A DNA stretch of 51,854 nucleotides, taken from sequence record MK962751; one strand, written 5' to 3'. This document shows positions 1 through 51,854 of this stretch, one piece after another (positions within the stretch are counted from its first letter, which is position 1; each line of letters begins with the position of its first letter). The stretch is from Shigella phage JK16. The notes below the pieces were generated by a model. That model was not told where the DNA came from. It saw only the letters and a program-made list of their open reading frames with translations, and did not search any database. A program made the translations under genes and the position numbers.

Positions 1-930
1 TTATAGCAGTGATTCGGGCTTGTAGAGTTTTCTTTCTACTCCCTGTTTAAAATTATCGTTAACAGGCATCATTATGTCAAGTCCTCTTTCCTCTGCCGCG
101 ATTATCACATCACGATCATCTTTCCGGCAGACTACGCGCATTCTTCTTTCTCCTTTATATCTATGCGCAACCATTTCAAGATTTGAAGGAGTAAAACAGG
201 CCCACACCTCTTGACCAGTTGATAAATGAACATGCTGAGAATCAACCCAATCAAGGCACAAATAGATCGTCTTATCTGTACTACCTGTTTTAACAACAGA
301 TCCGCGCGTGTAGTCGCGAGCTAAAAACCAATCCTTTCCATCCTCATCAATGAAAAGCACGTTACACATTTCATCATCCAGCCCGTCATCATGCACCAGG
401 TGACAAGGTAGCGCGTGAATGTATCGACCATCCTTGACGCCGCAATCATAATGACAATCTTCCGGCGGATATATCCCCTCATAAACGCTTAAAGGTGTGC
501 GATCGAATTTTAATGTTTTTGCCATCACTTTTTCGCAACATTCATGACTTGCCTGTTTCCCGAACGAGTAACCAGAAGAACGCGAAGCGCGTTTGTTTGC
601 TCTGATCCTGTAATCTTGTGGCACTTTTCCGAGGAAGCGGCCCAAAATGTTGATGGCCTCGCTGTAAGGTTCGCCAGTTAATTTCATTAACCAACCGATC
701 CCCGTGTCGTTGCCGCACACGTTGCAGATCGCGCCGCCGTCGCCCTCTTCATTTAGCTTATCAGTCCATCTAAAACGATCCTTACCGCCGCAGTGTGGGC
801 AAGGTTGATGCTTTTTGTTGAAAACATCGCTATGCAGTCCGCAAATGCTTTGTAGTGCTTCACGCCATAACCCCTTCATATATGGCAAAACATCTTCTTT
901 CTGATAGGTCATAAAGTTTTCAGTATTCAT
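1..930 (-). CDS. DNA primase (zinc-ribbon plus Toprim-like region)
   Basis: CPHCGG...CNVCG zinc-binding motif followed by acidic Toprim-like segment (VVCRKDDRDVIIAAEERGLD); start chosen at MNTENF with GAGG RBS; longer ORF to 1008 would overlap upstream gene. Confidence 0.65.
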   Translation of the reverse strand: MNTENFMTYQKEDVLPYMKGLWREALQSICGLHSDVFNKKHQPCPHCGGKDRFRWTDKLNEEGDGGAICNVCGNDTGIGWLMKLTGEPYSEAINILGRFLGKVPQDYRIRANKRASRSSGYSFGKQASHECCEKVMAKTLKFDRTPLSVYEGIYPPEDCHYDCGVKDGRYIHALPCHLVHDDGLDDEMCNVLFIDEDGKDWFLARDYTRGSVVKTGSTDKTIYLCLDWVDSQHVHLSTGQEVWACFTPSNLEMVAHRYKGERRMRVVCRKDDRDVIIAAEERGLDIMMPVNDNFKQGVERKLYKPESLL

Positions 931-940
931 GGCAAACCTC

Positions 941-978
941 AATAAAAAAGCCCAGCAAATATTATCATTTCGCTGGGC
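941..978 (-). terminator. rho-independent terminator or attenuator between HTH gene and primase
   Basis: Minus-strand stem GCCCAGC/GCTGGGC with 15 nt loop followed by T-run. Confidence 0.5.
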
Positions 979-985
979 CTTATCA

Positions 986-1462
986 TTAGCTATTCGTGCT
1001 GTTATCACCTTTGTAGAATCGTCCGCCTGGTTCGTAGTCTGAATTTTTGACTACGCGCAACATATCGTATTTGTCGCAACGGGTAGTAAGAGGCTTACCG
1101 TTAGAATCAAACCGCAGATCTGGACGACAAAATGATGCGCGGTATCCTTTGCATCCATTATATTTGTAGTCGTTATGCACCTTTTGTGCTCCAGCGGCTG
1201 AAATCATACCACGCTTTCGCCACTGGTTAACGACTTGCTGAGATACGCGCAGACGTCGAGCCATAGCAGGAACGCCGCCGTAATACTCGATCAGAATGTC
1301 AAGGCGAGATTTCAGGCTTGCTTTTACCTCATCTCGCAGGATAAGAAATCCGGTTCGGTGTTTTCGTGGTTTTTTGTCTTTACCTCGTCGCGTTCCGTTG
1401 TTACCGTTAATAGTGCGCTTGTCGATCTCACCCGTAGATACTGCAATTCGTGCATCTTTCAT
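986..1462 (-). CDS. putative DNA-binding protein with Cro/YdaS-like helix-turn-helix
   Basis: Segment GGVPAMARRLRVSQQVVNQWRKRG resembles Cro/YdaS HTH; GAGGTGA RBS before start. Confidence 0.45.
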   Translation of the reverse strand: MKDARIAVSTGEIDKRTINGNNGTRRGKDKKPRKHRTGFLILRDEVKASLKSRLDILIEYYGGVPAMARRLRVSQQVVNQWRKRGMISAAGAQKVHNDYKYNGCKGYRASFCRPDLRFDSNGKPLTTRCDKYDMLRVVKNSDYEPGGRFYKGDNSTNS

Positions 1463-1474
1463 CTAGTCACCTCA

Positions 1475-1517
1475 TAGCATTTTTTGTTAAAACAGTTTAT
1501 TGTAATGAGTCTATTAT
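1475..1517 (+). promoter_or_regulatory. motif-class promoter upstream of helicase (TAGCATTTTTTGTTAAAAC, then 18 nt, then TATTAT)
   Basis: Conserved motif copy plus -10-like hexamer at fixed spacing, 33 nt before helicase start. Confidence 0.45.
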
Positions 1518-1549
1518 ATACTCCAAATGGCATTTTTTAAAGGTTTAAG

Positions 1550-3547
1550 ATGATTCCAAATATCGAAAAACAAATATCAGCATTAGGCGAGGCAGTAATA
1601 AAAAGCATCCAAGAGCGATTCACGGTTGGCAATATAGTGCCTTATCCTTATCAGTGCGTTGCGTATGCAGAGATCGCAAAGCGCATGAAAAACTATGAGC
1701 ATCCTTTCTTTGTTAAGGCTTCTGTATCGGCTGGCAAAACATTGATGTTTGCGATGGTTGCGGCGCAATGCCGCAAAATGGGATTGAAAATGATGGTCCT
1801 TGCTCGCCAGGCTGAAATTGTTGATCAGGATTCGGAAGAGATCAGCAATCTTGGCGTGCCAAACTCAATCTATTGCGCCGGACTGAAAACAAAAAGCGCA
1901 TACTTTCCGATCGTAGTCGGTTCTGAGGGCACTGTAGTAAACGGATTGTTTAAGTCGTTAGGTGATTATGTTCCGCACGTTATCGGTATTGATGAATGTC
2001 ACCAGGTGGATTGGGAGGATCTCGCGGACGCGATAGAAAATAATGAATCTTACCAGCAGATGACCACTAAGAAGGATTTGCCAGTACTGATTGGAGAAGA
2101 ACAGCAATTTGATTCCAATGGCGATCCAATGTTCGGAACAGGGCGCACACAGTACACCGTAATAATCATGGAAATGATGCGCAGGTGTCGCGAGGCATAC
2201 GGGCACGAATTGCGAATATTCGGCATGACTGGATCTGAGTTTCGCGGCGTGGTTCCAATACTGGTTGAAGATAAGAACAAAAAGGGATTCTGGCGTGAGC
2301 AAGTAACTAACATAGACACAAACTACTTAATCAAATTCGGTTCGGTAGTGCCAACAAATTTCGGCGACGTCGGCGACCTGGGGTATGACCTTTCAGAGTT
2401 CGAGGCCAGTAGCGAGGACGGCGTTTCAGACTTTGACGCTAAAACATTGCGCAAGATGGAAGAAAAGATCCATCAAGACGCAACAATGACACAGAAAATC
2501 ATGGCTAAAGTCCATGAGATATGCAAAGACAGGAACGGAGTTTTAGTTACATGCGCAGGGGAAAGGCACTGCAAGGAGGCCGCCGCCGCACTGCCGCCAG
2601 GCGTTGAATACAGGATCATAACTGGCAAGACTGGAGATAATCAGCGTAAAGAGTGGCTGAGGGAGGCATACGAGGGAAAAGTAAAATACATCTTCCAGGT
2701 ACAGGCGCTTACCACTGGCGTTAACGTTCCGTTTTGGGATACTTCGGTAATACTGAGAAAGATAGGATCTCTAACATTGCTTATCCAGCTTTTGGGGCGC
2801 GGCATGCGACTGCTTAAGCAATGGCACATTGAACAGGGATTCAAGAAAAAAGATCATCTTGTATTGGATTTTGCAGGTACTATGGATGAGTTAGGTGATT
2901 TGTATTTCGATCCAATCCTTGAGCAAGCGCAATTCCAAAAGAGATTTACAAACGGGAAAGAGCCTAAGACTTGTCCGATATGTGGAACGCTAAACAGCTT
3001 TTACGCTCGCCGATGTATGCACGTAGACGATAACGGGAAGCGATGTGAGCATTTTTGGACTTACAGAATTTGCGAGGACCAGGTAGATCCGAGAACGAAA
3101 AAGATAATCAAGCGCGGTTGTGGAACAAAAAACGACGTAGTGGCGAGAGTATGCCGTTGTTGCGATATTTCTCTTGTCGATCCTAACGAGAAGTTAAGCG
3201 GTAAGCACTACACCAAAAACGATTGGTGCAACGTTAAATCTTTCCGCGTTGATATGACGAAAAACCAGAAAGGAATTATTTTTTGCTATGAGCTTGAGGC
3301 CAACGGCGATACGTTCAAGGCATACGAAAGATTTTTCCCTGAGTCAGAAAGCAACATTTGCCGGACGATATGGAGAAAAATAGCATTGCAGCACATACCG
3401 GATCGCAAGATTGCTGGTATGGTGGCGAGCTATAGAAATGCTCGTAAAATAATGTCATACGCTCATCACATCATGCCGCCTGTACGCGTAACGCATCGCA
3501 AAAACGGCAAAGGTGAGGATAACATTGCAAAACGGGAGTTTGTTTAA
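1550..3547 (+). CDS. ATP-dependent DNA helicase (superfamily 2) with C-terminal Cys-rich zinc-ribbon region
   Basis: Walker A SAGKT, DExH-like IDECHQ, C-terminal CPICG...C...C clusters. Confidence 0.7.
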   Translation: MIPNIEKQISALGEAVIKSIQERFTVGNIVPYPYQCVAYAEIAKRMKNYEHPFFVKASVSAGKTLMFAMVAAQCRKMGLKMMVLARQAEIVDQDSEEISNLGVPNSIYCAGLKTKSAYFPIVVGSEGTVVNGLFKSLGDYVPHVIGIDECHQVDWEDLADAIENNESYQQMTTKKDLPVLIGEEQQFDSNGDPMFGTGRTQYTVIIMEMMRRCREAYGHELRIFGMTGSEFRGVVPILVEDKNKKGFWREQVTNIDTNYLIKFGSVVPTNFGDVGDLGYDLSEFEASSEDGVSDFDAKTLRKMEEKIHQDATMTQKIMAKVHEICKDRNGVLVTCAGERHCKEAAAALPPGVEYRIITGKTGDNQRKEWLREAYEGKVKYIFQVQALTTGVNVPFWDTSVILRKIGSLTLLIQLLGRGMRLLKQWHIEQGFKKKDHLVLDFAGTMDELGDLYFDPILEQAQFQKRFTNGKEPKTCPICGTLNSFYARRCMHVDDNGKRCEHFWTYRICEDQVDPRTKKIIKRGCGTKNDVVARVCRCCDISLVDPNEKLSGKHYTKNDWCNVKSFRVDMTKNQKGIIFCYELEANGDTFKAYERFFPESESNICRTIWRKIALQHIPDRKIAGMVASYRNARKIMSYAHHIMPPVRVTHRKNGKGEDNIAKREFV

Positions 3548-3966
3548 TGGCTATAACTGATAAAGGAGATTATCTTGAGTTTTACGAAAGAGATCCAACC
3601 GACACGAGAAAGGAAGTTAATCACCAGATAGATAGCTTTCAGTGGTTGACTTATGCTCATCCTTATTTGCTAGCTTGGCATACGGTAAACGAGAATGAGA
3701 AGTCGAAAGTAACGGCGATGATTGATCAGCAGTCCGGCTTGGTTAAGGGGGTAAGCGATTTCATCATCCTGATTGGTTCAAACGGAAAATACCCCTTTGC
3801 AGCGATTGAGATCAAACGAGTGAATAAATCAGGCAAGGGGAAAGCATCACCAGTCAGCGATGAACAAAAGGCTTTTTTGCGTCGCGTTCGCAGCTTAGGA
3901 GGATTCGCTGCGGTCGCCTACGGATTTAATCAGTTTAAGTTAGCTATTGAATACATGCTTAAATAG
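3547..3966 (+). CDS. VRR-NUC domain nuclease
   Basis: GVSDFIIL...AAIEIKR...Q pattern typical of VRR-NUC (PD-(D/E)XK) fold; start overlaps helicase stop. Confidence 0.6.
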   Translation: MAITDKGDYLEFYERDPTDTRKEVNHQIDSFQWLTYAHPYLLAWHTVNENEKSKVTAMIDQQSGLVKGVSDFIILIGSNGKYPFAAIEIKRVNKSGKGKASPVSDEQKAFLRRVRSLGGFAAVAYGFNQFKLAIEYMLK

Positions 3967-4006
3967 CACTTTTTGTTAAAACTGGCGCGATGGATTGCGC
4001 CATAAT
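3964..4006 (+). promoter_or_regulatory. motif-class promoter (motif, hairpin GGCGC..GCGCC, CATAAT)
   Basis: Motif provides TAG stop of upstream gene; -10-like hexamer 18 nt downstream. Confidence 0.45.
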
Positions 4007-4046
4007 TCAATAACACGAGATGGCTTTTAATAGCGGAGAAATGAAA

Positions 4047-4772
4047 ATGGCTAAAGATATTTTAGATAAAGACACCCATGACGCATTTGTTAGCTTTGAG
4101 CAGTTGGAGAGAGAAACGTTTATAGGAAATGCTCTTGCAACTGGAGGCCATTACCAGGCAGTAAAGCCAAATCAATATTATAAGGTAAGCGGCAACCGAT
4201 ACGCTGGAAGCACTACGCCGGACGTTGTGCGCGATATGTGGAGCACACCTCAAGAGATCGTGGAGTGGATGGAATCAGAATTTGGCGAATACGATCTCGA
4301 CGCGGCAGCAAGCCAGGAAAACGCAGTTTGCGAGAAGTTCTATAGCAAGGAAACAAACTGCTTAAAGCGTTGGTGGGGTAGCAACAAGCACGTATGGCTT
4401 AACCCGCCGTACAGCAACCCAACTCCATTTATCAAGAAAGCAATTGAGCAAATGGAGCACAACAACCAAATTGATGTTTTGTTGCCATCCGACAACTCTA
4501 CAGCATGGTTTTATGAGGCGCAGAAAAACGCGGCTGAAATCATCTGGATCACTGGCGAGGTTTACGAAGAGGGGGGAGTGGAATATTCCCGCACCGGAAG
4601 AATCGCCTTTGTGTCTGGATTGACTGGCGAGCCTGTACAGGGCAACAATAAGGGAAGCGTGATTTTTGTCATGCGCAAACTTAAAGAAGGCGAGGAGCAG
4701 AAAACGCGATACGTTAAGATCAGCGATATTTGCCCCTCTGTAACCGAACGCCGCGCGCGCAAACGGAGCTAA
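4047..4772 (+). CDS. dam: DNA N6-adenine methyltransferase (phage Dam family)
   Basis: DLDAAAS ... WLNPPYS catalytic motif (NPPY); start chosen 8 nt after GGAG. Confidence 0.8.
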   Translation: MAKDILDKDTHDAFVSFEQLERETFIGNALATGGHYQAVKPNQYYKVSGNRYAGSTTPDVVRDMWSTPQEIVEWMESEFGEYDLDAAASQENAVCEKFYSKETNCLKRWWGSNKHVWLNPPYSNPTPFIKKAIEQMEHNNQIDVLLPSDNSTAWFYEAQKNAAEIIWITGEVYEEGGVEYSRTGRIAFVSGLTGEPVQGNNKGSVIFVMRKLKEGEEQKTRYVKISDICPSVTERRARKRS

Positions 4773-4776
4773 CACG

Positions 4777-5034
4777 ATGAAAAAAGAGAGAAGCGTTTAT
4801 TTAAATGAAACTGGCGAGTGGTTGTTATTTCGCGCTATGGTGTGCGATGCACTTGATAAAAACCCTAACGTGAAAAAGATGATTGATTGCGATCCGTGGG
4901 AATTTTCAAGCGCATTAGATATGAGCTTTGATGAGACAAGAAAACTCCCTCTTGAAAAATGGCACGAACAAATCAGAAATGATATGCAAGAGTTTGTAGA
5001 TTCGTGGAATTTTCAGAACGGAATGATCCACTAA
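4777..5034 (+). CDS. hypothetical protein
   Basis: ORF directly after dam, ends in conserved motif (TAA TAG). Confidence 0.45.
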   Translation: MKKERSVYLNETGEWLLFRAMVCDALDKNPNVKKMIDCDPWEFSSALDMSFDETRKLPLEKWHEQIRNDMQEFVDSWNFQNGMIH

Positions 5035-5077
5035 TAGCACTTTTTGTTAAAACGCCCGGCATTTTGTCGGGCATAAT
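5035..5077 (+). promoter_or_regulatory. motif-class promoter (motif, hairpin GCCCG..CGGGC, CATAAT)
   Basis: Same architecture as other copies. Confidence 0.45.
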
Positions 5078-5103
5078 TATTTCATCGAAACGAACGTGAG
5101 GAA

Positions 5104-5289
5104 ATGAAAATGGTAGTATATAGCAAGAAAGCATTTGACAAGGCGCAACAAGCCGCACGCGAGGCGGTAAAAGGTGGAACGAAAAACAATATGCAGCTTG
5201 ATTGGGGCGCTGCAATGATTCTACTTCGCGTTGCATATGGTCACTACCCATTAGAATTTGCGGAGGCATATTATAAGCATGAAGATTGA
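5104..5289 (+). CDS. hypothetical protein
   Basis: ORF with GAGGAA RBS. Confidence 0.4.
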   Translation: MKMVVYSKKAFDKAQQAAREAVKGGTKNNMQLDWGAAMILLRVAYGHYPLEFAEAYYKHED

Positions 5290-5521
5290 ACAAGGTAGAG
5301 AGGCGGTATGGAATCACGCTAAAGAATGCGGAATAGCCGACGATATAAAGAAGATCGCGCAATACTTTGATATTGCAGATGTGAGCATAATTAGCGGCGA
5401 TAAGATGACTTTCCTCAAGGAAAGGCCGCGAAAAATGGTAAGAGTTCCAGCAGTTCCAACAAAAATTGATTTCAAAGAGGCAATGGCTAAAATCCGAGAG
5501 CCTCGCAAATATTATAAATGA
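5279..5521 (+). CDS. hypothetical protein
   Basis: ORF overlapping upstream stop; start MKIEQG. Confidence 0.4.
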   Translation: MKIEQGREAVWNHAKECGIADDIKKIAQYFDIADVSIISGDKMTFLKERPRKMVRVPAVPTKIDFKEAMAKIREPRKYYK

Positions 5522-5615
5522 GGATAGTTATCATGTGGCGCTTGTTTGTTCTACCGTTACCCGTTATCATCGCTGTTACAGTTATGTACCATATAGTGAT
5601 GAGATAGGTGGCAGA

Positions 5616-6731
5616 ATGAAAAATGTAAAAATTACAGATGAGCAATTCAAGATCGAACGGGCGGCGGGTAAGACATATAAACAGATCGCTCAAGAGTACG
5701 GAATGAATGTGAGAAGCGTCGAGCGTCGCGCGGCGCGACTTGCAAAGCAAGGCCAGGTATCCACCATTGGAGCGCCTTGTTTTGGCGTTCATGGTGAGTC
5801 AGTAATGACTGACAAAGAAGGCAACATAATCCTAAAGTGGACTAAAACCAGCAAGGATAAAGAGCAATTAGAAGCATTAATGCGCGCAGCAATGGAGGCA
5901 TTTAGCGAGGAAGTGCCGCGATTAGATCCGGTTCCATTACAGGAGCGTGACTATAACGAAACGCTTTCCTTGTATCCGATCTTTGACATGCACTTAGGAG
6001 CTATGGCCCATAAGCACGAATGCGGCGAAAATTGGGATACTGCCACGGCAGAGCGCGTTATGAATAACTTTATCGACTATGCTTTAATGTGCGCACCGGA
6101 TAGCGAAAAGGCTGTCATCCTGATTGGTGGCGATATGCTGCATAGCGACGGCCTGGAGGCGGTTACACCTGCAAGCGGTCACGTACTGGATCAAGATAGT
6201 CGATATGCAAAATTGGTTTACGTTGCCATCCGTGCAATGCGACGCGCAATCAATAAAATGTTGTTAAAGCATAAACATGTTGAAGTCCAGATCGTAGAGG
6301 GCAATCATGACCAATCAGGAATGATTTGGCTACGCGCAGCAATGGCGGCAGCATATGAAAACGAGCCGCGCGTTTACGTTGATGTTTCCCCTCGCGTTGT
6401 GCACCACACGCAATACGGAAAAACTTTCCTTGCGTACCATCACGGGCACACAGTGCGTAAACCGGAGGCTTTGCTAATGATGTGCGCGTCAGATTGGCGG
6501 GAGGACTTCGGAAACTCAAAAACGATGTATGCGCACGTAGGGCACTGGCATCACCAGACCGTGACAGAAACGTCGCTTGGCATCGTTGAGGTGCATAGCA
6601 CCCTGGCGGCAAAAGACGCATACGCCGCGCGAGGTGGCTGGAGATCTCGACGCCGTGCGGCGGTTATCATTTACGACAAAGAGCATGGAGAGGTGGGGCG
6701 ATTTGTTCACTATCCAGAAATGATGAATTGA
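5616..6731 (+). CDS. calcineurin-like metallophosphoesterase with N-terminal HTH-like segment
   Basis: Motifs DMHLG, GGDMLHSDG, EGNHD, HHGH, GHWHH; AGGTGG RBS; N-terminal ...NVRSVERRAARL... Confidence 0.6.
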   Translation: MKNVKITDEQFKIERAAGKTYKQIAQEYGMNVRSVERRAARLAKQGQVSTIGAPCFGVHGESVMTDKEGNIILKWTKTSKDKEQLEALMRAAMEAFSEEVPRLDPVPLQERDYNETLSLYPIFDMHLGAMAHKHECGENWDTATAERVMNNFIDYALMCAPDSEKAVILIGGDMLHSDGLEAVTPASGHVLDQDSRYAKLVYVAIRAMRRAINKMLLKHKHVEVQIVEGNHDQSGMIWLRAAMAAAYENEPRVYVDVSPRVVHHTQYGKTFLAYHHGHTVRKPEALLMMCASDWREDFGNSKTMYAHVGHWHHQTVTETSLGIVEVHSTLAAKDAYAARGGWRSRRRAAVIIYDKEHGEVGRFVHYPEMMN

Positions 6732-6775
6732 TGAATTTTTATTTAAATCAATGACAAATTAAATCAAAAACTTGC

Positions 6776-6808
6776 AAGGGGGCGGCGTTTGTCGCCTCTT
6801 TTTTTTGT
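6776..6808 (+). terminator. rho-independent terminator after phosphoesterase gene
   Basis: GC-rich stem with G-U pairs followed by T8. Confidence 0.5.
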
Positions 6809-6876
6809 TTAATTTTTTACCATGTACGTTTATCATGCGGTCAATATATTGACTTTAATTAATATGGAGAATAAAA

Positions 6877-7092
6877 ATGAAAGATTTTATTAACGCAGCT
6901 ACCGCCGGATCTGGCGGTTCATCTATCGCAAGCGCCGCTACAGGGCAGTTAACCATTGCTATTGCCAGCTTTGTTTTAATGGCTGCATTCGGTGCATGGG
7001 GCGCTTACCTTCGCTGGCGTGATAGTAAAAAATTCCACGAGGCGATCGAAAAAGGTGATATTCAAAAAGCTATTGAAATCAGGGGCAAGTAA
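6877..7092 (+). CDS. holin
   Basis: 71 aa, single hydrophobic helix with charged C-terminus, immediately upstream of endolysin. Confidence 0.55.
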
Positions 7093-7583
7093 TGAGCATA
7101 AAGAACAAGGTAGCGGCTGCGGCCTTTGGCGTTGCGGTTGCCTTGACTTCTCCACTTCTTGAAGAGATCGAAGGGGTAAGATACAAGCCATACAAAGATA
7201 TTGCTGGAGTATGGACGGTTTGCGCAGGAATCACCGGACCAGATGTTATCCTGGGGAAAACGTACACTAAAAAAGAGTGTGATGCTTTGTTGGCTAAGCA
7301 TATCCAGGTTGCTAAAAAGGAAGTTGACAAGCAAGTTAAGGTTGACATTCCTGATAGTATGCGTGCAGCAATGTACTCATTCACTTACAATGCAGGTGTG
7401 GGAGCTTTCAGAAATTCAACAATGCTGAAACTCATAAACCAGGGGAAATTAAACGAGGCTTGCGATCAGCTTTATCGTTGGACTTATTACCATAACCAAA
7501 AAACAGGAAAGCGCGAGAAGTCTAAAGGCTTACTTAACAGGCGCAAGGTCGAATACAAATATTGCACAATGGATCTGAAATGA
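7092..7583 (+). CDS. SAR endolysin, GH24 lysozyme
   Basis: N-terminal Ala/Gly-rich weakly hydrophobic signal-anchor-release segment then E..D..T catalytic triad pattern ([26 protein letters not shown]). Confidence 0.8.
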
Positions 7584-7975
7584 TGAAGAATTTTTTACTT
7601 ACACCAATCGCAATGGCGGTGATCTTGTCTGGATGTTCAAGCGTTACGCCACTGACCGGATTAATCGGCAGTAAGCCGGAAATCACAGCACAGGCTGGAG
7701 CGGAGAACGTGAAGCAGACAGTTGGCATTACAGCAAAGCAGGACGCCAGCACAAAACAGGAAACCACAATAAAGGAATCTGCGGTTGACAAGGTGGACAC
7801 GTCCAGCAAGAAGGATTTCACAACATCAACCATTCAGGCCAATACCATCAAGGCAGACAAAATTCAGGTCGTGCAGGGTAATAACGGCAGATGGTACGAT
7901 CCGGTAATCATATGCGTGGTTGTGTTAATTGTGCTGATTTGTCTTTACTGGAGAGAAAAGAAAAAGGAGGCTTAA
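7580..7975 (+). CDS. unimolecular spanin (T1 gp11-like)
   Basis: N-terminal lipoprotein signal with lipobox LSGC and C-terminal transmembrane helix ([16 protein letters not shown]); start overlaps endolysin stop. Confidence 0.7.
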
Positions 7976-7992
7976 TGCCTCCTTTATTTTTA
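7963..7992 (+). terminator. rho-independent terminator after lysis cassette
   Basis: Stem AAGGAGGC/GCCTCCTT followed by TATTTTTAT; stem overlaps spanin stop. Confidence 0.6.
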
Positions 7993-8214
7993 TGCGTCGG
8001 GCCACATATGAGTTTCGTTTGTTGGCTTGTTCGATTCGTCGTACTGCCTTACTTCAATGCTGCAAGTGTCGCCGTACATTTCTGCAATCTTGCGCTCATT
8101 TTCAAACGCCGATTGCTCACTCCAGCCTGAATCCTTATCGTAAACTGTCGGGATTTCAGAAGAAGATCCATTTGCATGATTGTATACGCGAACTACTAAA
8201 AACTTGCTGGACAT
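7990..8214 (-). CDS. hypothetical protein
   Basis: Minus ORF with AAGGA RBS. Confidence 0.4.
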   Translation of the reverse strand: MSSKFLVVRVYNHANGSSSEIPTVYDKDSGWSEQSAFENERKIAEMYGDTCSIEVRQYDESNKPTNETHMWPDA

Positions 8215-8251
8215 GATTTTTCCTTTTTGGTTGGTTCGTTTCGATGAAACA

Positions 8252-8294
8252 AATATACCCGACACAATGTCGGGAGTTTTAACAAAAAATGCTA
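8252..8294 (-). promoter_or_regulatory. motif-class promoter, minus strand (TAGCATTTTTTGTTAAAAC, hairpin, TATATT)
   Basis: Motif variant plus -10-like hexamer 18 nt downstream on minus strand. Confidence 0.4.
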
Positions 8295-8486
8295 TTCCAT
8301 ACGCTTTACTGTAACCAATAACACACCATCATCATTGCATAAAACGTGTTCATTGGTGCTAAAAGCGCGCATATCTGAATAAAGCAGCGTAAGTAACGCA
8401 TGAATAAGATCCTCATGTGATATTGAATTTACGGCGCAGTGCTTCAAGATCTTGTCTATTAGCTTTTGCCTGGAACAATTCATCAT
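8292..8486 (-). CDS. hypothetical protein
   Basis: ORF whose stop lies in motif copy; overlaps neighbour, start uncertain. Confidence 0.3.
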   Translation of the reverse strand: MMNCSRQKLIDKILKHCAVNSISHEDLIHALLTLLYSDMRAFSTNEHVLCNDDGVLLVTVKRME

Positions 8487-8808
8487 CGCCCATCTCCCCT
8501 ATTCTAGCCATATCCCTGATCCAGTCGTTGCGCATACCATCCAGGCTATACAATTCGAATCCGAAAGGCCGCTTTGACGATCCTTTGGACCAGTATTTTC
8601 CGCAGACTCCATCTATATAACCAGCCGTCATCATTCTTGCGCAAAATTCCTTAGATGCAAGGCTGGCGAACATTCGCGGCGTAAGTCCGGCGGCCCGTGC
8701 GAGCCGCTCACATTCTCTATGCTGATAGATAAATTTGGCTATGTGCTGCCTGTTAAACCAATCGTATGACTCACACCATTTATACAGATCAAGCAAAAAC
8801 ATAATCAT
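8413..8808 (-). CDS. hypothetical protein
   Basis: 131 aa ORF, start overlaps stop of upstream gene. Confidence 0.45.
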   Translation of the reverse strand: MIMFLLDLYKWCESYDWFNRQHIAKFIYQHRECERLARAAGLTPRMFASLASKEFCARMMTAGYIDGVCGKYWSKGSSKRPFGFELYSLDGMRNDWIRDMARIGEMGDDELFQAKANRQDLEALRRKFNIT

Positions 8809-10385
8809 CCCAGCAGTATTGGATTGACAAAAATAACACCATTAATCACACAAACATAATTTCTTTCTTCCAGCATTGGCAGTAAGTGCCCTTCTATCCT
8901 TTTCATTACGCCAGCCTGACCAACGAAAGGTTTTACCTTTCTCGCTGATTCGTACAGGGCGCGGATATTCAGAATACCTTTATTAGCCTTGCCGTGCCTC
9001 GTGATCAATTCAATCAATTTACCCATTTCAGCATCATCACCAGCATAACCAGAAGCATTGGCGGCGCTAATGTATGTTTTGCTCAATTCCTGAAACATGA
9101 TCAACGCCTCTTGCATTGTTTCCACGTCGATCTCTTTCGACTTCTGCGGGTATCCGGCAGGATTAAACCAGTTACGGATAACATGCAGGACGGAAGCAAG
9201 CCTGATCACCTGTTTATCCATTTTACCCAGCGCACCGCGTAACATTGTATGAGAATACTTTCCTCCGTCTGCAAGATGCGGTTCCATATCCTGGCGAGCA
9301 ATGTTGAGCACTCGCATAGCTGAACGGCTTATTTTCAGCGATATATTTGATTCGCTCATGATGTTATGCACCAATTGATAATATTGGGCTTTCAATTCAG
9401 AATCCACCGCCTCATAGGTAGAATCACCATTTTCATCAATGAATGAGCGACGGCCTAAGAATGATTCCTCTCGGACCAACAAAAAACGCTCACTAACACC
9501 GATGCCTCGCGATCCAGCGTCCATGATTCCGCTTATCGTTTCATCCTGGGCTATGACGCTCATACATCCAAGCGCGCGAAAACTCATATTATTGTCAGCA
9601 TTAGCACGGGCAATTGATACGTGACCATTATCCCACGCCTTAAGCACTAACTCACTGTTAGTCTTCCTTTCGCTATTTGCATAGGTCAAGCCTAACAGAC
9701 TGTTAATACTTGTTGCTTCATCAGATATTACGGCAAAGTTACCTTGCTTGTTGTTGATTTTCGCCAAGCCTTCTGGAGTTGTATCTGAAACAGGAAAAGT
9801 TATATCACACATTTTTTCCAGCTTTTCCTCCAGATCCTCTTTTTCCTGGTATAGAGATTCCATATCAGCGCCGGATCTTTCGCTTTTCATCTCCTTTGCA
9901 AGACCTGCCAGCTTTGCCTGTATTTTCTTTCTTTCCTTGCGGCGTTGCTCGTTGATCTTCTCAACTTCCGCAATCATCGGAGCAATAGCCATGCTGTTGA
10001 TCGCAGATTTACCAGTTGACGGCGGCTGGCTTGTAACGACGTAAAGCGCAGTCGGCTGATCGGTTCCGTGATAGTCAACCGTAAAGCGTCCAAGCATAGC
10101 GGCAGAAATGCAGCCGATAAAGTGCATGTAAGCCGATGATTCAGGGAATTGAACGGATCGCGCAATGCTGCGTGATAACTTGCCGACAACATCAATATCA
10201 TTACCAAGAGAAATAACGGGGTAGCGATCGTGACCGCTATTCACATCCTTTACGTCGCCCCAAAAGCTGGACGACTGGCGATAGCCGTTAGCCTGAATTG
10301 ATACGCGAACTGGCGAAAGGTTCTGGCTTTCAGCCATAGCGATTATTTGTTGTGGAGTTAATTTGTTCGTTTCTAATGAAAACAT
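8805..10385 (-). CDS. DUF3987-like P-loop protein
   Basis: PPSTGKS P-loop-like segment and overall similarity to YfjI/DUF3987-type proteins; AAGGAG RBS. Confidence 0.5.
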   Translation of the reverse strand: MFSLETNKLTPQQIIAMAESQNLSPVRVSIQANGYRQSSSFWGDVKDVNSGHDRYPVISLGNDIDVVGKLSRSIARSVQFPESSAYMHFIGCISAAMLGRFTVDYHGTDQPTALYVVTSQPPSTGKSAINSMAIAPMIAEVEKINEQRRKERKKIQAKLAGLAKEMKSERSGADMESLYQEKEDLEEKLEKMCDITFPVSDTTPEGLAKINNKQGNFAVISDEATSINSLLGLTYANSERKTNSELVLKAWDNGHVSIARANADNNMSFRALGCMSVIAQDETISGIMDAGSRGIGVSERFLLVREESFLGRRSFIDENGDSTYEAVDSELKAQYYQLVHNIMSESNISLKISRSAMRVLNIARQDMEPHLADGGKYSHTMLRGALGKMDKQVIRLASVLHVIRNWFNPAGYPQKSKEIDVETMQEALIMFQELSKTYISAANASGYAGDDAEMGKLIELITRHGKANKGILNIRALYESARKVKPFVGQAGVMKRIEGHLLPMLEERNYVCVINGVIFVNPILLG

Positions 10386-10437
10386 TCGTTAGCTTCTCCT
10401 TTGTGGGCCGTAAATTTTAACGGCCCAATACTACCCC

Positions 10438-10456
10438 GTTTTGTCAAAAAGTGCTA
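10438..10456 (-). promoter_or_regulatory. motif copy (TTGACA variant) followed by hairpin GGGCCGT..ACGGCCC, upstream of DUF3987 gene
   Basis: Motif variant TAGCACTTTTTGACAAAAC; no clear -10 at standard spacing. Confidence 0.35.
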
Positions 10457-10729
10457 TTTGATCCGCTCTATTGCAACCAGAAGTCGATCAGGCTGGCGGT
10501 CGCTGTAGCATTCTCCTGTAATCCCATCCTTAAACGTAAAGTAAAGCGCCTTATGATATGAAAAACCAATCAGCCAACCTACCGCCGTTTTTTTGATGGG
10601 CCTGACTATATCGCCAGGCTTGAAGGTTTTTGTTGCTGAATGAGTCACCTTATAGCGATATTCAGCCTTGATCATAAGGCTTCTCGCTTCCGTGGTTTTT
10701 GTGGAATCCGTACTTTTTCCAAATGGCAT
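10454..10729 (-). CDS. hypothetical protein
   Basis: ORF ending in motif TAG; may start at internal Met. Confidence 0.35.
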   Translation of the reverse strand: MPFGKSTDSTKTTEARSLMIKAEYRYKVTHSATKTFKPGDIVRPIKKTAVGWLIGFSYHKALYFTFKDGITGECYSDRQPDRLLVAIERIK

Positions 10730-11183
10730 CTCTTGATGCTACAGCGCTATCAATTGATGCATGATAACCACCAGAAATACACCTGCCATCAACAGTTACT
10801 TGTACGCACCATTTAGACACCCTCTTATTCCACATCACGCCAGTATAACCAGATTTATTTGTCGATCTCCTTGTGTGGTTTTGTGAGTTTTGTTTTCTTG
10901 TGACAAGCCGGAGGTTTTCGATTCTATTGTCATCTCTTATGTGATTCACGTGATCTATCTCCATTCCTTTTGGTATTGTTTTTCCATGCATCCACCAAAC
11001 AATCCAATGCGCCGGATACTCTCTGCCACCAATACCTATACGTCTATATCCGTTTTTAGTTATATAACCTGCCTCATCGCCAATTTTTGCCCGTCTTCCT
11101 GATGGGCTTTTCCATAATAGACGACCATTTTCATATATAAATAAATTTAGAAGTACTTGCCTTGAAATTCCGCTATTGCACAT
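10662..11183 (-). CDS. HNH homing endonuclease with AP2 DNA-binding domain
   Basis: HNH motif IDHVNHIRDDNRIENLRLVTRKQN; AP2-like SGYTGVMWNKRVSKWCVQV...; N-terminal NUMOD-like YENGRLLW. Confidence 0.75.
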   Translation of the reverse strand: MCNSGISRQVLLNLFIYENGRLLWKSPSGRRAKIGDEAGYITKNGYRRIGIGGREYPAHWIVWWMHGKTIPKGMEIDHVNHIRDDNRIENLRLVTRKQNSQNHTRRSTNKSGYTGVMWNKRVSKWCVQVTVDGRCISGGYHASIDSAVASRDAIWKKYGFHKNHGSEKPYDQG

Positions 11184-11374
11184 TTAAATCCCACCTCGCA
11201 TCTTTCAAGAGTCCATTGCTCACCTTGAGCATCAACAACGTAACCAGCTACAGCGCCTAAAACCCTTCCCATAATTATCTCATAGCGTTTCCCTTCCTTA
11301 AAATGCTGACCTGGCTTTACGCTGTTCATGTGGTGGTAAACTTTTGAGCATTTTATTGTTCTCTTCTTTGCCAT
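11147..11374 (-). CDS. hypothetical protein
   Basis: 75 aa ORF. Confidence 0.4.
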   Translation of the reverse strand: MAKKRTIKCSKVYHHMNSVKPGQHFKEGKRYEIIMGRVLGAVAGYVVDAQGEQWTLERCEVGFKCAIAEFQGKYF

Positions 11375-11404
11375 CGTTTATTTCTCCTTTCGTTTCGGTG
11401 AAGT

Positions 11405-11448
11405 GATTATGCCAGGTTTTTACACCTGGCTTTTAACAAAAAGTGCTA
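11405..11448 (-). promoter_or_regulatory. motif-class promoter, minus strand (motif, hairpin CCAGGTG..ACCTGG, ATAATC)
   Basis: -10-like hexamer 19 nt downstream of motif. Confidence 0.45.
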
Positions 11449-12156
11449 TTTTGAGTTTGACTCAAATACGGCGCGAGCAAATCCGCGCGGAGTGAGGGAG
11501 CGGATCATCTTTGTGCGTGATGAATTGCCGCCAGTTTTGGCCCAGCCTGGATTATCTTTGTCTTTCTCTTTCGGCAGGATTAAAGCGCGTGGAGGAATAA
11601 CAAAGCCGTTGCCAGTCCAGAGGCATGTTTTCTTAAAGTAGCGATCCCGCGCCGGAATAATATCAGGGAAGTCGGGATGTTTATCATCTTCCGGCAGATA
11701 GCCAGCGTAATCGCACGGATGGAACGTATAATCAGGCTTACGCCATAACGTTGACAACTTGCCAACCGGATTTTCGATCATGTAAGGAACACCGAAATAA
11801 TCAGCTATATCAGCCGCGATTCTGCAAGTGTCGGCGGCCTCATCCTGGAACGATGGATTCTCAAGGCGTTTTTTGGCCCAATGGCGAGATCCGCTATTTG
11901 CAAGGTCGGTGCAAGGAGGGAACGCCATAATAAAATCAGGATTGCCCCACTCATTATTGATTGCCTTAACATAAAAAGCATCATCAATCCAGACGTTAAC
12001 GTATTCGATATTCTCATGCTGTATGCGCACTGACTGGTAATCACCGTGATCGCCGCCGTCAGCATTAAAGCAAATGCACTTATATCCATTATCAGCCCAA
12101 TCTTTAACGGCTTTACCAGATCCATCAAATAGGGAGAATATTAAACCTTTATACAT
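11446..12156 (-). CDS. DNA cytosine-5 methyltransferase-like protein (short, no obvious target-recognition domain)
   Basis: Motif I-like FSLFDGSGK, motif IV-like FPPCTDLANSG (PCT rather than PCQ), motif VI-like MIENPVG, C-terminal RSLTPRGFARAVF. Confidence 0.5.
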   Translation of the reverse strand: MYKGLIFSLFDGSGKAVKDWADNGYKCICFNADGGDHGDYQSVRIQHENIEYVNVWIDDAFYVKAINNEWGNPDFIMAFPPCTDLANSGSRHWAKKRLENPSFQDEAADTCRIAADIADYFGVPYMIENPVGKLSTLWRKPDYTFHPCDYAGYLPEDDKHPDFPDIIPARDRYFKKTCLWTGNGFVIPPRALILPKEKDKDNPGWAKTGGNSSRTKMIRSLTPRGFARAVFESNSK

Positions 12157-12166
12157 CGTCATTACC

Positions 12167-12391
12167 TCAAAACGGAAAACAGCGCGGACAACCAGGATCG
12201 AAATCGCATCCACAATCATTAACAATCATAGTGGGATCTGCAAATATTGCGCTTGATTCAAGATCCATATCCATATCACCTAAAGCCTCATCAAGACTCT
12301 TAATTTTATATGCCACTTCAAGCGCCGCCTCTTTATTTAGTCCGGCATCTTCTGCCATTTGAAGGCGCTCAAAAAATCCTTCTTGACTCAT
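12167..12391 (-). CDS. hypothetical acidic protein
   Basis: 74 aa ORF. Confidence 0.4.
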   Translation of the reverse strand: MSQEGFFERLQMAEDAGLNKEAALEVAYKIKSLDEALGDMDMDLESSAIFADPTMIVNDCGCDFDPGCPRCFPF

Positions 12392-12504
12392 CGCATAATC
12401 CCCTTAATAACAGCCAAGATAATAGCCAGGCCAGCAGCAGTAACCAAAAAGCCAACCGCGCCAATAATCGAATAAAAAAAGAAATCAATAGCCTTATCTA
12501 TCAT
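12388..12504 (-). CDS. putative 38 aa membrane peptide
   Basis: Found by manual translation; GAGGTGG RBS; hydrophobic; stop overlaps next start (ATGA). Confidence 0.25.
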   Translation of the reverse strand: MIDKAIDFFFYSIIGAVGFLVTAAGLAIILAVIKGIMR

Positions 12505-12545
12505 TTCCACCTCATTTAAAAGGCGGCAAAACGCCGCCATATTAA

Positions 12546-12773
12546 TTAAAGAGCACGCCAGCTTTGAATATAGAAAGCGTTTTCTTCCAGTAATTCTTTT
12601 ACCTGATCTTTATTGTATTTGCGCACCTTACCGCCTGGATGGATACCAATAAGATAGCCGCCTTTGCCCTCGGTGATAGTGATTTGGCTAATTCCGCAAG
12701 ACTTATCAAGTTTTACAGCCACGCGGTGATGAGCGTCAATAGTTGCCATAATGTTTAAAACTTTTACTTTCAT
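12546..12773 (-). CDS. hypothetical protein
   Basis: 75 aa ORF. Confidence 0.4.
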   Translation of the reverse strand: MKVKVLNIMATIDAHHRVAVKLDKSCGISQITITEGKGGYLIGIHPGGKVRKYNKDQVKELLEENAFYIQSWRAL

Positions 12774-12881
12774 TTAAATATCCTCAATTGAAATATGAAT
12801 GGCGTCGTGCTCTTTTTCCGTCGCCGCCGTAATGGTCATTTGCAGCCGATACCATCCAGGCATTTTTGAAAATAAATAGCC

Positions 12882-13094
12882 TCATTTCTTATTTTTCATC
12901 TTAAATTTATGGCCCGGAACACCAGCGCCAATATAGCCATCGCTGTATTCCATTAAATAAAGGTGAAGACCATTATCTGAAATTACATGAGGATCTTCTT
13001 TGAGATTTCCCATTAGTGGATATTCTTTTTCGCGCGTGAATTTCCAAATTGAGTTATAAGTTTCTACGCATTTAAGTTTTAATTGCTTTGCCAT
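12882..13094 (-). CDS. hypothetical protein
   Basis: 70 aa ORF. Confidence 0.4.
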   Translation of the reverse strand: MAKQLKLKCVETYNSIWKFTREKEYPLMGNLKEDPHVISDNGLHLYLMEYSDGYIGAGVPGHKFKMKNKK

Positions 13095-13291
13095 TAGATG
13101 ATCTCCATGTATGTTTCAAAGCCATTTAACTTGAACAGGCCGTTTTCACATTTGCGAACGTTCCAAGTTAGCCCTGAGTGGTACGCCTCCATATCATCAA
13201 GGTCAATGGTGATTTCAGCACCTTTCTTAAACAAACATTTTTCGTGAGACTTGTCGCGCTTAACAACTTTAACATCAACCTGATTTTCCAT
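13094..13291 (-). CDS. hypothetical protein
   Basis: 65 aa ORF contiguous with neighbour. Confidence 0.4.
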   Translation of the reverse strand: MENQVDVKVVKRDKSHEKCLFKKGAEITIDLDDMEAYHSGLTWNVRKCENGLFKLNGFETYMEII

Positions 13292-13322
13292 CTTTAAATC
13301 CTCGTTTGTTGTCGATGCGCTT

Positions 13323-13365
13323 ACTATACCAATCAGCAGCGCATCGTTTTTAACAAAAAGTGCTA
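13323..13365 (-). promoter_or_regulatory. motif-class promoter, minus strand (motif, hairpin GATGCGCT..AGCGCATC containing TATAGT)
   Basis: Leader CAACAAACGAGGATTTAAAG ATG shared with the plus-strand copy at 19829. Confidence 0.45.
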
Positions 13366-13366
13366 T

Positions 13367-13630
13367 TTAGTCCAGAAATTCGATTTCACGCTCTCCAGTT
13401 AACGGATCTACAAGCCAGAATCCGAGCGGTTCGCCGTGAGCACCGCCATAGAATCCAAGCGCCGTCAGATCTTCACCTTTAACGAATACAAGGTTTCCGC
13501 TAAGGCTTACGTGAGACACGTTAACGATAACCGGAAATGTGCGATCCTTAAATGCAGGCCGCAGGGCGTAACATCCGTTATTGAGCAATCGTGCTTTGCG
13601 CTTAACTGGAATAGGTGCATTAATTTTCAT
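13367..13630 (-). CDS. hypothetical protein
   Basis: 87 aa ORF with AAGGAG RBS. Confidence 0.45.
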   Translation of the reverse strand: MKINAPIPVKRKARLLNNGCYALRPAFKDRTFPVIVNVSHVSLSGNLVFVKGEDLTALGFYGGAHGEPLGFWLVDPLTGEREIEFLD

Positions 13631-13856
13631 GGTTATTACTCCTTATCGTAAAGATTTAAAGACGTATAGTTTATTGCGGTAACTATATATCCGCATTGTT
13701 ATTTCTCGCAACGCAATATATTCCTTCCTGTTTTCCGGAATCCTGGCGAGCAATAACAGGCAGTATTTATAAGCGCGGTCAAGATTCCTTTCCGTGCCCC
13801 TGCAATATCCCTTGTTGCGCCTGGAGCGGCACAGCCATAACAATTTCTTGAACATT

Positions 13857-14090
13857 TCAGATACGCCCATACAGATCGCAAACTTCATTGATAAAACAGC
13901 GTTGAGACTCTTTATCCTGCTTCTCAAACATCGCACGGCACTCATAGCGGTGATTATGCACGATGACAACAACCATATTTTCAGGTGCTGACGGGTGACG
14001 CGCTGACGCGTCGCAGATTGAAACATCCATACCCATCTCATGTGCTTTCTTGATCACATCCAACATTTTTTCTTCTCCTGCAATAAGCAA
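13857..14090 (-). CDS. hypothetical protein
   Basis: 77 aa ORF. Confidence 0.35.
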   Translation of the reverse strand: MLIAGEEKMLDVIKKAHEMGMDVSICDASARHPSAPENMVVVIVHNHRYECRAMFEKQDKESQRCFINEVCDLYGRI

Positions 14091-14320
14091 ACATCATTGA
14101 TAAAATCAGCACGGCCCTTAATGTTGCTGATGTGGAACGTCTTTTCAGCGTACAGGCCATCACCTTCAATCACGATCATTACGCGAGTCGGTTTATTCAC
14201 GGGCGCACACGAAAAGAGTGGTCGCGCCGGAAGAAATTTAGTAGCCACATCCAGGTTAGCCCTGGCGGCCCTGCAAAACGCCTCCGCCAGATCCAAATCA
14301 TTTTCGGTAATCACCGCCAT
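14054..14320 (-). CDS. hypothetical protein
   Basis: 88 aa ORF. Confidence 0.4.
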   Translation of the reverse strand: MAVITENDLDLAEAFCRAARANLDVATKFLPARPLFSCAPVNKPTRVMIVIEGDGLYAEKTFHISNIKGRADFINDVCLLQEKKKCWM

Positions 14321-14592
14321 TACTTCTTGATCTCCTTACTGATAAATTTCAGCACCTGGCGCAAGAAAACTTCGTTGTTGATAGTCGCTGGCAATTCTTC
14401 TTTCACTTCTTGCGGCAGATAGATATTGCCGTGCCAGGTCAAGCAATCGTAGTTGATACGATAAGAGCAAAGCCACTCGCAATCGTTATCTGCTTCCCAA
14501 ATGCAGAGTTGCAGAACATCGCCAAAATCTTCAACAGTCAGATCCAGACCGTGACGCTTAGCGAAATTGAAAGTGGTTTTGCTGATGTTCAT
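14320..14592 (-). CDS. hypothetical protein (first gene of minus-strand cluster)
   Basis: 90 aa ORF downstream of motif promoter. Confidence 0.45.
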   Translation of the reverse strand: MNISKTTFNFAKRHGLDLTVEDFGDVLQLCIWEADNDCEWLCSYRINYDCLTWHGNIYLPQEVKEELPATINNEVFLRQVLKFISKEIKK

Positions 14593-14627
14593 TTACTATC
14601 TCCTGAGCGGTTCGTTTCGATGTGTGT

Positions 14628-14670
14628 AATGTACCCGATCAGGCGGCCTGAGTTTTAACAAAAAGTGCTA
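14628..14670 (-). promoter_or_regulatory. motif-class promoter driving the minus-strand cluster (motif, 18 nt, TACATT)
   Basis: No gene upstream on minus strand, so this copy cannot be a terminator. Confidence 0.45.
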
Positions 14671-14694
14671 TTTGACGGTTAGCACCAGGATTGT

Positions 14695-14795
14695 GATCGA
14701 AATAATCAAAAGTAATCATTCGTAATCAAATCACGTCAAAATGATGATTGCATTTGCAAATTTGATGAGAAAAGTAATCACGTTTAATCATTGGT
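14695..14795. repeat. iteron-like cluster of (G)TAATCA repeats
   Basis: Five direct TAATCA copies plus inverted TGATGATT and TTTGCAAA palindrome in the divergent control region. Confidence 0.4.
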
Positions 14796-15210
14796 TGCAG
14801 GGGAGATAGTGAAACCTTCCCCTCTTGCCTCACTTTCCCGCCTGGCTGTCAGTGGTTGTTATGTTCCGTTCCCGCCTGTTCTTTTGTTGACCTTCCGCAA
14901 AATACGATAACAAAAAATAACAAACAATACCTATATAATACATTGAAAAATAAGGATTATTTATTTATATGTATCTATATATTATCTTTTGTTATCTTGG
15001 TTATTGTGGTATTTGGTGGGGGTATATAGTTTTTGTGTATCTATATGTGTGTATGGGTATGTAGGGGCATATATATCTATATGGCACTTTCCGCGAGAAA
15101 ACTTCGATAACAGCCAATGATAACATTGATTTATAAGGAAAAATAACGCCAATATTGTTATTGTGCCACCATATAAAATTGATAAAACACGCGGGAACAA
15201 GAAAAAACAG

Positions 15211-15239
15211 TTGACACATTAAATAGCATTATTGATAAT
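15211..15239 (+). promoter_or_regulatory. sigma70-type promoter, copy 1 (TTGACA, 17 nt, GATAAT)
   Basis: Consensus -35, 17 nt spacer, near-consensus -10, 30 nt upstream of ATG. Confidence 0.6.
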
Positions 15240-15268
15240 GCCGACACCTAACAACCAGGAGGTAGAAA

Positions 15269-15475
15269 ATGAGCGAGCAATCATTAACTGACACGCTGCG
15301 CCGTGCAGCTATTATGCTGGCTAATGGCGAGGAAGAGGCGATCAAGATTCCTGACGCGTATTTGCAGGTCCACATGTTCGGCAAGAAGTCGGCAAGCAAT
15401 CCGGCGGCCTACATTCGCCAGATCATGAGTCGAGTTCCAGAAGTCGCCGAGCGTTCCCGCCTGTTCTTTTGTTGA
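15269..15475 (+). pseudogene. truncated duplicate of the 5-prime part of the first early gene
   Basis: First 61 codons identical to the 15854 gene, then runs out of the repeat unit into a short unrelated tail. Confidence 0.6.
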
Positions 15476-15795
15476 CCTTCCGCAAAATACGATAACAAAA
15501 AATAACAAACAATACCTATATAATACATTGAAAAATAAGGATTATTTATTTATATGTATCTATATATTATCTTTTGTTATCTTGGTTATTGTGGTATTTG
15601 GTGGGGGTATATAGTTTTTGTGTATCTATATGTGTGTATGGGTATGTAGGGGCATATATATCTATATGGCACTTTCCGCGAGAAAACTTCGATAACAGCC
15701 AATGATAACATTGATTTATAAGGAAAAATAACGCCAATATTGTTATTGTGCCACCATATAAAATTGATAAAACACGCGGGAACAAGAAAAAACAG

Positions 15796-15824
15796 TTGAC
15801 ACATTAAATAGCATTATTGATAAT
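15796..15824 (+). promoter_or_regulatory. sigma70-type promoter, copy 2 (TTGACA, 17 nt, GATAAT)
   Basis: Identical to copy 1, upstream of intact gene. Confidence 0.6.
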
Positions 15825-15853
15825 GCCGACACCTAACAACCAGGAGGTAGAAA

Positions 15854-16318
15854 ATGAGCGAGCAATCATTAACTGACACGCTGCGCCGTGCAGCTATTAT
15901 GCTGGCTAATGGCGAGGAAGAGGCGATCAAGATTCCTGACGCGTATTTGCAGGTCCACATGTTCGGCAAGAAGTCGGCAAGCAATCCGGCGGCCTACATT
16001 CGCCAGATCATGAGTCGAGTTCCAGAAGTCGCCGAGCGGGGGCGCGTATCCGTTACCCGTGGAGTTTACGGGCCGGAAGATGAAAACTTCGGTAGCACTT
16101 TCTACGAGGTGCGCATTGTTGAAGGACGTCGCAAGGTTTACAACAAAGAGGCACTGGAAAGGGCAGTACGCCAGGCTAAGCGCAAGGTTGCAGAGGCGAT
16201 CATTGATATGTCACCAAACCTAGCAAACTATGCGCCGGAAGAGTATGAAACATTATCAAAGGCCGTCGCTGACTTTCACGCGATGATCAAAAAAACTTTC
16301 CTGGAGGATGAGCAATGA
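15854..16318 (+). CDS. hypothetical early protein
   Basis: 154 aa; AGGAGG RBS; first gene after strong promoter. Confidence 0.55.
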   Translation: MSEQSLTDTLRRAAIMLANGEEEAIKIPDAYLQVHMFGKKSASNPAAYIRQIMSRVPEVAERGRVSVTRGVYGPEDENFGSTFYEVRIVEGRRKVYNKEALERAVRQAKRKVAEAIIDMSPNLANYAPEEYETLSKAVADFHAMIKKTFLEDEQ

Positions 16319-16587
16319 AAAAGGCGTTAATCGGTGTTTTGGTGGCAATGGCATTCCTGACCGGATGTAAAGAAGATGGCGCGCATGTTGGCAATGTGCA
16401 GATGGCTAACCCTGGCGATGACTACAACGTAAGGGAGCTATTCACCGCTGACGGATGCACTGTTTACCGATTCTATGACGATCGCACTGTTTACTTCACC
16501 AACTGCAAGGGAACTACTAGCTGGGAAGTGTCGAAAAGCAATGGCAAAGGCACGAAGACAGAACATATGACCGTCGAGACAAAATAG
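16315..16587 (+). CDS. lipoprotein, possible superinfection-exclusion (Cor/Llp-like)
   Basis: Signal peptide with lipobox LTGC; 90 aa with three Cys. Confidence 0.5.
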   Translation: MKKALIGVLVAMAFLTGCKEDGAHVGNVQMANPGDDYNVRELFTADGCTVYRFYDDRTVYFTNCKGTTSWEVSKSNGKGTKTEHMTVETK

Positions 16588-16627
16588 CACTTTTTGTTAA
16601 AACTCAAAAACGATAACCAGGCATAAT
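16585..16627 (+). promoter_or_regulatory. motif-class promoter (motif, 18 nt, CATAAT)
   Basis: Motif supplies TAG stop of lipoprotein gene. Confidence 0.45.
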
Positions 16628-16832
16628 ACACACATAGACGGGCGGCAAGGATTGCTGCGGGAGAGGAGCGACGCAGGGGCTTGATCGAAGTGTCAGGATT
16701 CCCAACCGTGAGGCCAGAACTATCACACTCGCCACCAGGCAGAACGCTAGATAGGTCACTGAACTGAGGCTACCGACGAAGTGAAGCCCGTCACCAAAGA
16801 TTAAACGGTTATTTATGTGAAAGGGGTTAATG

Positions 16833-17012
16833 ATGGATAAGATCATCAAAATGAGCGAAGTCAAGCCGGGAATGATGGTTAAATTTGCTGGCAAATATCG
16901 CCTAGTGCTGGATAACTGCCGCAAAGAGAACATTCTTACAATTCGTGTAAATGGCAAGGCGCAGCTATTCGCCCCTAACGCAGATATTGACGTTGAAGTT
17001 AGAATTAAGTAA
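16833..17012 (+). CDS. hypothetical protein
   Basis: 59 aa; AAAGGGG RBS. Confidence 0.4.
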   Translation: MDKIIKMSEVKPGMMVKFAGKYRLVLDNCRKENILTIRVNGKAQLFAPNADIDVEVRIK

Positions 17013-17027
17013 TTAGGAGAAATCACC

Positions 17028-18152
17028 ATGTTAAAACTTGCTGACATTAAATTCCCGATCACCTTCGAATCTCGCGGCATTGGTCATTACATTTTTACTG
17101 ATGAAAAAACATGCCATAAGGTTAATATGAATAGCGACAAACTAAGCCCATCAACAATGGAGATTGAACACTTTATTGATGCGCACAATACGCAGTACAA
17201 CGCACTTAAAGACTATGGCTATGCAATGCCAGGCTACACATGTTTGCACTACAAGCCATATAAAGGCCAGGTGTTGCCAGTAAAAGAGAACAAGCAATTC
17301 CTGCTGGATAGCGAGGAGATTGTATACCCGATCACCTTTGAAACGGCAGGAAATAGCGTTGTGACTTTCACATCTCGCGACAACGGCACATATGGAAACG
17401 GCTTGAGAACAAGTTATAATGTTGATTACTTCGTCGCCTGTCATAACATGGCTAATCCTAACAACGATAAGAACAAGGTGTACTACGTGCGCGATATTGA
17501 AAGGCAGTGGCCTAAGAAAGACTCCCAGGCAGAGATTCCGATGGTTCATATGAAAACCTGCGACTACAAAAAGCTGTGGTGCTTAAGTCTGGACAATATC
17601 AAGTATCCGATCACGTTCCGCACGACTGGTAAGTCAACGATTCGCTACACATCGCGCGAAAATGGCGTTTATAGCGATGGTACGAAATCAGGGTTGAAAG
17701 TTGATTTCTTTGTCAACGGTCACAATAGATACAATCCGCACAACGAAGAGGATAAAGTGTACTACGTGGAAGACATTACAAAACACTTATTTGGAGAAAC
17801 TCCATTCGGCGGCGGTAAGACGTCAATTCAAAAAATCATTGGCGATGAGATCCACAAAGCGGCTGCCGAAATGAAAGCTCCTGGAGGCTGGCGTATTGAC
17901 AAGAGCGCATTTGCAAATCAAGAAATCGTAACGCAGGGCGCAATTGAAGATATGCCAGTTGCAGCCACTCTAAAAGGAGTCCGGCTTGATGACGGCACCT
18001 GGTATGAAGTAACGGCTACACCAAAGACGATCGAGATTCATGATGACGTTGTTATCCTTCTGCTTCACTACGGCGGCTATAAAAACCGGACGATTGCAGG
18101 TGAGATCAGCATTAAGCGCGGAACGATGATTAAGTGGAAGGTGAAGATTTGA
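17028..18152 (+). CDS. protein with three tandem repeats of a ~60-residue unknown domain
   Basis: Repeats start KFPITFESRG / VYPITFETAG / KYPITFRTTG and end HN..NP.N.(D/E)..KVYYV.DI; AGGAG RBS. Confidence 0.6.
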   Translation: MLKLADIKFPITFESRGIGHYIFTDEKTCHKVNMNSDKLSPSTMEIEHFIDAHNTQYNALKDYGYAMPGYTCLHYKPYKGQVLPVKENKQFLLDSEEIVYPITFETAGNSVVTFTSRDNGTYGNGLRTSYNVDYFVACHNMANPNNDKNKVYYVRDIERQWPKKDSQAEIPMVHMKTCDYKKLWCLSLDNIKYPITFRTTGKSTIRYTSRENGVYSDGTKSGLKVDFFVNGHNRYNPHNEEDKVYYVEDITKHLFGETPFGGGKTSIQKIIGDEIHKAAAEMKAPGGWRIDKSAFANQEIVTQGAIEDMPVAATLKGVRLDDGTWYEVTATPKTIEIHDDVVILLLHYGGYKNRTIAGEISIKRGTMIKWKVKI

Positions 18153-18228
18153 GTTTGCTCACTGCGGCGCACGTCGCCGCATGGATCGGATTGTTTTCCT
18201 ACCTGTTTAGCTTTTATTGAGGTGAGAG

Positions 18229-18381
18229 ATGGCTACCTGGATTTTGCTGATTCTTATGATTGATGGCGGCGTTGACCATATCGAAATGAATAGCCAGCAA
18301 TCTTGCATTGAGGCACGAGAGCAGATCAAGAACAACAACAGTTTTTATGCGTACACTCACACGCTATGTATTAAGAAATAG
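18229..18381 (+). CDS. small membrane protein (50 aa), paralog of 19670 gene
   Basis: Found by manual translation; GAGGTGAGAG RBS; N-terminal hydrophobic helix, conserved C..EAR.Q and C; stop inside motif. Confidence 0.35.
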   Translation: MATWILLILMIDGGVDHIEMNSQQSCIEAREQIKNNNSFYAYTHTLCIKK

Positions 18382-18420
18382 CACTTTTTGTTAAAACTCA
18401 AATGTGGGGCCAGGTATAAT
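18379..18420 (+). promoter_or_regulatory. motif-class promoter (motif, hairpin GGCCA..TGGCC containing TATAAT)
   Basis: -10 hexamer 17 nt after motif. Confidence 0.45.
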
Positions 18421-18450
18421 GGCCTCACTTTCAACGAAGGAGATAAAACG

Positions 18451-18672
18451 ATGTACATTAAAAATAAGATGAAATGCGTTTCCGTTAACTATGCTTGCTC
18501 TGGCATGTTCAAGCCTGGCGAAATCTATACGGCGCAAAAACTGAAAACATCAACCGGATCTTTTTACGTGAGCAATAGTAAGGGGTATCGCATGTTCCTG
18601 AACGGCGGCGAAGGCACTAAGGTTATGGCACACGCTATGGTAATGGCTGAATTTGAGGAAGTGAAACAATGA
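18451..18672 (+). CDS. hypothetical protein, tandem paralog A
   Basis: AAGGAG RBS; shares motifs with next gene. Confidence 0.45.
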   Translation: MYIKNKMKCVSVNYACSGMFKPGEIYTAQKLKTSTGSFYVSNSKGYRMFLNGGEGTKVMAHAMVMAEFEEVKQ

Positions 18673-18914
18673 TCATTGAAAACAATTTTCTTTGCGTTAA
18701 GAGCAATAGACCATTCTTCACACCTGGCAAGGTGTACCAGGGCAAGAAGGACACAAGAGATGGTCACTCTTATCATGTTCACTGCAACAACGGATACAAG
18801 TTTTACCTTAACGGCGAGAATGGAACTGAGATTGTTGCGTTTGAAAACGTAGTTGCCGAGTTCGAGCAGATTACAGACGCGGAATTTGAGGAAGTGAAAG
18901 ATGAAAACAAATAA
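18669..18914 (+). CDS. hypothetical protein, tandem paralog B
   Basis: Overlapping start; shares motifs with previous gene. Confidence 0.45.
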   Translation: MIIENNFLCVKSNRPFFTPGKVYQGKKDTRDGHSYHVHCNNGYKFYLNGENGTEIVAFENVVAEFEQITDAEFEEVKDENK

Positions 18915-19122
18915 GCGCGTCAAGCACAGGTTTACTGATAACCACGGCGACGCGATTGATGTATACAAGTTCGGCGATCGCGTGTTTATTGATGGCACGT
19001 TTGAAGGTGGTCGTAGGCCGGATTTTAGGTCGATACTTACCGTTGACCAAGTGCGCAAGCTGGCAGATAAGTTAAATGATCTGGCAGATGAAATAGAATA
19101 CAAGCAAATCCATTTTAATTGA
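18901..19122 (+). CDS. hypothetical protein
   Basis: 73 aa ORF. Confidence 0.4.
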   Translation: MKTNKRVKHRFTDNHGDAIDVYKFGDRVFIDGTFEGGRRPDFRSILTVDQVRKLADKLNDLADEIEYKQIHFN

Positions 19123-19133
19123 TAGGTTTTATA

Positions 19134-19673
19134 ATGAAAAAATACACTTTCGAACTATGGGGCAAGAAGTACGAATTAATCACCAGCAAGCCGATTGTTA
19201 TCGTTGACCTGGACGGCACACTATCGGACGGATCGCATCGTTTGCATTTGCTGCCAACTGAAAGCTTGCACCTTACGGAATCGTGGCGCGAGTTTAACAG
19301 GGCCGCAGCAGGAGATTCACCGATTAAAAGCACGATCGCGATTGTTAACGGTTTGTGGGTGTCGGGATTTGCCATCGTCATCTTGACCGGACGCAGCGAC
19401 GAGGTGCGCTATGAAACCTGCAAATGGTTGAATGAGAGCGGCGTGAAGTTTGACGAAATCATCATGCGCCGCCAGGAGGACAACCGAAAGGATACGGTTA
19501 TTAAAGAAGAAGCCTTGCGCGCTATTGGCCTGGACAATATTGTTTGCGCCTTTGACGATTCGCCGAACGTTGTTAAGCACTTCCGCAGCCTGGGAATCAC
19601 AACCTATCAGGTCACGGAATACGACAAGCCACACGCTCACCTGCAATCTCACGGCGTGGAGTGTTTAAAATGA
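19134..19673 (+). CDS. HAD-superfamily phosphatase (nucleotidase-like)
   Basis: HAD motif I IVIVDLDGTLSDG; later TGRSD and acidic motif CAFDDSPN. Confidence 0.55.
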   Translation: MKKYTFELWGKKYELITSKPIVIVDLDGTLSDGSHRLHLLPTESLHLTESWREFNRAAAGDSPIKSTIAIVNGLWVSGFAIVILTGRSDEVRYETCKWLNESGVKFDEIIMRRQEDNRKDTVIKEEALRAIGLDNIVCAFDDSPNVVKHFRSLGITTYQVTEYDKPHAHLQSHGVECLK

Positions 19674-19831
19674 CTTGGTTGCTTTTAATCTTTGTCACAA
19701 GTTACAACTCCGCAGCTATTGAGTCGCAGGAGTTCCACGGCGAATCAAGATGCCAGGAAGCGCGAAAGCAAGTTATTCTCCACATGTCAGATAGTGGGAA
19801 GGATGTAACAGCGTTATGCGTTCGTAAATAG
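19670..19831 (+). CDS. small membrane protein (53 aa), paralog of 18229 gene
   Basis: Found by manual translation; start overlaps HAD stop (ATGA); hydrophobic N-terminus; stop inside motif. Confidence 0.35.
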   Translation: MTWLLLIFVTSYNSAAIESQEFHGESRCQEARKQVILHMSDSGKDVTALCVRK

Positions 19832-19872
19832 CACTTTTTGCAAAAAACAGATCATCGGGCTTGCTGTATAGT
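19829..19872 (+). promoter_or_regulatory. motif-class promoter (motif variant TTGCAAAAAAC, hairpin GGGCTT..AAGCCC containing TATAGT)
   Basis: 19 nt gap to TATAGT; leader CAACAACAAACGAGGATTAAATC ATG. Confidence 0.45.
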
Positions 19873-19903
19873 AAGCCCATCAACAACAAACGAGGATTAA
19901 ATC

Positions 19904-20167
19904 ATGGCTAACAAGATCGAGTTTTTTAAAGCTGTAGACATTATCGACGGCGCGCCTAGCTTCTTTGCTATCCATTCTATTGACGGCAAGGATATTGGGT
20001 ACAACGTTATCCGTCGAGATGGAATCTCAAAAATTAGTGACCTGGTAGGCCATATTGTGTCAAACGGGAAATGCGCATGGCCCGATTCGCCACGAGAGCC
20101 ACGCCGCCGCGACATGGTAGAGCCTGTTCTGCTTTACACTCTGGTAGTAGAGGGAGAAAATAAATGA
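19904..20167 (+). CDS. hypothetical protein
   Basis: 87 aa; GAGGA RBS. Confidence 0.45.
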   Translation: MANKIEFFKAVDIIDGAPSFFAIHSIDGKDIGYNVIRRDGISKISDLVGHIVSNGKCAWPDSPREPRRRDMVEPVLLYTLVVEGENK

Positions 20168-20349
20168 TTTGGTTACTTGCTTTTTTGGTTGCTTTTCTCT
20201 ACATTTCAGGCTTATTTACGTTCCGCGCTTTTGTGAAATATTCTGGCACGACAGACAAGGACGATAAAATCGTTCTCGCTTTCTGGTTTGTTTGGGTGTG
20301 GTTAGCAATTTACGAGATCATTAGAGACAAACAGAAATTTGAGTGGTGA
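20164..20349 (+). CDS. small membrane protein
   Basis: 61 aa, two hydrophobic helices. Confidence 0.4.
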   Translation: MIWLLAFLVAFLYISGLFTFRAFVKYSGTTDKDDKIVLAFWFVWVWLAIYEIIRDKQKFEW

Positions 20350-20408
20350 TTCTTGCTATGGCGCATTCATGCAGTGCGCCATGTTGAGAAAACCTAAAGG
20401 GGGAGACG

Positions 20409-20558
20409 ATGCGTAACTTTGAAAAAATCATTACCAAAAAGAAGCGTCGCGGGTACGATGAGCATGTGGAGCTTGTGAAAAAGCAACGCAAGAAGCGCAA
20501 CGAAGACAAGAAGCGCGGGAAAAAAATTAATGCGATTTTTCGCTATGGAGATCATTAA
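20409..20558 (+). CDS. small highly basic protein (49 aa)
   Basis: Found by manual translation; GGGGGAG RBS; Lys/Arg-rich. Confidence 0.3.
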   Translation: MRNFEKIITKKKRRGYDEHVELVKKQRKKRNEDKKRGKKINAIFRYGDH

Positions 20559-20560
20559 TC

Positions 20561-21151
20561 ATGAAACGAGACATTATCATCCTTAATGGGCCGCCAGGTT
20601 GCGGGAAGGACACTATTGCAGCTTACCTAACGGGCCATCGTTACCCAGCGGTTAATGCGTCATTCAAACAGCCGATGTTCGATATTGCGTTTTCCATGCT
20701 TGGCACGACTCGATATGATGAGTTTATTGACCTGTACAACGACCGAGAGCAAAAAGAAAAGCCTCAAGTTATCTTAGGCGGCAAGTCACCTCGACAATTC
20801 ATGATCTGGATTAGCGAGGATGTAATGAAGCCAGTCTTTGGGGAGCAGTATTTCGGGCGTCGAATGGTTGAAGAGATTAACGAGATGTACCGAGATTTGG
20901 CGGTTGTGATCAGTGATGGCGGATTCCACGAAGAAATCAAGCCGCTTGTTAAGGCAGGGCATGAAGTGCATATTTGCCGATTGCATCGCGACGGCTTCAC
21001 GTTTGCTGGCGATTCGAGAGACTACATTGACCTGAGCGGTTATCACTATCGAATCCATCACTATGACTTCCACTTGCAGGACGGCAAGCCGGAACTGGCT
21101 GTAAACGAGATCGTCAATGCTGTCAAATGGAAGCACACACAGATTAAATAG
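20561..21151 (+). CDS. deoxynucleoside monophosphate kinase (T4 gp1-like)
   Basis: Walker A LNGPPGCGKDT and downstream GGKSP motif resembling T4 gp1 dNMP kinase. Confidence 0.55.
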   Translation: MKRDIIILNGPPGCGKDTIAAYLTGHRYPAVNASFKQPMFDIAFSMLGTTRYDEFIDLYNDREQKEKPQVILGGKSPRQFMIWISEDVMKPVFGEQYFGRRMVEEINEMYRDLAVVISDGGFHEEIKPLVKAGHEVHICRLHRDGFTFAGDSRDYIDLSGYHYRIHHYDFHLQDGKPELAVNEIVNAVKWKHTQIK

Positions 21152-21191
21152 CACGAATTGCTAAACGCGGGGCGCAATGCCTCGCTATAAT
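21149..21191 (+). promoter_or_regulatory. motif-class promoter variant (TAGCACGAATTGCTAAACG, 18 nt, TATAAT)
   Basis: Variant motif supplies TAG stop; consensus -10. Confidence 0.45.
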
Positions 21192-21221
21192 GCAAACACC
21201 AATCAACGAGAGGAAACAATC

Positions 21222-21623
21222 ATGGTGGAGTTAAACGACATTCGCGTTGGAACAAAATTTCGCGTAACCTGGGCAGATAAATATTGTGGCGTTAGCAAGG
21301 GCCAGGTTGTTGCGGTGGATAGTATTTATCGTGGTGTTAGTGGTGACTTTCGCCGTCCGCGCATCAATAATGGCTATATCATTACTCGCCGTATTGGCTT
21401 TGATAATTATTGCGTAGTGGCGACTCAAGGAGTTTTGATTGAGCTTAAGAGAATCAGCGATCATCGCGGTCGTCATGTTAAGGCAATGAAAACACCATTT
21501 CAGCGAGCGAGATACGATGCGCGACGTATGCGCCGACTTGCGCGAAATGCGATCAAGTTCAAAAAGCCTGGCGATGATTTTTACGGCATGTATAAGGGGA
21601 TTGCGCGCAATGCTGGGAAATAA
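21222..21623 (+). CDS. hypothetical protein
   Basis: 133 aa; GAGAGGAAA RBS. Confidence 0.45.
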   Translation: MVELNDIRVGTKFRVTWADKYCGVSKGQVVAVDSIYRGVSGDFRRPRINNGYIITRRIGFDNYCVVATQGVLIELKRISDHRGRHVKAMKTPFQRARYDARRMRRLARNAIKFKKPGDDFYGMYKGIARNAGK

Positions 21624-21722
21624 CAATAACGCAACGAATCCTAAGACACCTTTTGATTTTCATTCCGCAATGATTGCGGTATTATCAATGCTACTTTTTC
21701 TTTATAGCATGAGGGCGCTACT

Positions 21723-21971
21723 ATGGTTTTTAACGCATTGAAACGACTGTTTAAGCCGGAATACCGGATCGTATTTTGCCGCGACTGTTCTACTTATCAT
21801 GTGCAGCGACGCAGCTTAGGCGGCAATTGGCACTATGTTACAGACGACTTTTTCGGCATCATTGCCACTGAATTTAAGTATTACAGCGATGCTTATATGT
21901 ACGTCAAGAAGCGCCACCGCTTACGCAAGTGTCGTTTTTCCGTGCTGATTCACGTTAATGATTGTTACTGA
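21723..21971 (+). CDS. hypothetical Cys-containing protein
   Basis: 82 aa ORF. Confidence 0.4.
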   Translation: MVFNALKRLFKPEYRIVFCRDCSTYHVQRRSLGGNWHYVTDDFFGIIATEFKYYSDAYMYVKKRHRLRKCRFSVLIHVNDCY

Positions 21972-21978
21972 GGTGAAA

Positions 21979-22161
21979 ATGAAAACTGGTATTATTATTC
22001 TTTTCCTGATTCTTTTCGGCAGTCATTTAACCATTAACTATGAGGGCATTATGGCCTTTTGGGGCAACTTGATGATGTTTGCCGCTGGTTCAATTGCTGG
22101 CTACTCTGACGGGAAAAAGGATGGTGTGCGCAAGATGCTGATGGGGCTTAAACAAAAATAA
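21979..22161 (+). CDS. small membrane protein
   Basis: GAGGTGAAA RBS; two hydrophobic helices. Confidence 0.4.
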   Translation: MKTGIIILFLILFGSHLTINYEGIMAFWGNLMMFAAGSIAGYSDGKKDGVRKMLMGLKQK

Positions 22162-22172
22162 GGGGATATGAA

Positions 22173-22463
22173 ATGGCAAACAAAACTTACCGCAAACTAC
22201 TGGTTAACGCTTTTGAAAACATCGCGCAGTGTAACAAGTGGAACGACTCTAAACACTCGCCAATCACAATGAAGCGCGCCGGATTCAAAAATACTCGTTC
22301 ATGGGCGCGAGCTTTCGCAGCTTGCTATATGCCGGATGGCGGACTAGGGGTGATGAACGATTTTTTGATCAACATGATAGAGGAAGCGGCGCGAGAGGAT
22401 CGACCGCTGACACAGCGAGATTTTGACGGCTTCGCGCGCGATGAGCTTTACTATCTGAGTTAA
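22173..22463 (+). CDS. hypothetical protein
   Basis: 96 aa; AAGGGGA RBS; followed by motif. Confidence 0.45.
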   Translation: MANKTYRKLLVNAFENIAQCNKWNDSKHSPITMKRAGFKNTRSWARAFAACYMPDGGLGVMNDFLINMIEEAAREDRPLTQRDFDGFARDELYYLS

Positions 22464-22506
22464 TAGCACTTTTTGTTAAAACTTCCGCAAGGGCATTTGG
22501 TAAAGT
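22464..22506 (+). promoter_or_regulatory. motif-class promoter (motif, hairpin AAGGGCA..TGCCCTT, weak -10 TAAAGT)
   Basis: Motif after TAA stop; weak -10-like hexamer at 18 nt. Confidence 0.4.
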
Positions 22507-22538
22507 GCCCTTATTGAAGCGAAACAGAGGAAAGCGCA

Positions 22539-22751
22539 ATGAAAATCAAAATCACCAAAATCGACACTATCAACGGCGACGGATCAATCACTCTTGAGCA
22601 ATGTGGCTTGGTTGTTGGTGATGTGCTGGAAGTTGACGGACATTTCAGCGACGGATCTTATTGTGTTATTGCGCCGCGCAACAGCGAGTTTATCAAGGCT
22701 GGCGACAATATTAGTGTTAACCATGACGAATGCGAGGTAGTAGAAGAATGA
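22539..22751 (+). CDS. hypothetical protein
   Basis: 70 aa; AGAGGAAA RBS. Confidence 0.45.
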   Translation: MKIKITKIDTINGDGSITLEQCGLVVGDVLEVDGHFSDGSYCVIAPRNSEFIKAGDNISVNHDECEVVEE

Positions 22752-22981
22752 TCACGATTAACCTTTCAGAGAAGCAAGCATATCAAGTGATGCGCTACAT
22801 TTCTGGCTTTGGTATGGAAGGCGCTATGGGTGAAGTTGCGGATCAGATTTGCCGTCAACTTACACCAGCACCAACGCGAGCGGCAGAAACTGCCGCATGG
22901 CGCAACGAGGCTGGATACATCCAGAAAGCTATTGAAGACTGGAAGCGCATAAACGAGACTATGGAGGAATCAGGTTTATGA
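22748..22981 (+). CDS. hypothetical protein
   Basis: 77 aa, overlapping start. Confidence 0.4.
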   Translation: MITINLSEKQAYQVMRYISGFGMEGAMGEVADQICRQLTPAPTRAAETAAWRNEAGYIQKAIEDWKRINETMEESGL

Positions 22982-23292
22982 TTTATATTCACTACTACCA
23001 AATCGGAACTAACGAGAACAAGAAAGAGCATCGTTTCATCCATGATGATTTGGACAAGGCAAAGGCACAGCAACAGGTTTTAGGCGGTGTCATTCAGGCT
23101 TTTGAGCCTGTAGAAGATATTGAGTACCGCGAGCATTTAAAAGATGTTGTTATTGATGAGATCTCTTGCTTGATTGATGATATGACAAATCACGGCCCTG
23201 GTTCACCGTGGGAAGATGCAGGATCTGTAACGTGGGATAAGGCCAAAGTTAAGACGCTAAACAACTTTCGAGAGATTCTCGACGGTTTTTAA
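22978..23292 (+). CDS. hypothetical protein
   Basis: 104 aa, overlapping start. Confidence 0.45.
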   Translation: MIYIHYYQIGTNENKKEHRFIHDDLDKAKAQQQVLGGVIQAFEPVEDIEYREHLKDVVIDEISCLIDDMTNHGPGSPWEDAGSVTWDKAKVKTLNNFREILDGF

Positions 23293-23362
23293 TTAAAAAC
23301 GCATAGCCGTTAGAGCGCCTAAATCGCATTCTAACGAGCTATTTTTCTGGTAAGGTGATTTA

Positions 23363-23491
23363 ATGGATGAGTACAAACAACCCTCGCAATGGTGCAAAGA
23401 GAAGCAGGAGGAAGCACTTGAGCGCGGAGATGTAGAAGAAGCTATGAACTATTTCAAACTTGCGGAAGAATGGAAGGGGAGAGGATACTGA
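23363..23491 (+). CDS. small hypothetical protein (42 aa)
   Basis: Found by manual translation; AAGGTGA RBS; stop overlaps next start. Confidence 0.3.
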   Translation: MDEYKQPSQWCKEKQEEALERGDVEEAMNYFKLAEEWKGRGY

Positions 23492-23721
23492 TGTTCGGCA
23501 TGAACGAGGCGCAATTCAACGCAGCTAAACGCCAGGCTAAAAAGTGCGGCGAGGCAATGAAAGCGGATGTGGAAAAGCGCGGGAAGTATGTTGATGAAGT
23601 AATGAAGGGAATCATTGCAGAACACTACCAGCCAATCGCGCCAATGTTGACGATCACTCAATTCATTTGGCTATGTGGTTACTTGCGCGGACGTTGGGGG
23701 AACGCTTTCGACAGGGAATGA
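23491..23721 (+). CDS. hypothetical protein
   Basis: 76 aa; GGGAGAGGA RBS. Confidence 0.4.
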   Translation: MFGMNEAQFNAAKRQAKKCGEAMKADVEKRGKYVDEVMKGIIAEHYQPIAPMLTITQFIWLCGYLRGRWGNAFDRE

Positions 23722-23883
23722 TTGACAACTCTTTCCTGATTGGTTAGCATGGCGTCGTTTACATAAGAGCGGCTTTGTCCGAACGCGTGACGCGATAGTC
23801 ACACAACAACGGCGATATGCAGGAGGTTTTTGCAATGCAAAATAATCCGTAAGACGTATCGCCTTTTTTAATGGAGATCCAAA

Positions 23884-24117
23884 ATGATTAAATACAAATT
23901 AACCGTTTCTTTCCGTGATACCGTTATTCATCCTTTCTACAATAGCTTTGTTAACAGCTTTACAGTAGAAGCGACAAGTGATCAGCTTGACGGTGACGAA
24001 ACTTGCATTTCTATCGGCAATGTTGCTTATCCGATTCACAACATTACCAGCATTAAGCGTGAGGTTGTCGCTGATGAATTACAAAGTGAAGATGACGATC
24101 CGGCGAATGGGGCGTAA
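23884..24117 (+). CDS. hypothetical protein
   Basis: 77 aa; GGAG RBS. Confidence 0.4.
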   Translation: MIKYKLTVSFRDTVIHPFYNSFVNSFTVEATSDQLDGDETCISIGNVAYPIHNITSIKREVVADELQSEDDDPANGA

Positions 24118-24259
24118 CTGCCAATCATGCAAACAGGAATATGAATGCGTAGTCGATGCTCTTGATGAACTGGAAGCAGTAGCAAAAGCAAAAGAGCAAT
24201 CGGGCGCTAATCCTGAAACACATCAATTTTCAATTAATCTTGTGAGGGCTTTACAATGA
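24074..24259 (+). CDS. hypothetical Cys-containing protein
   Basis: ORF overlapping previous; start uncertain. Confidence 0.3.
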   Translation: MNYKVKMTIRRMGRNCQSCKQEYECVVDALDELEAVAKAKEQSGANPETHQFSINLVRALQ

Positions 24260-24480
24260 TCGCATTATCTTTCTGCATTGGTTTTATCATGGCTATCATT
24301 ATCTTTTCCGTTGTCATGCGCTTTGCTTATAAGTTCGTGATTAATAAAGGTTGGTACGCTTCTGCCATCTGGAGCGAAAAACAAAAGAAATGGCTTGTAC
24401 GTGGTCAATACCTGATGATCGGCAGCAAGATCCTAAATTCCATTCGAGCCAAAGATGGAAAAGTAAAATATACAGCTTAA
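24256..24480 (+). CDS. small membrane protein
   Basis: 74 aa, N-terminal transmembrane helix. Confidence 0.4.
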   Translation: MIALSFCIGFIMAIIIFSVVMRFAYKFVINKGWYASAIWSEKQKKWLVRGQYLMIGSKILNSIRAKDGKVKYTA

Positions 24481-24485
24481 AAATT

Positions 24486-24509
24486 ACCCGCCGCACGGCG
24501 GGTTTTTTA
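24486..24509 (+). terminator. rho-independent terminator ending the early/accessory operon
   Basis: Stem CCCGCCG/CGGCGGG followed by T6. Confidence 0.7.
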
Positions 24510-24521
24510 TTGCCAGTTGTT

Positions 24522-24530
24522 TGGTATAAT
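24522..24530 (+). promoter_or_regulatory. extended -10 promoter (TGgTATAAT) for the structural operon
   Basis: TGnTATAAT directly after terminator, 28 nt upstream of terS start; no good -35. Confidence 0.45.
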
Positions 24531-24558
24531 CAGGCATCTAACCAAAGGAGGATTAACA

Positions 24559-25086
24559 ATGGCTAAAAACGTTGAGCCTGCTGTAAAGGCATTAAATTTC
24601 AAAGAGTTATATAATAAAACTTATGGCGATATTGTCACGCTAAACAACCGCCACAAGTACACGCCGGAACAGGTTTTTGATATGGCGATCCGCTATTTCA
24701 CTTGGGCAGAAGAGAATCACATCCAGGCGGCTGAAACTGCTTCCTTTCAGGGTGACGTGTACGAGAGCAGAGTTTACAAGCCTCGCGTTTTCACGGTTAA
24801 CGGATTCAGCTTGTATCTCGGCGTGACTGAGGCTGCCGTAAGCAAATGGCGTAAAGAGCCTGGATTCTGCGATGTGATGGAGTTTGTTGATAAAGTAATT
24901 TACGAGCAAAAATTCCAGCTTGCGGCAAATAACATGATTAATGCTGGATTTATCGGTAAAGAGATCGGCGTAGAGAAGCCAGCAACAGTGAGCGTTGAAG
25001 CTAGCGCGGCAGCTAATGCAAGCATTGACGCAGTAACTGCCGATGAGGTGAAAGAGGCTGTTATTGATATTCTGGAGCAACTTTAA
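24559..25086 (+). CDS. terminase small subunit
   Basis: Position immediately upstream of terminase large subunit; AAAGGAGG RBS; size and charge profile. Confidence 0.55.
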   Translation: MAKNVEPAVKALNFKELYNKTYGDIVTLNNRHKYTPEQVFDMAIRYFTWAEENHIQAAETASFQGDVYESRVYKPRVFTVNGFSLYLGVTEAAVSKWRKEPGFCDVMEFVDKVIYEQKFQLAANNMINAGFIGKEIGVEKPATVSVEASAAANASIDAVTADEVKEAVIDILEQL

Positions 25087-26654
25087 TGATCATATGGGAA
25101 GATTTGACGGCGGCGCAAAAGCGAGCCATTAAAGAAATCAGTGAGCATTCATTCGAAAAGATGATCAGAATCTGGTTTCAGTTATTGCAGGGGCAAAAAT
25201 TCCAGAGCAACTGGCATTTTAGCTTATTGTGCAGTGAGGTAGAGAAGATCATCAATGGAGAGTCGCAGAATGTGATTTTCAACATTACGCCAGGTAGCGG
25301 TAAGACTGAGATTTTCTCGATCCACATGTCACCCTACGCGTCATTGAAAAGTCGGAAGGTGAGAAACCTTAACCTTTCGTTTAGTGATGGACTTGTCCAG
25401 CAAAACAGCAACAGGATAAAGGAGATTATCGGTTCTCCTGAGTGGCAAGAGCTATGGCCAGGAAAACTGGCAAAGGCGAGCGCAAAAGATCTCATAGTTA
25501 CGGATGGCGGCAAGGTTAAATTGCAAGTTAACTCACGTTCTATTGGCGGACAGGTAACAGGTTTGCGTGGCGGCTATATGGACGATGGTTTTACTGGTAT
25601 GCTGGTTCTGGACGATCCAGACAAGCCGGATGATATGCTTTCTAAGGTCAAGCGTGAGGCGATCCACATGCGGTTAAAAAACACAGTGCGATCGCGTCGA
25701 ATGAAAGACACTACGCCGATTGTTATGGTGCAACAGCGACTACACGTTAATGATTCCACCTGGTTCATGCTTAATGGCGGTATGGGCGGTATTGAGTTTA
25801 AAGTTGTGAGCATTCCTGCGCTGGTTACGAAAGAATACCGCGAAACGCTTCCTGATTGGTTGAAGCCTGAATTTGATCGTGATGTGTTGTCAAGTAAGCC
25901 AGTGATGATAGATGGCGTTGCTCATTATTCATTTTGGCCTGCGAAGGAAAGCGCGGAGGAATTGCTTGCATTGCGCAATGCAGATCCTTATACGTTCGCC
26001 AGTCAGTACCAACAGCAACCCATCGCGCTTGGCGGCAACGTGTTTAAAACAGAGTGGTTCCAGTATTACGGCAGCGGCGAAAAATGCGCACTTCCTAAAC
26101 CGGATCGCTTTGAATACACATTTATTACTGGTGATACCGCGCAGAAGGCCGGAGAGCTTAACGACTATTCAGTTTTTTGTTATTGGGGGATGTATAAGAA
26201 TCGCGTTTACTTCATTGATGGCATTCGCGGAAAGTGGGAAGCGCCGGATCTTGAATTAAATTTTATTGCCTTCGTTAATCAGTGCTGGAAGCGCAATAAG
26301 GAGTGTGGCAGCTTGCGACGTATCCACATTGAGGATAAGGCCAGCGGCACGGGTTTGATTCAGGGGGCCAAAAAGAAGATCCCGATTGATATAAATCCCG
26401 TTCAGCGAAGCAATGACAAGGTAACGCGAGCAATGGACGCCGCGCCAGTAATGAGGGCCGGACGTGTGGCACTGCCAGAAAGTCATCCCATGTTACCTGA
26501 GATACTGGCAGAGGTTGCAGCGTTCACTTTTGACGATTCTCATCCCCATGATGATATTGTCGATAATATAGTTGATGCTGTTAACGTCGAAATGAACTTG
26601 GCTGATGATCCGGTAGCAAGGATGAAAAAGCTGGCTGGTCTACGCAATAAATAG
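25086..26654 (+). CDS. terminase large subunit
   Basis: ATPase P-loop-like ITPGSGKTE, acidic Walker B-like MLVLDDPD, C-terminal nuclease-like acidic residues; 522 aa. Confidence 0.8.
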   Translation: MIIWEDLTAAQKRAIKEISEHSFEKMIRIWFQLLQGQKFQSNWHFSLLCSEVEKIINGESQNVIFNITPGSGKTEIFSIHMSPYASLKSRKVRNLNLSFSDGLVQQNSNRIKEIIGSPEWQELWPGKLAKASAKDLIVTDGGKVKLQVNSRSIGGQVTGLRGGYMDDGFTGMLVLDDPDKPDDMLSKVKREAIHMRLKNTVRSRRMKDTTPIVMVQQRLHVNDSTWFMLNGGMGGIEFKVVSIPALVTKEYRETLPDWLKPEFDRDVLSSKPVMIDGVAHYSFWPAKESAEELLALRNADPYTFASQYQQQPIALGGNVFKTEWFQYYGSGEKCALPKPDRFEYTFITGDTAQKAGELNDYSVFCYWGMYKNRVYFIDGIRGKWEAPDLELNFIAFVNQCWKRNKECGSLRRIHIEDKASGTGLIQGAKKKIPIDINPVQRSNDKVTRAMDAAPVMRAGRVALPESHPMLPEILAEVAAFTFDDSHPHDDIVDNIVDAVNVEMNLADDPVARMKKLAGLRNK

Positions 26655-26680
26655 CACTAATTGCTAAAAAGTTATATAAT
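26652..26680 (+). promoter_or_regulatory. motif variant (TAGCACTAATTGCTAAAAA) with TATAAT only 4 nt downstream
   Basis: Variant copy supplying TAG stop of terL; spacing atypical. Confidence 0.3.
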
Positions 26681-26683
26681 CAA

Positions 26684-26708
26684 GGCTGGATTTTTCCAGC
26701 CTTTTTTA
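26684..26708 (+). terminator. rho-independent terminator or attenuator between terL and portal
   Basis: Stem GGCTGGA/TCCAGCC followed by T6. Confidence 0.55.
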
Positions 26709-26724
26709 TTATGGAGATTTGACG

Positions 26725-28017
26725 ATGAGCGAAAAAACAAGGCTAGTTAAGGCCGATGGATACAACGAGATTTTCAAGGGTAGTAAGGGCAATGGGCGTG
26801 TAGAGTTGCCTTTCTTTATGCAGGGGTTCGAATACACCACGCACGATGATTTTTACATTCGTGACGGCCTAGCAAAACGAATCATCGACGTTGTTCCAGA
26901 AGAAATGGTGACGCCTGGATTTAATATTGATGGCGTGGAAGATGAGGAAAGTTTTAGATCTTTGTGGGATGAGAAGCGACTAAACGATAAAATCATTGAT
27001 GCGCTTTGCTGGTCGCGTCTTTTTGGTGGCGCTGCAATCGTGGCAATCGTCCAGGATGGCAGGGCTTTAAAGTCACCTGTAGCGCCTGGTGCAATCCTTG
27101 AAGATGTTCGCGTTTACGATCGCTTTCAGGTTCGCGTAGAAAAGCGCGAAACTAATCCACGCAAGGTAAGATATGGTGAGCCATTAATTTACACCATTTC
27201 ACCTGGTGCCGACTTGCCAGAATACCAGGTTCACTATTCGCGAGTCTGTATTATCGACGGTGAGCGGCTACCAAATCAGCGGCGTCAATCAAATGATGGG
27301 TGGGGTGAGTCGATCCTGAATAAGAGACTTGTTGAGGCTATTTGTGATTATAACTACTGCGAAAACTTAGCAACTCAATTGTTGCGACGTAAGCAACAGG
27401 CGGTATGGAAAGTTAAAGGTCTTGCTGATCTTTGTGATGATGATGATGGTGTTAGTGCCGCACGTTTGCGACTTGCTCAAGTTGATGATGAGGGTGGCGT
27501 AGGCCGTGCGATCGGCATTGATGCGGAAGATGAGGAATATGATGTTTTAAATTCTGATATTTCTGCCGTCGATTCATTCCTGGAAAAGAAGATGGATCGC
27601 ATTGTATCTCTTTCCGGCATCCATGAAATCATCCTCAAAAACAAGAACGTTGGCGGTGTTAGCGCGAGCCAAAACACGGCGCTTGAAACCTTCTGCAAGC
27701 TGATCGACCGAAAGCGAAAGGAAGAATACAAACCAATCCTTGAATTTCTGATCCCGTTCCTTATTCAAGAGGAAGAATGGAGCATTCAGTTTGCGCCGTT
27801 AAGCGTTCCCAGCGAAAAGGACCAGGCCGAGATCTTGAACAAGAATATTGATTCTTTGAGCAAGGCTATTGACGGTCAATTCATGGATGCAGAAGAGGCG
27901 CGCGACACATTGCGAGCCATTGCGCCTAACGTTAAACTAAAAGACGGCAATGACATTAAATTACCTGAGCAAGACGTAGAGCCGGAGCCAGGAACAACAG
28001 AGGGTAGCAATCAATGA
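26725..28017 (+). CDS. portal protein
   Basis: Size and position after terL; GGAG RBS. Confidence 0.7.
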   Translation: MSEKTRLVKADGYNEIFKGSKGNGRVELPFFMQGFEYTTHDDFYIRDGLAKRIIDVVPEEMVTPGFNIDGVEDEESFRSLWDEKRLNDKIIDALCWSRLFGGAAIVAIVQDGRALKSPVAPGAILEDVRVYDRFQVRVEKRETNPRKVRYGEPLIYTISPGADLPEYQVHYSRVCIIDGERLPNQRRQSNDGWGESILNKRLVEAICDYNYCENLATQLLRRKQQAVWKVKGLADLCDDDDGVSAARLRLAQVDDEGGVGRAIGIDAEDEEYDVLNSDISAVDSFLEKKMDRIVSLSGIHEIILKNKNVGGVSASQNTALETFCKLIDRKRKEEYKPILEFLIPFLIQEEEWSIQFAPLSVPSEKDQAEILNKNIDSLSKAIDGQFMDAEEARDTLRAIAPNVKLKDGNDIKLPEQDVEPEPGTTEGSNQ

Positions 28018-28769
28018 TAGTGAAAGGCGTCGTTAAACAATGGCGCTTTCCTGAAGCAAGCGAGCGGCAATTGCGCCGCTCAATTCAGGAGGCGATAAGG
28101 GATCTTGTTGTGCTGATGCGCAGCAAAACAAAGGAAATGAAATTTGACGCGGACACCGAAGAAATCAACGCCGCAGAGGATGAGATTAGTAGCTTCGCGT
28201 TAAAGCTAATAGCTGGCATCGCCGCATCACTTCCGGCTATCGGTTTTGCTGTTTATAAATTCAACGCGAAGCAATTTATTAACGTAGCCAAATCAACTGG
28301 AGGCAAGTCAAATTCAGCCGTTATCATCCTTATGGCTATTGGGGCCAATGCGAATGAGAGTTGGTATAGGACGCTATACGGTCAATGGCATGACATGACG
28401 ATCGCATCTCTTCAAAAGCTATTTGGAAACATCGTGTCTGACTGGTCAACCAATATTAGATTGGCAAACTTTCGCGGAATGAGAGATAGCCAGGTTAATG
28501 AATTGGCTGGTAAGAGGTTCGCAGTGTATAGCTCTTGGGGTAAGACAAGGGCGGAAAACATCATAGGCGCTTGGAATAGTAGACTCATGCGCCAGCGTCT
28601 TTATGATTCAAAAGTAACTCATTATTTTTGGCATGGTATGCTTGATGACAGAGAGCGATTGCAGCATGTACAATGGGAAGGTAAGCGCATTGCGCTAGAT
28701 TCTGAACATGATTTTCCTGGTGAGCCTTTCGGTTGTCGTTGTTGGGCCATACCAGATTGGAACAGTTAA
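28014..28769 (+). CDS. head morphogenesis protein (Mu F / SPP1 gp7-like)
   Basis: C-terminal HYFWHG...GCRCWAI pattern typical of this family; position after portal. Confidence 0.6.
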   Translation: MIVKGVVKQWRFPEASERQLRRSIQEAIRDLVVLMRSKTKEMKFDADTEEINAAEDEISSFALKLIAGIAASLPAIGFAVYKFNAKQFINVAKSTGGKSNSAVIILMAIGANANESWYRTLYGQWHDMTIASLQKLFGNIVSDWSTNIRLANFRGMRDSQVNELAGKRFAVYSSWGKTRAENIIGAWNSRLMRQRLYDSKVTHYFWHGMLDDRERLQHVQWEGKRIALDSEHDFPGEPFGCRCWAIPDWNS

Positions 28770-28779
28770 GAGGTATTAA

Positions 28780-29895
28780 ATGAAGGCAAAACAAAGATTT
28801 GATAGCGCCAAAGTAAAGGCGCACTTTGATGATAACGGGTTTTTAGTTGATCGCCCTATCGTGGCGCGAATTGGTTTACAAGTCTATCAGACTCCTTTCG
28901 GTGAGCGCCGAGAATTTCGCCCTGCGTCAGAAGTATTCAAGGCCGACTCGCTCGCCACCTTTGCAGGGAAGCCGGTCACGGTTGGTCACGTCACGGTAAC
29001 GCCAGAAAACGCCGAAAAGGTTGTAGTTGGTTCTTGTGCTGGCGCTGGTGTGCCGAACGGGATCGGCGTAGAGGTTCCGTTAAGCATTTACTCAAAACGA
29101 GCAATCGAAAGCGCAAAGAAGCGAGACACGGCGGAAATTTCAGTTGGTTATACATCGGTTGATATTGATAAACCAGGCTGGGGCAATAATAAAACTGGTG
29201 AGTACGTTTTCGATGAGGACGTTAGCGAAGACTGGAAACCTGATTCTCCTGATTGGGTTAAGTTTGATGCAATCCAGACTGAAATCAAGGTAAACCACAT
29301 CGCGTTAGTTTTCCGAGGTCGAGCTGGCATTGCAAAATTAAACCTTGATAGCCAGCAAGATTTTCCGTATAGTGACGACGTTATTAACAACAAAGAGGAT
29401 CAAATCATGACTGTAAAAATTAAACTGGATGGCGCTGTAGAGTTTGACGTGCCGAAAGCGGTTGCGGATCACATTGAATCACTGAAAGCTGATACCAAAG
29501 CGCAGAAAGAAAAGGCTGACAGCCTGGAAGCTGAGCGAGACGCACTGCAAACCAAAGTAGATGGCATTCAGGATCAGATTGATGCCGCAGTCAAGAAGGC
29601 CAAAGAAGATGCCGAGCAATATGCTCAATTAGTGGCAGACGCTAAAGAGTTAGGCATCAAGTGCGACGGCCTGGATGCGAAAGCAATCAAGGTTGCATAC
29701 ATCAAGGAAGTTATGGGCAATGACGTTTCTGATAAAACTGATGCCTATATCGAAACAGCTTTCGACATCGCCAAAAACTCTGATAAAATGGCGGCGCAGC
29801 GTAAGAGCATTAAAGGTGACTCTTTCGCGAATGAAAAGCAGGATGACGCAGGTTCTAAGCTGAATCCTAACGCTCGTTTTGAGAAACTGAAATAA
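28780..29895 (+). CDS. scaffold protein (possible prohead protease-scaffold fusion)
   Basis: C-terminal half is charged coiled-coil (KADTKAQKEKADSLEAERDALQTKVDGIQDQID...); position before capsid genes. Confidence 0.45.
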   Translation: MKAKQRFDSAKVKAHFDDNGFLVDRPIVARIGLQVYQTPFGERREFRPASEVFKADSLATFAGKPVTVGHVTVTPENAEKVVVGSCAGAGVPNGIGVEVPLSIYSKRAIESAKKRDTAEISVGYTSVDIDKPGWGNNKTGEYVFDEDVSEDWKPDSPDWVKFDAIQTEIKVNHIALVFRGRAGIAKLNLDSQQDFPYSDDVINNKEDQIMTVKIKLDGAVEFDVPKAVADHIESLKADTKAQKEKADSLEAERDALQTKVDGIQDQIDAAVKKAKEDAEQYAQLVADAKELGIKCDGLDAKAIKVAYIKEVMGNDVSDKTDAYIETAFDIAKNSDKMAAQRKSIKGDSFANEKQDDAGSKLNPNARFEKLK

Positions 29896-29907
29896 GGAGT
29901 AATTAAA

Positions 29908-30417
29908 ATGGCTAAAATTGGAGCAAGTTATTTTGACACTATGGCGCGTGCGCTTCCTGGTCAGGTATCCGATACTTCGGCATATAACATCGACGGCGCT
30001 TGTGTTCTTGACAAGGAAGATGGCATCCCAATCCTGGTTGGCGTGGCTGTTAAGCTAAAAGGCGTTGACTCAATGGGTAATAAGCTGATCGACTCCATTT
30101 CCGCTGGCGGTGACGTTCCTTATGGCGTTGGCATCCGTTCTCACTTTCAAACAACGGCTGATAATGGTCGAATGGTTTATGAGGTTGGCGGCGGAATCAA
30201 CGTTATGACAGAGGGCCGCGTTTGGATGATTGGAGATGATTCAGATAAGGCCAAAAAGCCATCGTATCGTGAGCCTGTAAAAATTGATGAAAACACTGGC
30301 AAGGTAAAAAGTGGTGGCGCTATCAATACCAACTGGATTTACACGGGAGATAAAACCACATTTGGAACTGGCGAAGATGTGTTGACTTTGTTTGAAGTTC
30401 AGGTCTTCCCAAGCTAA
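29908..30417 (+). CDS. capsid-associated protein (decoration-like), paralog of next gene
   Basis: Shares YNIDG..C, INV.T.G.VW and WI.TGD motifs with 30468 gene. Confidence 0.45.
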   Translation: MAKIGASYFDTMARALPGQVSDTSAYNIDGACVLDKEDGIPILVGVAVKLKGVDSMGNKLIDSISAGGDVPYGVGIRSHFQTTADNGRMVYEVGGGINVMTEGRVWMIGDDSDKAKKPSYREPVKIDENTGKVKSGGAINTNWIYTGDKTTFGTGEDVLTLFEVQVFPS

Positions 30418-30421
30418 AATT

Positions 30422-30447
30422 AAGGCGCTCGCTTGAGCGCCTTTTTT
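30422..30447 (+). terminator. rho-independent terminator or attenuator
   Basis: Stem AAGGCGCTC/GAGCGCCTT followed by T-run. Confidence 0.55.
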
Positions 30448-30467
30448 ATTATGTAAGGAGAAATGAA

Positions 30468-31250
30468 ATGGCTAAAGATTATTCATCTGTTATGGGTCTT
30501 TCTTGCCCTGGTTGTTTGGTTGACTCTACTCGCTACAATATTGATGGAACTGGCGTTTGTGGTTCTGAGTCGATTATTGCTGGTAAGGTTGTTTTCTTCA
30601 AAGAGAGAGTAGAAGGTTATAGCATATTTGTTGATCATAAAGAGCATGATGCGGTTGTTGCTGGCGTCGCGCTAAGGAGCAACATAACAACGACAGTTAA
30701 CGAGGAAGACGGGTATTCAGACTACAAGGAAGGAGACGCCATCAACATTTTGACAAGAGGTGTTGTATGGTGTGTAACTCAAACAATTGAATCTCCTCCT
30801 GAACATGGCGATCTTGTTTATGTTAACAATGATGGCTTTGTAGCAAAGAGTGACGGGGATGAAATCGTCGATGGCTGGATTTTTACTGGTGACTTCTACA
30901 AGTTTGATGAAACAATAAACATAGTAGGAGTAAGGATAACGCCGCTTCATCATAGAAAATACCTTCTTACTGGTGCGATAATTGAGGCTGAAAATGGCTA
31001 CATAGAGGGAACAGAGACGATTAATAACGTTCAATTAAAGGTAACGGTTGTTCCTACTTGGGCTGATGACAAAACGGGTCAGTGGACAATTACAAACGAG
31101 CAAGATCCAAAGGTTGCCAGCGTTAGCCGTACAGGTCTTGTTGTTCCTACTGGTGTAGGAGGCAGAGTTAACGTCAACTGGACTGCTAATGATGGTTCTG
31201 GAGTTGCTGACCAGTTTGATATTGTATTTAAGAAAACCGCTGGCGAATAA
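30468..31250 (+). CDS. head decoration protein with C-terminal Ig-like domain
   Basis: N-terminal paralogy to 29908 gene; C-terminal Ig-like segment (VTVVPTWADDKTGQWTI...VNVNWTANDGSG). Confidence 0.5.
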   Translation: MAKDYSSVMGLSCPGCLVDSTRYNIDGTGVCGSESIIAGKVVFFKERVEGYSIFVDHKEHDAVVAGVALRSNITTTVNEEDGYSDYKEGDAINILTRGVVWCVTQTIESPPEHGDLVYVNNDGFVAKSDGDEIVDGWIFTGDFYKFDETINIVGVRITPLHHRKYLLTGAIIEAENGYIEGTETINNVQLKVTVVPTWADDKTGQWTITNEQDPKVASVSRTGLVVPTGVGGRVNVNWTANDGSGVADQFDIVFKKTAGE

Positions 31251-31274
31251 CTGATAGCATAAAAAAACATTGCA

Positions 31275-31293
31275 CGTTTAACAAAAAGTGCTA
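31275..31293 (-). promoter_or_regulatory. motif copy in antisense orientation within the structural module
   Basis: Reverse-complement motif between decoration and capsid genes; no -10 at standard spacing. Confidence 0.3.
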
Positions 31294-31300
31294 TCATCTA

Positions 31301-31327
31301 GGCCGTTACATTTAACGGCCTTTTTTA
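31301..31327 (+). terminator. rho-independent terminator or attenuator immediately upstream of major capsid gene
   Basis: Stem GGCCGTTA/TAACGGCC followed by T6, then GGAGG RBS. Confidence 0.5.
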
Positions 31328-31340
31328 TGGAGGAAGCAAA

Positions 31341-32312
31341 ATGGCTAAAAAATACGATGAATTAGATGCTACCATTGTAGCAAATCATTTACAGGTTCAG
31401 GGCGTTAAGGGTGATGCTTCTGATATGGGTATTTGGACCGCTCAAGAGCTACACAAGATCCGTTCAACGGCATACGAGAAAGAGTATCCGGCAGGTTCCG
31501 CACTTCGCGTATTCCCTGTAACAAACGAGCTTTCTGATACTGATAAGACTTTTGAGTATCAGACTTTTGATAAGGTTGGCTACGCGAAAATTATCGCCGA
31601 CTACACCGACGATCTGCCGACCGTGGACGCGCTGATGACTTCTGAATTTGGCAAGGTGTTCCGCCTGGGTAACGCTTTTCTGATCTCCATTGATGAGATT
31701 AAAGCAGGTCAGCGAACTGGCAAGAGCCTGTCAACTCGCAAGGCTAACGCTGCGCAAAATGCGCATGATCAGTTGATTAACTTCCTGGTGTTCAAAGGTT
31801 CCAAGCCTCATAAGATCGTTTCCGTTTTCGATCACCCTAACCTTACGAAAATTGTTTCTAAAGGATGGATGAGCCAGGATGGAAACACCAAGTTCCCTGA
31901 TGTGGCAAGCGATGAACTGGAGGCTGCAATCGAGACTATCGAGGAAGTAACCAAAGGTCAGCACCGCGCGACTAACATCCTGATCCCGCCGTCCATGCGT
32001 AAAGTCTTGACGGTTCGAATGGAAAATACCACTGAAAGTTATCTTGAATACTTCCAGAAGCAAAACGGCGGCATCACTATCGACTCTATCGCAGAGCTTG
32101 AGGATATTGACGGCAAAGGTACGAAAGGTTGCTTGGTTTACGAAAAAGATCCAATGAACATGAGCATTGAGATTCCAGAAGCGTTTAACATGCTTCCGGC
32201 GCAGCCAAAAGACCTTCATTTCAAGGTTCCTTGCACTTCCAAGTGTACTGGCCTTACTATTTACCGTCCGTTTACGATGGTGCTTATTACTGGCTTGAAA
32301 AAGTCAGCTTAA
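31341..32312 (+). CDS. major capsid protein
   Basis: 323 aa, strong RBS, followed by strong terminator; position in head module. Confidence 0.7.
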   Translation: MAKKYDELDATIVANHLQVQGVKGDASDMGIWTAQELHKIRSTAYEKEYPAGSALRVFPVTNELSDTDKTFEYQTFDKVGYAKIIADYTDDLPTVDALMTSEFGKVFRLGNAFLISIDEIKAGQRTGKSLSTRKANAAQNAHDQLINFLVFKGSKPHKIVSVFDHPNLTKIVSKGWMSQDGNTKFPDVASDELEAAIETIEEVTKGQHRATNILIPPSMRKVLTVRMENTTESYLEYFQKQNGGITIDSIAELEDIDGKGTKGCLVYEKDPMNMSIEIPEAFNMLPAQPKDLHFKVPCTSKCTGLTIYRPFTMVLITGLKKSA

Positions 32313-32323
32313 TTAGATAACAT

Positions 32324-32351
32324 GGGGAGCCTTAAGGGTTCCCCTTTTTTT
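32324..32351 (+). terminator. rho-independent terminator after major capsid gene
   Basis: Stem GGGGAGCC/GGGTTCCCC followed by T7. Confidence 0.7.
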
Positions 32352-32370
32352 ATTTACGGAGTACACAAAA

Positions 32371-32637
32371 ATGAGCAAAACTTTAAAACTTAAAGTAACT
32401 GGCGTTTGCATGATTATTATGGACGGTAAGCGTTATCACCCTGGTGATGAGATTGAAATTGAATCTGATCGCATTAATGATTCCGCAATTGAATACCTGA
32501 TCGCTCGCGGCGATGTGGAAGTTAAAGACAATTCCGAAATTAACGAGCAAATCAAGGAGAAAGCGGAGAAGAAGCGCAAAAAAGATCCTACCGAGGGCAA
32601 GAGCCGCAAAGAGCTAGAGGATGGCGGCGAATATTAA
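32371..32637 (+). CDS. hypothetical structural protein
   Basis: 88 aa, Lys/Glu-rich C-terminus. Confidence 0.4.
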
Positions 32638-32683
32638 TAATTGGGGCGCTTATGCGCCCCTTGTCATATCTGGAGAAAGCAAA

Positions 32684-33103
32684 ATGGTAGATGAATTTTA
32701 CACAGACGCTGAAATCGTTCAGCAAATCGTAAAGTTGGCCCCACCAATGCAGCAGGTTGATCCCGATTTAATTGTGGCATGGATTGAGCTTGCTAAAGAA
32801 TTTGTTTGCAAAAAACGGTTTAAAAACTCATACCCGAAAGCGGTTGCGCTTTACACTCTTCACCTTATGACCTTAGACGGGGCAATGAAACAGGAAGGTG
32901 AAAGCGTAGAAAGCTATTCCCGCCGCGTTGCATCGTTCACTCTGACTGGTGAGTTTAGTCAGACGTTTGATCGAATTTCTTCCGATACAAGCGGAAAGCA
33001 GATCCGACAAACGCCGTGGGGCAAAATGTACGAAGTGTTAAACCGTAAGCACGGTGGCGGCTTTGGACTTGTAACTGGATTGCGCCGGAGATGTTGCCGA
33101 TGA
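32684..33103 (+). CDS. head-tail connector protein (putative)
   Basis: Position; GGAGAAAGC RBS. Confidence 0.4.
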
Positions 33104-33474
33104 ATTACAATGAGATTGCAAGAATGGCTACTGCTGGGATTAACTTTTTCAGCGACGCTAACGGTATGTTTAAGTGCATCACGCAGCAGGGAGGGGTTGA
33201 GATTATCGGCGGAGAGGAAGTTGCCAAGCCTGAGATTTCAGTGATGATAAAGGGGCTTGTTAGATCTCCGAGGACTAGAGAGGTTGACGGTGAAACGATC
33301 CGAGTAACCGACAAGTTGGGGGTATTCACCAATGAAACTGAGATCAAAAATGGTTATCAGATTGAAATTGATGGCGATCGTTATGTTGTCGTTGAAGCAA
33401 GACCAGTCAGACAGACTAACATCACGGCAGCTTATCGTCCGATATTAAGGAGGATTGCAGTGCATGGCGGATAA
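33091..33474 (+). CDS. head-tail joining protein (putative)
   Basis: Position; overlapping start. Confidence 0.4.
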
Positions 33475-33907
33475 TTATAAGATCAGGGAATTTCACGGTG
33501 ATATAAGCAGGTGGATTGATTCAGTAAGCAGCGGCCTTGTTGATTGCGTTGAAATGTTCGCGACAAACGTCCACGAGGATCTTGTAAAGCGTTCGCCAGT
33601 TGATACGGGCCGATATAAAGCTAACTGGCAGGTAACAGCAAACAAGCCGCCGCTATATGCTCTCAATCAATACGATCGCGATGGTAGTAAAACCATTGCA
33701 GAAGGCAAGCGAGCAATATATGCAATCATGCGGGGCGGTGGAGCGGTGCGGTCAATCTATTTTTCAAACATGCTTATTTACGCCAATGCGCTTGAATACG
33801 GGCATTCAAAACAAGCGCCGTCCGGCGTGCTGGGAATCGTGGCGGTAAAGCTGCGATCCTATATGACTAAGGCAATAAAGGATTCGAGGGCAAAAAATGC
33901 ACTATGA
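33464..33907 (+). CDS. neck / tail completion protein (putative)
   Basis: Position; AAGGAGG RBS. Confidence 0.4.
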   Translation: MADNYKIREFHGDISRWIDSVSSGLVDCVEMFATNVHEDLVKRSPVDTGRYKANWQVTANKPPLYALNQYDRDGSKTIAEGKRAIYAIMRGGGAVRSIYFSNMLIYANALEYGHSKQAPSGVLGIVAVKLRSYMTKAIKDSRAKNAL

Positions 33908-34298
33908 TTTAATGTTAGCGGCAAGAAAGGCGCTGGCGGAGGAATATGAATCACGATTCAAGATCGCCTATGAAAACGTTGATTTTGTTCCGCCTGGTGA
34001 TGGTTCGATGTGGTTAAAATTTGACTACATGGAAGCCGACACAGATCGCATATCTCTTGATAGAAAATGCGTTTCTTATATCGGATTGGTTCAGGTTGGA
34101 ATTGTTATGCCTCCTGGCGGCGGCACTGATAAAGCGCGTTTGCTGGCTAAAGAGATTGCGAGATTTTTCTATGATGGTAGAATGTTTGAAACTGGCTATA
34201 TTAGCGAGGGGGCAAACGTCCACGCATTACTAAAAAGTGAAACAGGTTGGTTCTTACCGATCCGTTTCAGTGTTAGGCTTGACACAAAGGAGGAATAA
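33897..34298 (+). CDS. tail terminator-like protein (putative)
   Basis: Position before major tail gene. Confidence 0.4.
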   Translation: MHYDLMLAARKALAEEYESRFKIAYENVDFVPPGDGSMWLKFDYMEADTDRISLDRKCVSYIGLVQVGIVMPPGGGTDKARLLAKEIARFFYDGRMFETGYISEGANVHALLKSETGWFLPIRFSVRLDTKEE

Positions 34299-34300
34299 TC

Positions 34301-34963
34301 ATGCACTTGCCTAATGGTTCTCAAATTTTCATCGGCGTTAATATGGGTGATCCGATTCAGGCTACGGCTATTTCAAATGCTAATGATCCTGTTTTTACGA
34401 CTGCAAACACTCAAAGCATCAAAAAAGGCGCTTATGTTCTTATTGAAACATCTTCTTGGGGCAAACTTGTTAGTCGAGTGCTTCGAGTTAAGGAAGTATC
34501 AGGTAATGTAAGTGTTACTCTTGAGGGCGTTAGCACCAAAGATACAAACGTATTTCCAGAAGGAAAGAACACAGCAACTTTCCGAGAAGTGAAATCTTGG
34601 GTAGAGGTTCCTTGCGTGCAGGATCTTGCGCAGGACGGCGGCGAGCAACAGTATTACACTTATCAGTGTTTGGCTGATGACCAGGAGCAGCAGTTACCGA
34701 CCTACAAGAGCGCGGTTTCTCTTACCTACACTTTCGCTCATGAATATGATAACCCGATTTATCCGATCTTGCGCGAGGCTGAGGAATCCGGCGACGTAAC
34801 CGCTTTGCGTATGTACGTGCCGAAAGCTAAAGAGATGCGTTGCTGGGCTGGCGTATTGTCTTTTAATGACATTCCGCAAACAACTATGAACGAAATGGAA
34901 ACTGTTTCCCTTTCTGTATCTCTGAAAGGCCGATTCACGTTCTTACCTTCCGACGTTAAGTAA
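34301..34963 (+). CDS. major tail protein
   Basis: 220 aa, followed by strong terminator, upstream of G/GT chaperone. Confidence 0.65.
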   Translation: MHLPNGSQIFIGVNMGDPIQATAISNANDPVFTTANTQSIKKGAYVLIETSSWGKLVSRVLRVKEVSGNVSVTLEGVSTKDTNVFPEGKNTATFREVKSWVEVPCVQDLAQDGGEQQYYTYQCLADDQEQQLPTYKSAVSLTYTFAHEYDNPIYPILREAEESGDVTALRMYVPKAKEMRCWAGVLSFNDIPQTTMNEMETVSLSVSLKGRFTFLPSDVK

Positions 34964-34967
34964 AACA

Positions 34968-34991
34968 AGGGGCGTTGCGCCCCTTTTTTCA
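34968..34991 (+). terminator. rho-independent terminator after major tail gene
   Basis: Stem AAGGGGCG/CGCCCCTT followed by T6. Confidence 0.7.
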
Positions 34992-35029
34992 TTCCTGTAA
35001 AATCAATCTATCAAATAAATTAATTCCAC

Positions 35030-35048
35030 TTTTAACAAAAAGTGCTAT
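35030..35048 (-). promoter_or_regulatory. motif copy in antisense orientation upstream of G chaperone gene
   Basis: Reverse-complement motif abutting the AAGGAG RBS. Confidence 0.3.
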
Positions 35049-35062
35049 AAGGAGATCTTAAG

Positions 35063-35380
35063 ATGGCAAAGATGAAACTAACGTTAGGCCCACTGCCTGA
35101 TTTTAAGCTGCCTGTTTCTTTCGTGCTTCCAAATGGTGATGAGCAAGTTATTATTTTTACCGTGCGCCACAAGAAGGCAAGCGAAATTCACGAACGATAC
35201 ACGGCAGAAAAGCCGATGAGCGACGTAGAAATGATCACCTTCCTTGCTTCCGGTTGGGATCTGGAAGATGAATTTAACGAGGAAAACGTTGCTAAATTGC
35301 TGGATTATTACCCGTCTGCGTCATTATCGCTGACTGGTCATTATATGAAAGCGCTTGCGGGGCAGCGGGTAAAAAACTAA
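35063..35380 (+). CDS. tail assembly chaperone G
   Basis: 105 aa, immediately upstream of tape measure; ends at slippery site. Confidence 0.65.
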   Translation: MAKMKLTLGPLPDFKLPVSFVLPNGDEQVIIFTVRHKKASEIHERYTAEKPMSDVEMITFLASGWDLEDEFNEENVAKLLDYYPSASLSLTGHYMKALAGQRVKN

Positions 35381-35697
35381 AGCGGGCGGTTTACCTGTTT
35401 TACCTCAAGCCGCCAACTGACGCACAATTAGAGGCCGTCGGCCTATCCCGTTCAGACTACGAAGGGGAGGAGCCGCCGGAGGTAATTTTTGATGAATCAA
35501 TGTTTCAATCTTGGGATCTGTTTTGCGCTATGCAGACGCAATGGAGATCGACTAGCGGCAGTGTGTATGGGTTCGACTATAACGTTTTGCCTATGCTTTT
35601 TGACATTTACAAGATTGAGGATCGGGAGATGGCGCTAAATGATTTGCGCATCATGGAACAAAAGGCGCTAGAAATGATTCATTCAAACAAAACATAA
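35063..35697 (+). CDS. tail assembly chaperone GT, made by -1 frameshift at 35371-35377
   Basis: Slippery heptamer A_AAA_AAC immediately before G stop; -1 frame open from 35296 through 35697. Confidence 0.55.
35371..35377 (+). other. programmed -1 ribosomal frameshift slippery site (AAAAAAC)
   Basis: X_XXY_YYZ heptamer in G frame just before TAA. Confidence 0.6.
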
Positions 35698-35718
35698 GCG
35701 CCGCGAGGCGCTTTTTTA
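35696..35718 (+). terminator. rho-independent terminator or attenuator after GT
   Basis: Stem AAGCGCC/GGCGCTT followed by T6. Confidence 0.55.
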
Positions 35719-35736
35719 ATATCTGGAGGTTTTAAA

Positions 35737-38418
35737 ATGGCTGAAAAATACGCTGGCCTAACGCTAGGCGTTGACGTGTCGCAGGTCAACAATGCTGTTA
35801 AATCATTGCAGCAATTCAAGAAGGCAAACGACGACGCAAAAAAAAGCGTTAATGAATTTGTTGATTCTGAGGTTGTGGCCCGACAGCAAGCAAAACAGCT
35901 TGCCGAAGAACTGGCGCGCCAGAAAGCAGAATTTAAGAAAATCCAGGAGTCAATTGATCCCACTGCATCAAAGATTGATAAGCTGCGAAAGGCAGCGACA
36001 CAGCTTGATGCGCTATGGAAAAAGGGCGTTGTTCCTGATCAGACTTTTTTTGAGCTTGGGGCAATTCTTGAGACGCAGCAAAACAAGCTGATCGCAACCA
36101 AAAAAGCGATGACAGAGGAAGGCCGCGCGGCGCTTGAGGAATCAAAGAACAAGGCGCGTGCAGCGGAAGAGGCTAAAAAATTCGTCCAGGCTTTGCGTGA
36201 GCAGGAAGAAGCAGCAGGAAAAAGCAAGTCTGAATTGCTGGAAATGAAAGCGGCACAGCTTGGAGTTAGCCAGGAGGCAGCACCTTACATCGCAAGGCTG
36301 AAAGAGCAGGAAAAGCAGATCCAGAAACTTGGGATTTCTACAGGCCAATACAAACAAGCAATGGCGCAATTGCCAATGCAGATCACAGACGTGGTGACTT
36401 CACTTGCTTCTGGTATGCCAGTTTGGTTGGTCGCAGTCCAGCAGGGTGGACAGATCAAGGATTCTTTTGGTGGTGCATCCAATGCTTTAAAAGCGTTGCT
36501 ATCTTTCCTGAATCCGGTAAACGTGGCGTTTGGCTTGCTTTCCGGCACGCTGGCAATTGCTGCATATAATGCCTACAAAGCACAGACAGAGCTTGAGGCA
36601 ATTAAAAAAACCGTTCAGGAAACAACTGGCTTGAGTGGTGAGTTTGCCGAAAAGATTGCTATAGGAATCAAGGAGCTTTCCGACAAGACAGGCGAAAGCG
36701 CCGAAGATCTGGCAAATGCTTACATCACCACGAAAGACGGCGCGAGCGAGGCGATTAAAAAACTGGTTGACGTTGGCATGACTTATGATGACGCAAAAAA
36801 GAAAGTCAACGAGTACAAGGGCGCGTCTAGCTTTGTCAGCTTGAATAACGAAATTGCAAACCACAAAAACAAAGTCCTTGAGTTGGGCGATTCGTGGTAT
36901 GAGGTTTTGAAAGCGAAGCGTGATTACGCTTCCCCGTCCGGCGGCCTGTTAGGTAAGGAGCTTGGCTATGTTAACCCTATGCTTAAGTTTGCACTTAACA
37001 CTTATGAAGACATTGGAAAGGTCGTAAAAGATGCGAATAAGGACATGGCGGAACGAGCGGAGCGAATCGACAAAGAAAACCTGGCCTTAAACAGAGTGCG
37101 CGCAGCACAGGAGGCTTTAAACAAAGCCATTGAGGATCAGAAAAATGTGGCGCGTTCGGCTGATGAAGAACTGAAAAAGCGCGCGGCTGAAAACGTGGAG
37201 TTTAGGCGCAAAGAGCTTGAGGAAATCAAGAAGCAGGAGCAGAAAAAGAAAGAGGCTAAAGGGGGAATAGTTCGCGGCCCTACTGAGCAGCTTGATAAAG
37301 AGTTGTACGTTTTAAAGGCGCAACTGGAAACTCTTAAAGAGCATCGCACTGTTAACGATGTTATTTCTCGCCAGCGTAAATCTTTATGGAGCATCGAAAA
37401 GCAGATCGAGATCCTGGAGAATGCGCAGAGCAAGCGTAAATTGACCGGAGCGGAACAGGCGCTACTAAACGAGCAAAAGGCCGTTCTTGAAATGGCAAGA
37501 CAAAAAGCTGAGCTAGGGGATCAGATTGTTTTGCAGGAGCGCAAAAACAAGCTGGAGCAAGATAGTCTTAAGTTTATCCGTGAAACTGAGGCTGCTATTG
37601 ATGCGATTGGCCTTAAGCAACTTGGCTACACTGAAAAGCAGATCGAGCGTGAGCTAGAGTTACGCAAGCTGCGCACCGACTACGAGGCGCAAGGCGGAAG
37701 CGTTAGCGACGAAGTTTTTCAGCAAATGGAGACGAAACTTAAGCTGTATTACCAGGCACAAGACGAGGCGCAAGGCAACTGGTTAGCCGGAGCAAAGAAC
37801 GCATGGGAGCTATTCGCGGAAGATGCAAACAATGCCTATGGCAATGTTCAGCAGATCGCAAGCGAGGCGTTAAACGGCCTTACAAACCAATTAGCGAATT
37901 TTATCGCTACTGGCAAGGCAAACTTTAAAGACTTCTCGACGGCTATCATCAAAATGATTATTCAGATGATCACGAAAATGGTCGTCTTTAATGCGTTATC
38001 TGGCCTGATGGGTGGTCAAACCTGGACGATGGGGAGCTTGCTTAAGAATATTGGCGGATTTGCTGGCGGTGGATACACTGGCGACGGCGGGAAGTATGAG
38101 CCAGCCGGAATTGTCCATAAAGGTGAATTTGTCATGACGAAGGAGGCGACGCAGCGTATTGGGGTAGGAAACTTGTACCGCATGATGCGAGGCTATGCTA
38201 ACGGCGGCGTTGTTGGTAGTTCCGGCTATACTGGCGGTGGCGCTGTAACTGGTGGAGCACCTCAATTTAACATCGGCGGGATTGATGTTAGCATCACTAA
38301 CGGAAACGATCCGAAGGGCATCGAAACTGGTGTTAAGATGATCTTTACTGATATGATTAAACGTTCCTGTATGCAGGGCGGCGAGGTTTACGAATTTGTT
38401 ATGAGCAAGCGAGGTTGA
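35737..38418 (+). CDS. tail tape measure protein
   Basis: 893 aa, long coiled-coil, Gly-rich C-terminal segment; position. Confidence 0.85.
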   Translation: MAEKYAGLTLGVDVSQVNNAVKSLQQFKKANDDAKKSVNEFVDSEVVARQQAKQLAEELARQKAEFKKIQESIDPTASKIDKLRKAATQLDALWKKGVVPDQTFFELGAILETQQNKLIATKKAMTEEGRAALEESKNKARAAEEAKKFVQALREQEEAAGKSKSELLEMKAAQLGVSQEAAPYIARLKEQEKQIQKLGISTGQYKQAMAQLPMQITDVVTSLASGMPVWLVAVQQGGQIKDSFGGASNALKALLSFLNPVNVAFGLLSGTLAIAAYNAYKAQTELEAIKKTVQETTGLSGEFAEKIAIGIKELSDKTGESAEDLANAYITTKDGASEAIKKLVDVGMTYDDAKKKVNEYKGASSFVSLNNEIANHKNKVLELGDSWYEVLKAKRDYASPSGGLLGKELGYVNPMLKFALNTYEDIGKVVKDANKDMAERAERIDKENLALNRVRAAQEALNKAIEDQKNVARSADEELKKRAAENVEFRRKELEEIKKQEQKKKEAKGGIVRGPTEQLDKELYVLKAQLETLKEHRTVNDVISRQRKSLWSIEKQIEILENAQSKRKLTGAEQALLNEQKAVLEMARQKAELGDQIVLQERKNKLEQDSLKFIRETEAAIDAIGLKQLGYTEKQIERELELRKLRTDYEAQGGSVSDEVFQQMETKLKLYYQAQDEAQGNWLAGAKNAWELFAEDANNAYGNVQQIASEALNGLTNQLANFIATGKANFKDFSTAIIKMIIQMITKMVVFNALSGLMGGQTWTMGSLLKNIGGFAGGGYTGDGGKYEPAGIVHKGEFVMTKEATQRIGVGNLYRMMRGYANGGVVGSSGYTGGGAVTGGAPQFNIGGIDVSITNGNDPKGIETGVKMIFTDMIKRSCMQGGEVYEFVMSKRG

Positions 38419-38420
38419 TA

Positions 38421-38771
38421 ATGAAGTTGGATCAGTTTAAGTGGTGTACGCAGGTTCAGAACGGCGGCGGGTCCATGACGTCATCAAATAACGATCGAGA
38501 GATTGCATTCGGTAACGGATACACTCAGGTAGCATCTGGAGGTTTTAACACAATCCGGCGAGAGTTTAGCATTGTTTACGCTGGGCTTGATTACAGAGAT
38601 GTTGTCAAGTTCCTGAATGAGCACAGGCTAAAACCTTTCTTGTGGATCATGCCAGATGGAAGCCCTGGATTGTTTAGGGTTAAAAGCGGTAGCGTCGGGC
38701 TTACCCCATTGTCGCCAACCGTTCAGGAAGTAAAAGCCACTTTTACGGAACAATTTACATCAATGCAGTAA
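38421..38771 (+). CDS. minor tail protein M (lambda gpM-like)
   Basis: Position after tape measure; size; GAGG RBS. Confidence 0.65.
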   Translation: MKLDQFKWCTQVQNGGGSMTSSNNDREIAFGNGYTQVASGGFNTIRREFSIVYAGLDYRDVVKFLNEHRLKPFLWIMPDGSPGLFRVKSGSVGLTPLSPTVQEVKATFTEQFTSMQ

Positions 38772-38776
38772 TTTTA

Positions 38777-38801
38777 AAGCCGCCTTTGTGCGGCTTTTTT
38801 C
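38777..38801 (+). terminator. rho-independent terminator or attenuator
   Basis: Stem AAGCCGC/GCGGCTT followed by T6. Confidence 0.55.
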
Positions 38802-38834
38802 TTGATGTTACAATGAGCAAAAAGGAGGTAGAAA

Positions 38835-39596
38835 ATGGCTAATAAAGAATCAGGTAGAGTTGAATTTGAGAACTGCCTACAAAGTTTGTACCCAGGCGAA
38901 ATTATAACGCTTGTAGAGATTGACGGGACGAAGTTCGGAGCAAATATTTACCGATTTCACAATGAGAACATCTCTTATACTGCCGAGGAATTAATGCAAG
39001 CGCAGCAAACCGGAATCTTGCCGCCGAAAGATATTATTTTTCAGGGTGATGTTTACGGAGCGCGGCCTTTCGGTGTGAGCGGGATTAACTTCACAAGTAA
39101 CGGCAGGGCAGATAAGCCTCAGCTTATAGTGTCAAACCTTGACAGCAGGGTGAGCGCCATGATCAGAAATTACAATGGCATGATGCAAGCAAAGGTGACT
39201 TTCTGGATAACGGCAAAGGAATTTATCGGAGAAGGCGGAGCAATCAAAGATGGCGCTTACAGAAAATTGGTTTATTACATTGAGCGCCCAAGCCAGTACA
39301 ATAGAGAGATAGCGAAATTTGATCTAACATCGCCTTACGATATGGATGGATTAATGATCCCGCCGCGCATCACTCAAAGCGTCTGCTATTGGGCGCAAAG
39401 GGGGTGGTACAGGAGCGGAAAGGGTTGCTCTTATAACGGATCGGCAATGTTCGATAAAGACAATAAGCCAGTAACAGATCCATCACAAGACTATTGCGCC
39501 GGAACTGTAACGGCTTGCAAATTGAGGTTCGGTCAGCAAAACGAGTTGGATTTCGGCGGTTGCGCGGTGGCGTCACTGCTACGGAGGAATCAATAA
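38835..39596 (+). CDS. minor tail protein L (lambda gpL-like)
   Basis: C-terminal Cys cluster (CYWAQ...GKGCSYNG...YCAGTVTACK); position. Confidence 0.7.
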   Translation: MANKESGRVEFENCLQSLYPGEIITLVEIDGTKFGANIYRFHNENISYTAEELMQAQQTGILPPKDIIFQGDVYGARPFGVSGINFTSNGRADKPQLIVSNLDSRVSAMIRNYNGMMQAKVTFWITAKEFIGEGGAIKDGAYRKLVYYIERPSQYNREIAKFDLTSPYDMDGLMIPPRITQSVCYWAQRGWYRSGKGCSYNGSAMFDKDNKPVTDPSQDYCAGTVTACKLRFGQQNELDFGGCAVASLLRRNQ

Positions 39597-40327
39597 TGAT
39601 TAGTGCAAAAATTAAACTTGAAATAATGCAGCACGTTAAAGAGGAATACCCTAAAGAGGCTTGCGGCGTCATAACTCAAAAGTCACGGGTACAGAAATAT
39701 CACCGCATAACCAACGTGCATGACGATCCAGAAAATCACTTTGAAATGGACGCCGTAGAATACGCTGAATCGCTCGACAAAGGCGAATTAATCGCGGTGG
39801 TGCATTCCCATTGCGGGGATGGTGCTAGCACGATACCGAGCGCGCACGACTCATGTATGTGCGATGAAATGGGTGTATCGTGGATTATAGTTTCATGGCC
39901 CGAAGGTGATATGAGAATTGTCGAGCCGCAGGAGAGGCCGCTTATCGGTCGCCCGTGGTCGCTGGGGTCGTTCGATTGCTGGGGTCTTATCATGGCATGG
40001 CATAAACAGCACGGAGTAGTATTGAATGACTTCCGAAAGCCTTACGAGTGGTGGAAGTCAGAATATGGTGAAAATCTTTACCAGGATAATTATTTGAAAG
40101 AGGGATTTGTTGAAACTAACGAGCCTCCAAAACCTGGTGATATGGTGATTATGCAACTATCATCACCAGTCTGGAATCATGCGGGAATTTATTTGGGTAA
40201 CAACCAGCTATTACATCATGCGTTTGGAAAGCTATCTCGCATCGACTTGTATTCTGGATGGTATCAGGAGCACACTGTAAAAATTTGCCGACATAAGGAT
40301 CTGAAATATGACATTGAAAGTAATTAA
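39596..40327 (+). CDS. tail assembly protein K (JAB/MPN plus NlpC/P60 domains)
   Basis: JAMM-like HSHCGDGASTIPSAHD and NlpC/P60 Cys-His pattern (FDCWGL...H...H). Confidence 0.75.
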   Translation: MISAKIKLEIMQHVKEEYPKEACGVITQKSRVQKYHRITNVHDDPENHFEMDAVEYAESLDKGELIAVVHSHCGDGASTIPSAHDSCMCDEMGVSWIIVSWPEGDMRIVEPQERPLIGRPWSLGSFDCWGLIMAWHKQHGVVLNDFRKPYEWWKSEYGENLYQDNYLKEGFVETNEPPKPGDMVIMQLSSPVWNHAGIYLGNNQLLHHAFGKLSRIDLYSGWYQEHTVKICRHKDLKYDIESN

Positions 40328-40904
40328 ACTATCCGGTTCCCTGGGGCGTAGATTTGGCGTCTTTCACAAAATGGCGGTTGACTCATACCCCGAAGCAATA
40401 CGCGCGTTATCTTCCCAGGTTGAAGGGTTCAAGGACTACATGCAAAGCGAAGTAGGATCGCGAATGAAGTATGCTGTATTCGTTGATGGAAAAAACGTTG
40501 GTCAGCATGATGAAAAATCATGGAAGTGCGCGCGAGAGGTTCGAATAGTTCCTGTTCCAACTGGTTCTAAGTCCGGCGGCCTGTTCAATGTTGTTTTTGG
40601 TGCTGTAATTATGGCTACTGCGTTCATTACTGGCGGTGCAAGCCTGGCGGCTATGGGCGCTTTTGCATCTTCCGCATTTATGATGGGTGGGGCTATCGCG
40701 TTGGGCGGTGTAATGCAAATGATCTCACCGCAGCAGGGAGGAATGAAACTGCAAAGCCAATCATCGGAAAACAAGCCTTCTTACGCTTTCGGCGGTGCTG
40801 TAAATACCACGGCGGCAGGTTATCCGGTTCCTTTGCCATATGGATATAGGACAGTAGGCGGCGCAATCTGGTCGGCTGGCAGCTACGCAGAAGATAAAGC
40901 ATAA
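40308..40904 (+). CDS. tail assembly protein I (lambda gpI-like)
   Basis: Gly/Ala-rich hydrophobic C-terminal half; position between K and J. Confidence 0.65.
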   Translation: MTLKVIKLSGSLGRRFGVFHKMAVDSYPEAIRALSSQVEGFKDYMQSEVGSRMKYAVFVDGKNVGQHDEKSWKCAREVRIVPVPTGSKSGGLFNVVFGAVIMATAFITGGASLAAMGAFASSAFMMGGAIALGGVMQMISPQQGGMKLQSQSSENKPSYAFGGAVNTTAAGYPVPLPYGYRTVGGAIWSAGSYAEDKA

Positions 40905-40908
40905 AAAA

Positions 40909-40934
40909 ATACCCGCCTTGCGCGGGTTTTTTTG
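40909..40934 (+). terminator. rho-independent terminator or attenuator before J
   Basis: Stem ACCCGC/GCGGGT followed by T7. Confidence 0.55.
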
Positions 40935-40982
40935 TGCATTTATAATGTGCAAACCAAGAAACAGCACAAAAGGTTAAAAGTC

Positions 40983-43900
40983 ATGGCTAAATATATGATA
41001 AGCGGCAGTAAGGGCGGAAGCAAAAAGCCATACGTGCCAAAAGAGATGGAAGATAACCTGATCTCGATAAACAAGATTAAAGTTTTGCTGGCTGTATCTG
41101 ATGGCGAGTGCGATCCAGATTTCACGTTGCGCGATCTTTATCTTGATGATGTTCCGGTTATTGCCAGCGATGGCACTGTTAACTACGAGGGAGTTACGGC
41201 TGAATATCGACCAGGTACGCAGACGCAAGATTACATCCAGGGTTTTACTGACACATCAAGTGAGGTGACAGTTGCAAGAGATATTACCGGAGACAATCCT
41301 TATGTTATTTCTGTTACAAATAAAAATCTATCTGCGGTAAGAATAAAGATCCTGATGCCAGTAGGCATTAAAACAGAGGATAACGGCGATCTTGTTGGCG
41401 TAAGGGTTGAGTATGCCGTAGATATGGCTGTTGATGGCGGTTCTTATAGCGAGGTTATGAGAGATGTAATTGACGGCAAGACAAGATCAGGATACGACCG
41501 CAGCAGAAGGATTGATCTTCCTAAGTTTGATGAGCGCGTTTTAATCCGAGTAAAGCGACTGACTCCAGACAGCACATCTTCAAAGGTGACTGATAAAATC
41601 AAGCTGCAAAGTTACGCTGAGGTTGTTGATGCAAAATTCCGCTATCCTCTGACTGGACTTGTATTCGTAGAATTTGACAGCGAATTGTTTCCTACGCAAA
41701 TCCCTAACATTTCTATAAAAAAGAAATGGAAGATTATTAATGTGCCAAGCAACTATGATCCAATATCAAGAGAATATCACGGGTCATGGGATGGGACTTT
41801 TAAAAAAGCGTGGTCAAATAATCCTGCTTGGGTTCTTTATGATCTGGTGACAAATCAGCGTTATGGACTTGATCAGCGAGAGTTAGGAATACAGATCGAC
41901 AAGTGGAGCTTATACGAAGCGGGCGTTTACTGCGATCAGAAAGTTCCAGACGGTAAAGGCGGCACTGAGCCTCGCTACCTATGCGATGTGGTGATTCAGA
42001 ATCAAGTTGAGGCTTATCAGCTAATCCGTGACATTTGCTCAATCTTTCGCGGAATGAGTTTTTGGAATGGTGAGAGCTTATCAATCGTGATTGATAAGCC
42101 GCGCGATCCATCATACGTGTTTACTAATGAAAACGTCATCAACGGTGATTTTCAGTACACAAACGCAAGCGAAAAAAGCATGTACACGCAGTGTAACGTG
42201 ACGTTTGACGACGAACAAAACATGTATCAGCAGGACGTAGAGGGGGTTTTTGATACTGAGGCTGCATTACGATTTGGATACAATCCAACAAGCATTACAG
42301 CGATCGGTTGTACACGCAGGAGCGAAGCGAATCGTCGCGGTCGGTGGGTTTTGAAAACAAACCTTAGAAGCACTACTGTAAACTTTGCTACCGGACTAGA
42401 GGGGATGATTCCATCAATAGGTGATGTGATTGCTATCGCTGATAATTTTCAGAGCAGCAACCTAACGTTAAACCTATCGGGCCGAGTGATGGAAGTTTCA
42501 GGATTGCAGGTTTTCGTTCCGTTTAAGGTTGATGCTCGTCCTGGTGATTTTATTATCATCAACAAGCCGGACGGAAAGCCAGTTAAGCGCACGATCTCAA
42601 AGGTTAGCGCAGACGGAAAAACCATTGAGTTAAATATTGGATTTGGTTTTGATGTTAAGCCTGATACTGTTTTTGCGATTGACCGTACTGACCTTGCGTT
42701 GCAGCAATACGTTGTGACAACTATCAGCAAGGGTGATGACGAAAACGAGTTTACCTATTCAATCACTGCTGTAGAGTACGATCCGAACAAATACGACGAG
42801 ATTGATTATGGAGTAAACATTGATGACAGACCGACTTCAATTGTTCAGCCTGACGTGATGGCAGCGCCTGAGAACGTTAAGATCTCATCTTATTCTCGCG
42901 TCGTGCAGGGTGTTAGCGTTGAGACTATGGTTGTTTCATGGGATAAGGTTCCTTACGCATCGCTTTATGAAATGCAGTGGCGAAAAGGTGATGGTAACTG
43001 GCTGAATACGCCGCAGACCGCTAACAAAGAGATAGAGGTAGAAGGGATTTACTCTGGCAACTACCAAGTAAGGGTGAGATCCGTTTCTGCAAGCGGTAAC
43101 GCTTCCCCGTGGTCAAAGATTGCAACCGCCACTCTGACAGGTAAAGTTGGAGAGCCAGGAGCGCCGATTAATCTTACGGCTTCTGATAATGAAGTTTTTG
43201 GCATTCGTGTCAAATGGGGTATGCCGGAAGGATCAGGCGATACGGCTTACATTGAGCTTCACCAATCGCCAGACGGAACGGTTGAAAACTCAAGTCTGCT
43301 TACGCTGATTCCATATCCTCAATATGAGTATTGGCATAGCACGTTACCAGCGGGGCAAGTTGTATGGTATAGAATCCGCAGCGTTGACAGAATAGGCAAC
43401 GTTTCAAGCTGGACTGACTTTGTTCGCGGCATGGCGTCAGATGACGTTGAATCTGTTTTGGGCGACATTCTGGACAAGATTTTTGATACAGAAGCTGGTC
43501 AAGAAATCAAAGAGAACGCCATAGACAGTGCCAATAAAATCAAAGACCAGGCGCAATCAATCATACAGAACGCGTTGGCAAATGATGCAGATGTGAAGTG
43601 GACGCGAGTGCAAAACGGAAAGCGCAAGGCTGAATATGGTCATGCTCTTGAGCTTATCGCCAATGAAACAGAAGCGCGCGTAACTCAAATCGAAGAATTA
43701 AGGGCATCAATTGATGGCGAGATAACATCAAGCATCAAGACAGTGCAGGAGGCAATTGCCACTGAATCAGAGACGCGAGCGACTCAAATTCAGCAGCTTG
43801 ATTCTAAATTCACAAAAGAAATCGACGGCGTGCGCAAGGATACTTCTGCAAGCATTAGCGATGTAAGGCAGACAATCACTAACGAGTCAGAAGCGCGCGC

Positions 43901-44561
43901 TCAGGCCGTTCAGCAGCTTGACGCTAAGTTCACGAAAGAGATAAACGACCTTGACGGAGTTATCAAAACAGAAGTCGAGGCTAACATCTCAGAAGTGAAA
44001 CAGGCGATCGCCAATGAGACAGAGGCAAGGGTTCAGGCTGACCAGGCATTAACAGCACGATTTGGCGACGTTGAATCTGCATTGGTTGAAAAGTTGGATT
44101 CTTGGGCGAGCGTTGATTCAGTTGGGGCTAAATACGCTATGAAACTTGGCCTTACTTACAAAGGCCAGCAATACAGCGCAGGAATGGTGATGCAGCTTTC
44201 GCAGGGTTCATCCGGCCTTATCTCGCAAATTTTGTTTGATGCTAACAGGTTCGCCATTATGACTAGCTCTACTGGAGGGACTTTTACTTTGCCTTTCGTG
44301 GTTGAGAATAATCAGGTTTTCATTAATAGTCTTTTGGTGAAGAACGGTTCAATCACTAATGCGATGATTGGTAATGTGATTCAGTCAAACAACTTTGTTC
44401 AAAACCAGCAAGGATGGAGGCTTGATAAAAACGGAATCTTTGAGAATTACGGATCAACGCCAGGAGAAGGAGCTACTAAATTCACCAATGAGGGATTGAA
44501 GGTAAAAGATGCAAACGGAGTATTGAGGGTTGAAGTCGGAAGGATTACCGGAAGCTGGTAA
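40983..44561 (+). CDS. central tail fibre / host specificity protein J
   Basis: 1192 aa; two fibronectin-III-like segments; C-terminal tandem repeats; position after I. Confidence 0.85.
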   Translation: MAKYMISGSKGGSKKPYVPKEMEDNLISINKIKVLLAVSDGECDPDFTLRDLYLDDVPVIASDGTVNYEGVTAEYRPGTQTQDYIQGFTDTSSEVTVARDITGDNPYVISVTNKNLSAVRIKILMPVGIKTEDNGDLVGVRVEYAVDMAVDGGSYSEVMRDVIDGKTRSGYDRSRRIDLPKFDERVLIRVKRLTPDSTSSKVTDKIKLQSYAEVVDAKFRYPLTGLVFVEFDSELFPTQIPNISIKKKWKIINVPSNYDPISREYHGSWDGTFKKAWSNNPAWVLYDLVTNQRYGLDQRELGIQIDKWSLYEAGVYCDQKVPDGKGGTEPRYLCDVVIQNQVEAYQLIRDICSIFRGMSFWNGESLSIVIDKPRDPSYVFTNENVINGDFQYTNASEKSMYTQCNVTFDDEQNMYQQDVEGVFDTEAALRFGYNPTSITAIGCTRRSEANRRGRWVLKTNLRSTTVNFATGLEGMIPSIGDVIAIADNFQSSNLTLNLSGRVMEVSGLQVFVPFKVDARPGDFIIINKPDGKPVKRTISKVSADGKTIELNIGFGFDVKPDTVFAIDRTDLALQQYVVTTISKGDDENEFTYSITAVEYDPNKYDEIDYGVNIDDRPTSIVQPDVMAAPENVKISSYSRVVQGVSVETMVVSWDKVPYASLYEMQWRKGDGNWLNTPQTANKEIEVEGIYSGNYQVRVRSVSASGNASPWSKIATATLTGKVGEPGAPINLTASDNEVFGIRVKWGMPEGSGDTAYIELHQSPDGTVENSSLLTLIPYPQYEYWHSTLPAGQVVWYRIRSVDRIGNVSSWTDFVRGMASDDVESVLGDILDKIFDTEAGQEIKENAIDSANKIKDQAQSIIQNALANDADVKWTRVQNGKRKAEYGHALELIANETEARVTQIEELRASIDGEITSSIKTVQEAIATESETRATQIQQLDSKFTKEIDGVRKDTSASISDVRQTITNESEARAQAVQQLDAKFTKEINDLDGVIKTEVEANISEVKQAIANETEARVQADQALTARFGDVESALVEKLDSWASVDSVGAKYAMKLGLTYKGQQYSAGMVMQLSQGSSGLISQILFDANRFAIMTSSTGGTFTLPFVVENNQVFINSLLVKNGSITNAMIGNVIQSNNFVQNQQGWRLDKNGIFENYGSTPGEGATKFTNEGLKVKDANGVLRVEVGRITGSW
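43650..44060 (+). repeat. in-frame tandem repeats within J C-terminal region
   Basis: Repeated peptide ...ESE(A/T)RA.Q.QQLD(A/S)KFTKEI... about 40 residues apart. Confidence 0.6.
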
Positions 44562-44562
44562 A

Positions 44563-44590
44563 AAAGGGGGCATAGCCCCCTTTAATTTTA
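44563..44590. terminator. bidirectional rho-independent terminator between J (plus) and minus-strand genes
   Basis: Stem AAGGGGG/CCCCCTT flanked by A-run and T-run. Confidence 0.7.
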
Positions 44591-45202
44591 ATCATAGTGT
44601 GATGCATTTATAACCAAAACAGATGAAGCGGTGTAAATACCAACAGGTCCAGGAGTTTGTGCAACCTGCCTAGAAAAAGAGTAGATCCCGTTACCATACG
44701 CGGCAGCTTGAGACTCAAAAATCATGAATCCACCTAAAGCCGGATTAGGAACAGAGTTTAATGCTGTCAGTGATGGCATTATGGCGCAAGGATAGCCCAT
44801 GTTAACATCAAATGCGATCCCGCTTACGCCTACTTGCTTTGCATCTAGCGGCCTCATTTTTCCATGATAAACCATTTCACCATGAGCATTATAAAACGCT
44901 ATGCCGTGACTACCTGGGGGAGTCACCATATTACTAAAAGCATAAACAATAACCTCACCCTGATTATCAGATCTATCAAGTCTTATTGCGTGCCTTCCAC
45001 CATTGTTAAATTGCGTGAATGATATGTATGATTTAGCGGTCAATCTAACAAAGAAAAAACATACCCTATCAACAGGAATTGACGAAGTAAAAACGGTTCC
45101 GGTATTAGCAGATATTACGGCCCGATCAATTAGATTAACTGGAGTGAAATCTGGACTTAACCATAACGATCCGTCTGATTTTTTTATACTCATCCCGTAC
45201 AT
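44588..45202 (-). CDS. hypothetical protein
   Basis: 204 aa; GGGGTG RBS. Confidence 0.4.
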   Translation of the reverse strand: MYGMSIKKSDGSLWLSPDFTPVNLIDRAVISANTGTVFTSSIPVDRVCFFFVRLTAKSYISFTQFNNGGRHAIRLDRSDNQGEVIVYAFSNMVTPPGSHGIAFYNAHGEMVYHGKMRPLDAKQVGVSGIAFDVNMGYPCAIMPSLTALNSVPNPALGGFMIFESQAAAYGNGIYSFSRQVAQTPGPVGIYTASSVLVINASHYD

Positions 45203-45204
45203 TA

Positions 45205-45483
45205 TCACCCCCAAAAAGTATATATATATCTTGAATCAGATCCAGAAAGCCCACTCCATGTAACGGTGTCGCCACTTACCCCTAAGTTTGGTGCGCCAGG
45301 GTCGCCACCACGCCAGGAATTCATGCCAACATATATTGCTTTCAATGATTTACCTGGCGGCCTGTTTTGGTAAGTCTTGCTACCTGATGGCTGAGTGAAT
45401 TTATCAAGGAAGAAAACAGGCGTTAAAAGACCTGTAACTTCCCTTCCTCGATCGTCATATATTGCATAACCATATTGCGCCAT
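45205..45483 (-). CDS. hypothetical protein
   Basis: 92 aa ORF. Confidence 0.4.
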   Translation of the reverse strand: MAQYGYAIYDDRGREVTGLLTPVFFLDKFTQPSGSKTYQNRPPGKSLKAIYVGMNSWRGGDPGAPNLGVSGDTVTWSGLSGSDSRYIYTFWG

Positions 45484-45758
45484 TAATTACACCTCAAATC
45501 AATAAATTTACTTTCATTTTGCCAACGGTTGATAAATTTAACTTCTTTATTGTCAACGCTCAACCTGTATTGCTTTTGGCTGAATCTGTTTTCTCGGACT
45601 GCATTAATTTTGACTTCATGTAATCCGTTAACAGGGAATGTTTTAACGTTAAATTTTGCCGTGCAATCGATCTCCTTGAAGTTGCCAGTAGGCGACGCTG
45701 CGCATCCTGTCAGAGCGGCTACAGTGGCGATAACTGCGATTAACTTTTTCATCTTCAA
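45483..45758 (-). CDS. lipoprotein, candidate superinfection-exclusion protein (Llp/Cor-like)
   Basis: Signal peptide with lipobox LTGC; about 90 aa with Cys near both ends; AAGGAG RBS; next to tail fibre gene J. Confidence 0.5.
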   Translation of the reverse strand: MKMKKLIAVIATVAALTGCAASPTGNFKEIDCTAKFNVKTFPVNGLHEVKINAVRENRFSQKQYRLSVDNKEVKFINRWQNESKFIDLRCN

Positions 45759-45783
45759 TACTCCTTAGTTGTTGTTGGCTGCA

Positions 45784-45825
45784 ACTATACACGATCTTGG
45801 GCATCGCGTTTAGCAAAAAGTGCTA
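45784..45825 (-). promoter_or_regulatory. motif-class promoter, minus strand (TAGCACTTTTTGCTAAACG, 17 nt, TATAGT)
   Basis: No minus-strand gene upstream; drives lipoprotein operon. Confidence 0.45.
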
Positions 45826-45889
45826 TTTGTTATTTTTTGTTTTCCGGTGTTATCGAATTTAAGACGGCGTAAATTTAGCGCAAAATTTA

Positions 45890-46190
45890 GACAACATAAG
45901 ATCAATAAACAATCAATAAAATAGATATATACATATAAAATCAATAGTTTATTTATTTATGTATGTATATTTGTTTTTTCTTGTTATCTGCGTTTCTTGT
46001 GGTTTTGGTTGTTTGTGGTGATTTTTCTTTCTGAGTATCTGTATGTGCCATCATTCATGTGTATGTATATAATCCGGCGTATCTGAGAGAACAGGGGAAC
46101 AAGAAAAATAACACACATTAATCATTAACTTATGAGTCAAATCTGTTTTCTTGCCATCTGAGAACGTTTAGAAAACAGAAAAAACAAAAC
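45890..46190. repeat. AT-rich non-coding region paralogous to 14925-15250
   Basis: Shared blocks TTATTTATTTATGTATGTAT, TTGTTATCT, TTGTGG repeats, GGGAACAAGAAAAA, ACACATTAA. Confidence 0.55.
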
Positions 46191-46195
46191 AGCTA

Positions 46196-46223
46196 TTGAC
46201 TAAATCAACCAAATGGCTACAAT
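46196..46223 (+). promoter_or_regulatory. sigma70-type promoter for recombination operon (TTGACT, 16 nt, TACAAT)
   Basis: Near-consensus hexamers 30 nt upstream of exonuclease start. Confidence 0.55.
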
Positions 46224-46253
46224 GCACGCATAAAGCAACAAGGAGCATTAAAG

Positions 46254-47309
46254 ATGAGTGATTTTAACGCCTACACTAGCGAAGAAATGAGCAACGAGCT
46301 TTATCATGATCCTAACGCGTGGACGGCTGAATATGTCAGCGGTTCCAGCCTAGCGGAGATTTACAGCACTTGCCCGGCGTACTGGAAGTACAAGCCGCGC
46401 CAGGAAACTAAAGCACTTGTTTTCGGTACGCAGTCGCATACCAACTTTGAAAGCAAGGAGCTATTCGAAAAAACATATCGCCGCGCACCGTCGCAGGATG
46501 ATTTTAAAGACCTGATCACTAGTCAAACGGCGTTAGCATCAAAGCTGAAATCTTTTGGCCTGAAAGGTACGACGGGTAAACAATACCCTGAATTACTGGA
46601 AATGCTGTACAAGTGCGGCGAGGATCTCAATGTGTGGTGGCTTATCGAAATGATGGCAGAATGCCAGGCCGCAGCGGACGGAGTGCAGTTAATAGACGCT
46701 AAAGATTATGATGCCTGTGTAGCGATGCGGCGCGTACTTGAGGCCATACCGGAGCATAACGCTTGCATGAACAGCCCAACCGCGCAGCGTGAAATGTCAA
46801 TATTTGGGATCATCAACGGCGTAAAAGTAAAAGTGCGTCTTGATCACGTTGACGTAAACAAGGATGTAAAGGCAACAATCATTAACGGTTACGACGAAAA
46901 AGGCAGGCCGATTTATGAAGAAGTCACCTATCCAGAAGCGGTGATTATCACTGACTACAAAACAACGGTTAGCGCAAATCCGGTTGACTTCCAGCGCCTG
47001 GCTTACAATCACGGCTATTATCTTAAAATGGCTTTGCAACATGACTTATTCAAAAAGGCTTATCCAGACGAGGAAAGGCCAGTAATTGTAAGATTGCTTG
47101 CGCAGGAGAAGAAAGAGCCTTACTTGCCGCTTGCTTTCCGCATGAATATTGAGCAATTGAAGATCGGGCGCATCCAGTACATGAGCGTGATCAACAAGTT
47201 CAACGTTTGCCAGCAGTTAGACGAATGGCCTTCGTATGCAAACGGGCAACCGGAAATTGATCTTGATACTCCTGATTGGGTTCGTGCTCAATTCAGGCAT
47301 TATCTTTGA
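46254..47309 (+). CDS. recombination exonuclease (PD-(D/E)XK family)
   Basis: IITDYKTT motif typical of RecB-like nuclease core; first gene of exonuclease-Erf-SSB operon. Confidence 0.6.
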   Translation: MSDFNAYTSEEMSNELYHDPNAWTAEYVSGSSLAEIYSTCPAYWKYKPRQETKALVFGTQSHTNFESKELFEKTYRRAPSQDDFKDLITSQTALASKLKSFGLKGTTGKQYPELLEMLYKCGEDLNVWWLIEMMAECQAAADGVQLIDAKDYDACVAMRRVLEAIPEHNACMNSPTAQREMSIFGIINGVKVKVRLDHVDVNKDVKATIINGYDEKGRPIYEEVTYPEAVIITDYKTTVSANPVDFQRLAYNHGYYLKMALQHDLFKKAYPDEERPVIVRLLAQEKKEPYLPLAFRMNIEQLKIGRIQYMSVINKFNVCQQLDEWPSYANGQPEIDLDTPDWVRAQFRHYL

Positions 47310-47384
47310 TAAACTAAACAAATAGCTAAACTTTTATAATGGTTGGTGATATAATTCGCCAACCAGATAACGGGAGAATGAGGA

Positions 47385-47642
47385 ATGACAGACAAAGACA
47401 ATGCCACATTATTGCATTTAGAACGATTCATTGATCGAGTAACCATTGCAATGAAAGAATTTATTAAGCCGATGAACATTAAAGAGTCGGAAGAAATGAA
47501 GACTTACATCAAGGACGTGGTTGCATCCATTGACAACGTTATCCTTGTTGCAACGATGAGCAAGGGAAACAAAGAGCGCGAGAGGTTGGTTGCTGAATCA
47601 ACAGAAGAATTTATTAAAATGCTTGAAAGCGAGAAGGAATAA
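47385..47642 (+). CDS. hypothetical protein
   Basis: 85 aa; GGGAGAATGAGG RBS. Confidence 0.4.
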   Translation: MTDKDNATLLHLERFIDRVTIAMKEFIKPMNIKESEEMKTYIKDVVASIDNVILVATMSKGNKERERLVAESTEEFIKMLESEKE

Positions 47643-48299
<657 letters not shown>

Positions 48300-48342
48300 T
48301 AAACGGGGCGCTTGCGCCCCTTTTGTCATAGGAGAAAACAAA

Positions 48343-48795
48343 ATGCACGTTATTACAGGTGAGATTCGAAAAGAGCCAAAAGTAAAGCAAATGCCTAACG
48401 GCAGCACGCTATATGTTATTGAGCTTTCCGAACGATACAAAGACCGAGAAGGAAATTGGCAGTATACAAACTATGTGTTTTTCTTTAACGCGAAAACAGA
48501 CGGCCTGAATGGTTGGTATGCTGAGGCGTTCCAGGTGGGCAAGGTTATTTCTGTTTCCTGCGATACCTTGCGAGTTGAAACGCGAGAATACAACGGAAAG
48601 ATTTACAGTACCGTGCAGCCTGGCGGATTTGCAAACTTGCTATTTAGCCAGAGAGGTGAAAGCCAGCAACAATATCAGCAGCGAACGCAAGGAGGATGGG
48701 GGCAACCACAACAGCAACAGCAACAAAATACTCAACAGCAGCCGCAGCAAAGCAATCAGCCTCCGATTGACTTTGACGACGATATACCATTCTGA
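48343..48795 (+). CDS. ssb: single-stranded DNA-binding protein
   Basis: OB-fold N-terminus, Gln/Gly-rich linker, acidic tail DFDDDIPF; AGGAGAAAAC RBS. Confidence 0.85.
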   Translation: MHVITGEIRKEPKVKQMPNGSTLYVIELSERYKDREGNWQYTNYVFFFNAKTDGLNGWYAEAFQVGKVISVSCDTLRVETREYNGKIYSTVQPGGFANLLFSQRGESQQQYQQRTQGGWGQPQQQQQQNTQQQPQQSNQPPIDFDDDIPF

Positions 48796-48799
48796 TAAC

Positions 48800-48830
48800 A
48801 AAAAGCCCCGCATATGCGGGGCATTTTTTA
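48800..48830. terminator. bidirectional rho-independent terminator between ssb (plus) and tail-fibre module (minus)
   Basis: Perfect palindrome GCCCCGCATATGCGGGGC flanked by A-run and T-run. Confidence 0.75.
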
Positions 48831-49502
48831 TTCTAACGTGGTTGGTTTGTTTACCAGTGCCGCTACAACCGCTTTTAGCTCGTCAATTTCTTTTCTCATC
48901 TCATCGTTTTCCGCTTTCAGTTTCTTAACGTGGTGAATCAGTGGAACAGTGAGGCGGTCATACATAACGCCTTTCGCCACCATGCCATTACTTGAAGCAA
49001 TGGCAGGATCTTCTCCTTCTTGCAGCGGTCGCCAGTGAACGTACTCCGGCGCAATTTCTCCAACCTCTTCCGCGATTAGCCCGTACCATCCCCAATCTTT
49101 ACGGTCGCTTTCACAAGTTGACCGATACCAAACAGGACGCATTTCAAGCATCAGATCCGCATATTCATCAATAACCGATTCTACGCTGCTCTTATAACGA
49201 GAAGAGGAAGTGGATCGTAAAACTTGCGACACTCCAGCATTTGGATCAAGCCATAAGTTTGCTGATTGAGCGGTTGTGTTAAGATTAAATAAATAAAATG
49301 CATCGTTACCAGTTAGGGGGTAAAAACTCCCACTATACCTTCCGCTATCCAACTCGGATGATAGATCAGTTTGTTTTAGATACAGCTTCAACTTATTGTC
49401 AACATCAGTAGTTGATGCTTTTCCTGCGACATCCTGTTTTAGTGTTGAAACTTCATTTTTCAGCTTCGTTATATCACTAGGTATAACAGTTACTGTAGCC
49501 AT
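48828..49502 (-). CDS. tail fibre-associated protein with C-terminal intramolecular-chaperone (peptidase S74-like) domain
   Basis: C-terminal GLIAEEVGEIAPEYVHW ... VMYDRLTVPLIHHVKKLKAENDEMRKEIDELK resembles endosialidase-chaperone domain. Confidence 0.5.
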   Translation of the reverse strand: MATVTVIPSDITKLKNEVSTLKQDVAGKASTTDVDNKLKLYLKQTDLSSELDSGRYSGSFYPLTGNDAFYLFNLNTTAQSANLWLDPNAGVSQVLRSTSSSRYKSSVESVIDEYADLMLEMRPVWYRSTCESDRKDWGWYGLIAEEVGEIAPEYVHWRPLQEGEDPAIASSNGMVAKGVMYDRLTVPLIHHVKKLKAENDEMRKEIDELKAVVAALVNKPTTLE

Positions 49503-49514
49503 TTTCCTAACTCC

Positions 49515-49793
49515 TTAAGCCCATTCTCTAATAGGCTGATCTAACTCAACCACGTATCCATTAAAAATTACGGCATCAAACTTATCATCAATGATTCGCA
49601 CATTGACGAAATAGCCGTCGTTCTTTCGCGCAATCTCATCGCCATCGTCAGATCGTGCAATTACTGTGTAAGTATTGCCGATCACATCGAGCAGGATTGT
49701 ATCCTGAATGGATTCGTTTTCGTTCCATTCAATTTCTTCCAGAAAGGCGGAAAACTCCGCCTTGTCTACAAATTTCAGTGTTAAATCACGCAT
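49515..49793 (-). CDS. hypothetical protein (possible fibre assembly factor)
   Basis: Start overlaps fibre stop (TAATG). Confidence 0.4.
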   Translation of the reverse strand: MRDLTLKFVDKAEFSAFLEEIEWNENESIQDTILLDVIGNTYTVIARSDDGDEIARKNDGYFVNVRIIDDKFDAVIFNGYVVELDQPIREWA

Positions 49794-51748
49794 TATACAA
49801 TTTCCCCCAATTGATGATCTGTTAGTGCCTTGTGCCATATACGGAAGTTTCTAACGTGCCCGAAAAGATGACGTTCGCCCGTAGTTGTTTGTCCGCCAAT
49901 CCTTATAGTAGCCGTTGATACTATATATCTCCATTCCGTTTTTGTTTCGCTTGATATTCTGGCATTACTTACACAACAAGTATTGTAATCACTCTTTACT
50001 CTCATTCCTATGATCATCTTTTTTAGTTTCGCATTCTCGTTAACCCTTCTGTTTGATTTACCTATATCGCAATAAGGGAATCCATCACTATCGCCCTTGG
50101 CAGATCCGAAAGCAAGAATAATTTCCGCACCAGATTGATGACCTCCAGAACCAAAAACACGAGGCGCAGCACTTGGCGTCATACTCCAGTTTTTATGAGC
50201 TTCCACAAGCACTGTAAACGGCAAATTGTAAAGGTTGTTTTTTATTGGCAATGTAACCATATCGCTTGCCCTTGTTGTCGGACTTTCATTAGTTATAATG
50301 AATGATGAAGCGCAAGATCCAACCTCTACTTGAGGAGTTGTTAAATCCATAAAGCTATTTTCATCAAAAACTTCTCCTTGTTTATTAACGACCTGTATTA
50401 CCCCCCTAATGGAAGTTGATTCATCAGTAACTTTGTAAACTATTTCTGCAAAAATCCATTCCCCGTCTATGGTAGCGTTCTTTAGCACTATGTTTTTTGC
50501 GTCAACTCCAGAAGTTGCCACCCCTAAGTTATCGCAATCAATAATAGCAGAAGCAACAGAAGATAAAGGATCTCCCTTGTCAAATCTTGCTGCAAATCTT
50601 ACATTTTTCCCCTTAGCCCTAAAAGATATTGTAACTCCATCACCCTTTACAACTGCAATATTATTTGTAGTAAGTCCAGCTATAATAGTGTAAGAGCCTA
50701 CGCCACCTAAATATTTCCCTGGTTTAAATGTTGCATACTTAAACCCCCTTTCATCAGTCTTAGTTTCACCTCTTTCTAATCCTGTATTTGGATTCCATGA
50801 TTCAGGCTTATTTGAATTTACAAAATAGTTTGTTCTCTGCCCTTCAATCAAAAGACCATCCTTTTCAAATCTAGGTTCATCAATAGCAGCATCAGTAAGC
50901 AACCCAGACTTATTAATGTAAGTAGCGGTTGATGCACGTTTAAACTTAACAATCTTGTCACCTGGCATCGTGATCTCATCATCACCTATGACAATCTTTT
51001 TGTATGACGGCGAGAATCCGGTGATCATATCCAGGGAATCATTAAATGGTATCCACACGTCAGGTAGAGGCTGCAATAAATCTTTGTAAGGTTCTGCGGC
51101 CTGTTTTGCGTATTCCTCCGCTTGATCTCGCGCACTTTCAGCGCCTGCCTTTGCGGTGTTCGCAGCATCACGCGCAGTTTCAGCGCCTTTTCTTGCAGTT
51201 TCAGCGCCAGTCTTTGCAGTGTTTGCAGCGTCGCGCGCGGATTCAGCGGCAGCCTTTGCAGTGTCAGCACCTTTCTTGCTATTCTCTGCATTTGTTGCGC
51301 TTGTCTTTGCGTTATTCTCGCTAGTTTTAGCTGCCTTCTGGCTTGCTGCGGCTGCGTCAGCATTTGTCTTTACGTCTTCCTGGATCTTCTGTAGCTTATC
51401 CCAATCAAAATCCTTGATGATCTCAATAAATCCAGCAAGCTCCGACTCCTTTCCCTGGTAATAACGCAACGTTTCCGCTACGTCTTGCGCAAGACCGTCA
51501 ACCGTTAACGAGTCATGAAGCAAGATCAGGTAATTTGTCTTCTGTACTACCGCGCCGCCAGTAGTAATTGCGCGAATGCTTGTATCGCTAATCACTTCTG
51601 TAATCACAGCAGCTTGCAAAGGTTGAGCAAGAAAGAAAATAGTTGCGCCTGGGCGAATCAAGGTTAATTGCTCACGCCATTTTGTACCGTAACCAGTTAC
51701 ATAACCTTGCGCGTCCATAGACGCTTGGCCTTGTCTGTAAATCGCCAT
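49793..51748 (-). CDS. tail fibre protein with Ala-rich repeat region and C-terminal lectin-like domain
   Basis: N-terminal fibre-anchor-like segment, 10-11 residue Ala-rich repeats (ARDAANTAK.GAE.AR), C-terminal GHVRNFRIWHKALTDHQLGEI resembling LamG/ConA-like lectin folds; AGGAGG RBS. Confidence 0.7.
   Translation of the reverse strand: MAIYRQGQASMDAQGYVTGYGTKWREQLTLIRPGATIFFLAQPLQAAVITEVISDTSIRAITTGGAVVQKTNYLILLHDSLTVDGLAQDVAETLRYYQGKESELAGFIEIIKDFDWDKLQKIQEDVKTNADAAAASQKAAKTSENNAKTSATNAENSKKGADTAKAAAESARDAANTAKTGAETARKGAETARDAANTAKAGAESARDQAEEYAKQAAEPYKDLLQPLPDVWIPFNDSLDMITGFSPSYKKIVIGDDEITMPGDKIVKFKRASTATYINKSGLLTDAAIDEPRFEKDGLLIEGQRTNYFVNSNKPESWNPNTGLERGETKTDERGFKYATFKPGKYLGGVGSYTIIAGLTTNNIAVVKGDGVTISFRAKGKNVRFAARFDKGDPLSSVASAIIDCDNLGVATSGVDAKNIVLKNATIDGEWIFAEIVYKVTDESTSIRGVIQVVNKQGEVFDENSFMDLTTPQVEVGSCASSFIITNESPTTRASDMVTLPIKNNLYNLPFTVLVEAHKNWSMTPSAAPRVFGSGGHQSGAEIILAFGSAKGDSDGFPYCDIGKSNRRVNENAKLKKMIIGMRVKSDYNTCCVSNARISSETKTEWRYIVSTATIRIGGQTTTGERHLFGHVRNFRIWHKALTDHQLGEIV
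51100..51350 (-). repeat. in-frame tandem DNA repeats (~33 bp units) inside tail fibre gene
   Basis: Repeated GCAGTTTCAGCGCC / CTTTGCAGTG units; all six frames open here in the ORF track. Confidence 0.7.
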
Positions 51749-51765
51749 TTGTAAAATCCTCCTAA

Positions 51766-51784
51766 ATAGCACTTTTTGCTAATG
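51766..51784 (+). promoter_or_regulatory. motif copy (TAGCACTTTTTGCTAATGA) at window end
   Basis: Plus-orientation copy with no plus-strand gene downstream in the window. Confidence 0.3.
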
Positions 51785-51812
51785 ACAATGCAGATAATAG
51801 CATTTTCAAGTG

Positions 51813-51839
51813 CAAAAAAAAACCCCGCATAAGCGGGGC
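51813..51839 (-). terminator. rho-independent terminator (minus strand) upstream of tail fibre gene
   Basis: Stem CCCCGC/GCGGGG followed by T9 on minus strand. Confidence 0.6.
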
Positions 51840-51854
51840 AATACTAGCGGAGTT

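Follow-up and report, generated by a model that had tools for sequence, protein, structure and literature searches.

A repeated intergenic element of Shigella phage JK16 as the probable upstream part of a composite terminator-promoter cassette in T1-like phages

Each copy of a 20-bp intergenic repeat in Shigella phage JK16 is, in our judgement, fairly probably the upstream part of a composite terminator-promoter cassette, which would be the main early and middle promoter type of T1-like phages. The window analysed here is the 51,854-nucleotide record MK962751, a complete Warwickvirus-like T1-family genome. The repeat itself is already published (PMC11447400), which the first-pass annotation of this DNA missed; what is new here is its tie to a -10 hexamer, a start site and a hairpin.

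The pattern ATAGCAC-N3-TTG-N-TAAAA occurs in 18 copies in the window and in none in shuffled sequence. The consensus given by the first-pass annotation, allowing three mismatches or fewer, has 14 matches against 0 in 100 dinucleotide shuffles, and the looser pattern ATAGCAC-N3-TTG-N-TAAA retrieves all 18 copies that it had listed, including the copy at 21148-21167. Its claim of at least 18 copies is thereby borne out, and its coordinates are correct to 1-3 nt. The element has an information content of about 24 bits, an imperfect dyad TAGCA-N5-TG(C/T)TA centred near -41/-42 and an internal TTGnTA, which in the 10438 copy is a perfect TTGACA. Two reading frames are closed by the element alone (TAG, TAA). 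Comparison of ORF ends with element coordinates places the stop of the upstream gene within or at the element in 12 of the 18 copies (its own TAG in 9, a TAA overlapping the first A in 3), in agreement with the earlier remark that the two often coincide. The count of copies oriented with their flanking genes needs correction: 15 rather than 16 face a co-oriented downstream gene, and the plus-strand copy at 51766 faces the primase-operon terminator only.

Downstream of the element the geometry is that of a promoter lacking a -35 hexamer. In 14 copies of the window, where 13 had first been counted, the 20-mer is followed at 17-19 nt by the best -10-like hexamer, and in 13 of these the start codon is 68-84 nt from the element start. 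The fixed spacing also holds across 232 distinct element copies from 36 T1-like sequences, where a -10-like hexamer occurs at 17-19 nt in 190 (~83%) compared with 2.3% of background, with a spacer of 18 nt in 144, 17 nt in 41 and 19 nt in 7. The logo shows T-17 in 124/192, G-14 in 146/192 (76%), C-1 in 138/192 and A+1 in 141/192, with CA at -1/+1 in 59% and TG at -15/-14 in 33% against a background of 6.7%. The CA start falls 7 nt past the hexamer and is followed by an A/C-rich leader and a ribosome binding site (RBS). A -35 hexamer at 16-18 bp from the -10 is absent, the element's TTGnTA being 22 bp from the hexamer. Given its fixed spacing to a sigma70-type -10 that is partially extended (T-17, G-14, sometimes TG), the element covers about -50 to -31, close to the -49 to -31 first suggested, and stands in place of the -35 hexamer. 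The surrounding G-14, T-17 and C-1/A+1 fit the promoter reading on comparative sequence evidence, from which we infer promoter activity of the copies; a literature search found no transcript 5' ends, RNA-seq or binding data for any T1-like phage. Some cassettes may fire without any factor, given G-14 or TG and a good -10.

Standard modules lie on both strands of the window. The plus-strand module before the helicase gene (1474..1524; element 1474-1493, -10 TATTAT 1512-1517, predicted +1 near 1524, start codon 1550) has no co-directional gene upstream and a weak hairpin (-1.9 kcal/mol). The reverse complement of its element adjoins the RBS of the divergent regulator gene, and a divergent minus-strand promoter, TTTAAA-17-TATAAT, lies at 1541-1513. 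Before the Dam methyltransferase gene (3963..4013, plus strand; element 3963-3982, -10 CATAAT 4001-4006, +1 near 4013, start codon 4047) the spacer forms the hairpin tggcgcg..cgcgcca (-12.1 kcal/mol), and the element's TAG is the stop of the ORF at 3547-3966. The module at 5034..5084 (plus; element 5034-5053, -10 CATAAT 5072-5077, CA +1 5084, start codon 5110) has a hairpin at 5054-5072 that is also terminator-like in a scan (GCCCGGCATTTTGTCGGGC ATAATTATTT), as is the hairpin at 8274-8258 of the minus-strand module 8245..8295 (element 8295-8276, -10 TATATT 8257-8252, CA +1 8245, start codon 8214). The minus-strand module before the DUF3987 helicase gene (10407..10457; element 10457-10438, start codon 10385) carries the TTGACA variant and holds its -10, TAAAAT 10419-10414, within the loop of a hairpin of -15.6 kcal/mol. 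Further modules on this strand are 11399..11449 (element 11449-11430, TGg with CATAAT 11411-11406, CA +1 11399, start codon 11374), with the spacer hairpin ccaggt..acctgg, and 13316..13366 (element 13366-13347, hexamer 13328-13323, CA +1 13316, start codon 13291), in which a hairpin of -17.0 kcal/mol encloses the extended -10 TGgTATAGT. The first module of the left early arm (14621..14671, minus; element 14671-14652, -10 TACATT 14633-14628, CA +1 14621, start codon 14592) has no upstream gene and a weak hairpin. On the plus strand, the module at 16584..16634 (element 16584-16603, -10 CATAAT 16622-16627, CA +1 16634) precedes about 195 nt without an ORF, in which there is a conserved non-coding core, before the gene at 16833. 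Hairpins enclose the -10 in the plus-strand modules 18378..18427 (element 18378-18397, TATAAT 18415-18420, CA +1 18427, start codon 18451) and 19828..19879 (element variant ATAGCACTTTTTGCAAAAAA 19828-19847, TATAGT 19867-19872, CA +1 19879, start codon 19904). The module at 21148..21198 (plus) has the 'GAA' variant ATAGCACGAATTGCTAAACG at 21148-21167, TATAAT at 21186-21191, a CA +1 at 21198 and a start codon at 21222. In the next (22463..22513, plus; element 22463-22482, hexamer 22501-22506, start codon 22539) the hairpin aagggca/tgccctt encloses TGgTAAAGT, and its arms covary with the orthologous copies in T1 and TLS. A minus-strand module (45777..45826; element 45826-45807, -10 TATAGT 45789-45784, start codon 45758) heads the lipoprotein / cor-like cluster.

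The GC-rich hairpin of these modules is interleaved with the promoter core, either in the spacer or enclosing the -10, and its arms covary. Its mean stability is -12.2 kcal/mol compared with -5.1 in shuffles, and a copy's own arms give -12.3 compared with -6.4 for chimeric arms. The sense strand folds more stably than the antisense strand and has 19 GNRA/UNCG loops against 1; G.U pairs make up 11.4% on the sense and 8.7% on the antisense strand, a modest preference. Where a co-directional ORF ends at the element the hairpin reaches -13.1 (n=163) and elsewhere -7.1 (n=29; p=2e-8, a value that overstates independence because the copies share descent). Its strength being confined to sites at which an upstream gene ends in the element, the hairpin probably serves upstream transcripts as a terminator or protector; the first-pass annotation noted the hairpin but missed that it is a selected feature. 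The T1 record marks four of these hairpins as terminators.

The same observations could be turned towards an RNA signal or a recombination linker, in which element and hairpin mark the 3' end or processing of the upstream mRNA, or the 20-mer is a homology patch for cassette shuffling as in PeSLs (PMC2839356). Transcripts of the upstream gene carry the element at their 3' end, with the stop codon often inside and two frames closed ahead of a sense-biased hairpin, and homology breakpoints between the window and its relatives fall inside cassettes in 8 of 65 cases where 1.7 are expected. We hold this explanation to be highly improbable, as it leaves the fixed -10 distance, the CA start and the orientation towards the downstream gene unexplained, and unit-initial copies with no gene upstream retain the element and lose the hairpin. 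Within the element position 13 is free and there is no covariation for an RNA stem, no Rfam family matched, and breakpoints are expected at intergenic sites anyway.

Across relatives the element hardly varies. Positions G3, C4 and A5 are invariant (232/232), G12 is present in 231/232, and the central A/T triplet can be GAA. Absence from relatives, which the first-pass annotation had named as a sign against its reading, is not what we found: the element recurs in Tunavirinae, Braunvirinae and Tempevirinae and in the most distant relatives as well. Among those that carry it are T1, Rtp, TLS and Vibrio phage Vc1, together with the contigs whose regulators diverge most. The family-wide regulator gene itself (986..1462, minus strand; homologue of T1 gp23 / Rtp52, found in 848 phage records) encodes a Cro-like fold with its HTH at residues 53-92 and an invariant disordered N-terminal motif, DKRTINGNNGTRRGKDKKPRK. 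The proposal that this protein is the activator gains from its family-wide presence and from an element copy that occupies an operator position next to the regulator gene in the window as well as in T1, Rtp and TLS, but its recognition helix is not conserved. The helix differs completely by lineage (SQQVVNQW, SHAALHEW, RHRVARWVE, DVCRLTNAY) while the element is constant, which argues against ordinary HTH read-out, and as regulator and element are both family-wide, their co-occurrence discriminates nothing. The regulator is the best candidate reader. The first early protein (15854-16318, DUF7174), also put forward as an activator, is a poor candidate, being undetectable in T1 or Rtp.

Host RNA polymerase might instead read the element directly. 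The sequence is the same in phages infecting Escherichia, Klebsiella, Vibrio, Pantoea and Erwinia, whereas the one DNA-binding protein that these phages all share has a variable recognition helix. On this reading the element would be an UP-like or displaced -35-like site, contacted by the alpha C-terminal domains and/or sigma70 region 4 with no factor, and its invariance would reflect that of the polymerase across hosts. The resemblance to UP elements was noted by the TLS authors (PMC11447400). The element is A/T-rich and contains TTGnTA, and an unmodified polymerase must transcribe the early genes. Sigma70 tolerates a spacing of 16-19 bp, and at 22 bp from the -10 the TTGnTA lies beyond that range. 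Invariant G3, C4, A5, C6 and G12 around a free A/T triplet are the opposite of minor-groove A-tract reading by alpha, and the A-tract is about 9 bp nearer the -10 than the proximal subsite of the UP consensus, reportedly that of Estrem et al. 1998. The information content, too, far exceeds that of natural -35 or UP elements, and we consider direct reading quite unlikely.

Several copies depart from the standard arrangement. Between terL and the portal gene (26651..26712, plus strand; element 26651-26670) no hexamer is found at the standard spacing; TATAAT lies instead 4 nt after the element, at 26675-26680, followed by a hairpin, a U-tract and an RBS, and the element would span about -36 to -17 relative to it. 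The orthologous site in T1 and TLS keeps TATAAT, hairpin and U-tract and has no element. The copies at 31275 and 35030 are antisense, as first described, but their overlap with late-gene promoters or RBSs had been missed. Upstream of the major capsid gene (start 31341) the inverted copy (31244..31325, minus; element 31294-31275) has an antisense TGcTATCAG at standard spacing; read on the other strand, the element supplies both spacer and extended -10 to a plus-strand promoter, TTGCAC (31270-31275)-16-TGcTATCAT (31292-31297), followed by a hairpin, a U-tract and an RBS. T1 (TTGACG-16-TGcTATTAT) and TLS (TTGAAC-16-TGcTATATT) share this layout. The second inverted copy (34998..35048, minus; element 35048-35029), which lies between the terminator of the major tail gene and the gene for the tape-measure chaperone (start 35063), has an antisense TGaTAGATT at standard spacing aimed into a bidirectional terminator, and its reverse complement adjoins the RBS AAGGAG; the ortholog is inverted in T1 and forward in Rtp (16303). 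The plus-strand copy ATAGCACTTTTTGCTAATGA at 51766..51785, a conserved 'TAATGA' variant that occurs in relatives, adjoins with its upstream end the RBS of the minus-strand tail-fibre gene and has no -10 at standard spacing, the minus-strand primase-operon terminator coming next. At the end of the regulator gene (941..1002, minus strand) a degenerate 19th copy, ACAGCACGAATAGCTAATGA (element 1002-983), precedes a hairpin at 977-950 whose loop holds TGaTAATAT, a U-tract at 949-941 and the primase RBS and ATG (930). Here a genuine terminator carries a promoter -10 within its loop. The orthologs at T1 35976(-) and TLS 35221(-) are built in the same way, and the T1 record labels that hairpin a terminator.

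Copies over the capsid promoter spacer and -10, at -36 to -17 of the portal TATAAT and immediately before the RBSs of the regulator, chaperone and tail-fibre genes are also where an operator or 'stoperator' might be sought, as the TLS authors proposed (PMC11447400). Here the promoters would be constitutive extended -10 promoters, with G-14 or TG allowing factor-independent activity, and the element would be the site of a phage repressor (the Cro-like regulator, for instance) which turns off early and middle promoters and prevents read-through at later stages of infection. Cro proteins are repressors, and the regulator is of Cro-type fold. A repressor site, however, needs no -10 phase-locked at 18 +/-1 bp, as seen in 83% of copies, and need not occupy the exact place of the missing -35; at -50 to -31 it would overlap the core promoter only marginally, and the variability of the recognition helix speaks against a Cro-like protein as reader. 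We regard a purely repressive role as unlikely.

In the composite cassette that we favour, host RNA polymerase with sigma70 would bind the -10 and the element would substitute for a -35 as the contact of a trans-acting factor that recruits or positions polymerase, its dyad placed as in class II activator-dependent extended -10 promoters, galP1 among them. The Cro-like regulator beside the primase gene would be the likeliest such factor, perhaps acting via its invariant N-terminal motif. In transcripts that read through, the hairpin of the sense RNA would work as terminator, attenuator or 3' protector, and each cassette would thereby reset transcription between gene blocks. Where a copy overlaps a core promoter or RBS, as at the regulator, portal, capsid, chaperone and tail-fibre genes, the same binding would leave that copy repressed or out-competed. 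A difficulty for this view is that, were every early promoter to require a phage protein, infection would at its outset hang on the few canonical promoters. Those named by the first-pass annotation were found: TTGACA-17-GATAAT at 15211 and 15796, TTGACT-17-TACAAT before recE in the recombination operon, and the extended -10 TGgTATAAT upstream of terS.

The closest known system is that of phage TLS, in which 21-nt intergenic direct repeats, aaATAGCACnnnTTGnTAAAA, occur in 18 copies oriented with transcription about 76 nt before start codons (PMC11447400, 2024). They are the same element as here, with TTT, GAA and AAA sub-classes common to both, and were also reported from T1, Rtp and Rogue1. 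That study counted three sigma70-like promoters, left the function open with a stoperator, enhancer site or UP element suggested and, unlike the present analysis, drew no tie to a -10 hexamer, start site or hairpin (PMC11447400). The promoter-early stem-loops (PeSLs) of T4-like RB49/phi1 are likewise repeated promoter and stem-loop motifs between small early genes in plastic regions, with a stem-loop proposed to terminate or attenuate upstream transcription and with associated breakpoints (PMC2839356, PMC4122927). PeSL promoters have a full sigma70 -35/-10 and an AT-rich upstream region, whereas the cassettes have no -35 and an invariant 20-bp element instead; the PeSL stem-loop lies upstream of the promoter rather than interleaved with spacer or -10. 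Promoter and terminator activities and mini-circles have been shown experimentally for PeSLs, while the cassettes are known from sequence alone. GalP1 is a class II activator-dependent extended -10 promoter with CRP at -41.5. Such promoters share with the cassettes the lack of a functional -35, a TGn or G-14 extended -10 and an imperfect dyad of about 20 bp near -41/-42 abutting polymerase, but the element is not a CRP or FNR site, its conservation is strongly asymmetric with ATAGCAC invariant, and there are about 15 to 20 cassettes per phage genome. T4 middle promoters combine a MotA box, centred at -30 and 11-13 bp from the -10, with AsiA sigma appropriation. They too are phage-specific promoters in which a sigma70 -10, often extended, is retained and a phage box takes the place of the -35, and TTGCTAAA, the element's right half, is similar to the MotA-box core TGCTT; the element's TGCTA, in contrast, is 22 bp from the -10. 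Mycobacteriophage L5 stoperators are 13-bp prophage-repressor sites within the transcription units of a temperate phage, with no fixed relation to a -10. Like the element they are many asymmetric intergenic copies of one short site oriented with transcription; unlike L5, the T1-like family is virulent and its element-to--10 spacing is fixed.

The genome shows 98–99% alignment to the Warwickvirus phages ityhuna, swan01, tonn and JLBYU19 (Drexlerviridae, Tempevirinae) and its first base is the first base of the JLBYU19 record, so that the window represents a complete, circularly permuted T1-like genome. Replication and lysis genes occupy 1–8000, followed by an early arm on the minus strand (8000–14700), an early arm on the plus strand (15800–24500), structural genes (24500–44600) and, at the right end of the window, recombination and tail-fibre genes. 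A family of repeated intergenic copies was claimed in the first-pass annotation, and this is borne out for a 20-mer of the form ATAGCAC-N3-TTG-N-TAAAA, here termed the element. The consensus with at most three mismatches finds 14 sites in the window and none in 100 shuffles, and a search with ATAGCAC-N3-TTG-N-TAAA brings back the full list of 18, including the 'GAA' variant (21148), together with a degenerate extra copy at 983–1002. The fixed spacing also described there is reproduced, with 14 window copies having a -10-like hexamer 17–19 nt past the 20-mer, and in 13 of these 14 the start codon lies 68–84 nt from the element start. As had been noticed, the upstream gene often ends at the element, in 12 window copies either at the element's own TAG or at a TAA that overlaps its first base. 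The number of copies said to be oriented with their flanking genes falls from 16 to 15, which face a co-oriented gene; the 51766 copy does not. The canonical promoters previously named are present at 15211, at 15796 and ahead of recE, as is the extended -10 ahead of terS.

The repeat as such is not new. A re-annotation of the TLS phage genome published in 2024 describes 18 intergenic 21-nt repeats, aaATAGCACnnnTTGnTAAAA, oriented with transcription and ~76 nt upstream of start codons, which according to its authors also occur in T1, Rtp and Rogue1; only three sigma70-like promoters were found, the repeats were suggested to be stoperators, enhancer sites or UP elements, and their function was listed as one of the problems still to be solved in T1-like phages (PMC11447400). 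That paper was the sole match in a literature search for the element sequence, and a search for transcript starts or RNA-seq in the T1 family found nothing. The predicted promoter geometry, hairpin logic and late-gene copies described here are new.

Promoter geometry was determined in a family set comprising the window, T1, Rtp, TLS and 32 IMG/VR loci anchored on the gene of a Cro-like helix-turn-helix (HTH) protein, hereafter the regulator. These anchored loci replaced an IMG/VR pattern scan, which returned mostly single chance matches and T1-like contig fragments. The set yielded 307 copies, or 232 distinct contexts, in which G3, C4 and A5 of the element are present in 232/232 and G12 in 231/232, while position 13 is C or T and the central triplet is TTT, GAA, TAA or AAA. 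The distance from the element down to the best -10-like hexamer is 18 nt for 144 copies, 17 nt for 41 and 19 nt for 7, and a hexamer scoring at least 4.5 is found at 17–19 nt in 190 of the 232 copies compared with 2.3% of background positions; overall 83% of copies hold this spacing. The hexamers are close to TATAAT (CATAAT, TATAAT, TATAGT, TATTAT, TATATT). In the hexamer-anchored logo A-11 and T-7 are present by selection, and beyond these T-17 occurs in 124/192 copies, G-14 in 146/192, C-1 in 138/192 and A+1 in 141/192, followed after +1 by an A/C-rich leader (CATCGAAACGAAC and similar) and then a ribosome binding site (RBS) at ~+14 to +18. TG at -15/-14 is enriched rather than universal (63/192 copies, 33%, versus 6.7% background). 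The element is real, family-wide and functionally constrained, and there is strong sequence evidence that its copies mark putative promoters using the sigma70 -10 reading head.

Counted from the predicted +1, the element spans -50 to -31, in agreement with the placement upstream of the -10 proposed in the first-pass annotation. There is no -35 hexamer at 16–18 bp from the -10 in the family set; -36 to -31 reads TAAAAC and 22 bp separate the hexamer from the TTGnTA within the element, leaving no -35 at a usable distance. A scan of 1–20000 for consensus -35/-10 promoters gave 38 sites against 39.5 in shuffles and hence no excess. Within the element a dyad, TAGCA-N5-TG(C/T)TA, is centred at -42 with the 18-nt spacer or -41 with the 17-nt spacer. 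Direct reading of the element by RNA polymerase would fit its invariance across hosts, but neither the conservation pattern nor the 22-bp distance fits, and we consider it quite unlikely.

A hairpin is the third component of what we term the cassette, alongside the element and the -10. Positions -31 to +10 have a mean folding energy of -12.2 kcal/mol in the family set, compared with -5.1 for shuffles, and fold at -8 kcal/mol or lower in 81% of copies. Two registers occur, one with arms at -31..-24 and -18..-12 within the spacer, and the other with arms at -21..-13 and -6..+5 around the -10. RNAalifold found no consensus pairs in a gapless alignment of the spacer hairpins because their registers differ by 1 nt, and a comparison of own with chimeric arms was used in its place. 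Own arms fold at -12.3 kcal/mol and chimeric arms at -6.4 (p=6.5e-26; the copies are related by descent and P-values here overstate their independence), such that arms covary within a copy even as the pairs differ between copies (GCCGGAT/ATCCGGC, GCCAGGC/GTCTGGC, GCCCCGC/GTGGGGC). Folding is more stable on the sense strand than on the antisense (-12.2 versus -10.0), with 19 GNRA/UNCG tetraloops on the former against one on the latter. Copies at which a co-directional ORF terminates have strong hairpins (-13.1, n=163) and copies lacking such an ORF end have weak ones (-7.1, n=29; p=1.8e-8), as at the unit-initial window copies 1474, 14652 and 45807. The hairpin therefore appears to act on transcripts arriving from upstream, through termination, attenuation or 3' protection, and would not serve the promoter itself. 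Four of these hairpins are rho-independent terminators in the T1 GenBank annotation, and in a terminator scan of the window only those at 5054–5072 and 8274–8258 pass. The copy between the regulator and primase genes has a full U-tract, with the -10 in the hairpin loop, in the window, T1 and TLS. Hairpins enclosing the -10 run into AUCGAAAC instead of U residues. No known RNA family matched the window or 16600–16850, and a possible RNA stem inside the element (UAGCA/UGCUA) was rejected as position 13 is free without compensation.

Taken together, the sequence data favour composite terminator-promoter cassettes in which an upstream box takes the place of the -35, with class II, extended -10-like action and an organisation like that of the promoter-early stem-loop (PeSL) cassettes of T4-like phages. 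We hold this to be the probable reading, and a trans-acting factor would be needed at the cassettes. That the element serves primarily as an RNA signal or a recombination linker is highly improbable, as this leaves the -10 and start site unaccounted for. Cassette shuffling is plausible as a secondary role; of 65 homology breakpoints, 8 are located within cassettes where chance would place 1.7, a figure that carries no control for intergenic position. Separately, the invariant TAG at 1–3 and TAA at 14–16 of the element close two reading frames and the third is often closed by a TAA at -3 to -1, so any gene inserted upstream ends at the cassette.

Several copies depart from the standard arrangement. 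An inverted copy precedes the major capsid gene (window 31270–31340; T1 15040–15145; TLS 14990–15075). In these three genera its reverse complement provides both spacer and extended -10 for a sigma70-type promoter in the forward direction (window, TTGCAC-16-TGcTATCAT; T1, TTGACG-16-TGcTATTAT; TLS, TTGAAC-16-TGcTATATT), with a hairpin, U-tract and RBS directly 3'. The Rtp capsid site is an ordinary TTGCGT-16-TATAAT without the element. On the strand that they occupy, inverted copies also show TGnTAnnnn at the usual distance. The RBSs of the regulator, chaperone and tail-fibre genes each have the reverse-complemented element right beside them, and at the portal gene the element lies over -36 to -17 of a TATAAT. 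Whatever bound the element at the capsid, portal and RBS-adjacent copies would be in a position to act as a repressor or competitor. A repressor operator fits these atypical copies, yet it does not fit the phase-locked spacing and is unlikely to be the general role. The terS, portal and capsid genes share a layout in which a -10 or extended -10 lies beside a terminator-like GC hairpin and U-tract, followed by the RBS (24488–24520, 26675–26712 and 31292–31330, respectively); transcripts would start at or just past the terminator hairpin. A further conserved copy lies at a coding start (ATG GCA GAC GAT ATA GCA CGA ATT GCT AAA), with TATTAT 21 nt downstream, in T1 (40307), two further sequences (L145 15252, L143 9011) and their orthologues, and may be either a promoter inside the gene or a coincidence of coding.

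The regulator, encoded at 986–1462 on the minus strand, is a 158-residue protein found in 848 phage records and is the sole DNA-binding protein common to the family. Residues 40–150 model confidently, with an HTH that matches the Xfaso 1 and N15 Cro proteins. Its best-conserved region is an N-terminal motif, DKRTINGNNGTRRGKDKKPRK, predicted to be disordered and more conserved than the HTH (DKRxxNGNNGT(R/K)RGxD, residues 12–35, window 1359–1430, minus strand, pLDDT below 60), while the recognition helix varies across the family. Among 1.84 billion representatives, no more than ~15 full-length regulator clusters came up in a profile search. The contigs retrieved for two more-divergent clusters have T1-like gene contexts; the N-terminal motif is kept in these regulators, their helix-3 sequences are unrelated, and the contigs still hold ATAGCAC..TTGCTAAA, as does Vc1. 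The regulator had been put forward as an activator candidate, and it is the clearest candidate here. However, its recognition helix varies while the element does not, with which ordinary HTH read-out of an invariant site is hard to reconcile. Three alternatives follow: read-out by the N-terminal motif, contact of that motif with an invariant target in the host, or read-out of the element by a host component. The second activator candidate, the first early protein (DUF7174, 15854–16318), falls away since it is undetectable in T1 or Rtp; it and an AbrB-like protein were both dismissed as readers, neither being conserved in T1, Rtp and TLS. Klebsiella phage VLCpiS13b, which encodes a distant HTH relative, is an unrelated phage without the element. 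The host Lrp site, YAGHAWATTWTDCTR, gives up to 13/15 matches to the element; the invariant C6 and common GAA centre disagree with Lrp reading, which is a weak lead.

A more ambitious joint reading, which we offer tentatively and regard as unlikely in its entirety, is that T1-like phages have their own polymerase-redirection system for most early and middle genes, with late repression by the same box. The Cro-like protein would read or bridge the -50 to -31 box via its N-terminal motif DKRxxNGNNGTRRG and not its HTH, and would hand sigma70 polymerase to extended -10 promoters that lack a -35. Where this box overlies late-gene promoters and RBSs it would repress late genes, titration of the factor by replication could time the early-to-late switch, and such titration could also add to host shut-off.

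Other features of the window were observed alongside the cassettes. A perfect 585-bp tandem duplication (14867–15451 = 15452–16036) doubles the canonical early promoter TTGACA-17-GATAAT (15211, 15796) along with the 5' portion of the first early gene, and may be real or an assembly artefact at a terminally redundant or pac region. An element-like sequence, ATAGCATTATTGATAA, with a centre 1 nt shorter, lies in the spacer and -10 of this early promoter at 15223–15238 and 15808–15823; it may be a chance occurrence since the early promoters of T1, TLS and Rtp are without it. The AT-rich, large intergenic regions at 14700–15200 and 45830–46200, both upstream of canonical promoters, have 'tatgtatgtata'-type short repeats and share the 14-mer GGGAACAAGAAAAA. 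After the module at 16584, ~195 nt without an ORF (16634–16832) include a 52-nt core (~16660–16711) that is ~92% identical in >100 phages of other groups, mostly in unannotated DNA; carriers include the Dhillonvirus-like JL1, EK99P-1 and SO-1 and the 41-kb Salmonella phages PT1 and Lumpael. The region has no tRNA, no Rfam match and folding no better than shuffles, and is a candidate for a shared non-coding element or an unannotated small gene.

T1 belongs to the seven classical T phages, and we know of no explanation to date for its transcription programme and host shut-off. A repeat phase-locked family-wide to a -10 hexamer and start site turns the question posed for TLS into a testable model, with ~15 defined promoters per genome, one box, one candidate protein and predicted start sites. 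T1-like genomes are now credited with few promoters, and many annotated 'terminators' would be terminator-promoter composites. The cassettes are also compact, portable engineering parts for widely used and widely feared coliphages.

Comparison with known systems further defines the architecture. TTGnTA was rejected as a -35 at its 22-bp distance, nothing being conserved 17 bp downstream of it. Sigma54 promoters (TGGCAC-N5-TTGC) have GG at -24 and GC at -12 and start ~12 nt downstream; a sigma54-like reading was rejected, as the element, TAGCAC-N3-TTG(C/T), lacks the first G, is 2 nt short and has a sigma70 -10 18 nt on. A UP element was rejected as well, for its conservation pattern: the UP consensus, AAAWWTWTTTTnnAAAA, is A/T-rich, lies at ~-40 to -60 and is read through the minor groove, whereas the invariant positions of the element are G/C (G3, C4, C6, G12), its central triplet may be GAA and its T-tract and A-tract are ~9 bp too near the -10. 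The T4 MotA box is centred at -30, 11–13 bp from the -10, while the element's TGCTA has its last base at -35, with 22 bp left to the hexamer, and no MotA/AsiA family matched among 20 window proteins scanned against Pfam or PHROGs. L5 stoperators are asymmetric repressor-binding sites within transcription units and have no fixed relation to promoter elements, unlike the element, of which 83% of copies keep 17–19 nt to the -10. PeSL cassettes are similar in that a repeated intergenic motif joins early promoter geometry with a stable stem-loop, but they have a consensus sigma70 -35/-10 with the stem-loop upstream; here there is no -35, and the stem-loop either occupies the spacer or surrounds the -10. 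Class II activator-dependent promoters such as galP1 have a site near -41.5 over the -35 region, bound by an activator that touches RNA polymerase, and the element has this placement.

Follow-up and report, generated by a model that had tools for sequence, protein, structure and literature searches.

Two orphan DNA methyltransferase genes in a T1-like Shigella phage genome: a T1-type Dam and a probable minimal cytosine-5 methyltransferase

Described relatives and genome setting

The closest described counterpart of the short methyltransferase considered here is found in phage KarlJaspers (Bas06) and its strain K42. The K42 methyltransferase triggers the retron Ec86/Eco1 (Wang et al., bioRxiv 10.1101/2023.08.16.553469; Cell Rep 2024;43:114857). 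Its gene is 711 bp long, and C82, E128, K175 and K176 were named as active-site residues. Expression of the gene raised the level of 5mC in the retron msDNA, as detected by LC-MS, but a construct combining the mutations C82A, E128A, K175A and K176A lost this activity, and phages that escaped the retron had lost or silenced the gene. The enzyme was functional when expressed alone, and its target in the msDNA was the double-stranded stem (bioRxiv 10.1101/2023.08.16.553469). Methylation of the CCTGG-containing msDNA stem-loop by the K42 enzyme switches on the abortive-infection system Ec86/Eco1, and the CCWGG specificity of the enzyme was assumed by analogy (bioRxiv 10.1101/2023.08.16.553469). 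The level of msDNA 5mC in dcm+ MG1655 was low without the phage gene (bioRxiv 10.1101/2023.08.16.553469), which argues that the phage enzyme is not a simple copy of the host Dcm. Later papers treat the triggering of the retron by the K42 methyltransferase as established. For Drexlerviridae in BASEL, methyltransferase genes showed no simple link to restriction resistance.

The window, i.e., the whole 51,854-nucleotide stretch of DNA analyzed here (Shigella phage JK16, MK962751), is a T1-like, Warwickvirus-like phage genome of the Drexlerviridae. With a probability of roughly 85%, it bears two independent orphan DNA methyltransferase genes, one encoding a T1-type Dam and the other a minimal SAM-dependent cytosine-5 methyltransferase. 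Both genes were confirmed at the positions given in the first-pass annotation (Table 1). Their presence is a real finding but an already known one, as both genes are routinely annotated in T1-like phages and the function of a near-identical copy of the short enzyme has been published.

Table 1. Positions of the methyltransferase genes, their motifs and the neighboring ORFs in the window
Feature	Position	Strand	Basis or conservation
Phage T1-type Dam N6-adenine DNA methyltransferase gene, 241 aa	4047..4772	+	Curated profiles
DLDAAA, cofactor-binding motif of Dam	4293..4310	+	Direct translation
NPPY, catalytic motif of Dam	4401..4412	+	Direct translation
HNH endonuclease gene	10662-11183	-	
75-aa ORF between the HNH and methyltransferase genes	11147-11374		
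Probable short cytosine-5 DNA methyltransferase gene ("Dcm-like"; PHROG 757 member), 711 nt, 236 aa	11446..12156	-	
C-terminal conserved block GGNS-x6-RSLTPRGFARA, residues 209-229	11470..11532	-	R219, S220, P223, G225 and A229 at least 90% conserved
28-residue loop where a target-recognition domain would stand, residues 181-208	11533..11616	-	Length comparison with M.HhaI and DNMT3A
Motif VIII-like block RDRYFKKTCLW, residues 170-180	11617..11649	-	Y173 and W180 invariant; D171, K175 and T177 at least 90% conserved
Motif VI ENPV, residues 128-131	11764..11775	-	E128 in 74/74, N129 in 70/74 and P130 in 73/74 relatives
Motif IV PPCT with catalytic Cys82, residues 80-83	11908..11919	-	C82 invariant in 74/74 relatives
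Motif I FDGSG, cofactor-binding loop, residues 10-14	12115..12129	-	Invariant among the 33 close relatives
Ribosome-binding site (GAGG) of the short methyltransferase gene, overlapping the TGA stop codon that ends the upstream 74-aa ORF	12165..12168	-	Sequence read

The Dam gene and recognition sites

The proposed identification of a Dam enzyme from its DLDAAA and NPPY motifs was borne out by both motifs and by curated profiles. The protein matched Pfam PF05869 with an E value of 1.6e-61 (207.3 bits; cut-off, 28.1), TIGR01712 (phage_N6A_met) with an E value of 2.1e-53 (180.2 bits; cut-off, 97.05) and phrog_111 with an E value of 1.5e-87. Its identity to the KarlJaspers "Dam-like N6-adenine methyltransferase" is 84%. 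On these curated profiles, the assignment can be regarded as secure. The ORF runs on the plus strand from 4020/4047 to 4772, with an alternative ATG at 4020 and a GGAG 8 nt upstream of the ATG at 4047. As a member of its family, the enzyme most likely acts on replicating phage DNA, methylating the adenine of GATC, and the Dam of such a phage is predicted to be sensed by Sen2-type retrons.

The recognition sites of the window showed no depletion of GATC (308 observed versus 305 expected) or CCWGG (134 versus 127). Other palindromes were rarer than expected, e.g., CCSGG (4 versus 22) and RCCGGY (1 versus 23). The site counts are not decisive as a pointer to methyltransferase specificity, as GATC and CCWGG are merely undepleted.

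Motifs, fold and predicted activity of the short methyltransferase

The short methyltransferase is a member of a large, widely annotated and partly characterized family. It matched phrog_757 over residues 2-235 with an E value of 1.4e-84 and has the same sequence (100% identity) as a protein annotated in phage JLBYU16. The PHROG 757-type family has 2077 cluster representatives, mostly of 200-260 aa, and was found in 1497 of 50,697 phage records across many lineages. Pfam and NCBIfam searches with the window protein gave no match, and PF00145 gave nothing at an E value of ≤1; this profile matched 5 of 74 relatives, weakly (best E value, 0.0039). Sequence searches of the PDB (phmmer/hmmsearch) returned E values of 0.1-0.6. 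In hhalign, E. coli Dcm was aligned with a probability of 1.3% over 27 columns around the PC motif only. The best result of all these searches, including hhalign against the M.HhaI-clade alignment and DNMT3A, had an E value of about 1e-4 and covered motifs I-IV, with the C-terminal block not placed; the M.HhaI homologues, all at least 71% identical to M.HhaI, formed too narrow a set for a useful profile. Where phage genes are annotated as "Dcm", the name refers to function and does not denote orthology. The fold of the short protein is that of a cytosine-5 methyltransferase, and its assignment in this analysis is based on fold, motifs, conservation, orthology and synteny.

The gene starts with an ATG at 12156, 8 nt downstream of its GAGG. 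Conservation was assessed in 74 diverse relatives, 33-57% identical to the window protein, and in 33 close relatives. FDGSG, PPCT and ENPV represent motifs I, IV and VI, as previously proposed, and motif I aligns with SLFDGIATG of DNMT3A/B. The additional call of a motif X is one of two readings: the block GGNS...RSLTPRGFARA looks like motif X (GNS) but also like motif IX (RxLTPRExAR), and its scores in profile-profile alignments were nonsignificant. The RDRYFKKTCLW block paired with RARYFWGN of DNMT3A in a permissive hhalign run of low confidence, and conservation within the family does not extend to the second Arg of motif VIII. PCT does replace PCQ, as noted in the first-pass annotation. 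T83 is the family norm, being present in 67 of the 74 relatives, and DNMT3A has PCN at this site, so the third residue has no diagnostic value. All four residues reported as catalytic or substrate binding (C82, E128, K175 and K176) are present at the same positions in the window protein, and K175 is kept in 73 of the 74 relatives.

The description of a protein of about 236 residues with no obvious target-recognition domain was also correct. The tail after motif VIII has 66 residues, versus 122 in DNMT3A and 164 in M.HhaI, indicating that this domain is almost absent. The structure model was less confident in the loop region, with a pLDDT of 63 for residues 201-210. The scientific interest left in the enzyme lies in these 236 residues and in a region after motif VIII that is far shorter than that of DNMT3A or M.HhaI.

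The shortness of the protein, the missing target-recognition domain and the lack of a Pfam match might suggest a catalytically dead remnant that binds only DNA or SAM, e.g., as a decoy or regulator. Motif II points in the same direction: no acidic residue was found at the end of strand 2, where the window protein and all 33 close relatives have Asn31, versus Asp in 70 of the 74 wider relatives. However, the active KarlJaspers-type protein also has N31, and it raised 5mC while its active-site mutant did not (bioRxiv 10.1101/2023.08.16.553469). The invariance of Cys82 and Glu128 in 74 diverse relatives and the retention of the ENP and PPC blocks would also be unexpected in a dead enzyme, and such a remnant is very improbable. 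Of the readings offered in the first-pass annotation (a minimal methyltransferase, a retargeted one or a non-methylating DNA-binding derivative), the last is unlikely because the 89%-identical KarlJaspers-type protein is a reported 5mC writer. The invariant Cys and Glu and, by analogy, the activity of this relative favor the first of them, a minimal cytosine-5 methyltransferase. Both 5mC writing and retron triggering were reported in other work on the relative, and the window protein itself would be expected to share this activity.

Such a minimal methyltransferase would retain a DNMT3-like catalytic core but next to nothing of a target-recognition domain. A flipped-out cytosine would be attacked at C6 by Cys82, with Glu128 holding the base in place, and the cofactor would be bound by FDGSG together with the C-terminal GGNS block. 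The methyltransferase probably places 5mC on phage DNA as well as on whatever host duplex DNA it encounters. An active enzyme could instead have a natural substrate other than duplex phage DNA, either RNA/tRNA, like DNMT2, or DNA in single-stranded or hairpin form. The short protein has no domain for reading duplex sequence, and hairpin msDNA is the sole demonstrated substrate of the relative, but the msDNA target is a double-stranded stem (bioRxiv 10.1101/2023.08.16.553469). In addition, the best fold matches, DNMT3A/B, CmoX and M.HhaI, are enzymes that act on DNA, and the occurrence of the family in so many phage lineages fits a role on phage genomes. A non-duplex substrate is thus improbable.

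With duplex DNA as the substrate of the minimal methyltransferase, 5mC would shield the phage against those restriction enzymes that cytosine methylation blocks, regardless of the dcm status of the host. This anti-restriction role and a CCWGG specificity are both plausible for the window protein. The cost to the phage would be that the same activity exposes it to the retron Ec86/Eco1, and a phage with the short methyltransferase gene is predicted to be sensed by this retron. Retron sensing of both methyltransferases would affect host range and matter when phages are selected for therapy.

The CmoX fold match and the Lys211 of relatives prompted consideration of an enzyme that transfers another group, e.g., carboxymethyl from carboxy-SAM, as do phage CmoX and the engineered M.MpeI N374K. 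Carboxy-SAM is made by E. coli, and most family members (29 of the 33 close relatives) have Lys211 in a GG[K]S block that is a possible motif X. However, DNMT3A, which uses SAM, has Arg in its GRS motif, and residue 211 is only a candidate equivalent of the motif X Asn. CmoX has an Arg in place of this Asn, and this Arg contacts the carboxymethyl group (PMC12783734), whereas residue 211 of the window protein is the canonical Asn. Furthermore, the KarlJaspers/K42 enzyme, which is of the Lys211 type, gave 5mC (bioRxiv 10.1101/2023.08.16.553469), and the annotation of the syntenic KarlJaspers genome includes neither a CmoA nor a ligase gene. Carboxymethyl transfer was rejected as highly unlikely for the window protein with its Asn211.

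A more speculative and rather doubtful proposal is that the family of the minimal methyltransferase reads DNA unlike any characterized cytosine-5 methyltransferase, perhaps by the catalytic loop and DNMT3-like dimerization, with a specificity that may be non-CCWGG, shorter or relaxed. In a less likely extension, the N/K at position 211 would tune the choice between SAM and carboxy-SAM; if this were true, Lys-type members would write 5-carboxymethylcytosine in E. coli.

Gene neighborhood and comparison with known systems

The first-pass annotation placed the short methyltransferase next to an HNH homing endonuclease. The two genes are close, about 260 bp apart on the same strand, but they are not immediate neighbors, as the 75-aa ORF intervenes. 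Their closeness could reflect a functional pair that acts in a restriction-modification-like manner or as a homing unit that methylation protects. However, the HNH segment is present in only 4 of 137 matching records, and 99-100% identical methyltransferases occur in phages without it. The 718 bp at window positions 10665-11382, comprising the HNH gene and the 75-aa ORF, replace 401 bp with one 128-aa ORF in JLBYU16, while the flanks of the two genomes are 96-99% identical. The K42 enzyme also works when expressed alone (bioRxiv 10.1101/2023.08.16.553469). A functional pair is exceedingly improbable, and the HNH gene was rejected as a partner of the methyltransferase. Judged from these sequence comparisons, it is part of a variable cassette, and its closeness to the methyltransferase gene has no functional meaning.

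A subunit devoted to recognition or motif IX and separate from the catalytic protein has a precedent in M.EcoHK31I. The 74-aa upstream ORF was rejected for this role because the K42 enzyme works alone and the ORF is restricted to about 448 Drexlerviridae-type records, versus the 1497 records from many lineages for the methyltransferase. The neighborhood of the short methyltransferase is conserved in Drexlerviridae; apart from the HNH cassette, the gene order is that of KarlJaspers and JLBYU16.

The window Dam is a full-length curated match (PF05869, TIGR01712) to the phage T1 type, with the same DLDAAA and NPPY motifs and no notable difference. The short protein, at 236 aa, differs from E. coli Dcm (472 aa) and M.HhaI (327 aa) in that it has no target-recognition domain and is not detected by PF00145. 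CmoX of Synechococcus phage S-B43 (PDB 8yf3) has 333-372 aa and a full target-recognition region, unlike the window protein, and has Arg350 where M.HhaI has Asn304 (PMC12783734), whereas the candidate residue of the window protein, 211, is Asn. CmoX is encoded beside CmoA (PMC12783734), but the KarlJaspers genome, syntenic with the window, has no annotated CmoA.

Sequence identity to the catalytic domains of DNMT3A and DNMT3B is only 15-19%, but the window protein resembles them in motif I (SLFDG...), PC[N/T]DL, ENV/ENP and (Y)FWGN/LWTGN. The spacing from the Cys to the Glu, counted to E128, is 46 residues, identical to that in DNMT3A. In contrast to DNMT3A/B, the phage protein has a much shorter tail after motif VIII, no regulatory domains and no clearly separate motifs IX and X. 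The likeness to KarlJaspers bas06_0055, a "Dcm-like C5 cytosine methyltransferase" of 236 aa (711 bp), is far closer. KarlJaspers lacks the HNH cassette that lies near the methyltransferase gene in the window, but it shares the order of a DUF3987 helicase-like gene, small ORFs, the methyltransferase gene and the 74-aa ORF. The two methyltransferases are 89% identical without gaps and differ by 25 substitutions, including K211 in KarlJaspers versus N211 in the window protein.

Gene context of the two methyltransferases

The segment at 10400-12500 shared 98% identity with Escherichia phage vB_Eco_mar001J1 (Drexlerviridae; Tempevirinae; Warwickvirus) and 97-98% identity with many other T1-like coliphages. 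Because of this identity, the 51.9-kb window appears to be an essentially complete T1-like phage genome. Around both methyltransferases, the genes are ordered as in the annotated genome of KarlJaspers (phage Bas06). The DUF3987 gene lies downstream of the short methyltransferase gene on the same strand, and the synteny between both is kept across Drexlerviridae. Its product (526 aa) matched PF13148 (E 1.7e-44) and phrog_2373 'DNA helicase'.

Features of the JK16 genome around the Dam and short methyltransferase genes
Feature	Position	Strand	Remarks
SF2 helicase	1550-3547		precedes VRR-NUC gene
VRR-NUC nuclease	3547-3966		precedes Dam
Dam ORF	4020/4047-4772	+	Pfam PF05869, TIGR01712, phrog_111
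DLDAAA motif of Dam	4293-4310
NPPY motif of Dam	4401-4412
Small ORFs, holin, spanin			between Dam and minus-strand block; include lysozyme
Lysozyme	7092-7583
DUF3987 helicase-like gene	8805-10385	-	followed by small ORFs and short methyltransferase
HNH endonuclease	10662-11183	-	PF13392, E 7e-18
75-aa ORF	11147-11374	-	between HNH gene and short methyltransferase
Short methyltransferase ORF	11446-12156	-	711 nt, 236 aa
74-aa ORF	12167-12391	-	upstream of short methyltransferase

Dam is an ordinary representative of a known family. It matched Pfam PF05869 'Dam' (E 1.6e-61; 207 bits, with a cut-off of 28), the NCBIfam equivalog TIGR01712 'phage N-6-adenine-methyltransferase' (E 2.1e-53) and also phrog_111, and it shared 84% identity with the 'Dam-like N6-adenine methyltransferase' of KarlJaspers. 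Judging from the family, its specificity is probably GATC. GGAG is located 8 nt upstream of the ATG at 4047, and the start codon chosen in the first-pass annotation is therefore likelier than that at 4020.

For the second enzyme, the first-pass annotation had proposed a minus-strand gene of about 236 residues, and the ORF bore this out. A GAGG, 8 nt before its ATG, shares bases with the stop of the 74-aa ORF upstream. In many GenBank/RefSeq records the protein has 257 aa (774 bp), with an upstream ATG overlapping the 74-aa ORF (12157-12225, minus strand). The ribosome-binding site, the N termini of the homologues and the BASEL annotation favour the 236-aa form over the 257-aa form.

The HNH gene had been described as adjoining the short methyltransferase gene, but a 75-aa ORF intervenes. 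Compared with JLBYU16, a phage with an identical short methyltransferase, the window carries at 10665-11382 a 718-bp segment (HNH homing endonuclease gene and 75-aa ORF) in place of a 401-bp segment with one 128-aa ORF, and the flanks are 96-99% identical. The HNH segment is a mobile cassette. The HNH protein was rejected as a partner of the methyltransferase, since the segment is variable and the HNH version was found in just 4 of 137 matching records. A single 128-aa ORF occupies the cassette position in both JLBYU16 and KarlJaspers. For the 75-aa ORF, the match was confined to the C-terminal half of phrog_2684.

The 74-aa ORF encodes a very acidic protein (pI 4.05), at the C terminus of which four cysteines cluster as CGC-x5-C-x2-C. 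It was found in about 448 records, of Drexlerviridae type only, compared with 1497 for the short methyltransferase. Given its acidity and possible zinc knuckle, DNA mimicry or an anti-defence function is conceivable. JLBYU16 labels it 'putative cytosine DNA methylase', apparently in error.

Family and conserved residues of the short methyltransferase

The canonical cytosine-5 enzyme sequence profiles miss the short methyltransferase. It matched nothing in Pfam or NCBIfam at E<=1, its PDB sequence searches gave only E values of 0.1-0.6, to DNMT3B across motifs I-IV, and hhalign against E. coli Dcm gave a probability of 1.3%. The match to phrog_757 'DNA methyltransferase' had an E value of 1.4e-84, and 3030 homologues were found among 90%-identity protein clusters; a Pfam domain was present in 0 of the 120 homologues listed (the best 120 of 3030). 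At 50% identity, the family had 2077 representatives, mostly of 200-260 aa, and it was present in 1497 of 50,697 phage records, ranging over Drexlerviridae, Dhillonvirus, 43-kb Salmonella phages and 135-150-kb myoviruses. The short methyltransferase is part of this large, separate family.

The motifs named in the first-pass annotation were recovered as FDGSG (residues 10-14), PPCT (80-83), ENPV (128-131) and RDRYFKKTCLW (170-180). Among 74 diverse relatives with 33-57% identity to the window protein, C82, E128, P147, Y173, W180 and P188 were invariant, and F79, P80, T83, G89, N129, P130, D171, K175, T177, R219, S220, P223 and G225 were conserved in at least 90%. The motif II position is Asn31 in the enterobacterial-phage clade (12064-12066, minus strand) but Asp in 70 of the 74 wider relatives. 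Only this clade has a conserved D36-H37-G38-x-Y40 ... H47 stretch (residues 36-47; 12016-12051, minus strand). The fold of the short methyltransferase is also found as one domain of very large uncultured-phage proteins with 24-28% identity, A0A6J5SE15 (1397 aa) and A0A6J5NPY6 (1126 aa), both BFVD matches, one of which is annotated with a helicase/UvrB N-terminal domain.

Activity, retron activation and specificity

The short methyltransferase is already known: it has been annotated in other phages, and a close relative has been studied experimentally. The JLBYU16 protein annotated as 'putative DNA cytosine methyltransferase' has the same sequence (100% identity). Identity is 99.2% with the protein that BASEL phage FritzSarasin lists as 'Dcm-like C5 cytosine methyltransferase', and 89%, without gaps, with bas06_0055, the Dcm-like methyltransferase of KarlJaspers. 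Wang et al. (bioRxiv 10.1101/2023.08.16.553469; Cell Rep 2024;43:114857) studied K42, a KarlJaspers strain. The 711-bp dcm gene was lost or silenced in 4 of 4 K42 escapers of retron Ec86. Expressed by itself, it was toxic to retron-carrying cells only, and its expression increased 5mC in msDNA (LC-MS); the C82A/E128A/K175A/K176A mutant had no activity (bioRxiv 10.1101/2023.08.16.553469). The window protein has C82, E128, K175 and K176 at positions identical to those of the K42 enzyme. Later papers take it as settled that phage Dcm triggers retron Eco1, and they name phage Dam as a trigger of retron Sen2. In BASEL, N6-adenine and C5-cytosine methyltransferases were abundant in Drexlerviridae, and methyltransferase genes and restriction resistance had no simple link.

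With its fold, motifs, orthology and synteny established, the best-supported reading of the short methyltransferase is that it would be an active SAM-dependent orphan cytosine-5 methyltransferase. Motif I would hold the cofactor together with the GGNS block near the C terminus, and C6 of the flipped cytosine would be attacked by Cys82 with the base held by Glu128. In the proposal of Wang et al., K175 and K176 touch DNA. The product would be 5mC on phage DNA, and the expected gain would be restriction protection irrespective of host dcm status. The cost, demonstrated for the K42 relative, is methylation of the msDNA stem, leading to activation of retron Ec86/Eco1 (bioRxiv 10.1101/2023.08.16.553469). 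Activity and retron triggering were shown for this 89%-identical relative, and by extension the JK16 variant itself is presumed to be active, with its specificity and anti-restriction role likewise presumed. The observation in the first-pass annotation was confirmed, and its main interpretation is supported; of its alternatives, a minimal methyltransferase is the favoured one.

The CCWGG specificity in the retron study was an assumption by analogy with host Dcm, and the supporting msDNA mutants (CCTGG to AATGG, ACTGG and CATGG) also alter the effector-contacting stem; dcm+ MG1655 without the phage gene had little 5mC on msDNA (bioRxiv 10.1101/2023.08.16.553469). The little 5mC in this strain indicates that the phage enzyme has an action absent from host Dcm. 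Over the whole window, neither GATC (308 observed, 305 expected) nor CCWGG (134 and 127) was depleted, and CCSGG (4 and 22) and RCCGGY (1 and 23) were strongly under-represented, as were the palindromes GGCC (113 and 164), CTAG (36 and 69) and GGWCC (11 and 18). The site counts are compatible with protection at GATC and CCWGG but are no proof of it. The palindrome counts resemble an avoidance of restriction sites from which the two presumed methylated sites are exempt. The specificity of this minimal enzyme and the mechanism by which it reads DNA are the sole parts still deserving bench work.

Comparison with CmoX, DNMT3A and M.HhaI

The GGNS-x6-RSLTPRGFARA block of the short methyltransferase resembles motif X (GNS; GRS in DNMT3A) and is likewise strikingly similar to motif IX (RKLHPRECAR in M.HhaI); profile alignments across this C-terminal block were not significant. 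At residue 211, within the GG[N/K]S block, the window protein has Asn (11524-11526, minus strand); KarlJaspers has Lys, as do 29 of 33 close relatives. In CmoX, the DNA cytosine carboxymethyltransferase of Synechococcus phage S-B43, Arg350 is at the position of M.HhaI Asn304 (PMC12783734). If GG[N/K]S is motif X, residue 211 is the position that switches the cofactor to carboxy-SAM in CmoX and M.MpeI N374K. With CmoX and the engineered M.MpeI N374K as precedents, the Lys211-type relatives may possibly transfer carboxymethyl, provided that residue 211 is the motif X Asn. However, DNMT3A has Arg at the corresponding position and uses SAM as its cofactor, 5mC is produced by the Lys-type K42 enzyme, and the JK16 protein has the canonical Asn.

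The short methyltransferase has a DNMT3-like core spacing and a short tail. The Cys-to-Glu spacing, counted to E128 and not to an earlier ENP, is 46 residues, identical to that of DNMT3A. The usual site of the target-recognition domain, of which the first-pass annotation had seen no obvious sign, is occupied by a 28-residue loop. After motif VIII there are 66 residues, compared with 122 in DNMT3A and 164 in M.HhaI; with its DNMT3-like spacing and this 66-residue tail, the short methyltransferase is therefore a bare catalytic core.

What the first reader, a model, noticed from the sequence alone, without database searches (positions are those of the whole stretch)
8805..10385. Large DUF3987-like P-loop protein in the minus-strand cluster
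A 526 aa protein with PPSTGKS and helicase-loader-like features lies far from the primase and helicase genes, among small accessory genes, and is preceded by a motif copy plus hairpin. Its role (replication initiation, recombination or host takeover) is unclear.
Basis: inference. Interest (0 to 1): 0.45.

Follow-up and report, generated by a model that had tools for sequence, protein, structure and literature searches.

The report
MCM-like helicase of T1-like phage
This gene encodes the DUF3987-family, MCM-like ATPase that T1-like coliphages most likely use as their own DNA-unwinding (replicative) helicase; it is a conserved core gene that public records already annotate as a helicase, not an unexplained accessory protein.

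Summary
ORF 8805-10385 (-) encodes 526 aa with PPSTGKS at residues 121-127. It is preceded by one copy of a genome-wide promoter-like motif and a hairpin.

The role is not unclear. The window is a Drexlerviridae (T1-like, Warwickvirus-type) genome. The protein is 100% identical to proteins of phages swan01 and tunus, and 924 phage records hold a homologue. It occupies the same position in T1 (gp9), Tls, Nouzillyvirus and Webervirus. RefSeq and PHROGs call it "DNA helicase".

It matches Pfam DUF3987 (E 1.7e-44). Kazlauskas et al. 2016 classed this family as divergent SF6/MCM-like helicases with a C-terminal winged helix. A distant member, AgaPH, was shown in 2025 to be a 5'-3' helicase.

In more distant phages the gene sits beside the same primase, SF2-helicase and recombination module. 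Remote homologues are fused to primase or DnaB-N domains.

Best reading: this is the phage's replicative (possibly origin-binding) helicase, working with a helicase-less primase and host Pol III. It is an ordinary finding.

The parts
8805..10385 (-). CDS of the 526-aa DUF3987-family, MCM-like AAA+ helicase (orthologue of T1 gp9/ST9)
   Evidence: ORF. Pfam DUF3987 E 1.7e-44. PHROG 2373 'DNA helicase' E 2.6e-244 over the full length. 100% aa identity to swan01 and tunus. AF2 model pLDDT 90.1. MCM proteins are the top fold hits.
10098..10385 (-). N-terminal all-helical region (aa 1-96); no OB-fold or Zn domain like that of MCM
   Evidence: DSSP of the model: helices 11-21, 25-33, 36-41, 66-78 and 82-96. 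In remote homologues this end is replaced or extended by primase, PriCT_2 or DnaB_N domains.
10005..10025 (-). Walker A / P-loop PPSTGKS (aa 121-127)
   Evidence: K126 is invariant and G125/S127 are >=90% conserved across 50 homologues down to 24% identity.
9813..10010 (-). Long antiparallel helical hairpin (aa 126-191) extending the Walker A helix. It is included in the Pfam match but is not a feature I know from MCM.
   Evidence: DSSP H126-168 and H172-191. Spurious coiled-coil Pfam hits occur here (WWC1 hairpin, OmpH). The position relative to beta2 is inferred from the DSSP string, not from a superposition.
9717..9731 (-). Walker B strand VISDE (aa 219-223)
   Evidence: E223 is invariant and S221 is >=90% conserved. 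D222 is replaced by Ala, Ser or Tyr in some members shown.
9576..9623 (-). Beta-hairpin before beta4 (aa 255-270), in the position of a pre-sensor-1 hairpin, carrying invariant R260
   Evidence: DSSP E255-258 and E267-270, followed by E273-279. R260 is invariant. Equating it with the MCM PS1 hairpin is an inference.
9486..9569 (-). Sensor-1 strand ...VIAQDE (A279 invariant, Q280 >=90%) and G-x-G-x-SERF with invariant R300 (candidate arginine finger, compare MCM 'SRF')
   Evidence: The comparison with the MCM SRF motif comes from established knowledge of MCM, not from a tool result.
9171..9326 (-). Helical lid (aa 354-405) with invariant K388 (GK-DKQ)
   Evidence: DSSP; conservation.
8808..8978 (-). 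C-terminal winged-helix domain (aa ~470-526)
10438..10457 (-). Copy of the genome-wide promoter-associated motif ATAGCACTTTTTG(T/A)(T/C)AAAAC directly upstream of the gene. The TAG stop of the preceding ORF lies inside it.
   Evidence: The motif is conserved upstream of the orthologues in mar001J1, Tls and ESCO41.
10405..10426 (-). Hairpin GGGCCGT-TAAAATTT-ACGGCCC enclosing a -10-like TAAAAT (10414-10419). An AGGAG ribosome-binding site follows at 10396-10400.
   Evidence: z = -2.0; I8.
8413..8808 (-). Downstream 131-aa gene whose ATG overlaps the helicase stop (ATGA). It is conserved next to the helicase across Drexlerviridae; function unknown.
   Evidence: PHROG 2794, unknown function. Same position in T1 (ST10), Tls (annotated 'HTH domain-containing protein'), ESCO41 and GH-K3.
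1..1008 (-). Presumed partner: primase with a primase-helicase-type Zn-ribbon but no helicase domain
   Evidence: Pfam Zn_Ribbon_Prim E 4.8e-15. It matches only positions 6-316 of the 667-position PHROG 510 primase profile.
1550..3966 (+). SF2 helicase (ResIII/Helicase_C, 1550-3547) plus VRR-NUC nuclease (3547-3966). This is the other 'helicase' of the genome, of a repair/recombination type rather than a ring helicase.

Best explanation
The gene encodes a DUF3987-family AAA+ ATPase of the MCM-like (superfamily 6) clade. Most likely it assembles into a ring on phage DNA and uses ATP hydrolysis to unwind the duplex, acting as the phage's own replicative helicase. The candidate catalytic residues are Walker A K126, Walker B E223 and a trans-acting arginine finger R300. 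The candidate DNA contact is a beta-hairpin carrying R260.

It would cooperate in trans with the helicase-less primase (window 1-1008) and with host DNA polymerase III, because the phage encodes no polymerase. The C-terminal winged helix may position it on DNA or at an origin.

The gene has its own copy of the phage's promoter-like motif and is translationally coupled to a conserved small downstream gene.

Shown here: family membership, intact catalytic motifs, MCM-like fold, conserved synteny, and linkage or fusion to primases in relatives. Inferred: hexamer formation, helicase activity and polarity in this protein, its replicative role, primase and Pol III coupling, and winged-helix function.
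For: - Family: Pfam DUF3987 E 1.7e-44; PHROG 2373 'DNA helicase' E 2.6e-244.
- Conservation: K126, E223, R260, R300 and K388 are invariant in 50 homologues down to 24% identity.
- Links to primases: remote homologues are fused to the DnaG Zn-ribbon, PriCT_2 or the DnaB N-terminal domain. BFVD neighbours include PrimPol, Toprim and NrS-1-like fusions.
- Context in distant phages: in Akira and VLCpiS13a the gene lies next to primase, SF2 helicase, exoVIII, an Erf-like protein (annotated as such only in Akira) and SSB. In pYD38-B it lies upstream of unannotated genes followed by exoVIII and SSB.
- Context in Drexlerviridae: the position is conserved in T1, Tls, Nouzillyvirus, Webervirus and Warwickvirus, and 924 phage records hold a homologue.
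- Gene inventory: the window primase lacks a helicase half. No DNA polymerase, DnaB or DnaC is annotated in the two relatives inspected, and none was found among the window ORFs scanned.
- Literature: DUF3987 was classed as SF6/MCM-like with a C-terminal wHTH and proposed as a phage replicative helicase; the N4 dns protein of this family is essential for replication (PMC4889955). The PriCT-DUF3987 protein AgaPH unwinds DNA 5'-3', depends on Walker A and B, and binds its primase-polymerase (PMC11724360).
Against: - No experiment exists on this protein or on T1 gp9, as far as I could find.
- In Drexlerviridae the gene is not adjacent to the primase. It lies 5-8 kb away, at the far end of an early cluster of small genes.
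- I could not retrieve the classical work on which host dna genes T1 needs. If host DnaB is required for elongation, this protein cannot be the sole fork helicase.
- It lacks the MCM N-terminal OB/Zn tier. It shows no obvious helix-2 insert in the model and no Pfam MCM match, so its mechanism and polarity may differ from MCM. AgaPH runs 5'-3', whereas MCM is known (from my own knowledge, not a tool result) to run 3'-5'.
- No iterons or origin-like repeats lie in or next to the gene.
- MCM8/9 and ComM, which are recombination helicases, also appear among the structural neighbours.
Confidence: 0.7

Rival explanations
1. It is a recombination or fork-remodelling motor rather than the fork helicase: a ring translocase comparable to ComM, MCM8/9 or RuvB. 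It would drive branch migration or recombination-dependent replication and concatemer formation together with the phage exoVIII, Erf and SSB. Host DnaB or the SF2 helicase would serve the forks.
Against: Remote homologues are fused to primases and to the primase-binding DnaB N-domain, not to recombinases. AgaPH binds a primase-polymerase, and N4 dns is essential for replication (PMC11724360, PMC4889955). Replicative MCMs score highest.
Confidence: 0.15
2. It is an initiator or helicase loader: an AAA+ protein that recognises the phage origin through its winged helix and recruits or loads host DnaB, without unwinding DNA itself.
For: It has a C-terminal winged helix like ORC/Cdc6. It has a helical insertion after Walker A. 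The phage has no annotated initiator.
Against: None of 50 family members gives a Pfam DnaC/IstB or DnaA hit. ORC/Cdc6 hits cover only the winged helix of about 80-100 residues, whereas the ATPase core aligns best with MCM. The model shows a pre-sensor-1-type beta-hairpin with an invariant Arg, which is typical of translocases. The insertion lies before beta2, not at the ISM position. A family member is a bona fide helicase (PMC11724360). An initiator role in addition to a helicase role is not excluded and is compatible with the main explanation.
Confidence: 0.1
3. It is an accessory host-takeover or anti-defence ATPase unrelated to replication.
For: It lies in an early cluster of small genes of unknown function. 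That cluster includes a homologue of the SECphi27 Mokosh type I trigger.
Against: There is no PADLOC hit. The gene is conserved across the Drexlerviridae genera inspected and beyond. It is linked to replication genes in other lineages. Its catalytic motifs are under strict conservation.
Confidence: 0.03

Closest known systems
T1 gp9 (ST9, YP_003936.1) and its Drexlerviridae orthologues (e.g. mar001J1 HOV63_gp52, Tls 'yfiJ putative ATPase')
   Same: They are orthologues. The protein is 100% identical to those of swan01 and tunus and about 58% identical to Tunavirus proteins (ADB-2, LeonhardEuler); the T1 orthologue itself was identified by annotation and position, not aligned. Length is the same (522-531 aa). 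The position is the same: small genes, then the helicase, then a small gene, convergent on the spanin/endolysin/holin cassette.
   Different: Nothing substantive differs. In T1 an HNH gene abuts the helicase start. In the window the HNH gene lies two genes upstream, and the helicase has its own promoter-like motif.
AgaPH, the PriCT-DUF3987 helicase of a Seonamhaeicola mobile element (PMC11724360)
   Same: It has the same Pfam family (DUF3987), conserved Walker A and B motifs, and a small C-terminal domain. It is functionally tied to a primase.
   Different: AgaPH has an N-terminal PriCT domain and is encoded right next to an AEP primase-polymerase. The phage protein has a short helical N-terminus, and its primase is Zn-ribbon-type and 7.8 kb away.
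Archaeal and eukaryotic MCM (SF6 AAA+ replicative helicase)
   Different: The phage protein has no N-terminal OB-fold/Zn tier and no Pfam MCM match. No helix-2 insert is evident. It has an extra helical hairpin of about 65 residues after Walker A. Sequence identity is only 10-19%. The polarity reported for the family member AgaPH is 5'-3', whereas MCM is known (my own knowledge) to run 3'-5'.
Phage N4 dns and mycobacteriophage Corndog SF6 helicase (DUF3987 members discussed in PMC4889955)
   Same: They belong to the same family and have the same proposed role as a phage replicative helicase. N4 dns is genetically essential for replication.
   Different: N4 dns carries a C-terminal AEP primase domain. 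The T1-type protein is stand-alone.
Other helicases linked to a primase or to mobile-element replication (Cch/DUF927 of SCCmec)
   Different: Cch belongs to a different ATPase family (DUF927). Phage P4 alpha, a primase-helicase fusion that comes to mind from my own knowledge, was not tested here.

Membership tests
DUF3987 (Pfam PF13148) helicase family | Match to the family HMM above the curated gathering score | tested here: met
   152.9 bits against a cut-off of 27, E 1.7e-44, residues 81-430 on profile positions 3-350 of 364. All 50 aligned homologues match.
DUF3987 (Pfam PF13148) helicase family | Conserved Walker A (GKS/T) and Walker B acidic residue, required for helicase activity in AgaPH | tested here: met
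   K126 and E223 are invariant; G125 and S127 are >=90% conserved. The requirement in AgaPH is from PMC11724360.
DUF3987 (Pfam PF13148) helicase family | [quoted passage not shown] | tested here: met
DUF3987 (Pfam PF13148) helicase family | Fusion to, or immediate neighbourhood with, an AEP or DnaG-type primase | tested here: inconclusive
   This is not met in the window: the primase is 7.8 kb away. It is met in Akira and VLCpiS13a, where the primase is 1-2 genes away, and in fused remote homologues.
DUF3987 (Pfam PF13148) helicase family | ATP-dependent DNA unwinding and oligomeric state | not testable with these tools
   This needs biochemistry. It has been shown only for AgaPH (PMC11724360).
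MCM family proper (Pfam PF00493; SF6) | Sequence-level match to the MCM model | tested here: not met
   None of the 50 members gives a Pfam MCM hit at E <= 0.1. No PDB MCM is hit by sequence or by profile. Kazlauskas et al. link the families only by HHsearch (PMC4889955).
MCM family proper (Pfam PF00493; SF6) | MCM-type AAA+ core fold with a pre-sensor-1 hairpin and an SRF arginine finger | tested here: met
MCM family proper (Pfam PF00493; SF6) | N-terminal OB-fold/Zn-binding tier | tested here: not met
   Residues 1-96 are all-helical in a confident model.
MCM family proper (Pfam PF00493; SF6) | Helix-2 insert hairpin | tested here: inconclusive
   The helix between the presumed beta2 and Walker B (204-214) is uninterrupted in the DSSP string. 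I had no coordinates to superpose.
DnaC/IstB or DnaA-type AAA+ loader/initiator | Sequence match to the loader or initiator families | tested here: not met
   No such Pfam hit at E <= 1 for the protein or at E <= 0.1 for 50 homologues. No NCBIfam hit.
DnaC/IstB or DnaA-type AAA+ loader/initiator | ATPase core closest to the initiator clade, with the ISM helical insert after beta2 | tested here: not met
   ORC/Cdc6 hits cover only about 80-100 residues, the winged helix. The helical insert lies directly after Walker A, before beta2 (inference).
DnaB/SF4 RecA-fold replicative helicase | DnaB_C/RecA-type ATPase domain | tested here: not met
   There is no Pfam DnaB_C hit. Fold neighbours are AAA+, not RecA-type. 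One remote homologue carries the DnaB N-terminal domain fused to DUF3987 in place of the DnaB ATPase domain.

The most novel reading that the evidence does not exclude
The T1-type DUF3987 protein is both the origin recogniser (through its winged helix) and the fork helicase. T1-like replication would then be independent of host DnaA, DnaB and DnaC. The replisome would be chimeric: an MCM-like AAA+ motor lacking the MCM N-tier, a helicase-less primase, and bacterial Pol III holoenzyme. The family-specific helical hairpin after Walker A would serve as the adaptor to the primase or to the Pol III clamp loader.
Probability: 0.3. Interest if true: 0.5.

Novelty: already known. Interest (0 to 1): 0.15.

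Why it matters
The result corrects the reading of this gene. It is not an enigmatic accessory ATPase or a loader. It is the conserved MCM-like helicase of the T1 family, and so the most plausible fork helicase of a classic model phage group that carries no polymerase and a primase without a helicase domain.

Two gaps remain. No DUF3987 protein has a solved structure that is detectable by sequence. No T1-family member has been tested biochemically or genetically. How an MCM-like motor would work with bacterial Pol III is therefore an open but already recognised question. For genome annotation, the label 'DNA helicase (DUF3987, MCM-like)' is adequate.

Tried and rejected
- PDB sequence searches with the single protein and with a 50-sequence profile found nothing meaningful. 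Structural inference therefore rests on the AlphaFold model.
- NCBIfam gave no hit and PADLOC gave no hit.
- Sequence-level links to MCM, DnaC, DnaA or DnaB were absent in all 50 family members.
- I looked for iterons or origin-like repeats in and around the gene, 7900-11500. Only short two-copy matches at chance level turned up.
- I tried to find classical data on T1 DNA-negative genes and on host dnaB dependence. Three literature searches and the T1 genome paper by DOI yielded nothing usable. The supplement of Kazlauskas 2016 is not held.
- I checked whether defence-escape studies hit this gene in the close relative SECphi27. They hit a different, nearby 128-aa gene. A Druantia/Zorya preprint was not relevant.
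- Tandem Repeats Finder missed the 585-bp duplication because the period exceeds 500. A script found it.
- I considered the hairpin upstream of the gene as an intrinsic terminator and rejected it: no T-run follows, and the terminator scan does not list it.
Full report
**1. The observation**

The ORF listing gives a 526-aa ORF at exactly 8805..10385 on the minus strand with an ATG start. Its sequence contains PPSTGKS at residues 121-127. It lies in a minus-strand block of mostly small ORFs that runs from about 14.6 kb down to about 8.0 kb and converges on the holin/endolysin/spanin cassette at 6877-7975.

The primase (1-1008, -) and the SF2 helicase (1550-3547, +) lie 5-8 kb away. Dam, an exonuclease gene and the lysis genes sit in between.

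Upstream of the start codon the minus strand reads AAATAGCACTTTTTGACAAAAC-GGGGTAGTATTGGGCCGT-TAAAAT-TTACGGCCC-ACAAAGGAGAAGCTAACGA-ATG. The first 20 nt (10438-10457) are one copy of a motif, ATAGCACTTTTTGTTAAAAC. The motif has 17 clear copies in the window within 4 mismatches. An eighteenth match at the 5-mismatch limit (5453-5472) is doubtful.

GGGCCGT/ACGGCCC (10405-10426) forms a hairpin. Its RNA fold z-score is -2.0.

**2. What genome this is**

Megablast of 8000-11500 finds 97-99% identical Escherichia phages: EC167, BEK12A, mar001J1, tonn, SECphi27 and swan01. mar001J1 is classified as Drexlerviridae; Tempevirinae; Warwickvirus. The window is a T1-like siphovirus genome.

Its replication and recombination inventory is as follows:
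- a Zn-ribbon primase, an SF2 helicase plus VRR-NUC, Dam, and a PDDEXK exoVIII-like protein;
- ERF, an SSB (named by synteny with mar001J1, with no Pfam hit), and a PNKP-type phosphatase;
- several HNH endonucleases.

No DNA polymerase, DnaB-type helicase or DnaC-type loader is annotated in mar001J1 or T1. None appeared among the window ORFs I scanned.

**3. Family assignment**

Pfam gives DUF3987 (PF13148): E 1.7e-44, residues 81-430, nearly the full profile. PHROGs gives phrog_2373 'DNA helicase' at E 2.6e-244 over the whole length. The C-terminal 85 residues also match a separate family, phrog_7327. NCBIfam and PADLOC give nothing.

By tblastn, 924 phage records hold a homologue, and 910 of them cover at least 80% of the query. 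Most are Klebsiella, Escherichia, Salmonella and Shigella phages. The protein is 100% identical to those of swan01 and tunus. In a library of 1.84 billion representatives, 2635 proteins match at E <= 1e-3.

The literature already covers the family. Kazlauskas, Krupovic and Venclovas (2016, PMC4889955) identified the bacteriophage DUF3987 proteins as divergent superfamily-6 helicases distantly related to MCM, with 98% HHsearch probability for the Corndog protein. They noted a C-terminal winged HTH and frequent fusion or adjacency to AEP or DnaG primases. They pointed out that the replication-essential N4 dns protein is a member. They concluded that DUF3987 proteins act as phage replicative helicases.

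Kazlauskas et al. 2018 (PMC5862659) list DUF3987 among the ATPase domains that substitute for MCM, RepA or DnaB in primase fusions. A 2025 NAR paper (PMC11724360) purified a PriCT-DUF3987 protein, AgaPH. That work showed it is oligomeric, binds its partner primase-polymerase, and unwinds 5'-overhang and forked DNA with 5'-3' polarity. The activity depends on Walker A and Walker B. A Pantoea phage paper also calls its DUF3987 protein a putative helicase.

**4. Independent checks made here**

*Conservation.* I aligned 50 homologues spanning 88% to 24% identity (A1). Invariant residues are M1, K126 (Walker A), E223 (Walker B), R260, A279, G296, R300 and K388. Conserved at 90% or more are Q120, P121, G125, S127, S221, Q280, G294, E299 and others. 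The block G-x-G-x-S-E-R-F leading into a beta-strand resembles the MCM 'SRF' arginine-finger motif. That comparison rests on established knowledge of MCM, not on a tool.

*Structure.* AlphaFold2 on A1 gave pLDDT 90.1 and pTM 0.87. The layout is:
- a helical N-terminus (1-96);
- an alpha/beta ATPase core (about 100-352), with a 43-residue Walker A helix that folds back as a helical hairpin (126-191) and a beta-hairpin (255-270) just before the sensor-1 strand;
- a helical lid (354-405);
- two long helices (421-467);
- a winged helix (470-520).

ORC/Cdc6 appear only through alignments of about 80-100 residues, which correspond to the winged helix. No DnaC, DnaA or DnaB appears near the top. Sequence and profile searches of the PDB find no relative, so no DUF3987 structure detectable by sequence appears to have been solved.

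**5. Context in relatives**

T1 itself has the orthologue ST9 (44517-46085, -; 'DNA helicase' in RefSeq). The small gene ST10 follows it, and both converge on the spanin/endolysin/holin genes. This is the same arrangement as in the window. The arrangement recurs in Tls (where the gene is called 'yfiJ putative ATPase'), in ESCO41 (Nouzillyvirus) and in GH-K3 (Webervirus).

More distant phages were more informative; their proteins are 27-37% identical. In Salmonella phage Akira and Klebsiella phage VLCpiS13a the gene order is DUF3987 helicase, one or two small genes, primase, SF2 helicase, small gene, exoVIII, an Erf-position gene, and SSB. Vibrio phage pYD38-B has a comparable block, with several genes unannotated.

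The same set of replication and recombination genes that is scattered in Drexlerviridae is therefore contiguous elsewhere, with the DUF3987 gene at its head.

Among remote homologues I found fusions with three domains: the DnaG CHC2 zinc ribbon (P0156), PriCT_2 (P0227) and the DnaB N-terminal domain (P0193). BFVD structural neighbours include PrimPol, Toprim and NrS-1-like primase fusions.

The window's own primase matches only the first half (positions 6-316 of 667) of the PHROG primase profile 510. Its Pfam match is the zinc-binding domain of primase-helicases. It therefore appears to be a primase without a helicase half.

**6. Mechanism proposed**

The protein most likely forms a ring ATPase that unwinds phage DNA at the fork.
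- ATP would bind at K126/S127.
- E223 would act as the catalytic glutamate.
- R300 from the neighbouring subunit would complete the site.
- The hairpin with R260 would face the DNA channel.

These steps are inferred from conservation, the predicted fold and the AgaPH biochemistry. None has been shown for this protein. Priming would come in trans from the primase at 1-1008, and synthesis from host Pol III.

The winged helix could give DNA or origin binding, or could contact a partner. The family-specific helical hairpin after Walker A is a candidate interaction arm. That last point is pure inference.

*Expression.* The gene has its own copy of the phage's promoter-like module: motif, 18-nt spacer, then TAAAAT. 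Copies of the motif are also present upstream of the orthologues in mar001J1, Tls and ESCO41. The helicase stop codon overlaps the start of the conserved downstream gene as ATGA, which suggests co-translation of a partner of unknown function.

**7. Rivals**

- A recombination or branch-migration role is the most serious alternative, given the gene's company and the MCM8/9 and ComM neighbours.
An initiator function in addition to unwinding remains possible.
- An accessory or anti-defence role has no support.

The main weakness of the replicative-helicase reading is missing data. I could not retrieve the classical work on host dna gene requirements of T1, nor any direct experiment on gp9.

**8. 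Membership**

The protein is a member of DUF3987 by the curated threshold and by the family's motifs and C-terminal winged helix. It works like, and folds like, an MCM ATPase core. It is not a member of the MCM family proper, for three reasons:
- it has no sequence-level match;
- it has no N-terminal OB/Zn tier;
- it carries an extra helical hairpin.

It fails every DnaC/DnaA and DnaB/SF4 membership feature tested.

**9. Verdict**

The finding is real but ordinary. The gene is a core Drexlerviridae gene, identical to deposited proteins and already annotated as a DNA helicase. It belongs to a family whose nature was predicted in 2016 and whose helicase activity was demonstrated in 2025.

Novelty: already known. 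Interest: about 0.15. The residual interest is that no T1-family member has been tested, and no structure of the family detectable by sequence has been solved.

Noticed in passing
window, + strand copies at 1474, 3963, 5034, 16584, 18378, 19828, 22463, 26651, 51766; - strand copies at 8276, 10438, 11430, 13347, 14652, 31275, 35029, 45807 (each 20 nt): The 20-nt motif ATAGCACTTTTTGTTAAAAC occurs in 17 clear copies, mostly at the heads of gene groups and in the direction of local transcription. In the typical copies the layout is: motif, a spacer of about 18 nt holding a GC hairpin whose sequence differs between copies, a -10-like hexamer (CATAAT, TATAAT or TATAGT), a leader resembling CATCGAAACGAAC, an RBS, then ATG. 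There is no canonical -35 at the usual distance, and the stop codon of the preceding gene often lies in or at the motif. It looks like a phage-specific promoter class, possibly served by the Cro/YdaS-like regulator at 986-1462. The motif is also present upstream of the helicase orthologues in Tls and ESCO41.
   Followed up: partly
window 31275-31294 (-) and 35029-35048 (-): Two copies of the promoter-like motif point antisense to the plus-strand structural genes around them. They lack the usual hairpin, -10 and leader downstream. No explanation found.
   Followed up: no
window 14867-16038: There is a perfect 585-bp tandem duplication, 14867-15451 and 15452-16036, seen as a 587-nt exact run at period 585. 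It lies in the AT-rich divergent region between the minus and plus early clusters. It duplicates two sigma-70-like promoters and the 5' part of ORF 15854-16318 (DUF7174). In T1 the genome ends and terminal repeat lie at this same junction, so it may be an assembly artefact of terminal redundancy or a very recent duplication. A 40-nt probe from the unit has no exact match in the mar001J1 locus.
   Followed up: partly
window 14957-15017, 15542-15602 and 45949-46009: A 61-nt very AT-rich element (TTATTTATTTATATGTATCTATATATTATC...GGTTATTGTGGTATTTGGT) appears in both copies of the duplication. A third copy, 70% identical, lies at about 45.95 kb, upstream of the exoVIII/Erf/SSB genes. GC content falls to 27-29% at the first two sites. 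These are candidates for DNA-unwinding or origin-like regions; this was not tested.
   Followed up: no
window 11147-11374 (-) with HNH gene 10662-11183 (-): This 75-aa ORF is homologous to only the C-terminal half of the 128-aa SECphi27 protein of unknown function. A frameshift in that SECphi27 protein lets the phage escape Mokosh type I, and expressing it is toxic with Mokosh (bioRxiv 10.1101/2022.08.27.505566; PHROG 2684 positions 56-126 of 127). In this phage and in mar001J1 an HNH endonuclease gene overlaps its 3' end, and the N-terminal half is missing. The phage may therefore differ from SECphi27 in Mokosh sensitivity.
   Followed up: partly
window 8413-8808 (-): The start codon of this 131-aa gene overlaps the helicase stop codon (ATGA). 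It is conserved directly downstream of the helicase in T1 (ST10), Tls (annotated as HTH domain-containing), ESCO41 and GH-K3. It has no Pfam or PADLOC hit and matches PHROG 2794, of unknown function. It is a possible helicase partner.
   Followed up: partly
hit H75 (NC_049838.1 Klebsiella phage KL, 6230-6508) and window aa 441-525: The C-terminal winged-helix part of the helicase matches a separate PHROG (7327, unknown function). Residues 430-522 also match, at 43% identity, an unannotated stretch of Klebsiella phage KL. The domain may therefore also exist on its own or as a gene remnant.
   Followed up: no
window 5466-6731 (+): The ORF in the position of the 'DNA repair exonuclease' of relatives gave only weak HTH and sigma-70 region 4 Pfam hits near its N-terminus (E 2e-3 to 9e-3). 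No nuclease domain appeared at the threshold used. The listed ORF starts at a TTG and is longer than the annotated orthologue (421 aa against 398 aa), so the true start is probably further downstream.
   Followed up: no

What the first reader, a model, noticed from the sequence alone, without database searches (positions are those of the whole stretch)
14695..15250. Divergent control region with iteron-like TAATCA repeats and AT-rich repeat blocks, paralogous to 45890-46190
Between the divergently transcribed minus cluster and the early plus operon there are five direct (G)TAATCA copies with inverted partners (14695-14795), then an AT-rich block with TATCTATAT, TTGTTATCT and TTGTGG repeats. 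A diverged paralogous block sits upstream of the recombination operon promoter. Both precede the only two canonical sigma70 promoters in the window. These could be UP-element or curved-DNA enhancers, host factor binding sites, or replication origin sequences.
Basis: seen in the sequence. Interest (0 to 1): 0.5.

Follow-up and report, generated by a model that had tools for sequence, protein, structure and literature searches.

The report
T1-like phage pac and early-promoter region
This non-coding stretch of a T1-like E. coli phage most likely holds the site where DNA packaging starts (the TAATCA repeats), next to one of two co-evolving AT-rich modules that sit upstream of the phage's early promoters and are the best unmapped candidates for its replication origins.

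Summary
The window is a T1-like coliphage (Drexlerviridae, Warwickvirus-like).

**Confirmed:**
- Five direct TAATCA copies at 10-bp phasing (14703-14790), the only such cluster in the window.
- An AT-rich block that is truly paralogous to 45831-46195.

the 'inverted partners' and 'only two sigma70 promoters' claims.

an exact 585-bp tandem duplication (14867-15451 = 15452-16036) of AT block, promoter and gene 5' end. It is absent from all relatives and may be an assembly artefact.

**Reinterpretation:**
- **TAATCA block = probable pac site.** The T1 and TLS reference genomes are opened inside the equivalent TGATT/AATCA repeat cluster (TLS pac was mapped by restriction digests). The block is unique in the genome, predicted strongly curved, and present in 59 records, the same number that have a >=95%-identical small terminase.
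- **AT blocks = a family-wide pair.** Each lies upstream of a sigma70 early promoter. Each contains the genome's least stable duplex, phased lineage-specific short repeats and a UP-like A-tract. The two copies co-evolve within lineages.

The AT blocks' function is unresolved. I favour an early-promoter nucleoprotein module; twin replication origins is the main rival. No DnaA boxes, RNA family or conserved ORF are present.

The parts
14628..14633 (-). -10 box (TACATT) of the leftward 21-mer-type promoter that drives gene 14320-14592
   Evidence: All 18 copies of the 21-mer in the window are followed at a fixed distance by tAtaaT; coordinates.
14651..14673 (-). T1-family 21-nt intergenic repeat (AAATAGCACTTTTTGTTAAAAC), at about -36 to -56 of the leftward promoter
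   Evidence: The element is described in TLS as a repeat of unknown function (PMC11447400).
14695..14795 (+). TAATCA repeat block, the proposed pac site. Five direct TAATCA copies (14703, 14713, 14723 | 14775, 14785) flank a central ATGATGATTG (14741-14751) and the palindrome ATTTGCAAAT (14752-14761).
   Evidence: Predicted curvature. The T1 and TLS records are opened in the positionally equivalent TGATT cluster. Present at >=96% identity in 59 records, the same number that have TerS >=95% identical.
14800..14824 (.). Imperfect GGGGAG...CCCCTC inverted repeat. The records of relatives XY3 and haarsle are opened here (equivalent to 14808/9 and ~14800).
   Evidence: The fold is not better than shuffles (z 0.18), so a structural role is unproven.
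14855..15210 (+). AT-rich block, copy 1a. Sub-elements: TGTT cluster 14857-14888; A-rich arm with ATAACA x2 (14906-14922); CCTATATAAT 14930-14939; most meltable core 14932-14981 (TTATTTATTTAT at 14957); T-rich arm TTATC/GTTATC/GTTAT 14982-15005; C-poor G/T-rich stretch to ~15063; second TATATAT block 15064-15083; TTCCGCGAG 15089; GATAACA x2 at 15106 and 15119; A-tract 15186-15210.
15211..15239 (+). Sigma70-type early promoter TTGACA-17-GATAAT (copy 1a), followed by RBS AGGAGG at 15257 and ATG at 15269
14867..16038 (+). Exact tandem duplication, unit 585 bp (14867-15451 | 15452-16036, plus 2 nt CG shared at the junction)
   Evidence: The 14 closest relatives have a single copy. The junction is absent from the phage records and from IMG/VR.
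15269..15475 (+). Truncated DUF7174 ORF created by the duplication (61 native residues + 7 junction-encoded)
15440..15824 (+). AT-rich block copy 1b with its promoter (TTGACA-17-GATAAT at 15796-15824), identical to copy 1a
15854..16318 (+). Full-length first early gene (DUF7174, 154 aa). It is inherited together with the AT block as one mosaic module.
   Evidence: Pfam PF23796. It is only ~30% identical in swan01-type Warwickviruses, which share the TAATCA block at 97-99% identity.
45808..45826 (-). Leftward 21-mer of the second control region (drives the cor-like gene 45483-45758)
45831..46195 (+). AT-rich block, copy 2: core 45920-45969 (stability minimum), perfect IHF consensus AATCAATAGTTTA at 45939-45951, and the same TGTT/AACA orientation syntax as copy 1
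46196..46223 (+). Sigma70-type promoter TTGACT-16-TACAAT of the exonuclease VIII / Erf / SSB operon
   Evidence: It corresponds in position to the predicted P51 promoter of TLS.

Best explanation
The finding is a composite of three adjacent but separable elements at the pac-proximal end of a headful-packaging T1-like genome. (1) A leftward promoter of the T1-family type (21-mer at 14651-14673 plus a -10 box). (2) The TAATCA block (14695-14795), which I interpret as the pac site. In this model, phased, intrinsically bent short repeats are bound by the P22-gp3-like small terminase, and the first packaging cut falls in or just beside the central gap (about 14740-14810), with packaging proceeding rightward. 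(3) The AT-rich block (14855-15210), one of two paralogous upstream modules of the phage's sigma70 early promoters. Here a UP-like A-tract contacts RNA polymerase. Further upstream, arrays of AACA/TGTT words in a fixed orientation syntax, with an IHF-type site in some copies, assemble a protein-DNA complex around an extremely AT-rich core. That complex boosts or times early transcription from the DNA that enters the cell first. What is shown: the anatomy, the paralogy, family-wide conservation of the architecture, the stability minima, and the positional equivalence to the T1 and TLS termini. What is inferred: terminase binding, the cut position in this phage, and any effect on transcription.
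For: pac reading: T1's record is opened inside its TGATT cluster between the leftward 21-mer and the AT block, and 1-2800 is annotated as the terminal repeat. TLS pac was located by restriction mapping and position 1 set at AGATTT inside the same kind of cluster. The SU57 paper places the terminus and pac in this untranslated region. All three phages share a central ATGATGA motif, with the recorded T1 and TLS ends 8-9 nt downstream of it. Most genera examined have 6-9 TGATT/AATCA pentamers here against ~1.1 expected. The block is unique in the window and absent from the paralogous region. The 300-bp window at 14621 has the lowest predicted end-to-end ratio in the genome. TerS is Pfam GP3_package. 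The block occurs in 59 records and TerS is >=95% identical in 59 records, while the adjacent AT-block/DUF7174 module splits those phages into two types. AT-block reading: every copy in 6 lineages lies directly upstream of a sigma70-like promoter, with an A-tract abutting the -35. AACA/TGTT words are ~2-fold enriched (P 0.001-0.017) and have the same orientation syntax in both copies. The copies co-evolve within lineages (permutation P=1/720).
Against: No reads or virion-end data exist for this phage, so pac is assigned by positional homology only. Position 1 of T1 and TLS is approximate: the TLS authors chose AGATTT by resemblance to the P22 pac sequence. The dominant pentamer orientation is AATCA here but TGATT in T1, TLS and Henuseptimavirus, the blocks cannot be aligned between genera, and Hanrivervirus (3-4 pentamers) and Kyungwonvirus CS01 (1) show little or no enrichment. 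The match between TerS and the block may simply reflect genus membership. For the AT block, a 350-bp conserved architecture containing the genome's most meltable 50-100 bp, about 250 bp upstream of the promoter, is more than known UP or enhancer regions need and fits an origin equally well. The curvature parameters were recalled from memory.
Confidence: 0.5

Rival explanations
1. The two AT-rich blocks are the phage's replication origins. In this model the ultra-AT-rich core acts as a DNA-unwinding element, flanked by inverted arrays of lineage-specific short repeats bound by a phage-encoded initiator. It is opened with the help of negative supercoiling generated behind the two divergent promoters that flank each block. 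Precedents, from my own knowledge: the two-locus arrangements SPP1 oriL/oriR and P4 ori/crr, and activation of oriC by divergent gidA transcription.
For: The cores are the two global duplex-stability minima in this phage (z~4.5), in T1 (z 5.4-5.5) and in Rogunavirus e4/1c (z 4.7), well separated from the next regions. The repeats flank the core in inverted orientation and change with lineage: nnAACA in Tempevirinae, GTAACA/ATAGAC and CGATTAACA in Tunavirus, GTAAGAT in Webervirus, GATACG in Rogunavirus. The two copies co-evolve. Several cores carry a perfect IHF consensus. Each block lies between divergent promoters. No origin has been identified in TLS or SU57.
Against: The window has no exact DnaA box, and only one 1-mismatch site falls in the two regions. 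GATC is depleted there (1 per region against 5.9/kb genome-wide), unlike oriC. No initiator protein has been identified, and the fold of the co-inherited DUF7174 protein is inconclusive. The repeats are short and degenerate, and in T1 the two copies use different words. Every copy is rigidly coupled to a sigma70 promoter and A-tract, which a pure origin would not require. GC skew follows gene orientation and is uninformative. No similar block occurs in plasmids or E. coli chromosomes.
Confidence: 0.3
2. The TAATCA repeats are operators for a phage transcription regulator, for example the Cro/YdaS-like HTH protein encoded at 986-1462. In this model the protein binds one face of the helix upstream of the leftward promoter to switch the leftward gene cluster on or off. 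The repeats would have nothing to do with packaging.
For: The repeats are phased at 10 bp and lie at about -80 to -180 of the leftward promoter. The phage encodes an HTH regulator (annotated 'transcriptional regulator' in T1). The block is highly conserved for non-coding DNA (>=96% in 59 records).
Against: The paralogous second region has an equivalent leftward 21-mer promoter but no such block. The other ~16 promoters of this type in the window also lack it. The T1 and TLS termini fall in the equivalent cluster.
Confidence: 0.15
3. Both blocks are only generic AT-rich or curved DNA bound non-specifically by host nucleoid proteins such as H-NS or Fis, with no sequence-specific function.
For: High AT content, predicted curvature of the TAATCA block, and TCGATAAC words that partly resemble the H-NS nucleation motif as I recall it.
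Against: The order and orientation of sub-elements is conserved across six lineages that cannot be aligned to one another. There are sharply conserved islands such as CCTATAAyA and the TTATTTATTTAT core. The two copies co-evolve.
Confidence: 0.05

Closest known systems
pac sites of headful-packaging phages: P1 pac (hexamer repeats flanking the cut, IHF-assisted), SPP1 pacL/pacC/pacR (phased, bent DNA) and the mapped pac ends of T1 and TLS. The P1 and SPP1 details are from my own knowledge.
   Same: A cluster of short phased repeats split into two groups around a central gap, intrinsic bending, one copy per genome, a P22-gp3-like TerS, and the same position as the T1 and TLS termini.
   Different: The repeat word (TAATCA) and its orientation differ from T1 and TLS (TGATT). 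There is no GATC in the repeats, unlike P1. Unlike P22, the site is intergenic rather than inside the terminase gene. Cleavage is not shown for this phage.
Strong phage early promoters with UP elements and upstream factor sites (T5 and T4 early promoters, lambda pL with IHF sites; from my own knowledge, and cited as an analogy in PMC11447400)
   Same: A near-consensus sigma70 promoter with an A-tract directly upstream of the -35 and AT-rich DNA further upstream.
   Different: The conserved architecture extends ~350 bp, has an inverted-array syntax around an ultra-AT-rich core, and exists as two co-evolving copies.
Iteron plus DUE replication origins present as two loci (P4 ori/crr, SPP1 oriL/oriR; from my own knowledge)
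   Same: Two dispersed paralogous loci, short lineage-specific repeats in direct and inverted orientation, an adjacent AT-rich easily melted segment, and a P4-alpha-like primase in the family (T1 annotation).
   Different: The repeats are only 5-7 bp and degenerate. No origin-binding protein is known. The loci are intergenic and tied to promoters. No replication data exist.
The 21-nt intergenic repeat of T1-like phages (TLS paper, PMC11447400)
   Same: The copy at 14651-14673 matches the published consensus aaATAGCACnnnTTGnTAAAA and points in the direction of transcription.
   Different: It only borders the finding. Here each copy is shown to be followed by a -10 box.

Membership tests
pac site (terminase recognition and first-cut site of a headful phage) | The phage has a headful-type TerS/TerL system | tested here: met
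   24517-25086 matches Pfam GP3_package and 25086-26654 matches Terminase_6C. T1 and TLS are headful packagers.
pac site (terminase recognition and first-cut site of a headful phage) | Coincides with the end of the first packaged genome | not testable with these tools
   Shown only by positional equivalence: the T1 and TLS records are opened in the homologous repeat cluster. Virion-end reads for this phage are needed.
pac site (terminase recognition and first-cut site of a headful phage) | Single copy per genome | tested here: met
   It is the only 101-nt window with 5 TAATCA copies, and it is absent from the paralogous region.
pac site (terminase recognition and first-cut site of a headful phage) | Co-inherited with the cognate small terminase | tested here: inconclusive
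   59 records carry the block and 59 have TerS >=95% identical, but the record lists were not compared and both sets may simply equal the genus.
pac site (terminase recognition and first-cut site of a headful phage) | Bound and cut by terminase | not testable with these tools
   Biochemistry is required.
Iterons (17-22-bp direct repeats bound by a Rep initiator) | Repeat unit of about 17-22 bp, several copies, next to a rep gene | tested here: not met
   The TAATCA unit is 6-7 bp at a 10-bp period. The longest repeated unit is a 24-nt pair at 75% identity. No rep gene is adjacent.
Replication origin of the oriC/DnaA type | DnaA boxes and GATC clustering | tested here: not met
   The window has no exact DnaA box, and GATC occurs once per region against 5.9/kb genome-wide.
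Replication origin (generic DUE plus initiator sites) | An exceptionally unstable AT-rich segment | tested here: met
   The cores are the global stability minima here, in T1 and in e4/1c.
Replication origin (generic DUE plus initiator sites) | Repeated initiator-binding sites and a known initiator | tested here: inconclusive
Replication origin (generic DUE plus initiator sites) | Replication starts there | not testable with these tools
   Needs marker-frequency analysis, 2D gels or an autonomous-replication assay.
UP element of a sigma70 promoter | An A/T-rich tract at about -38 to -59, with a proximal A-tract next to the -35 | tested here: met
   aacaagaaaaaacag|TTGACA and cagaaaaaacaaaacagcta|TTGACT, conserved across genera. 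This is a sequence-level test only, and the consensus is from my own knowledge.
IHF binding site (WATCAANNNNTTR) | A full consensus match in the core | tested here: inconclusive
   Met in copy 2 (45939) and in slyngel, IsaakIselin, haarsle and AS5. Not met in the finding's own copy 1, which reads AAAATAAGGATTA.
Structured non-coding RNA | A match to a described RNA family | tested here: not met
   Rfam at E<=1 returns only a chance snoRNA hit at 22.9 bits against a 50-bit threshold, and nothing in copy 2.

The most novel reading that the evidence does not exclude
The two co-evolving AT-rich blocks are the long-unidentified replication origins of T1-like phages. In this reading they are a twin-origin system with lineage-specific mini-iterons around an unwinding element, fired by divergent early transcription, and one of them sits directly beside pac so that replication, early transcription and packaging initiation are clustered at one genome end.
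Probability: 0.3. Interest if true: 0.6.

Novelty: new variant of a known kind. Interest (0 to 1): 0.45.

Why it matters
T1 is one of the classical T phages, and Drexlerviridae are common laboratory contaminants and therapy candidates. Even so, their origin of replication is unknown, their pac site is only roughly placed, and their early-gene control is undescribed; the 2024 TLS reannotation reports finding no origin-like repeats anywhere in that genome.

This analysis gives exact coordinates for three testable elements:
- a candidate pac site with a P1/SPP1-like layout,
- a pair of family-wide, co-evolving upstream modules that are the best origin or early-enhancer candidates,
- evidence that the 21-nt repeats belong to promoters.

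It also flags a probable assembly artefact (or recent mutation) that would otherwise be annotated as an extra gene.

Tried and rejected
- **Rfam** on both regions: nothing credible.
- **Coding potential:** open frames in the blocks are low-complexity and not conserved in frame, strand or length between relatives. The tiny ORFs annotated there in JLBYU10 and AS5 are probably spurious.
- **Terminator or hairpin at 14800-14824:** no T-run, and the fold is no better than shuffles.
- **DnaA boxes, GATC clustering, Chi:** absent.
- **Fur-box, ArcA and Fis readings** of TAATCA and GATAACA were considered by eye against remembered consensus sequences and dropped. Matches were poor, the spacing of the repeats varies from 9 to 18 bp, and the words change between phages that infect hosts with near-identical regulators.
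- **The 7-2-7 palindrome over the -10 of the 15211 promoter** is not conserved in relatives.
- **GC skew:** follows gene orientation only.
- **Searches of E. coli genomes and plasmids** for either element: no match.
- **Literature searches** for T1-like origin mapping or transcriptomes: nothing found.
- **Record starts of XY3 and haarsle** at ~14800-14809: noted, but the haarsle authors did no terminus mapping, so this is weak evidence.

Full report
**Identity and context.** The window is a T1-like E. coli siphovirus. The region 14300-16400 matches Warwickvirus genomes (AV105, JLBYU10, atuna, tiwna) at ~98% identity.

The gene map from PHROGs and Pfam is:
- primase (1-1008, -) and two helicases;
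- a leftward cluster of small genes ending at 14592;
- the finding's non-coding gap;
- a rightward early cluster beginning with a DUF7174 gene, followed by polynucleotide kinase and dNMP kinase;
- P22-gp3-like TerS and TerL (24517-26654), then the structural genes;
- a leftward cor-like cluster ending at 45758;
- a second non-coding gap;
- the rightward exonuclease VIII / Erf / SSB operon.

**Checking the observation.** The five TAATCA copies are real. They all point the same way and are phased at 10 bp (starts 14703, 14713, 14723, 14775, 14785), and they form the only such cluster in 51.8 kb. The 'inverted partners' are weak: there is no TGATTA, only a 75%-complementary 20-mer pair and a 7-nt pair.

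The AT-rich block is truly paralogous to the second gap. The alignment score is 78 against 22+-2.8 for shuffles, and a profile built only from other phages' copy-1 blocks hits 45907-46186 at E=1.7e-13, with no further copy in the window. The TAATCA block is not part of that paralogy.

The 'only two canonical sigma70 promoters' claim is overstated. 15211 is an 11/12 match, but so are 48244(+) and 52-80(-), and 46196 is only 10/12. The spirit of the claim does agree with the TLS paper, which found only three intergenic sigma70-like promoters.

**A missed feature.** 14867-15453 is repeated exactly at 15452-16038. This is a 585-bp tandem duplication of the AT block, the promoter and the first 61 codons of the DUF7174 gene, and it leaves a truncated 68-aa ORF. 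All 14 closest relatives have one copy, and the junction is absent from the phage records and from IMG/VR.

The junction shares only CG. The record appears to have been rotated to a gene boundary, because position 1 is the primase stop codon. One ordinary explanation is therefore an untrimmed overlap between the ends of a circularised assembly, left inside the sequence after rotation. A recent real duplication is equally possible. I cannot decide between these without the reads.

**Anatomy from comparison.** Every Drexlerviridae genome examined has a 690-780-nt non-coding gap at this position: Warwick-, Hanriver-, Tls-, Henuseptima-, Kyungwon-, Tuna- and Rogunavirus. The gaps cannot be aligned between genera, but they keep the same order of elements:
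1. The leftward 21-mer.
2. A cluster of TGATT/AATCA-type short repeats.
3. CTGTTATCTTCTGTT-like words.
4. An A-rich arm with nnAACA words.
5. CCTATAAyA.
6. A TTATTTATTTATATGTAT-type core.
7. A T-rich arm with TGTTnn words.
8. A C-poor G/T-rich stretch.
9. A second TATATAT block.
10. TCCGnGAAAA.
11. Two or three direct nnAACA words.
12. An A-tract.
13. A sigma70 promoter.

The second gap, upstream of the recombination operon, has elements 3-13 in Hanriver-, Tls-, Henuseptima-, Tuna-, Weber- and Rogunavirus as well.

**The TAATCA block as pac.** The T1 reference record is opened inside its own TGATT cluster at exactly this position, and 1-2800 is annotated as the terminal repeat. The TLS authors located pac by restriction mapping and set position 1 at AGATTT, which lies inside the TLS TGATT cluster in the same gap. 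The SU57 paper also places the terminus and pac in this untranslated region.

T1, TLS and the window share a central ATGATGA(T)TG motif. The recorded T1 and TLS ends lie 8-9 nt beyond it. In the window the motif is at 14741-14751, in the 46-bp gap between the three left and two right TAATCA copies.

That layout resembles P1 pac and SPP1 pac as I know them: two groups of phased short repeats around a central cut region, on bent DNA. A wedge-model calculation, using parameters recalled from memory, ranks this block among the most curved DNA in the genome.

The block is found at >=96% identity in 59 records, the same number that have TerS >=95% identical. The AT-block/DUF7174 module, which starts only ~70 nt away, splits these phages into a 14-record type and a larger swan01 type, with DUF7174 only ~30% identical between them.

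Caveats:
- The T1 and TLS positions are approximate.
- The dominant pentamer orientation differs between lineages.
- Hanrivervirus (3-4 pentamers) and Kyungwonvirus CS01 (1) show little or no enrichment.
- The 59 = 59 match compares record counts, not record lists, and may reflect nothing more than genus membership.

**The AT blocks.** The cores (14932-14981 with its duplicate, and 45920-45969) are the least stable 50-mers of the whole genome (z~4.5; the next region is 3.8). The same holds in T1 (z 5.4-5.5, next 3.6) and in e4/1c (z 4.7, next 3.2).

AACA/TGTT words are about twofold enriched over dinucleotide shuffles in every Tempevirinae block (P 0.001-0.017). They follow the same orientation syntax in both copies, ending at the -35. 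Other lineages use other words: GTAACA/ATAGAC and CGATTAACA in T1, GTAAGAT in KP36, GATACG in e4/1c.

Copy 1 and copy 2 are more alike within a lineage than between lineages (mean score 74 against 42; permutation P=1/720). This means either gene conversion between the copies or co-evolution with a lineage-specific, probably phage-encoded, binding factor.

A perfect IHF consensus occupies the same core position in five blocks, including the window's copy 2, but not its copy 1. An A-tract resembling a proximal UP subsite abuts both -35 boxes.

There are no DnaA boxes, GATC is depleted, there is no Chi site, no Rfam family matches and no ORF is conserved. Neither element occurs in E. coli chromosomes or plasmids.

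**Mechanism.** I commit to the composite model: leftward 21-mer promoter, then pac, then an early-promoter upstream module. Overall confidence is about 0.5.

Within that model, the pac assignment of the TAATCA block is the better-supported half (about 0.55). The main rival for the AT blocks is twin replication origins (about 0.3). The two readings are not exclusive, because an unwinding element between divergent promoters could serve both.

No paper in the searchable library describes these blocks. The TLS reannotation states that no origin-type repeats were found anywhere in that genome.

**Verdict.** The interpretation needs splitting:
- The 'iteron-like' repeats are probably the packaging site, a known kind of element whose position is already roughly known in T1 and TLS.
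- The AT block is one of a conserved, co-evolving pair of undescribed function.

Interest is moderate: this gives exact, testable coordinates for pac and for the best origin candidates in a classical phage family.

Noticed in passing
window 14867-16038: Exact 585-bp tandem duplication of AT block, promoter and the 5' end of the DUF7174 gene. It creates a truncated 68-aa ORF (15269-15475). It is absent from all relatives and from IMG/VR. It is either a recent mutation or an untrimmed assembly overlap left inside the sequence after the genome was rotated (position 1 is the primase stop codon).
   Followed up: partly
window-wide: 1474, 3963, 5034, 8295(-), 10457(-), 11449(-), 13366(-), 14671(-), 16584, 18378, 19828, 21148, 22463, 45826(-) and others: Most copies of the T1-family 21-nt repeat (ATAGCACTTTTTGTTAAAA) are followed ~19-20 nt later by a conserved tAtaaT box, often with a GC-rich palindrome in the spacer. 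The 21-mer therefore sits at about -36 to -56 in place of a -35, like an activator-dependent or UP-type promoter. The TLS paper lists its function as an open question. Copies at 26651, 31294(-), 35048(-) and 51766 lack a clear -10.
   Followed up: partly
window ~14860 to ~16290: The AT block, promoter and DUF7174 gene form one mosaic module. Swan01-type Warwickviruses are 97-99% identical on both sides but carry a diverged block and a DUF7174 protein only ~30% identical. The left boundary lies within ~10 nt of the start of the duplication.
   Followed up: partly
window 14675-15270 and 45800-46250: GATC is strongly depleted in both control regions (1 site each), although the genome averages 5.9 GATC per kb and encodes a DNA methyltransferase (11446-12225).
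   Followed up: no
window 986-1462 (-): A Cro/YdaS-like HTH protein is encoded between the divergent primase and helicase genes (annotated 'transcriptional regulator' in T1 and e4/1c). It is a candidate binder of the 21-mers or of the AACA/TGTT arrays.
   Followed up: no
L005 and (MG0656xx records): More than a dozen records named 'Campylobacter phage' (UNVERIFIED) are Hanrivervirus-type T1-like genomes that carry these E. coli-phage control regions. They are probably contaminants or mislabelled.
   Followed up: no
L001 2926-3419; L022 349-786: Small ORFs annotated inside the non-coding blocks of JLBYU10 and AS5 are not conserved in other phages and look like over-annotation.
   Followed up: partly
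window 51132-51268: A 63-nt tandem repeat (2.2 copies, 78% matches) lies inside the tail-fibre gene 49793-51772.
   Followed up: no
L026 (T1) 170-215: T1 has a second 21-mer-like element (tttttagcaaaaagtgctat) between its TGATT cluster and its AT block. The window lacks this element.
   Followed up: no
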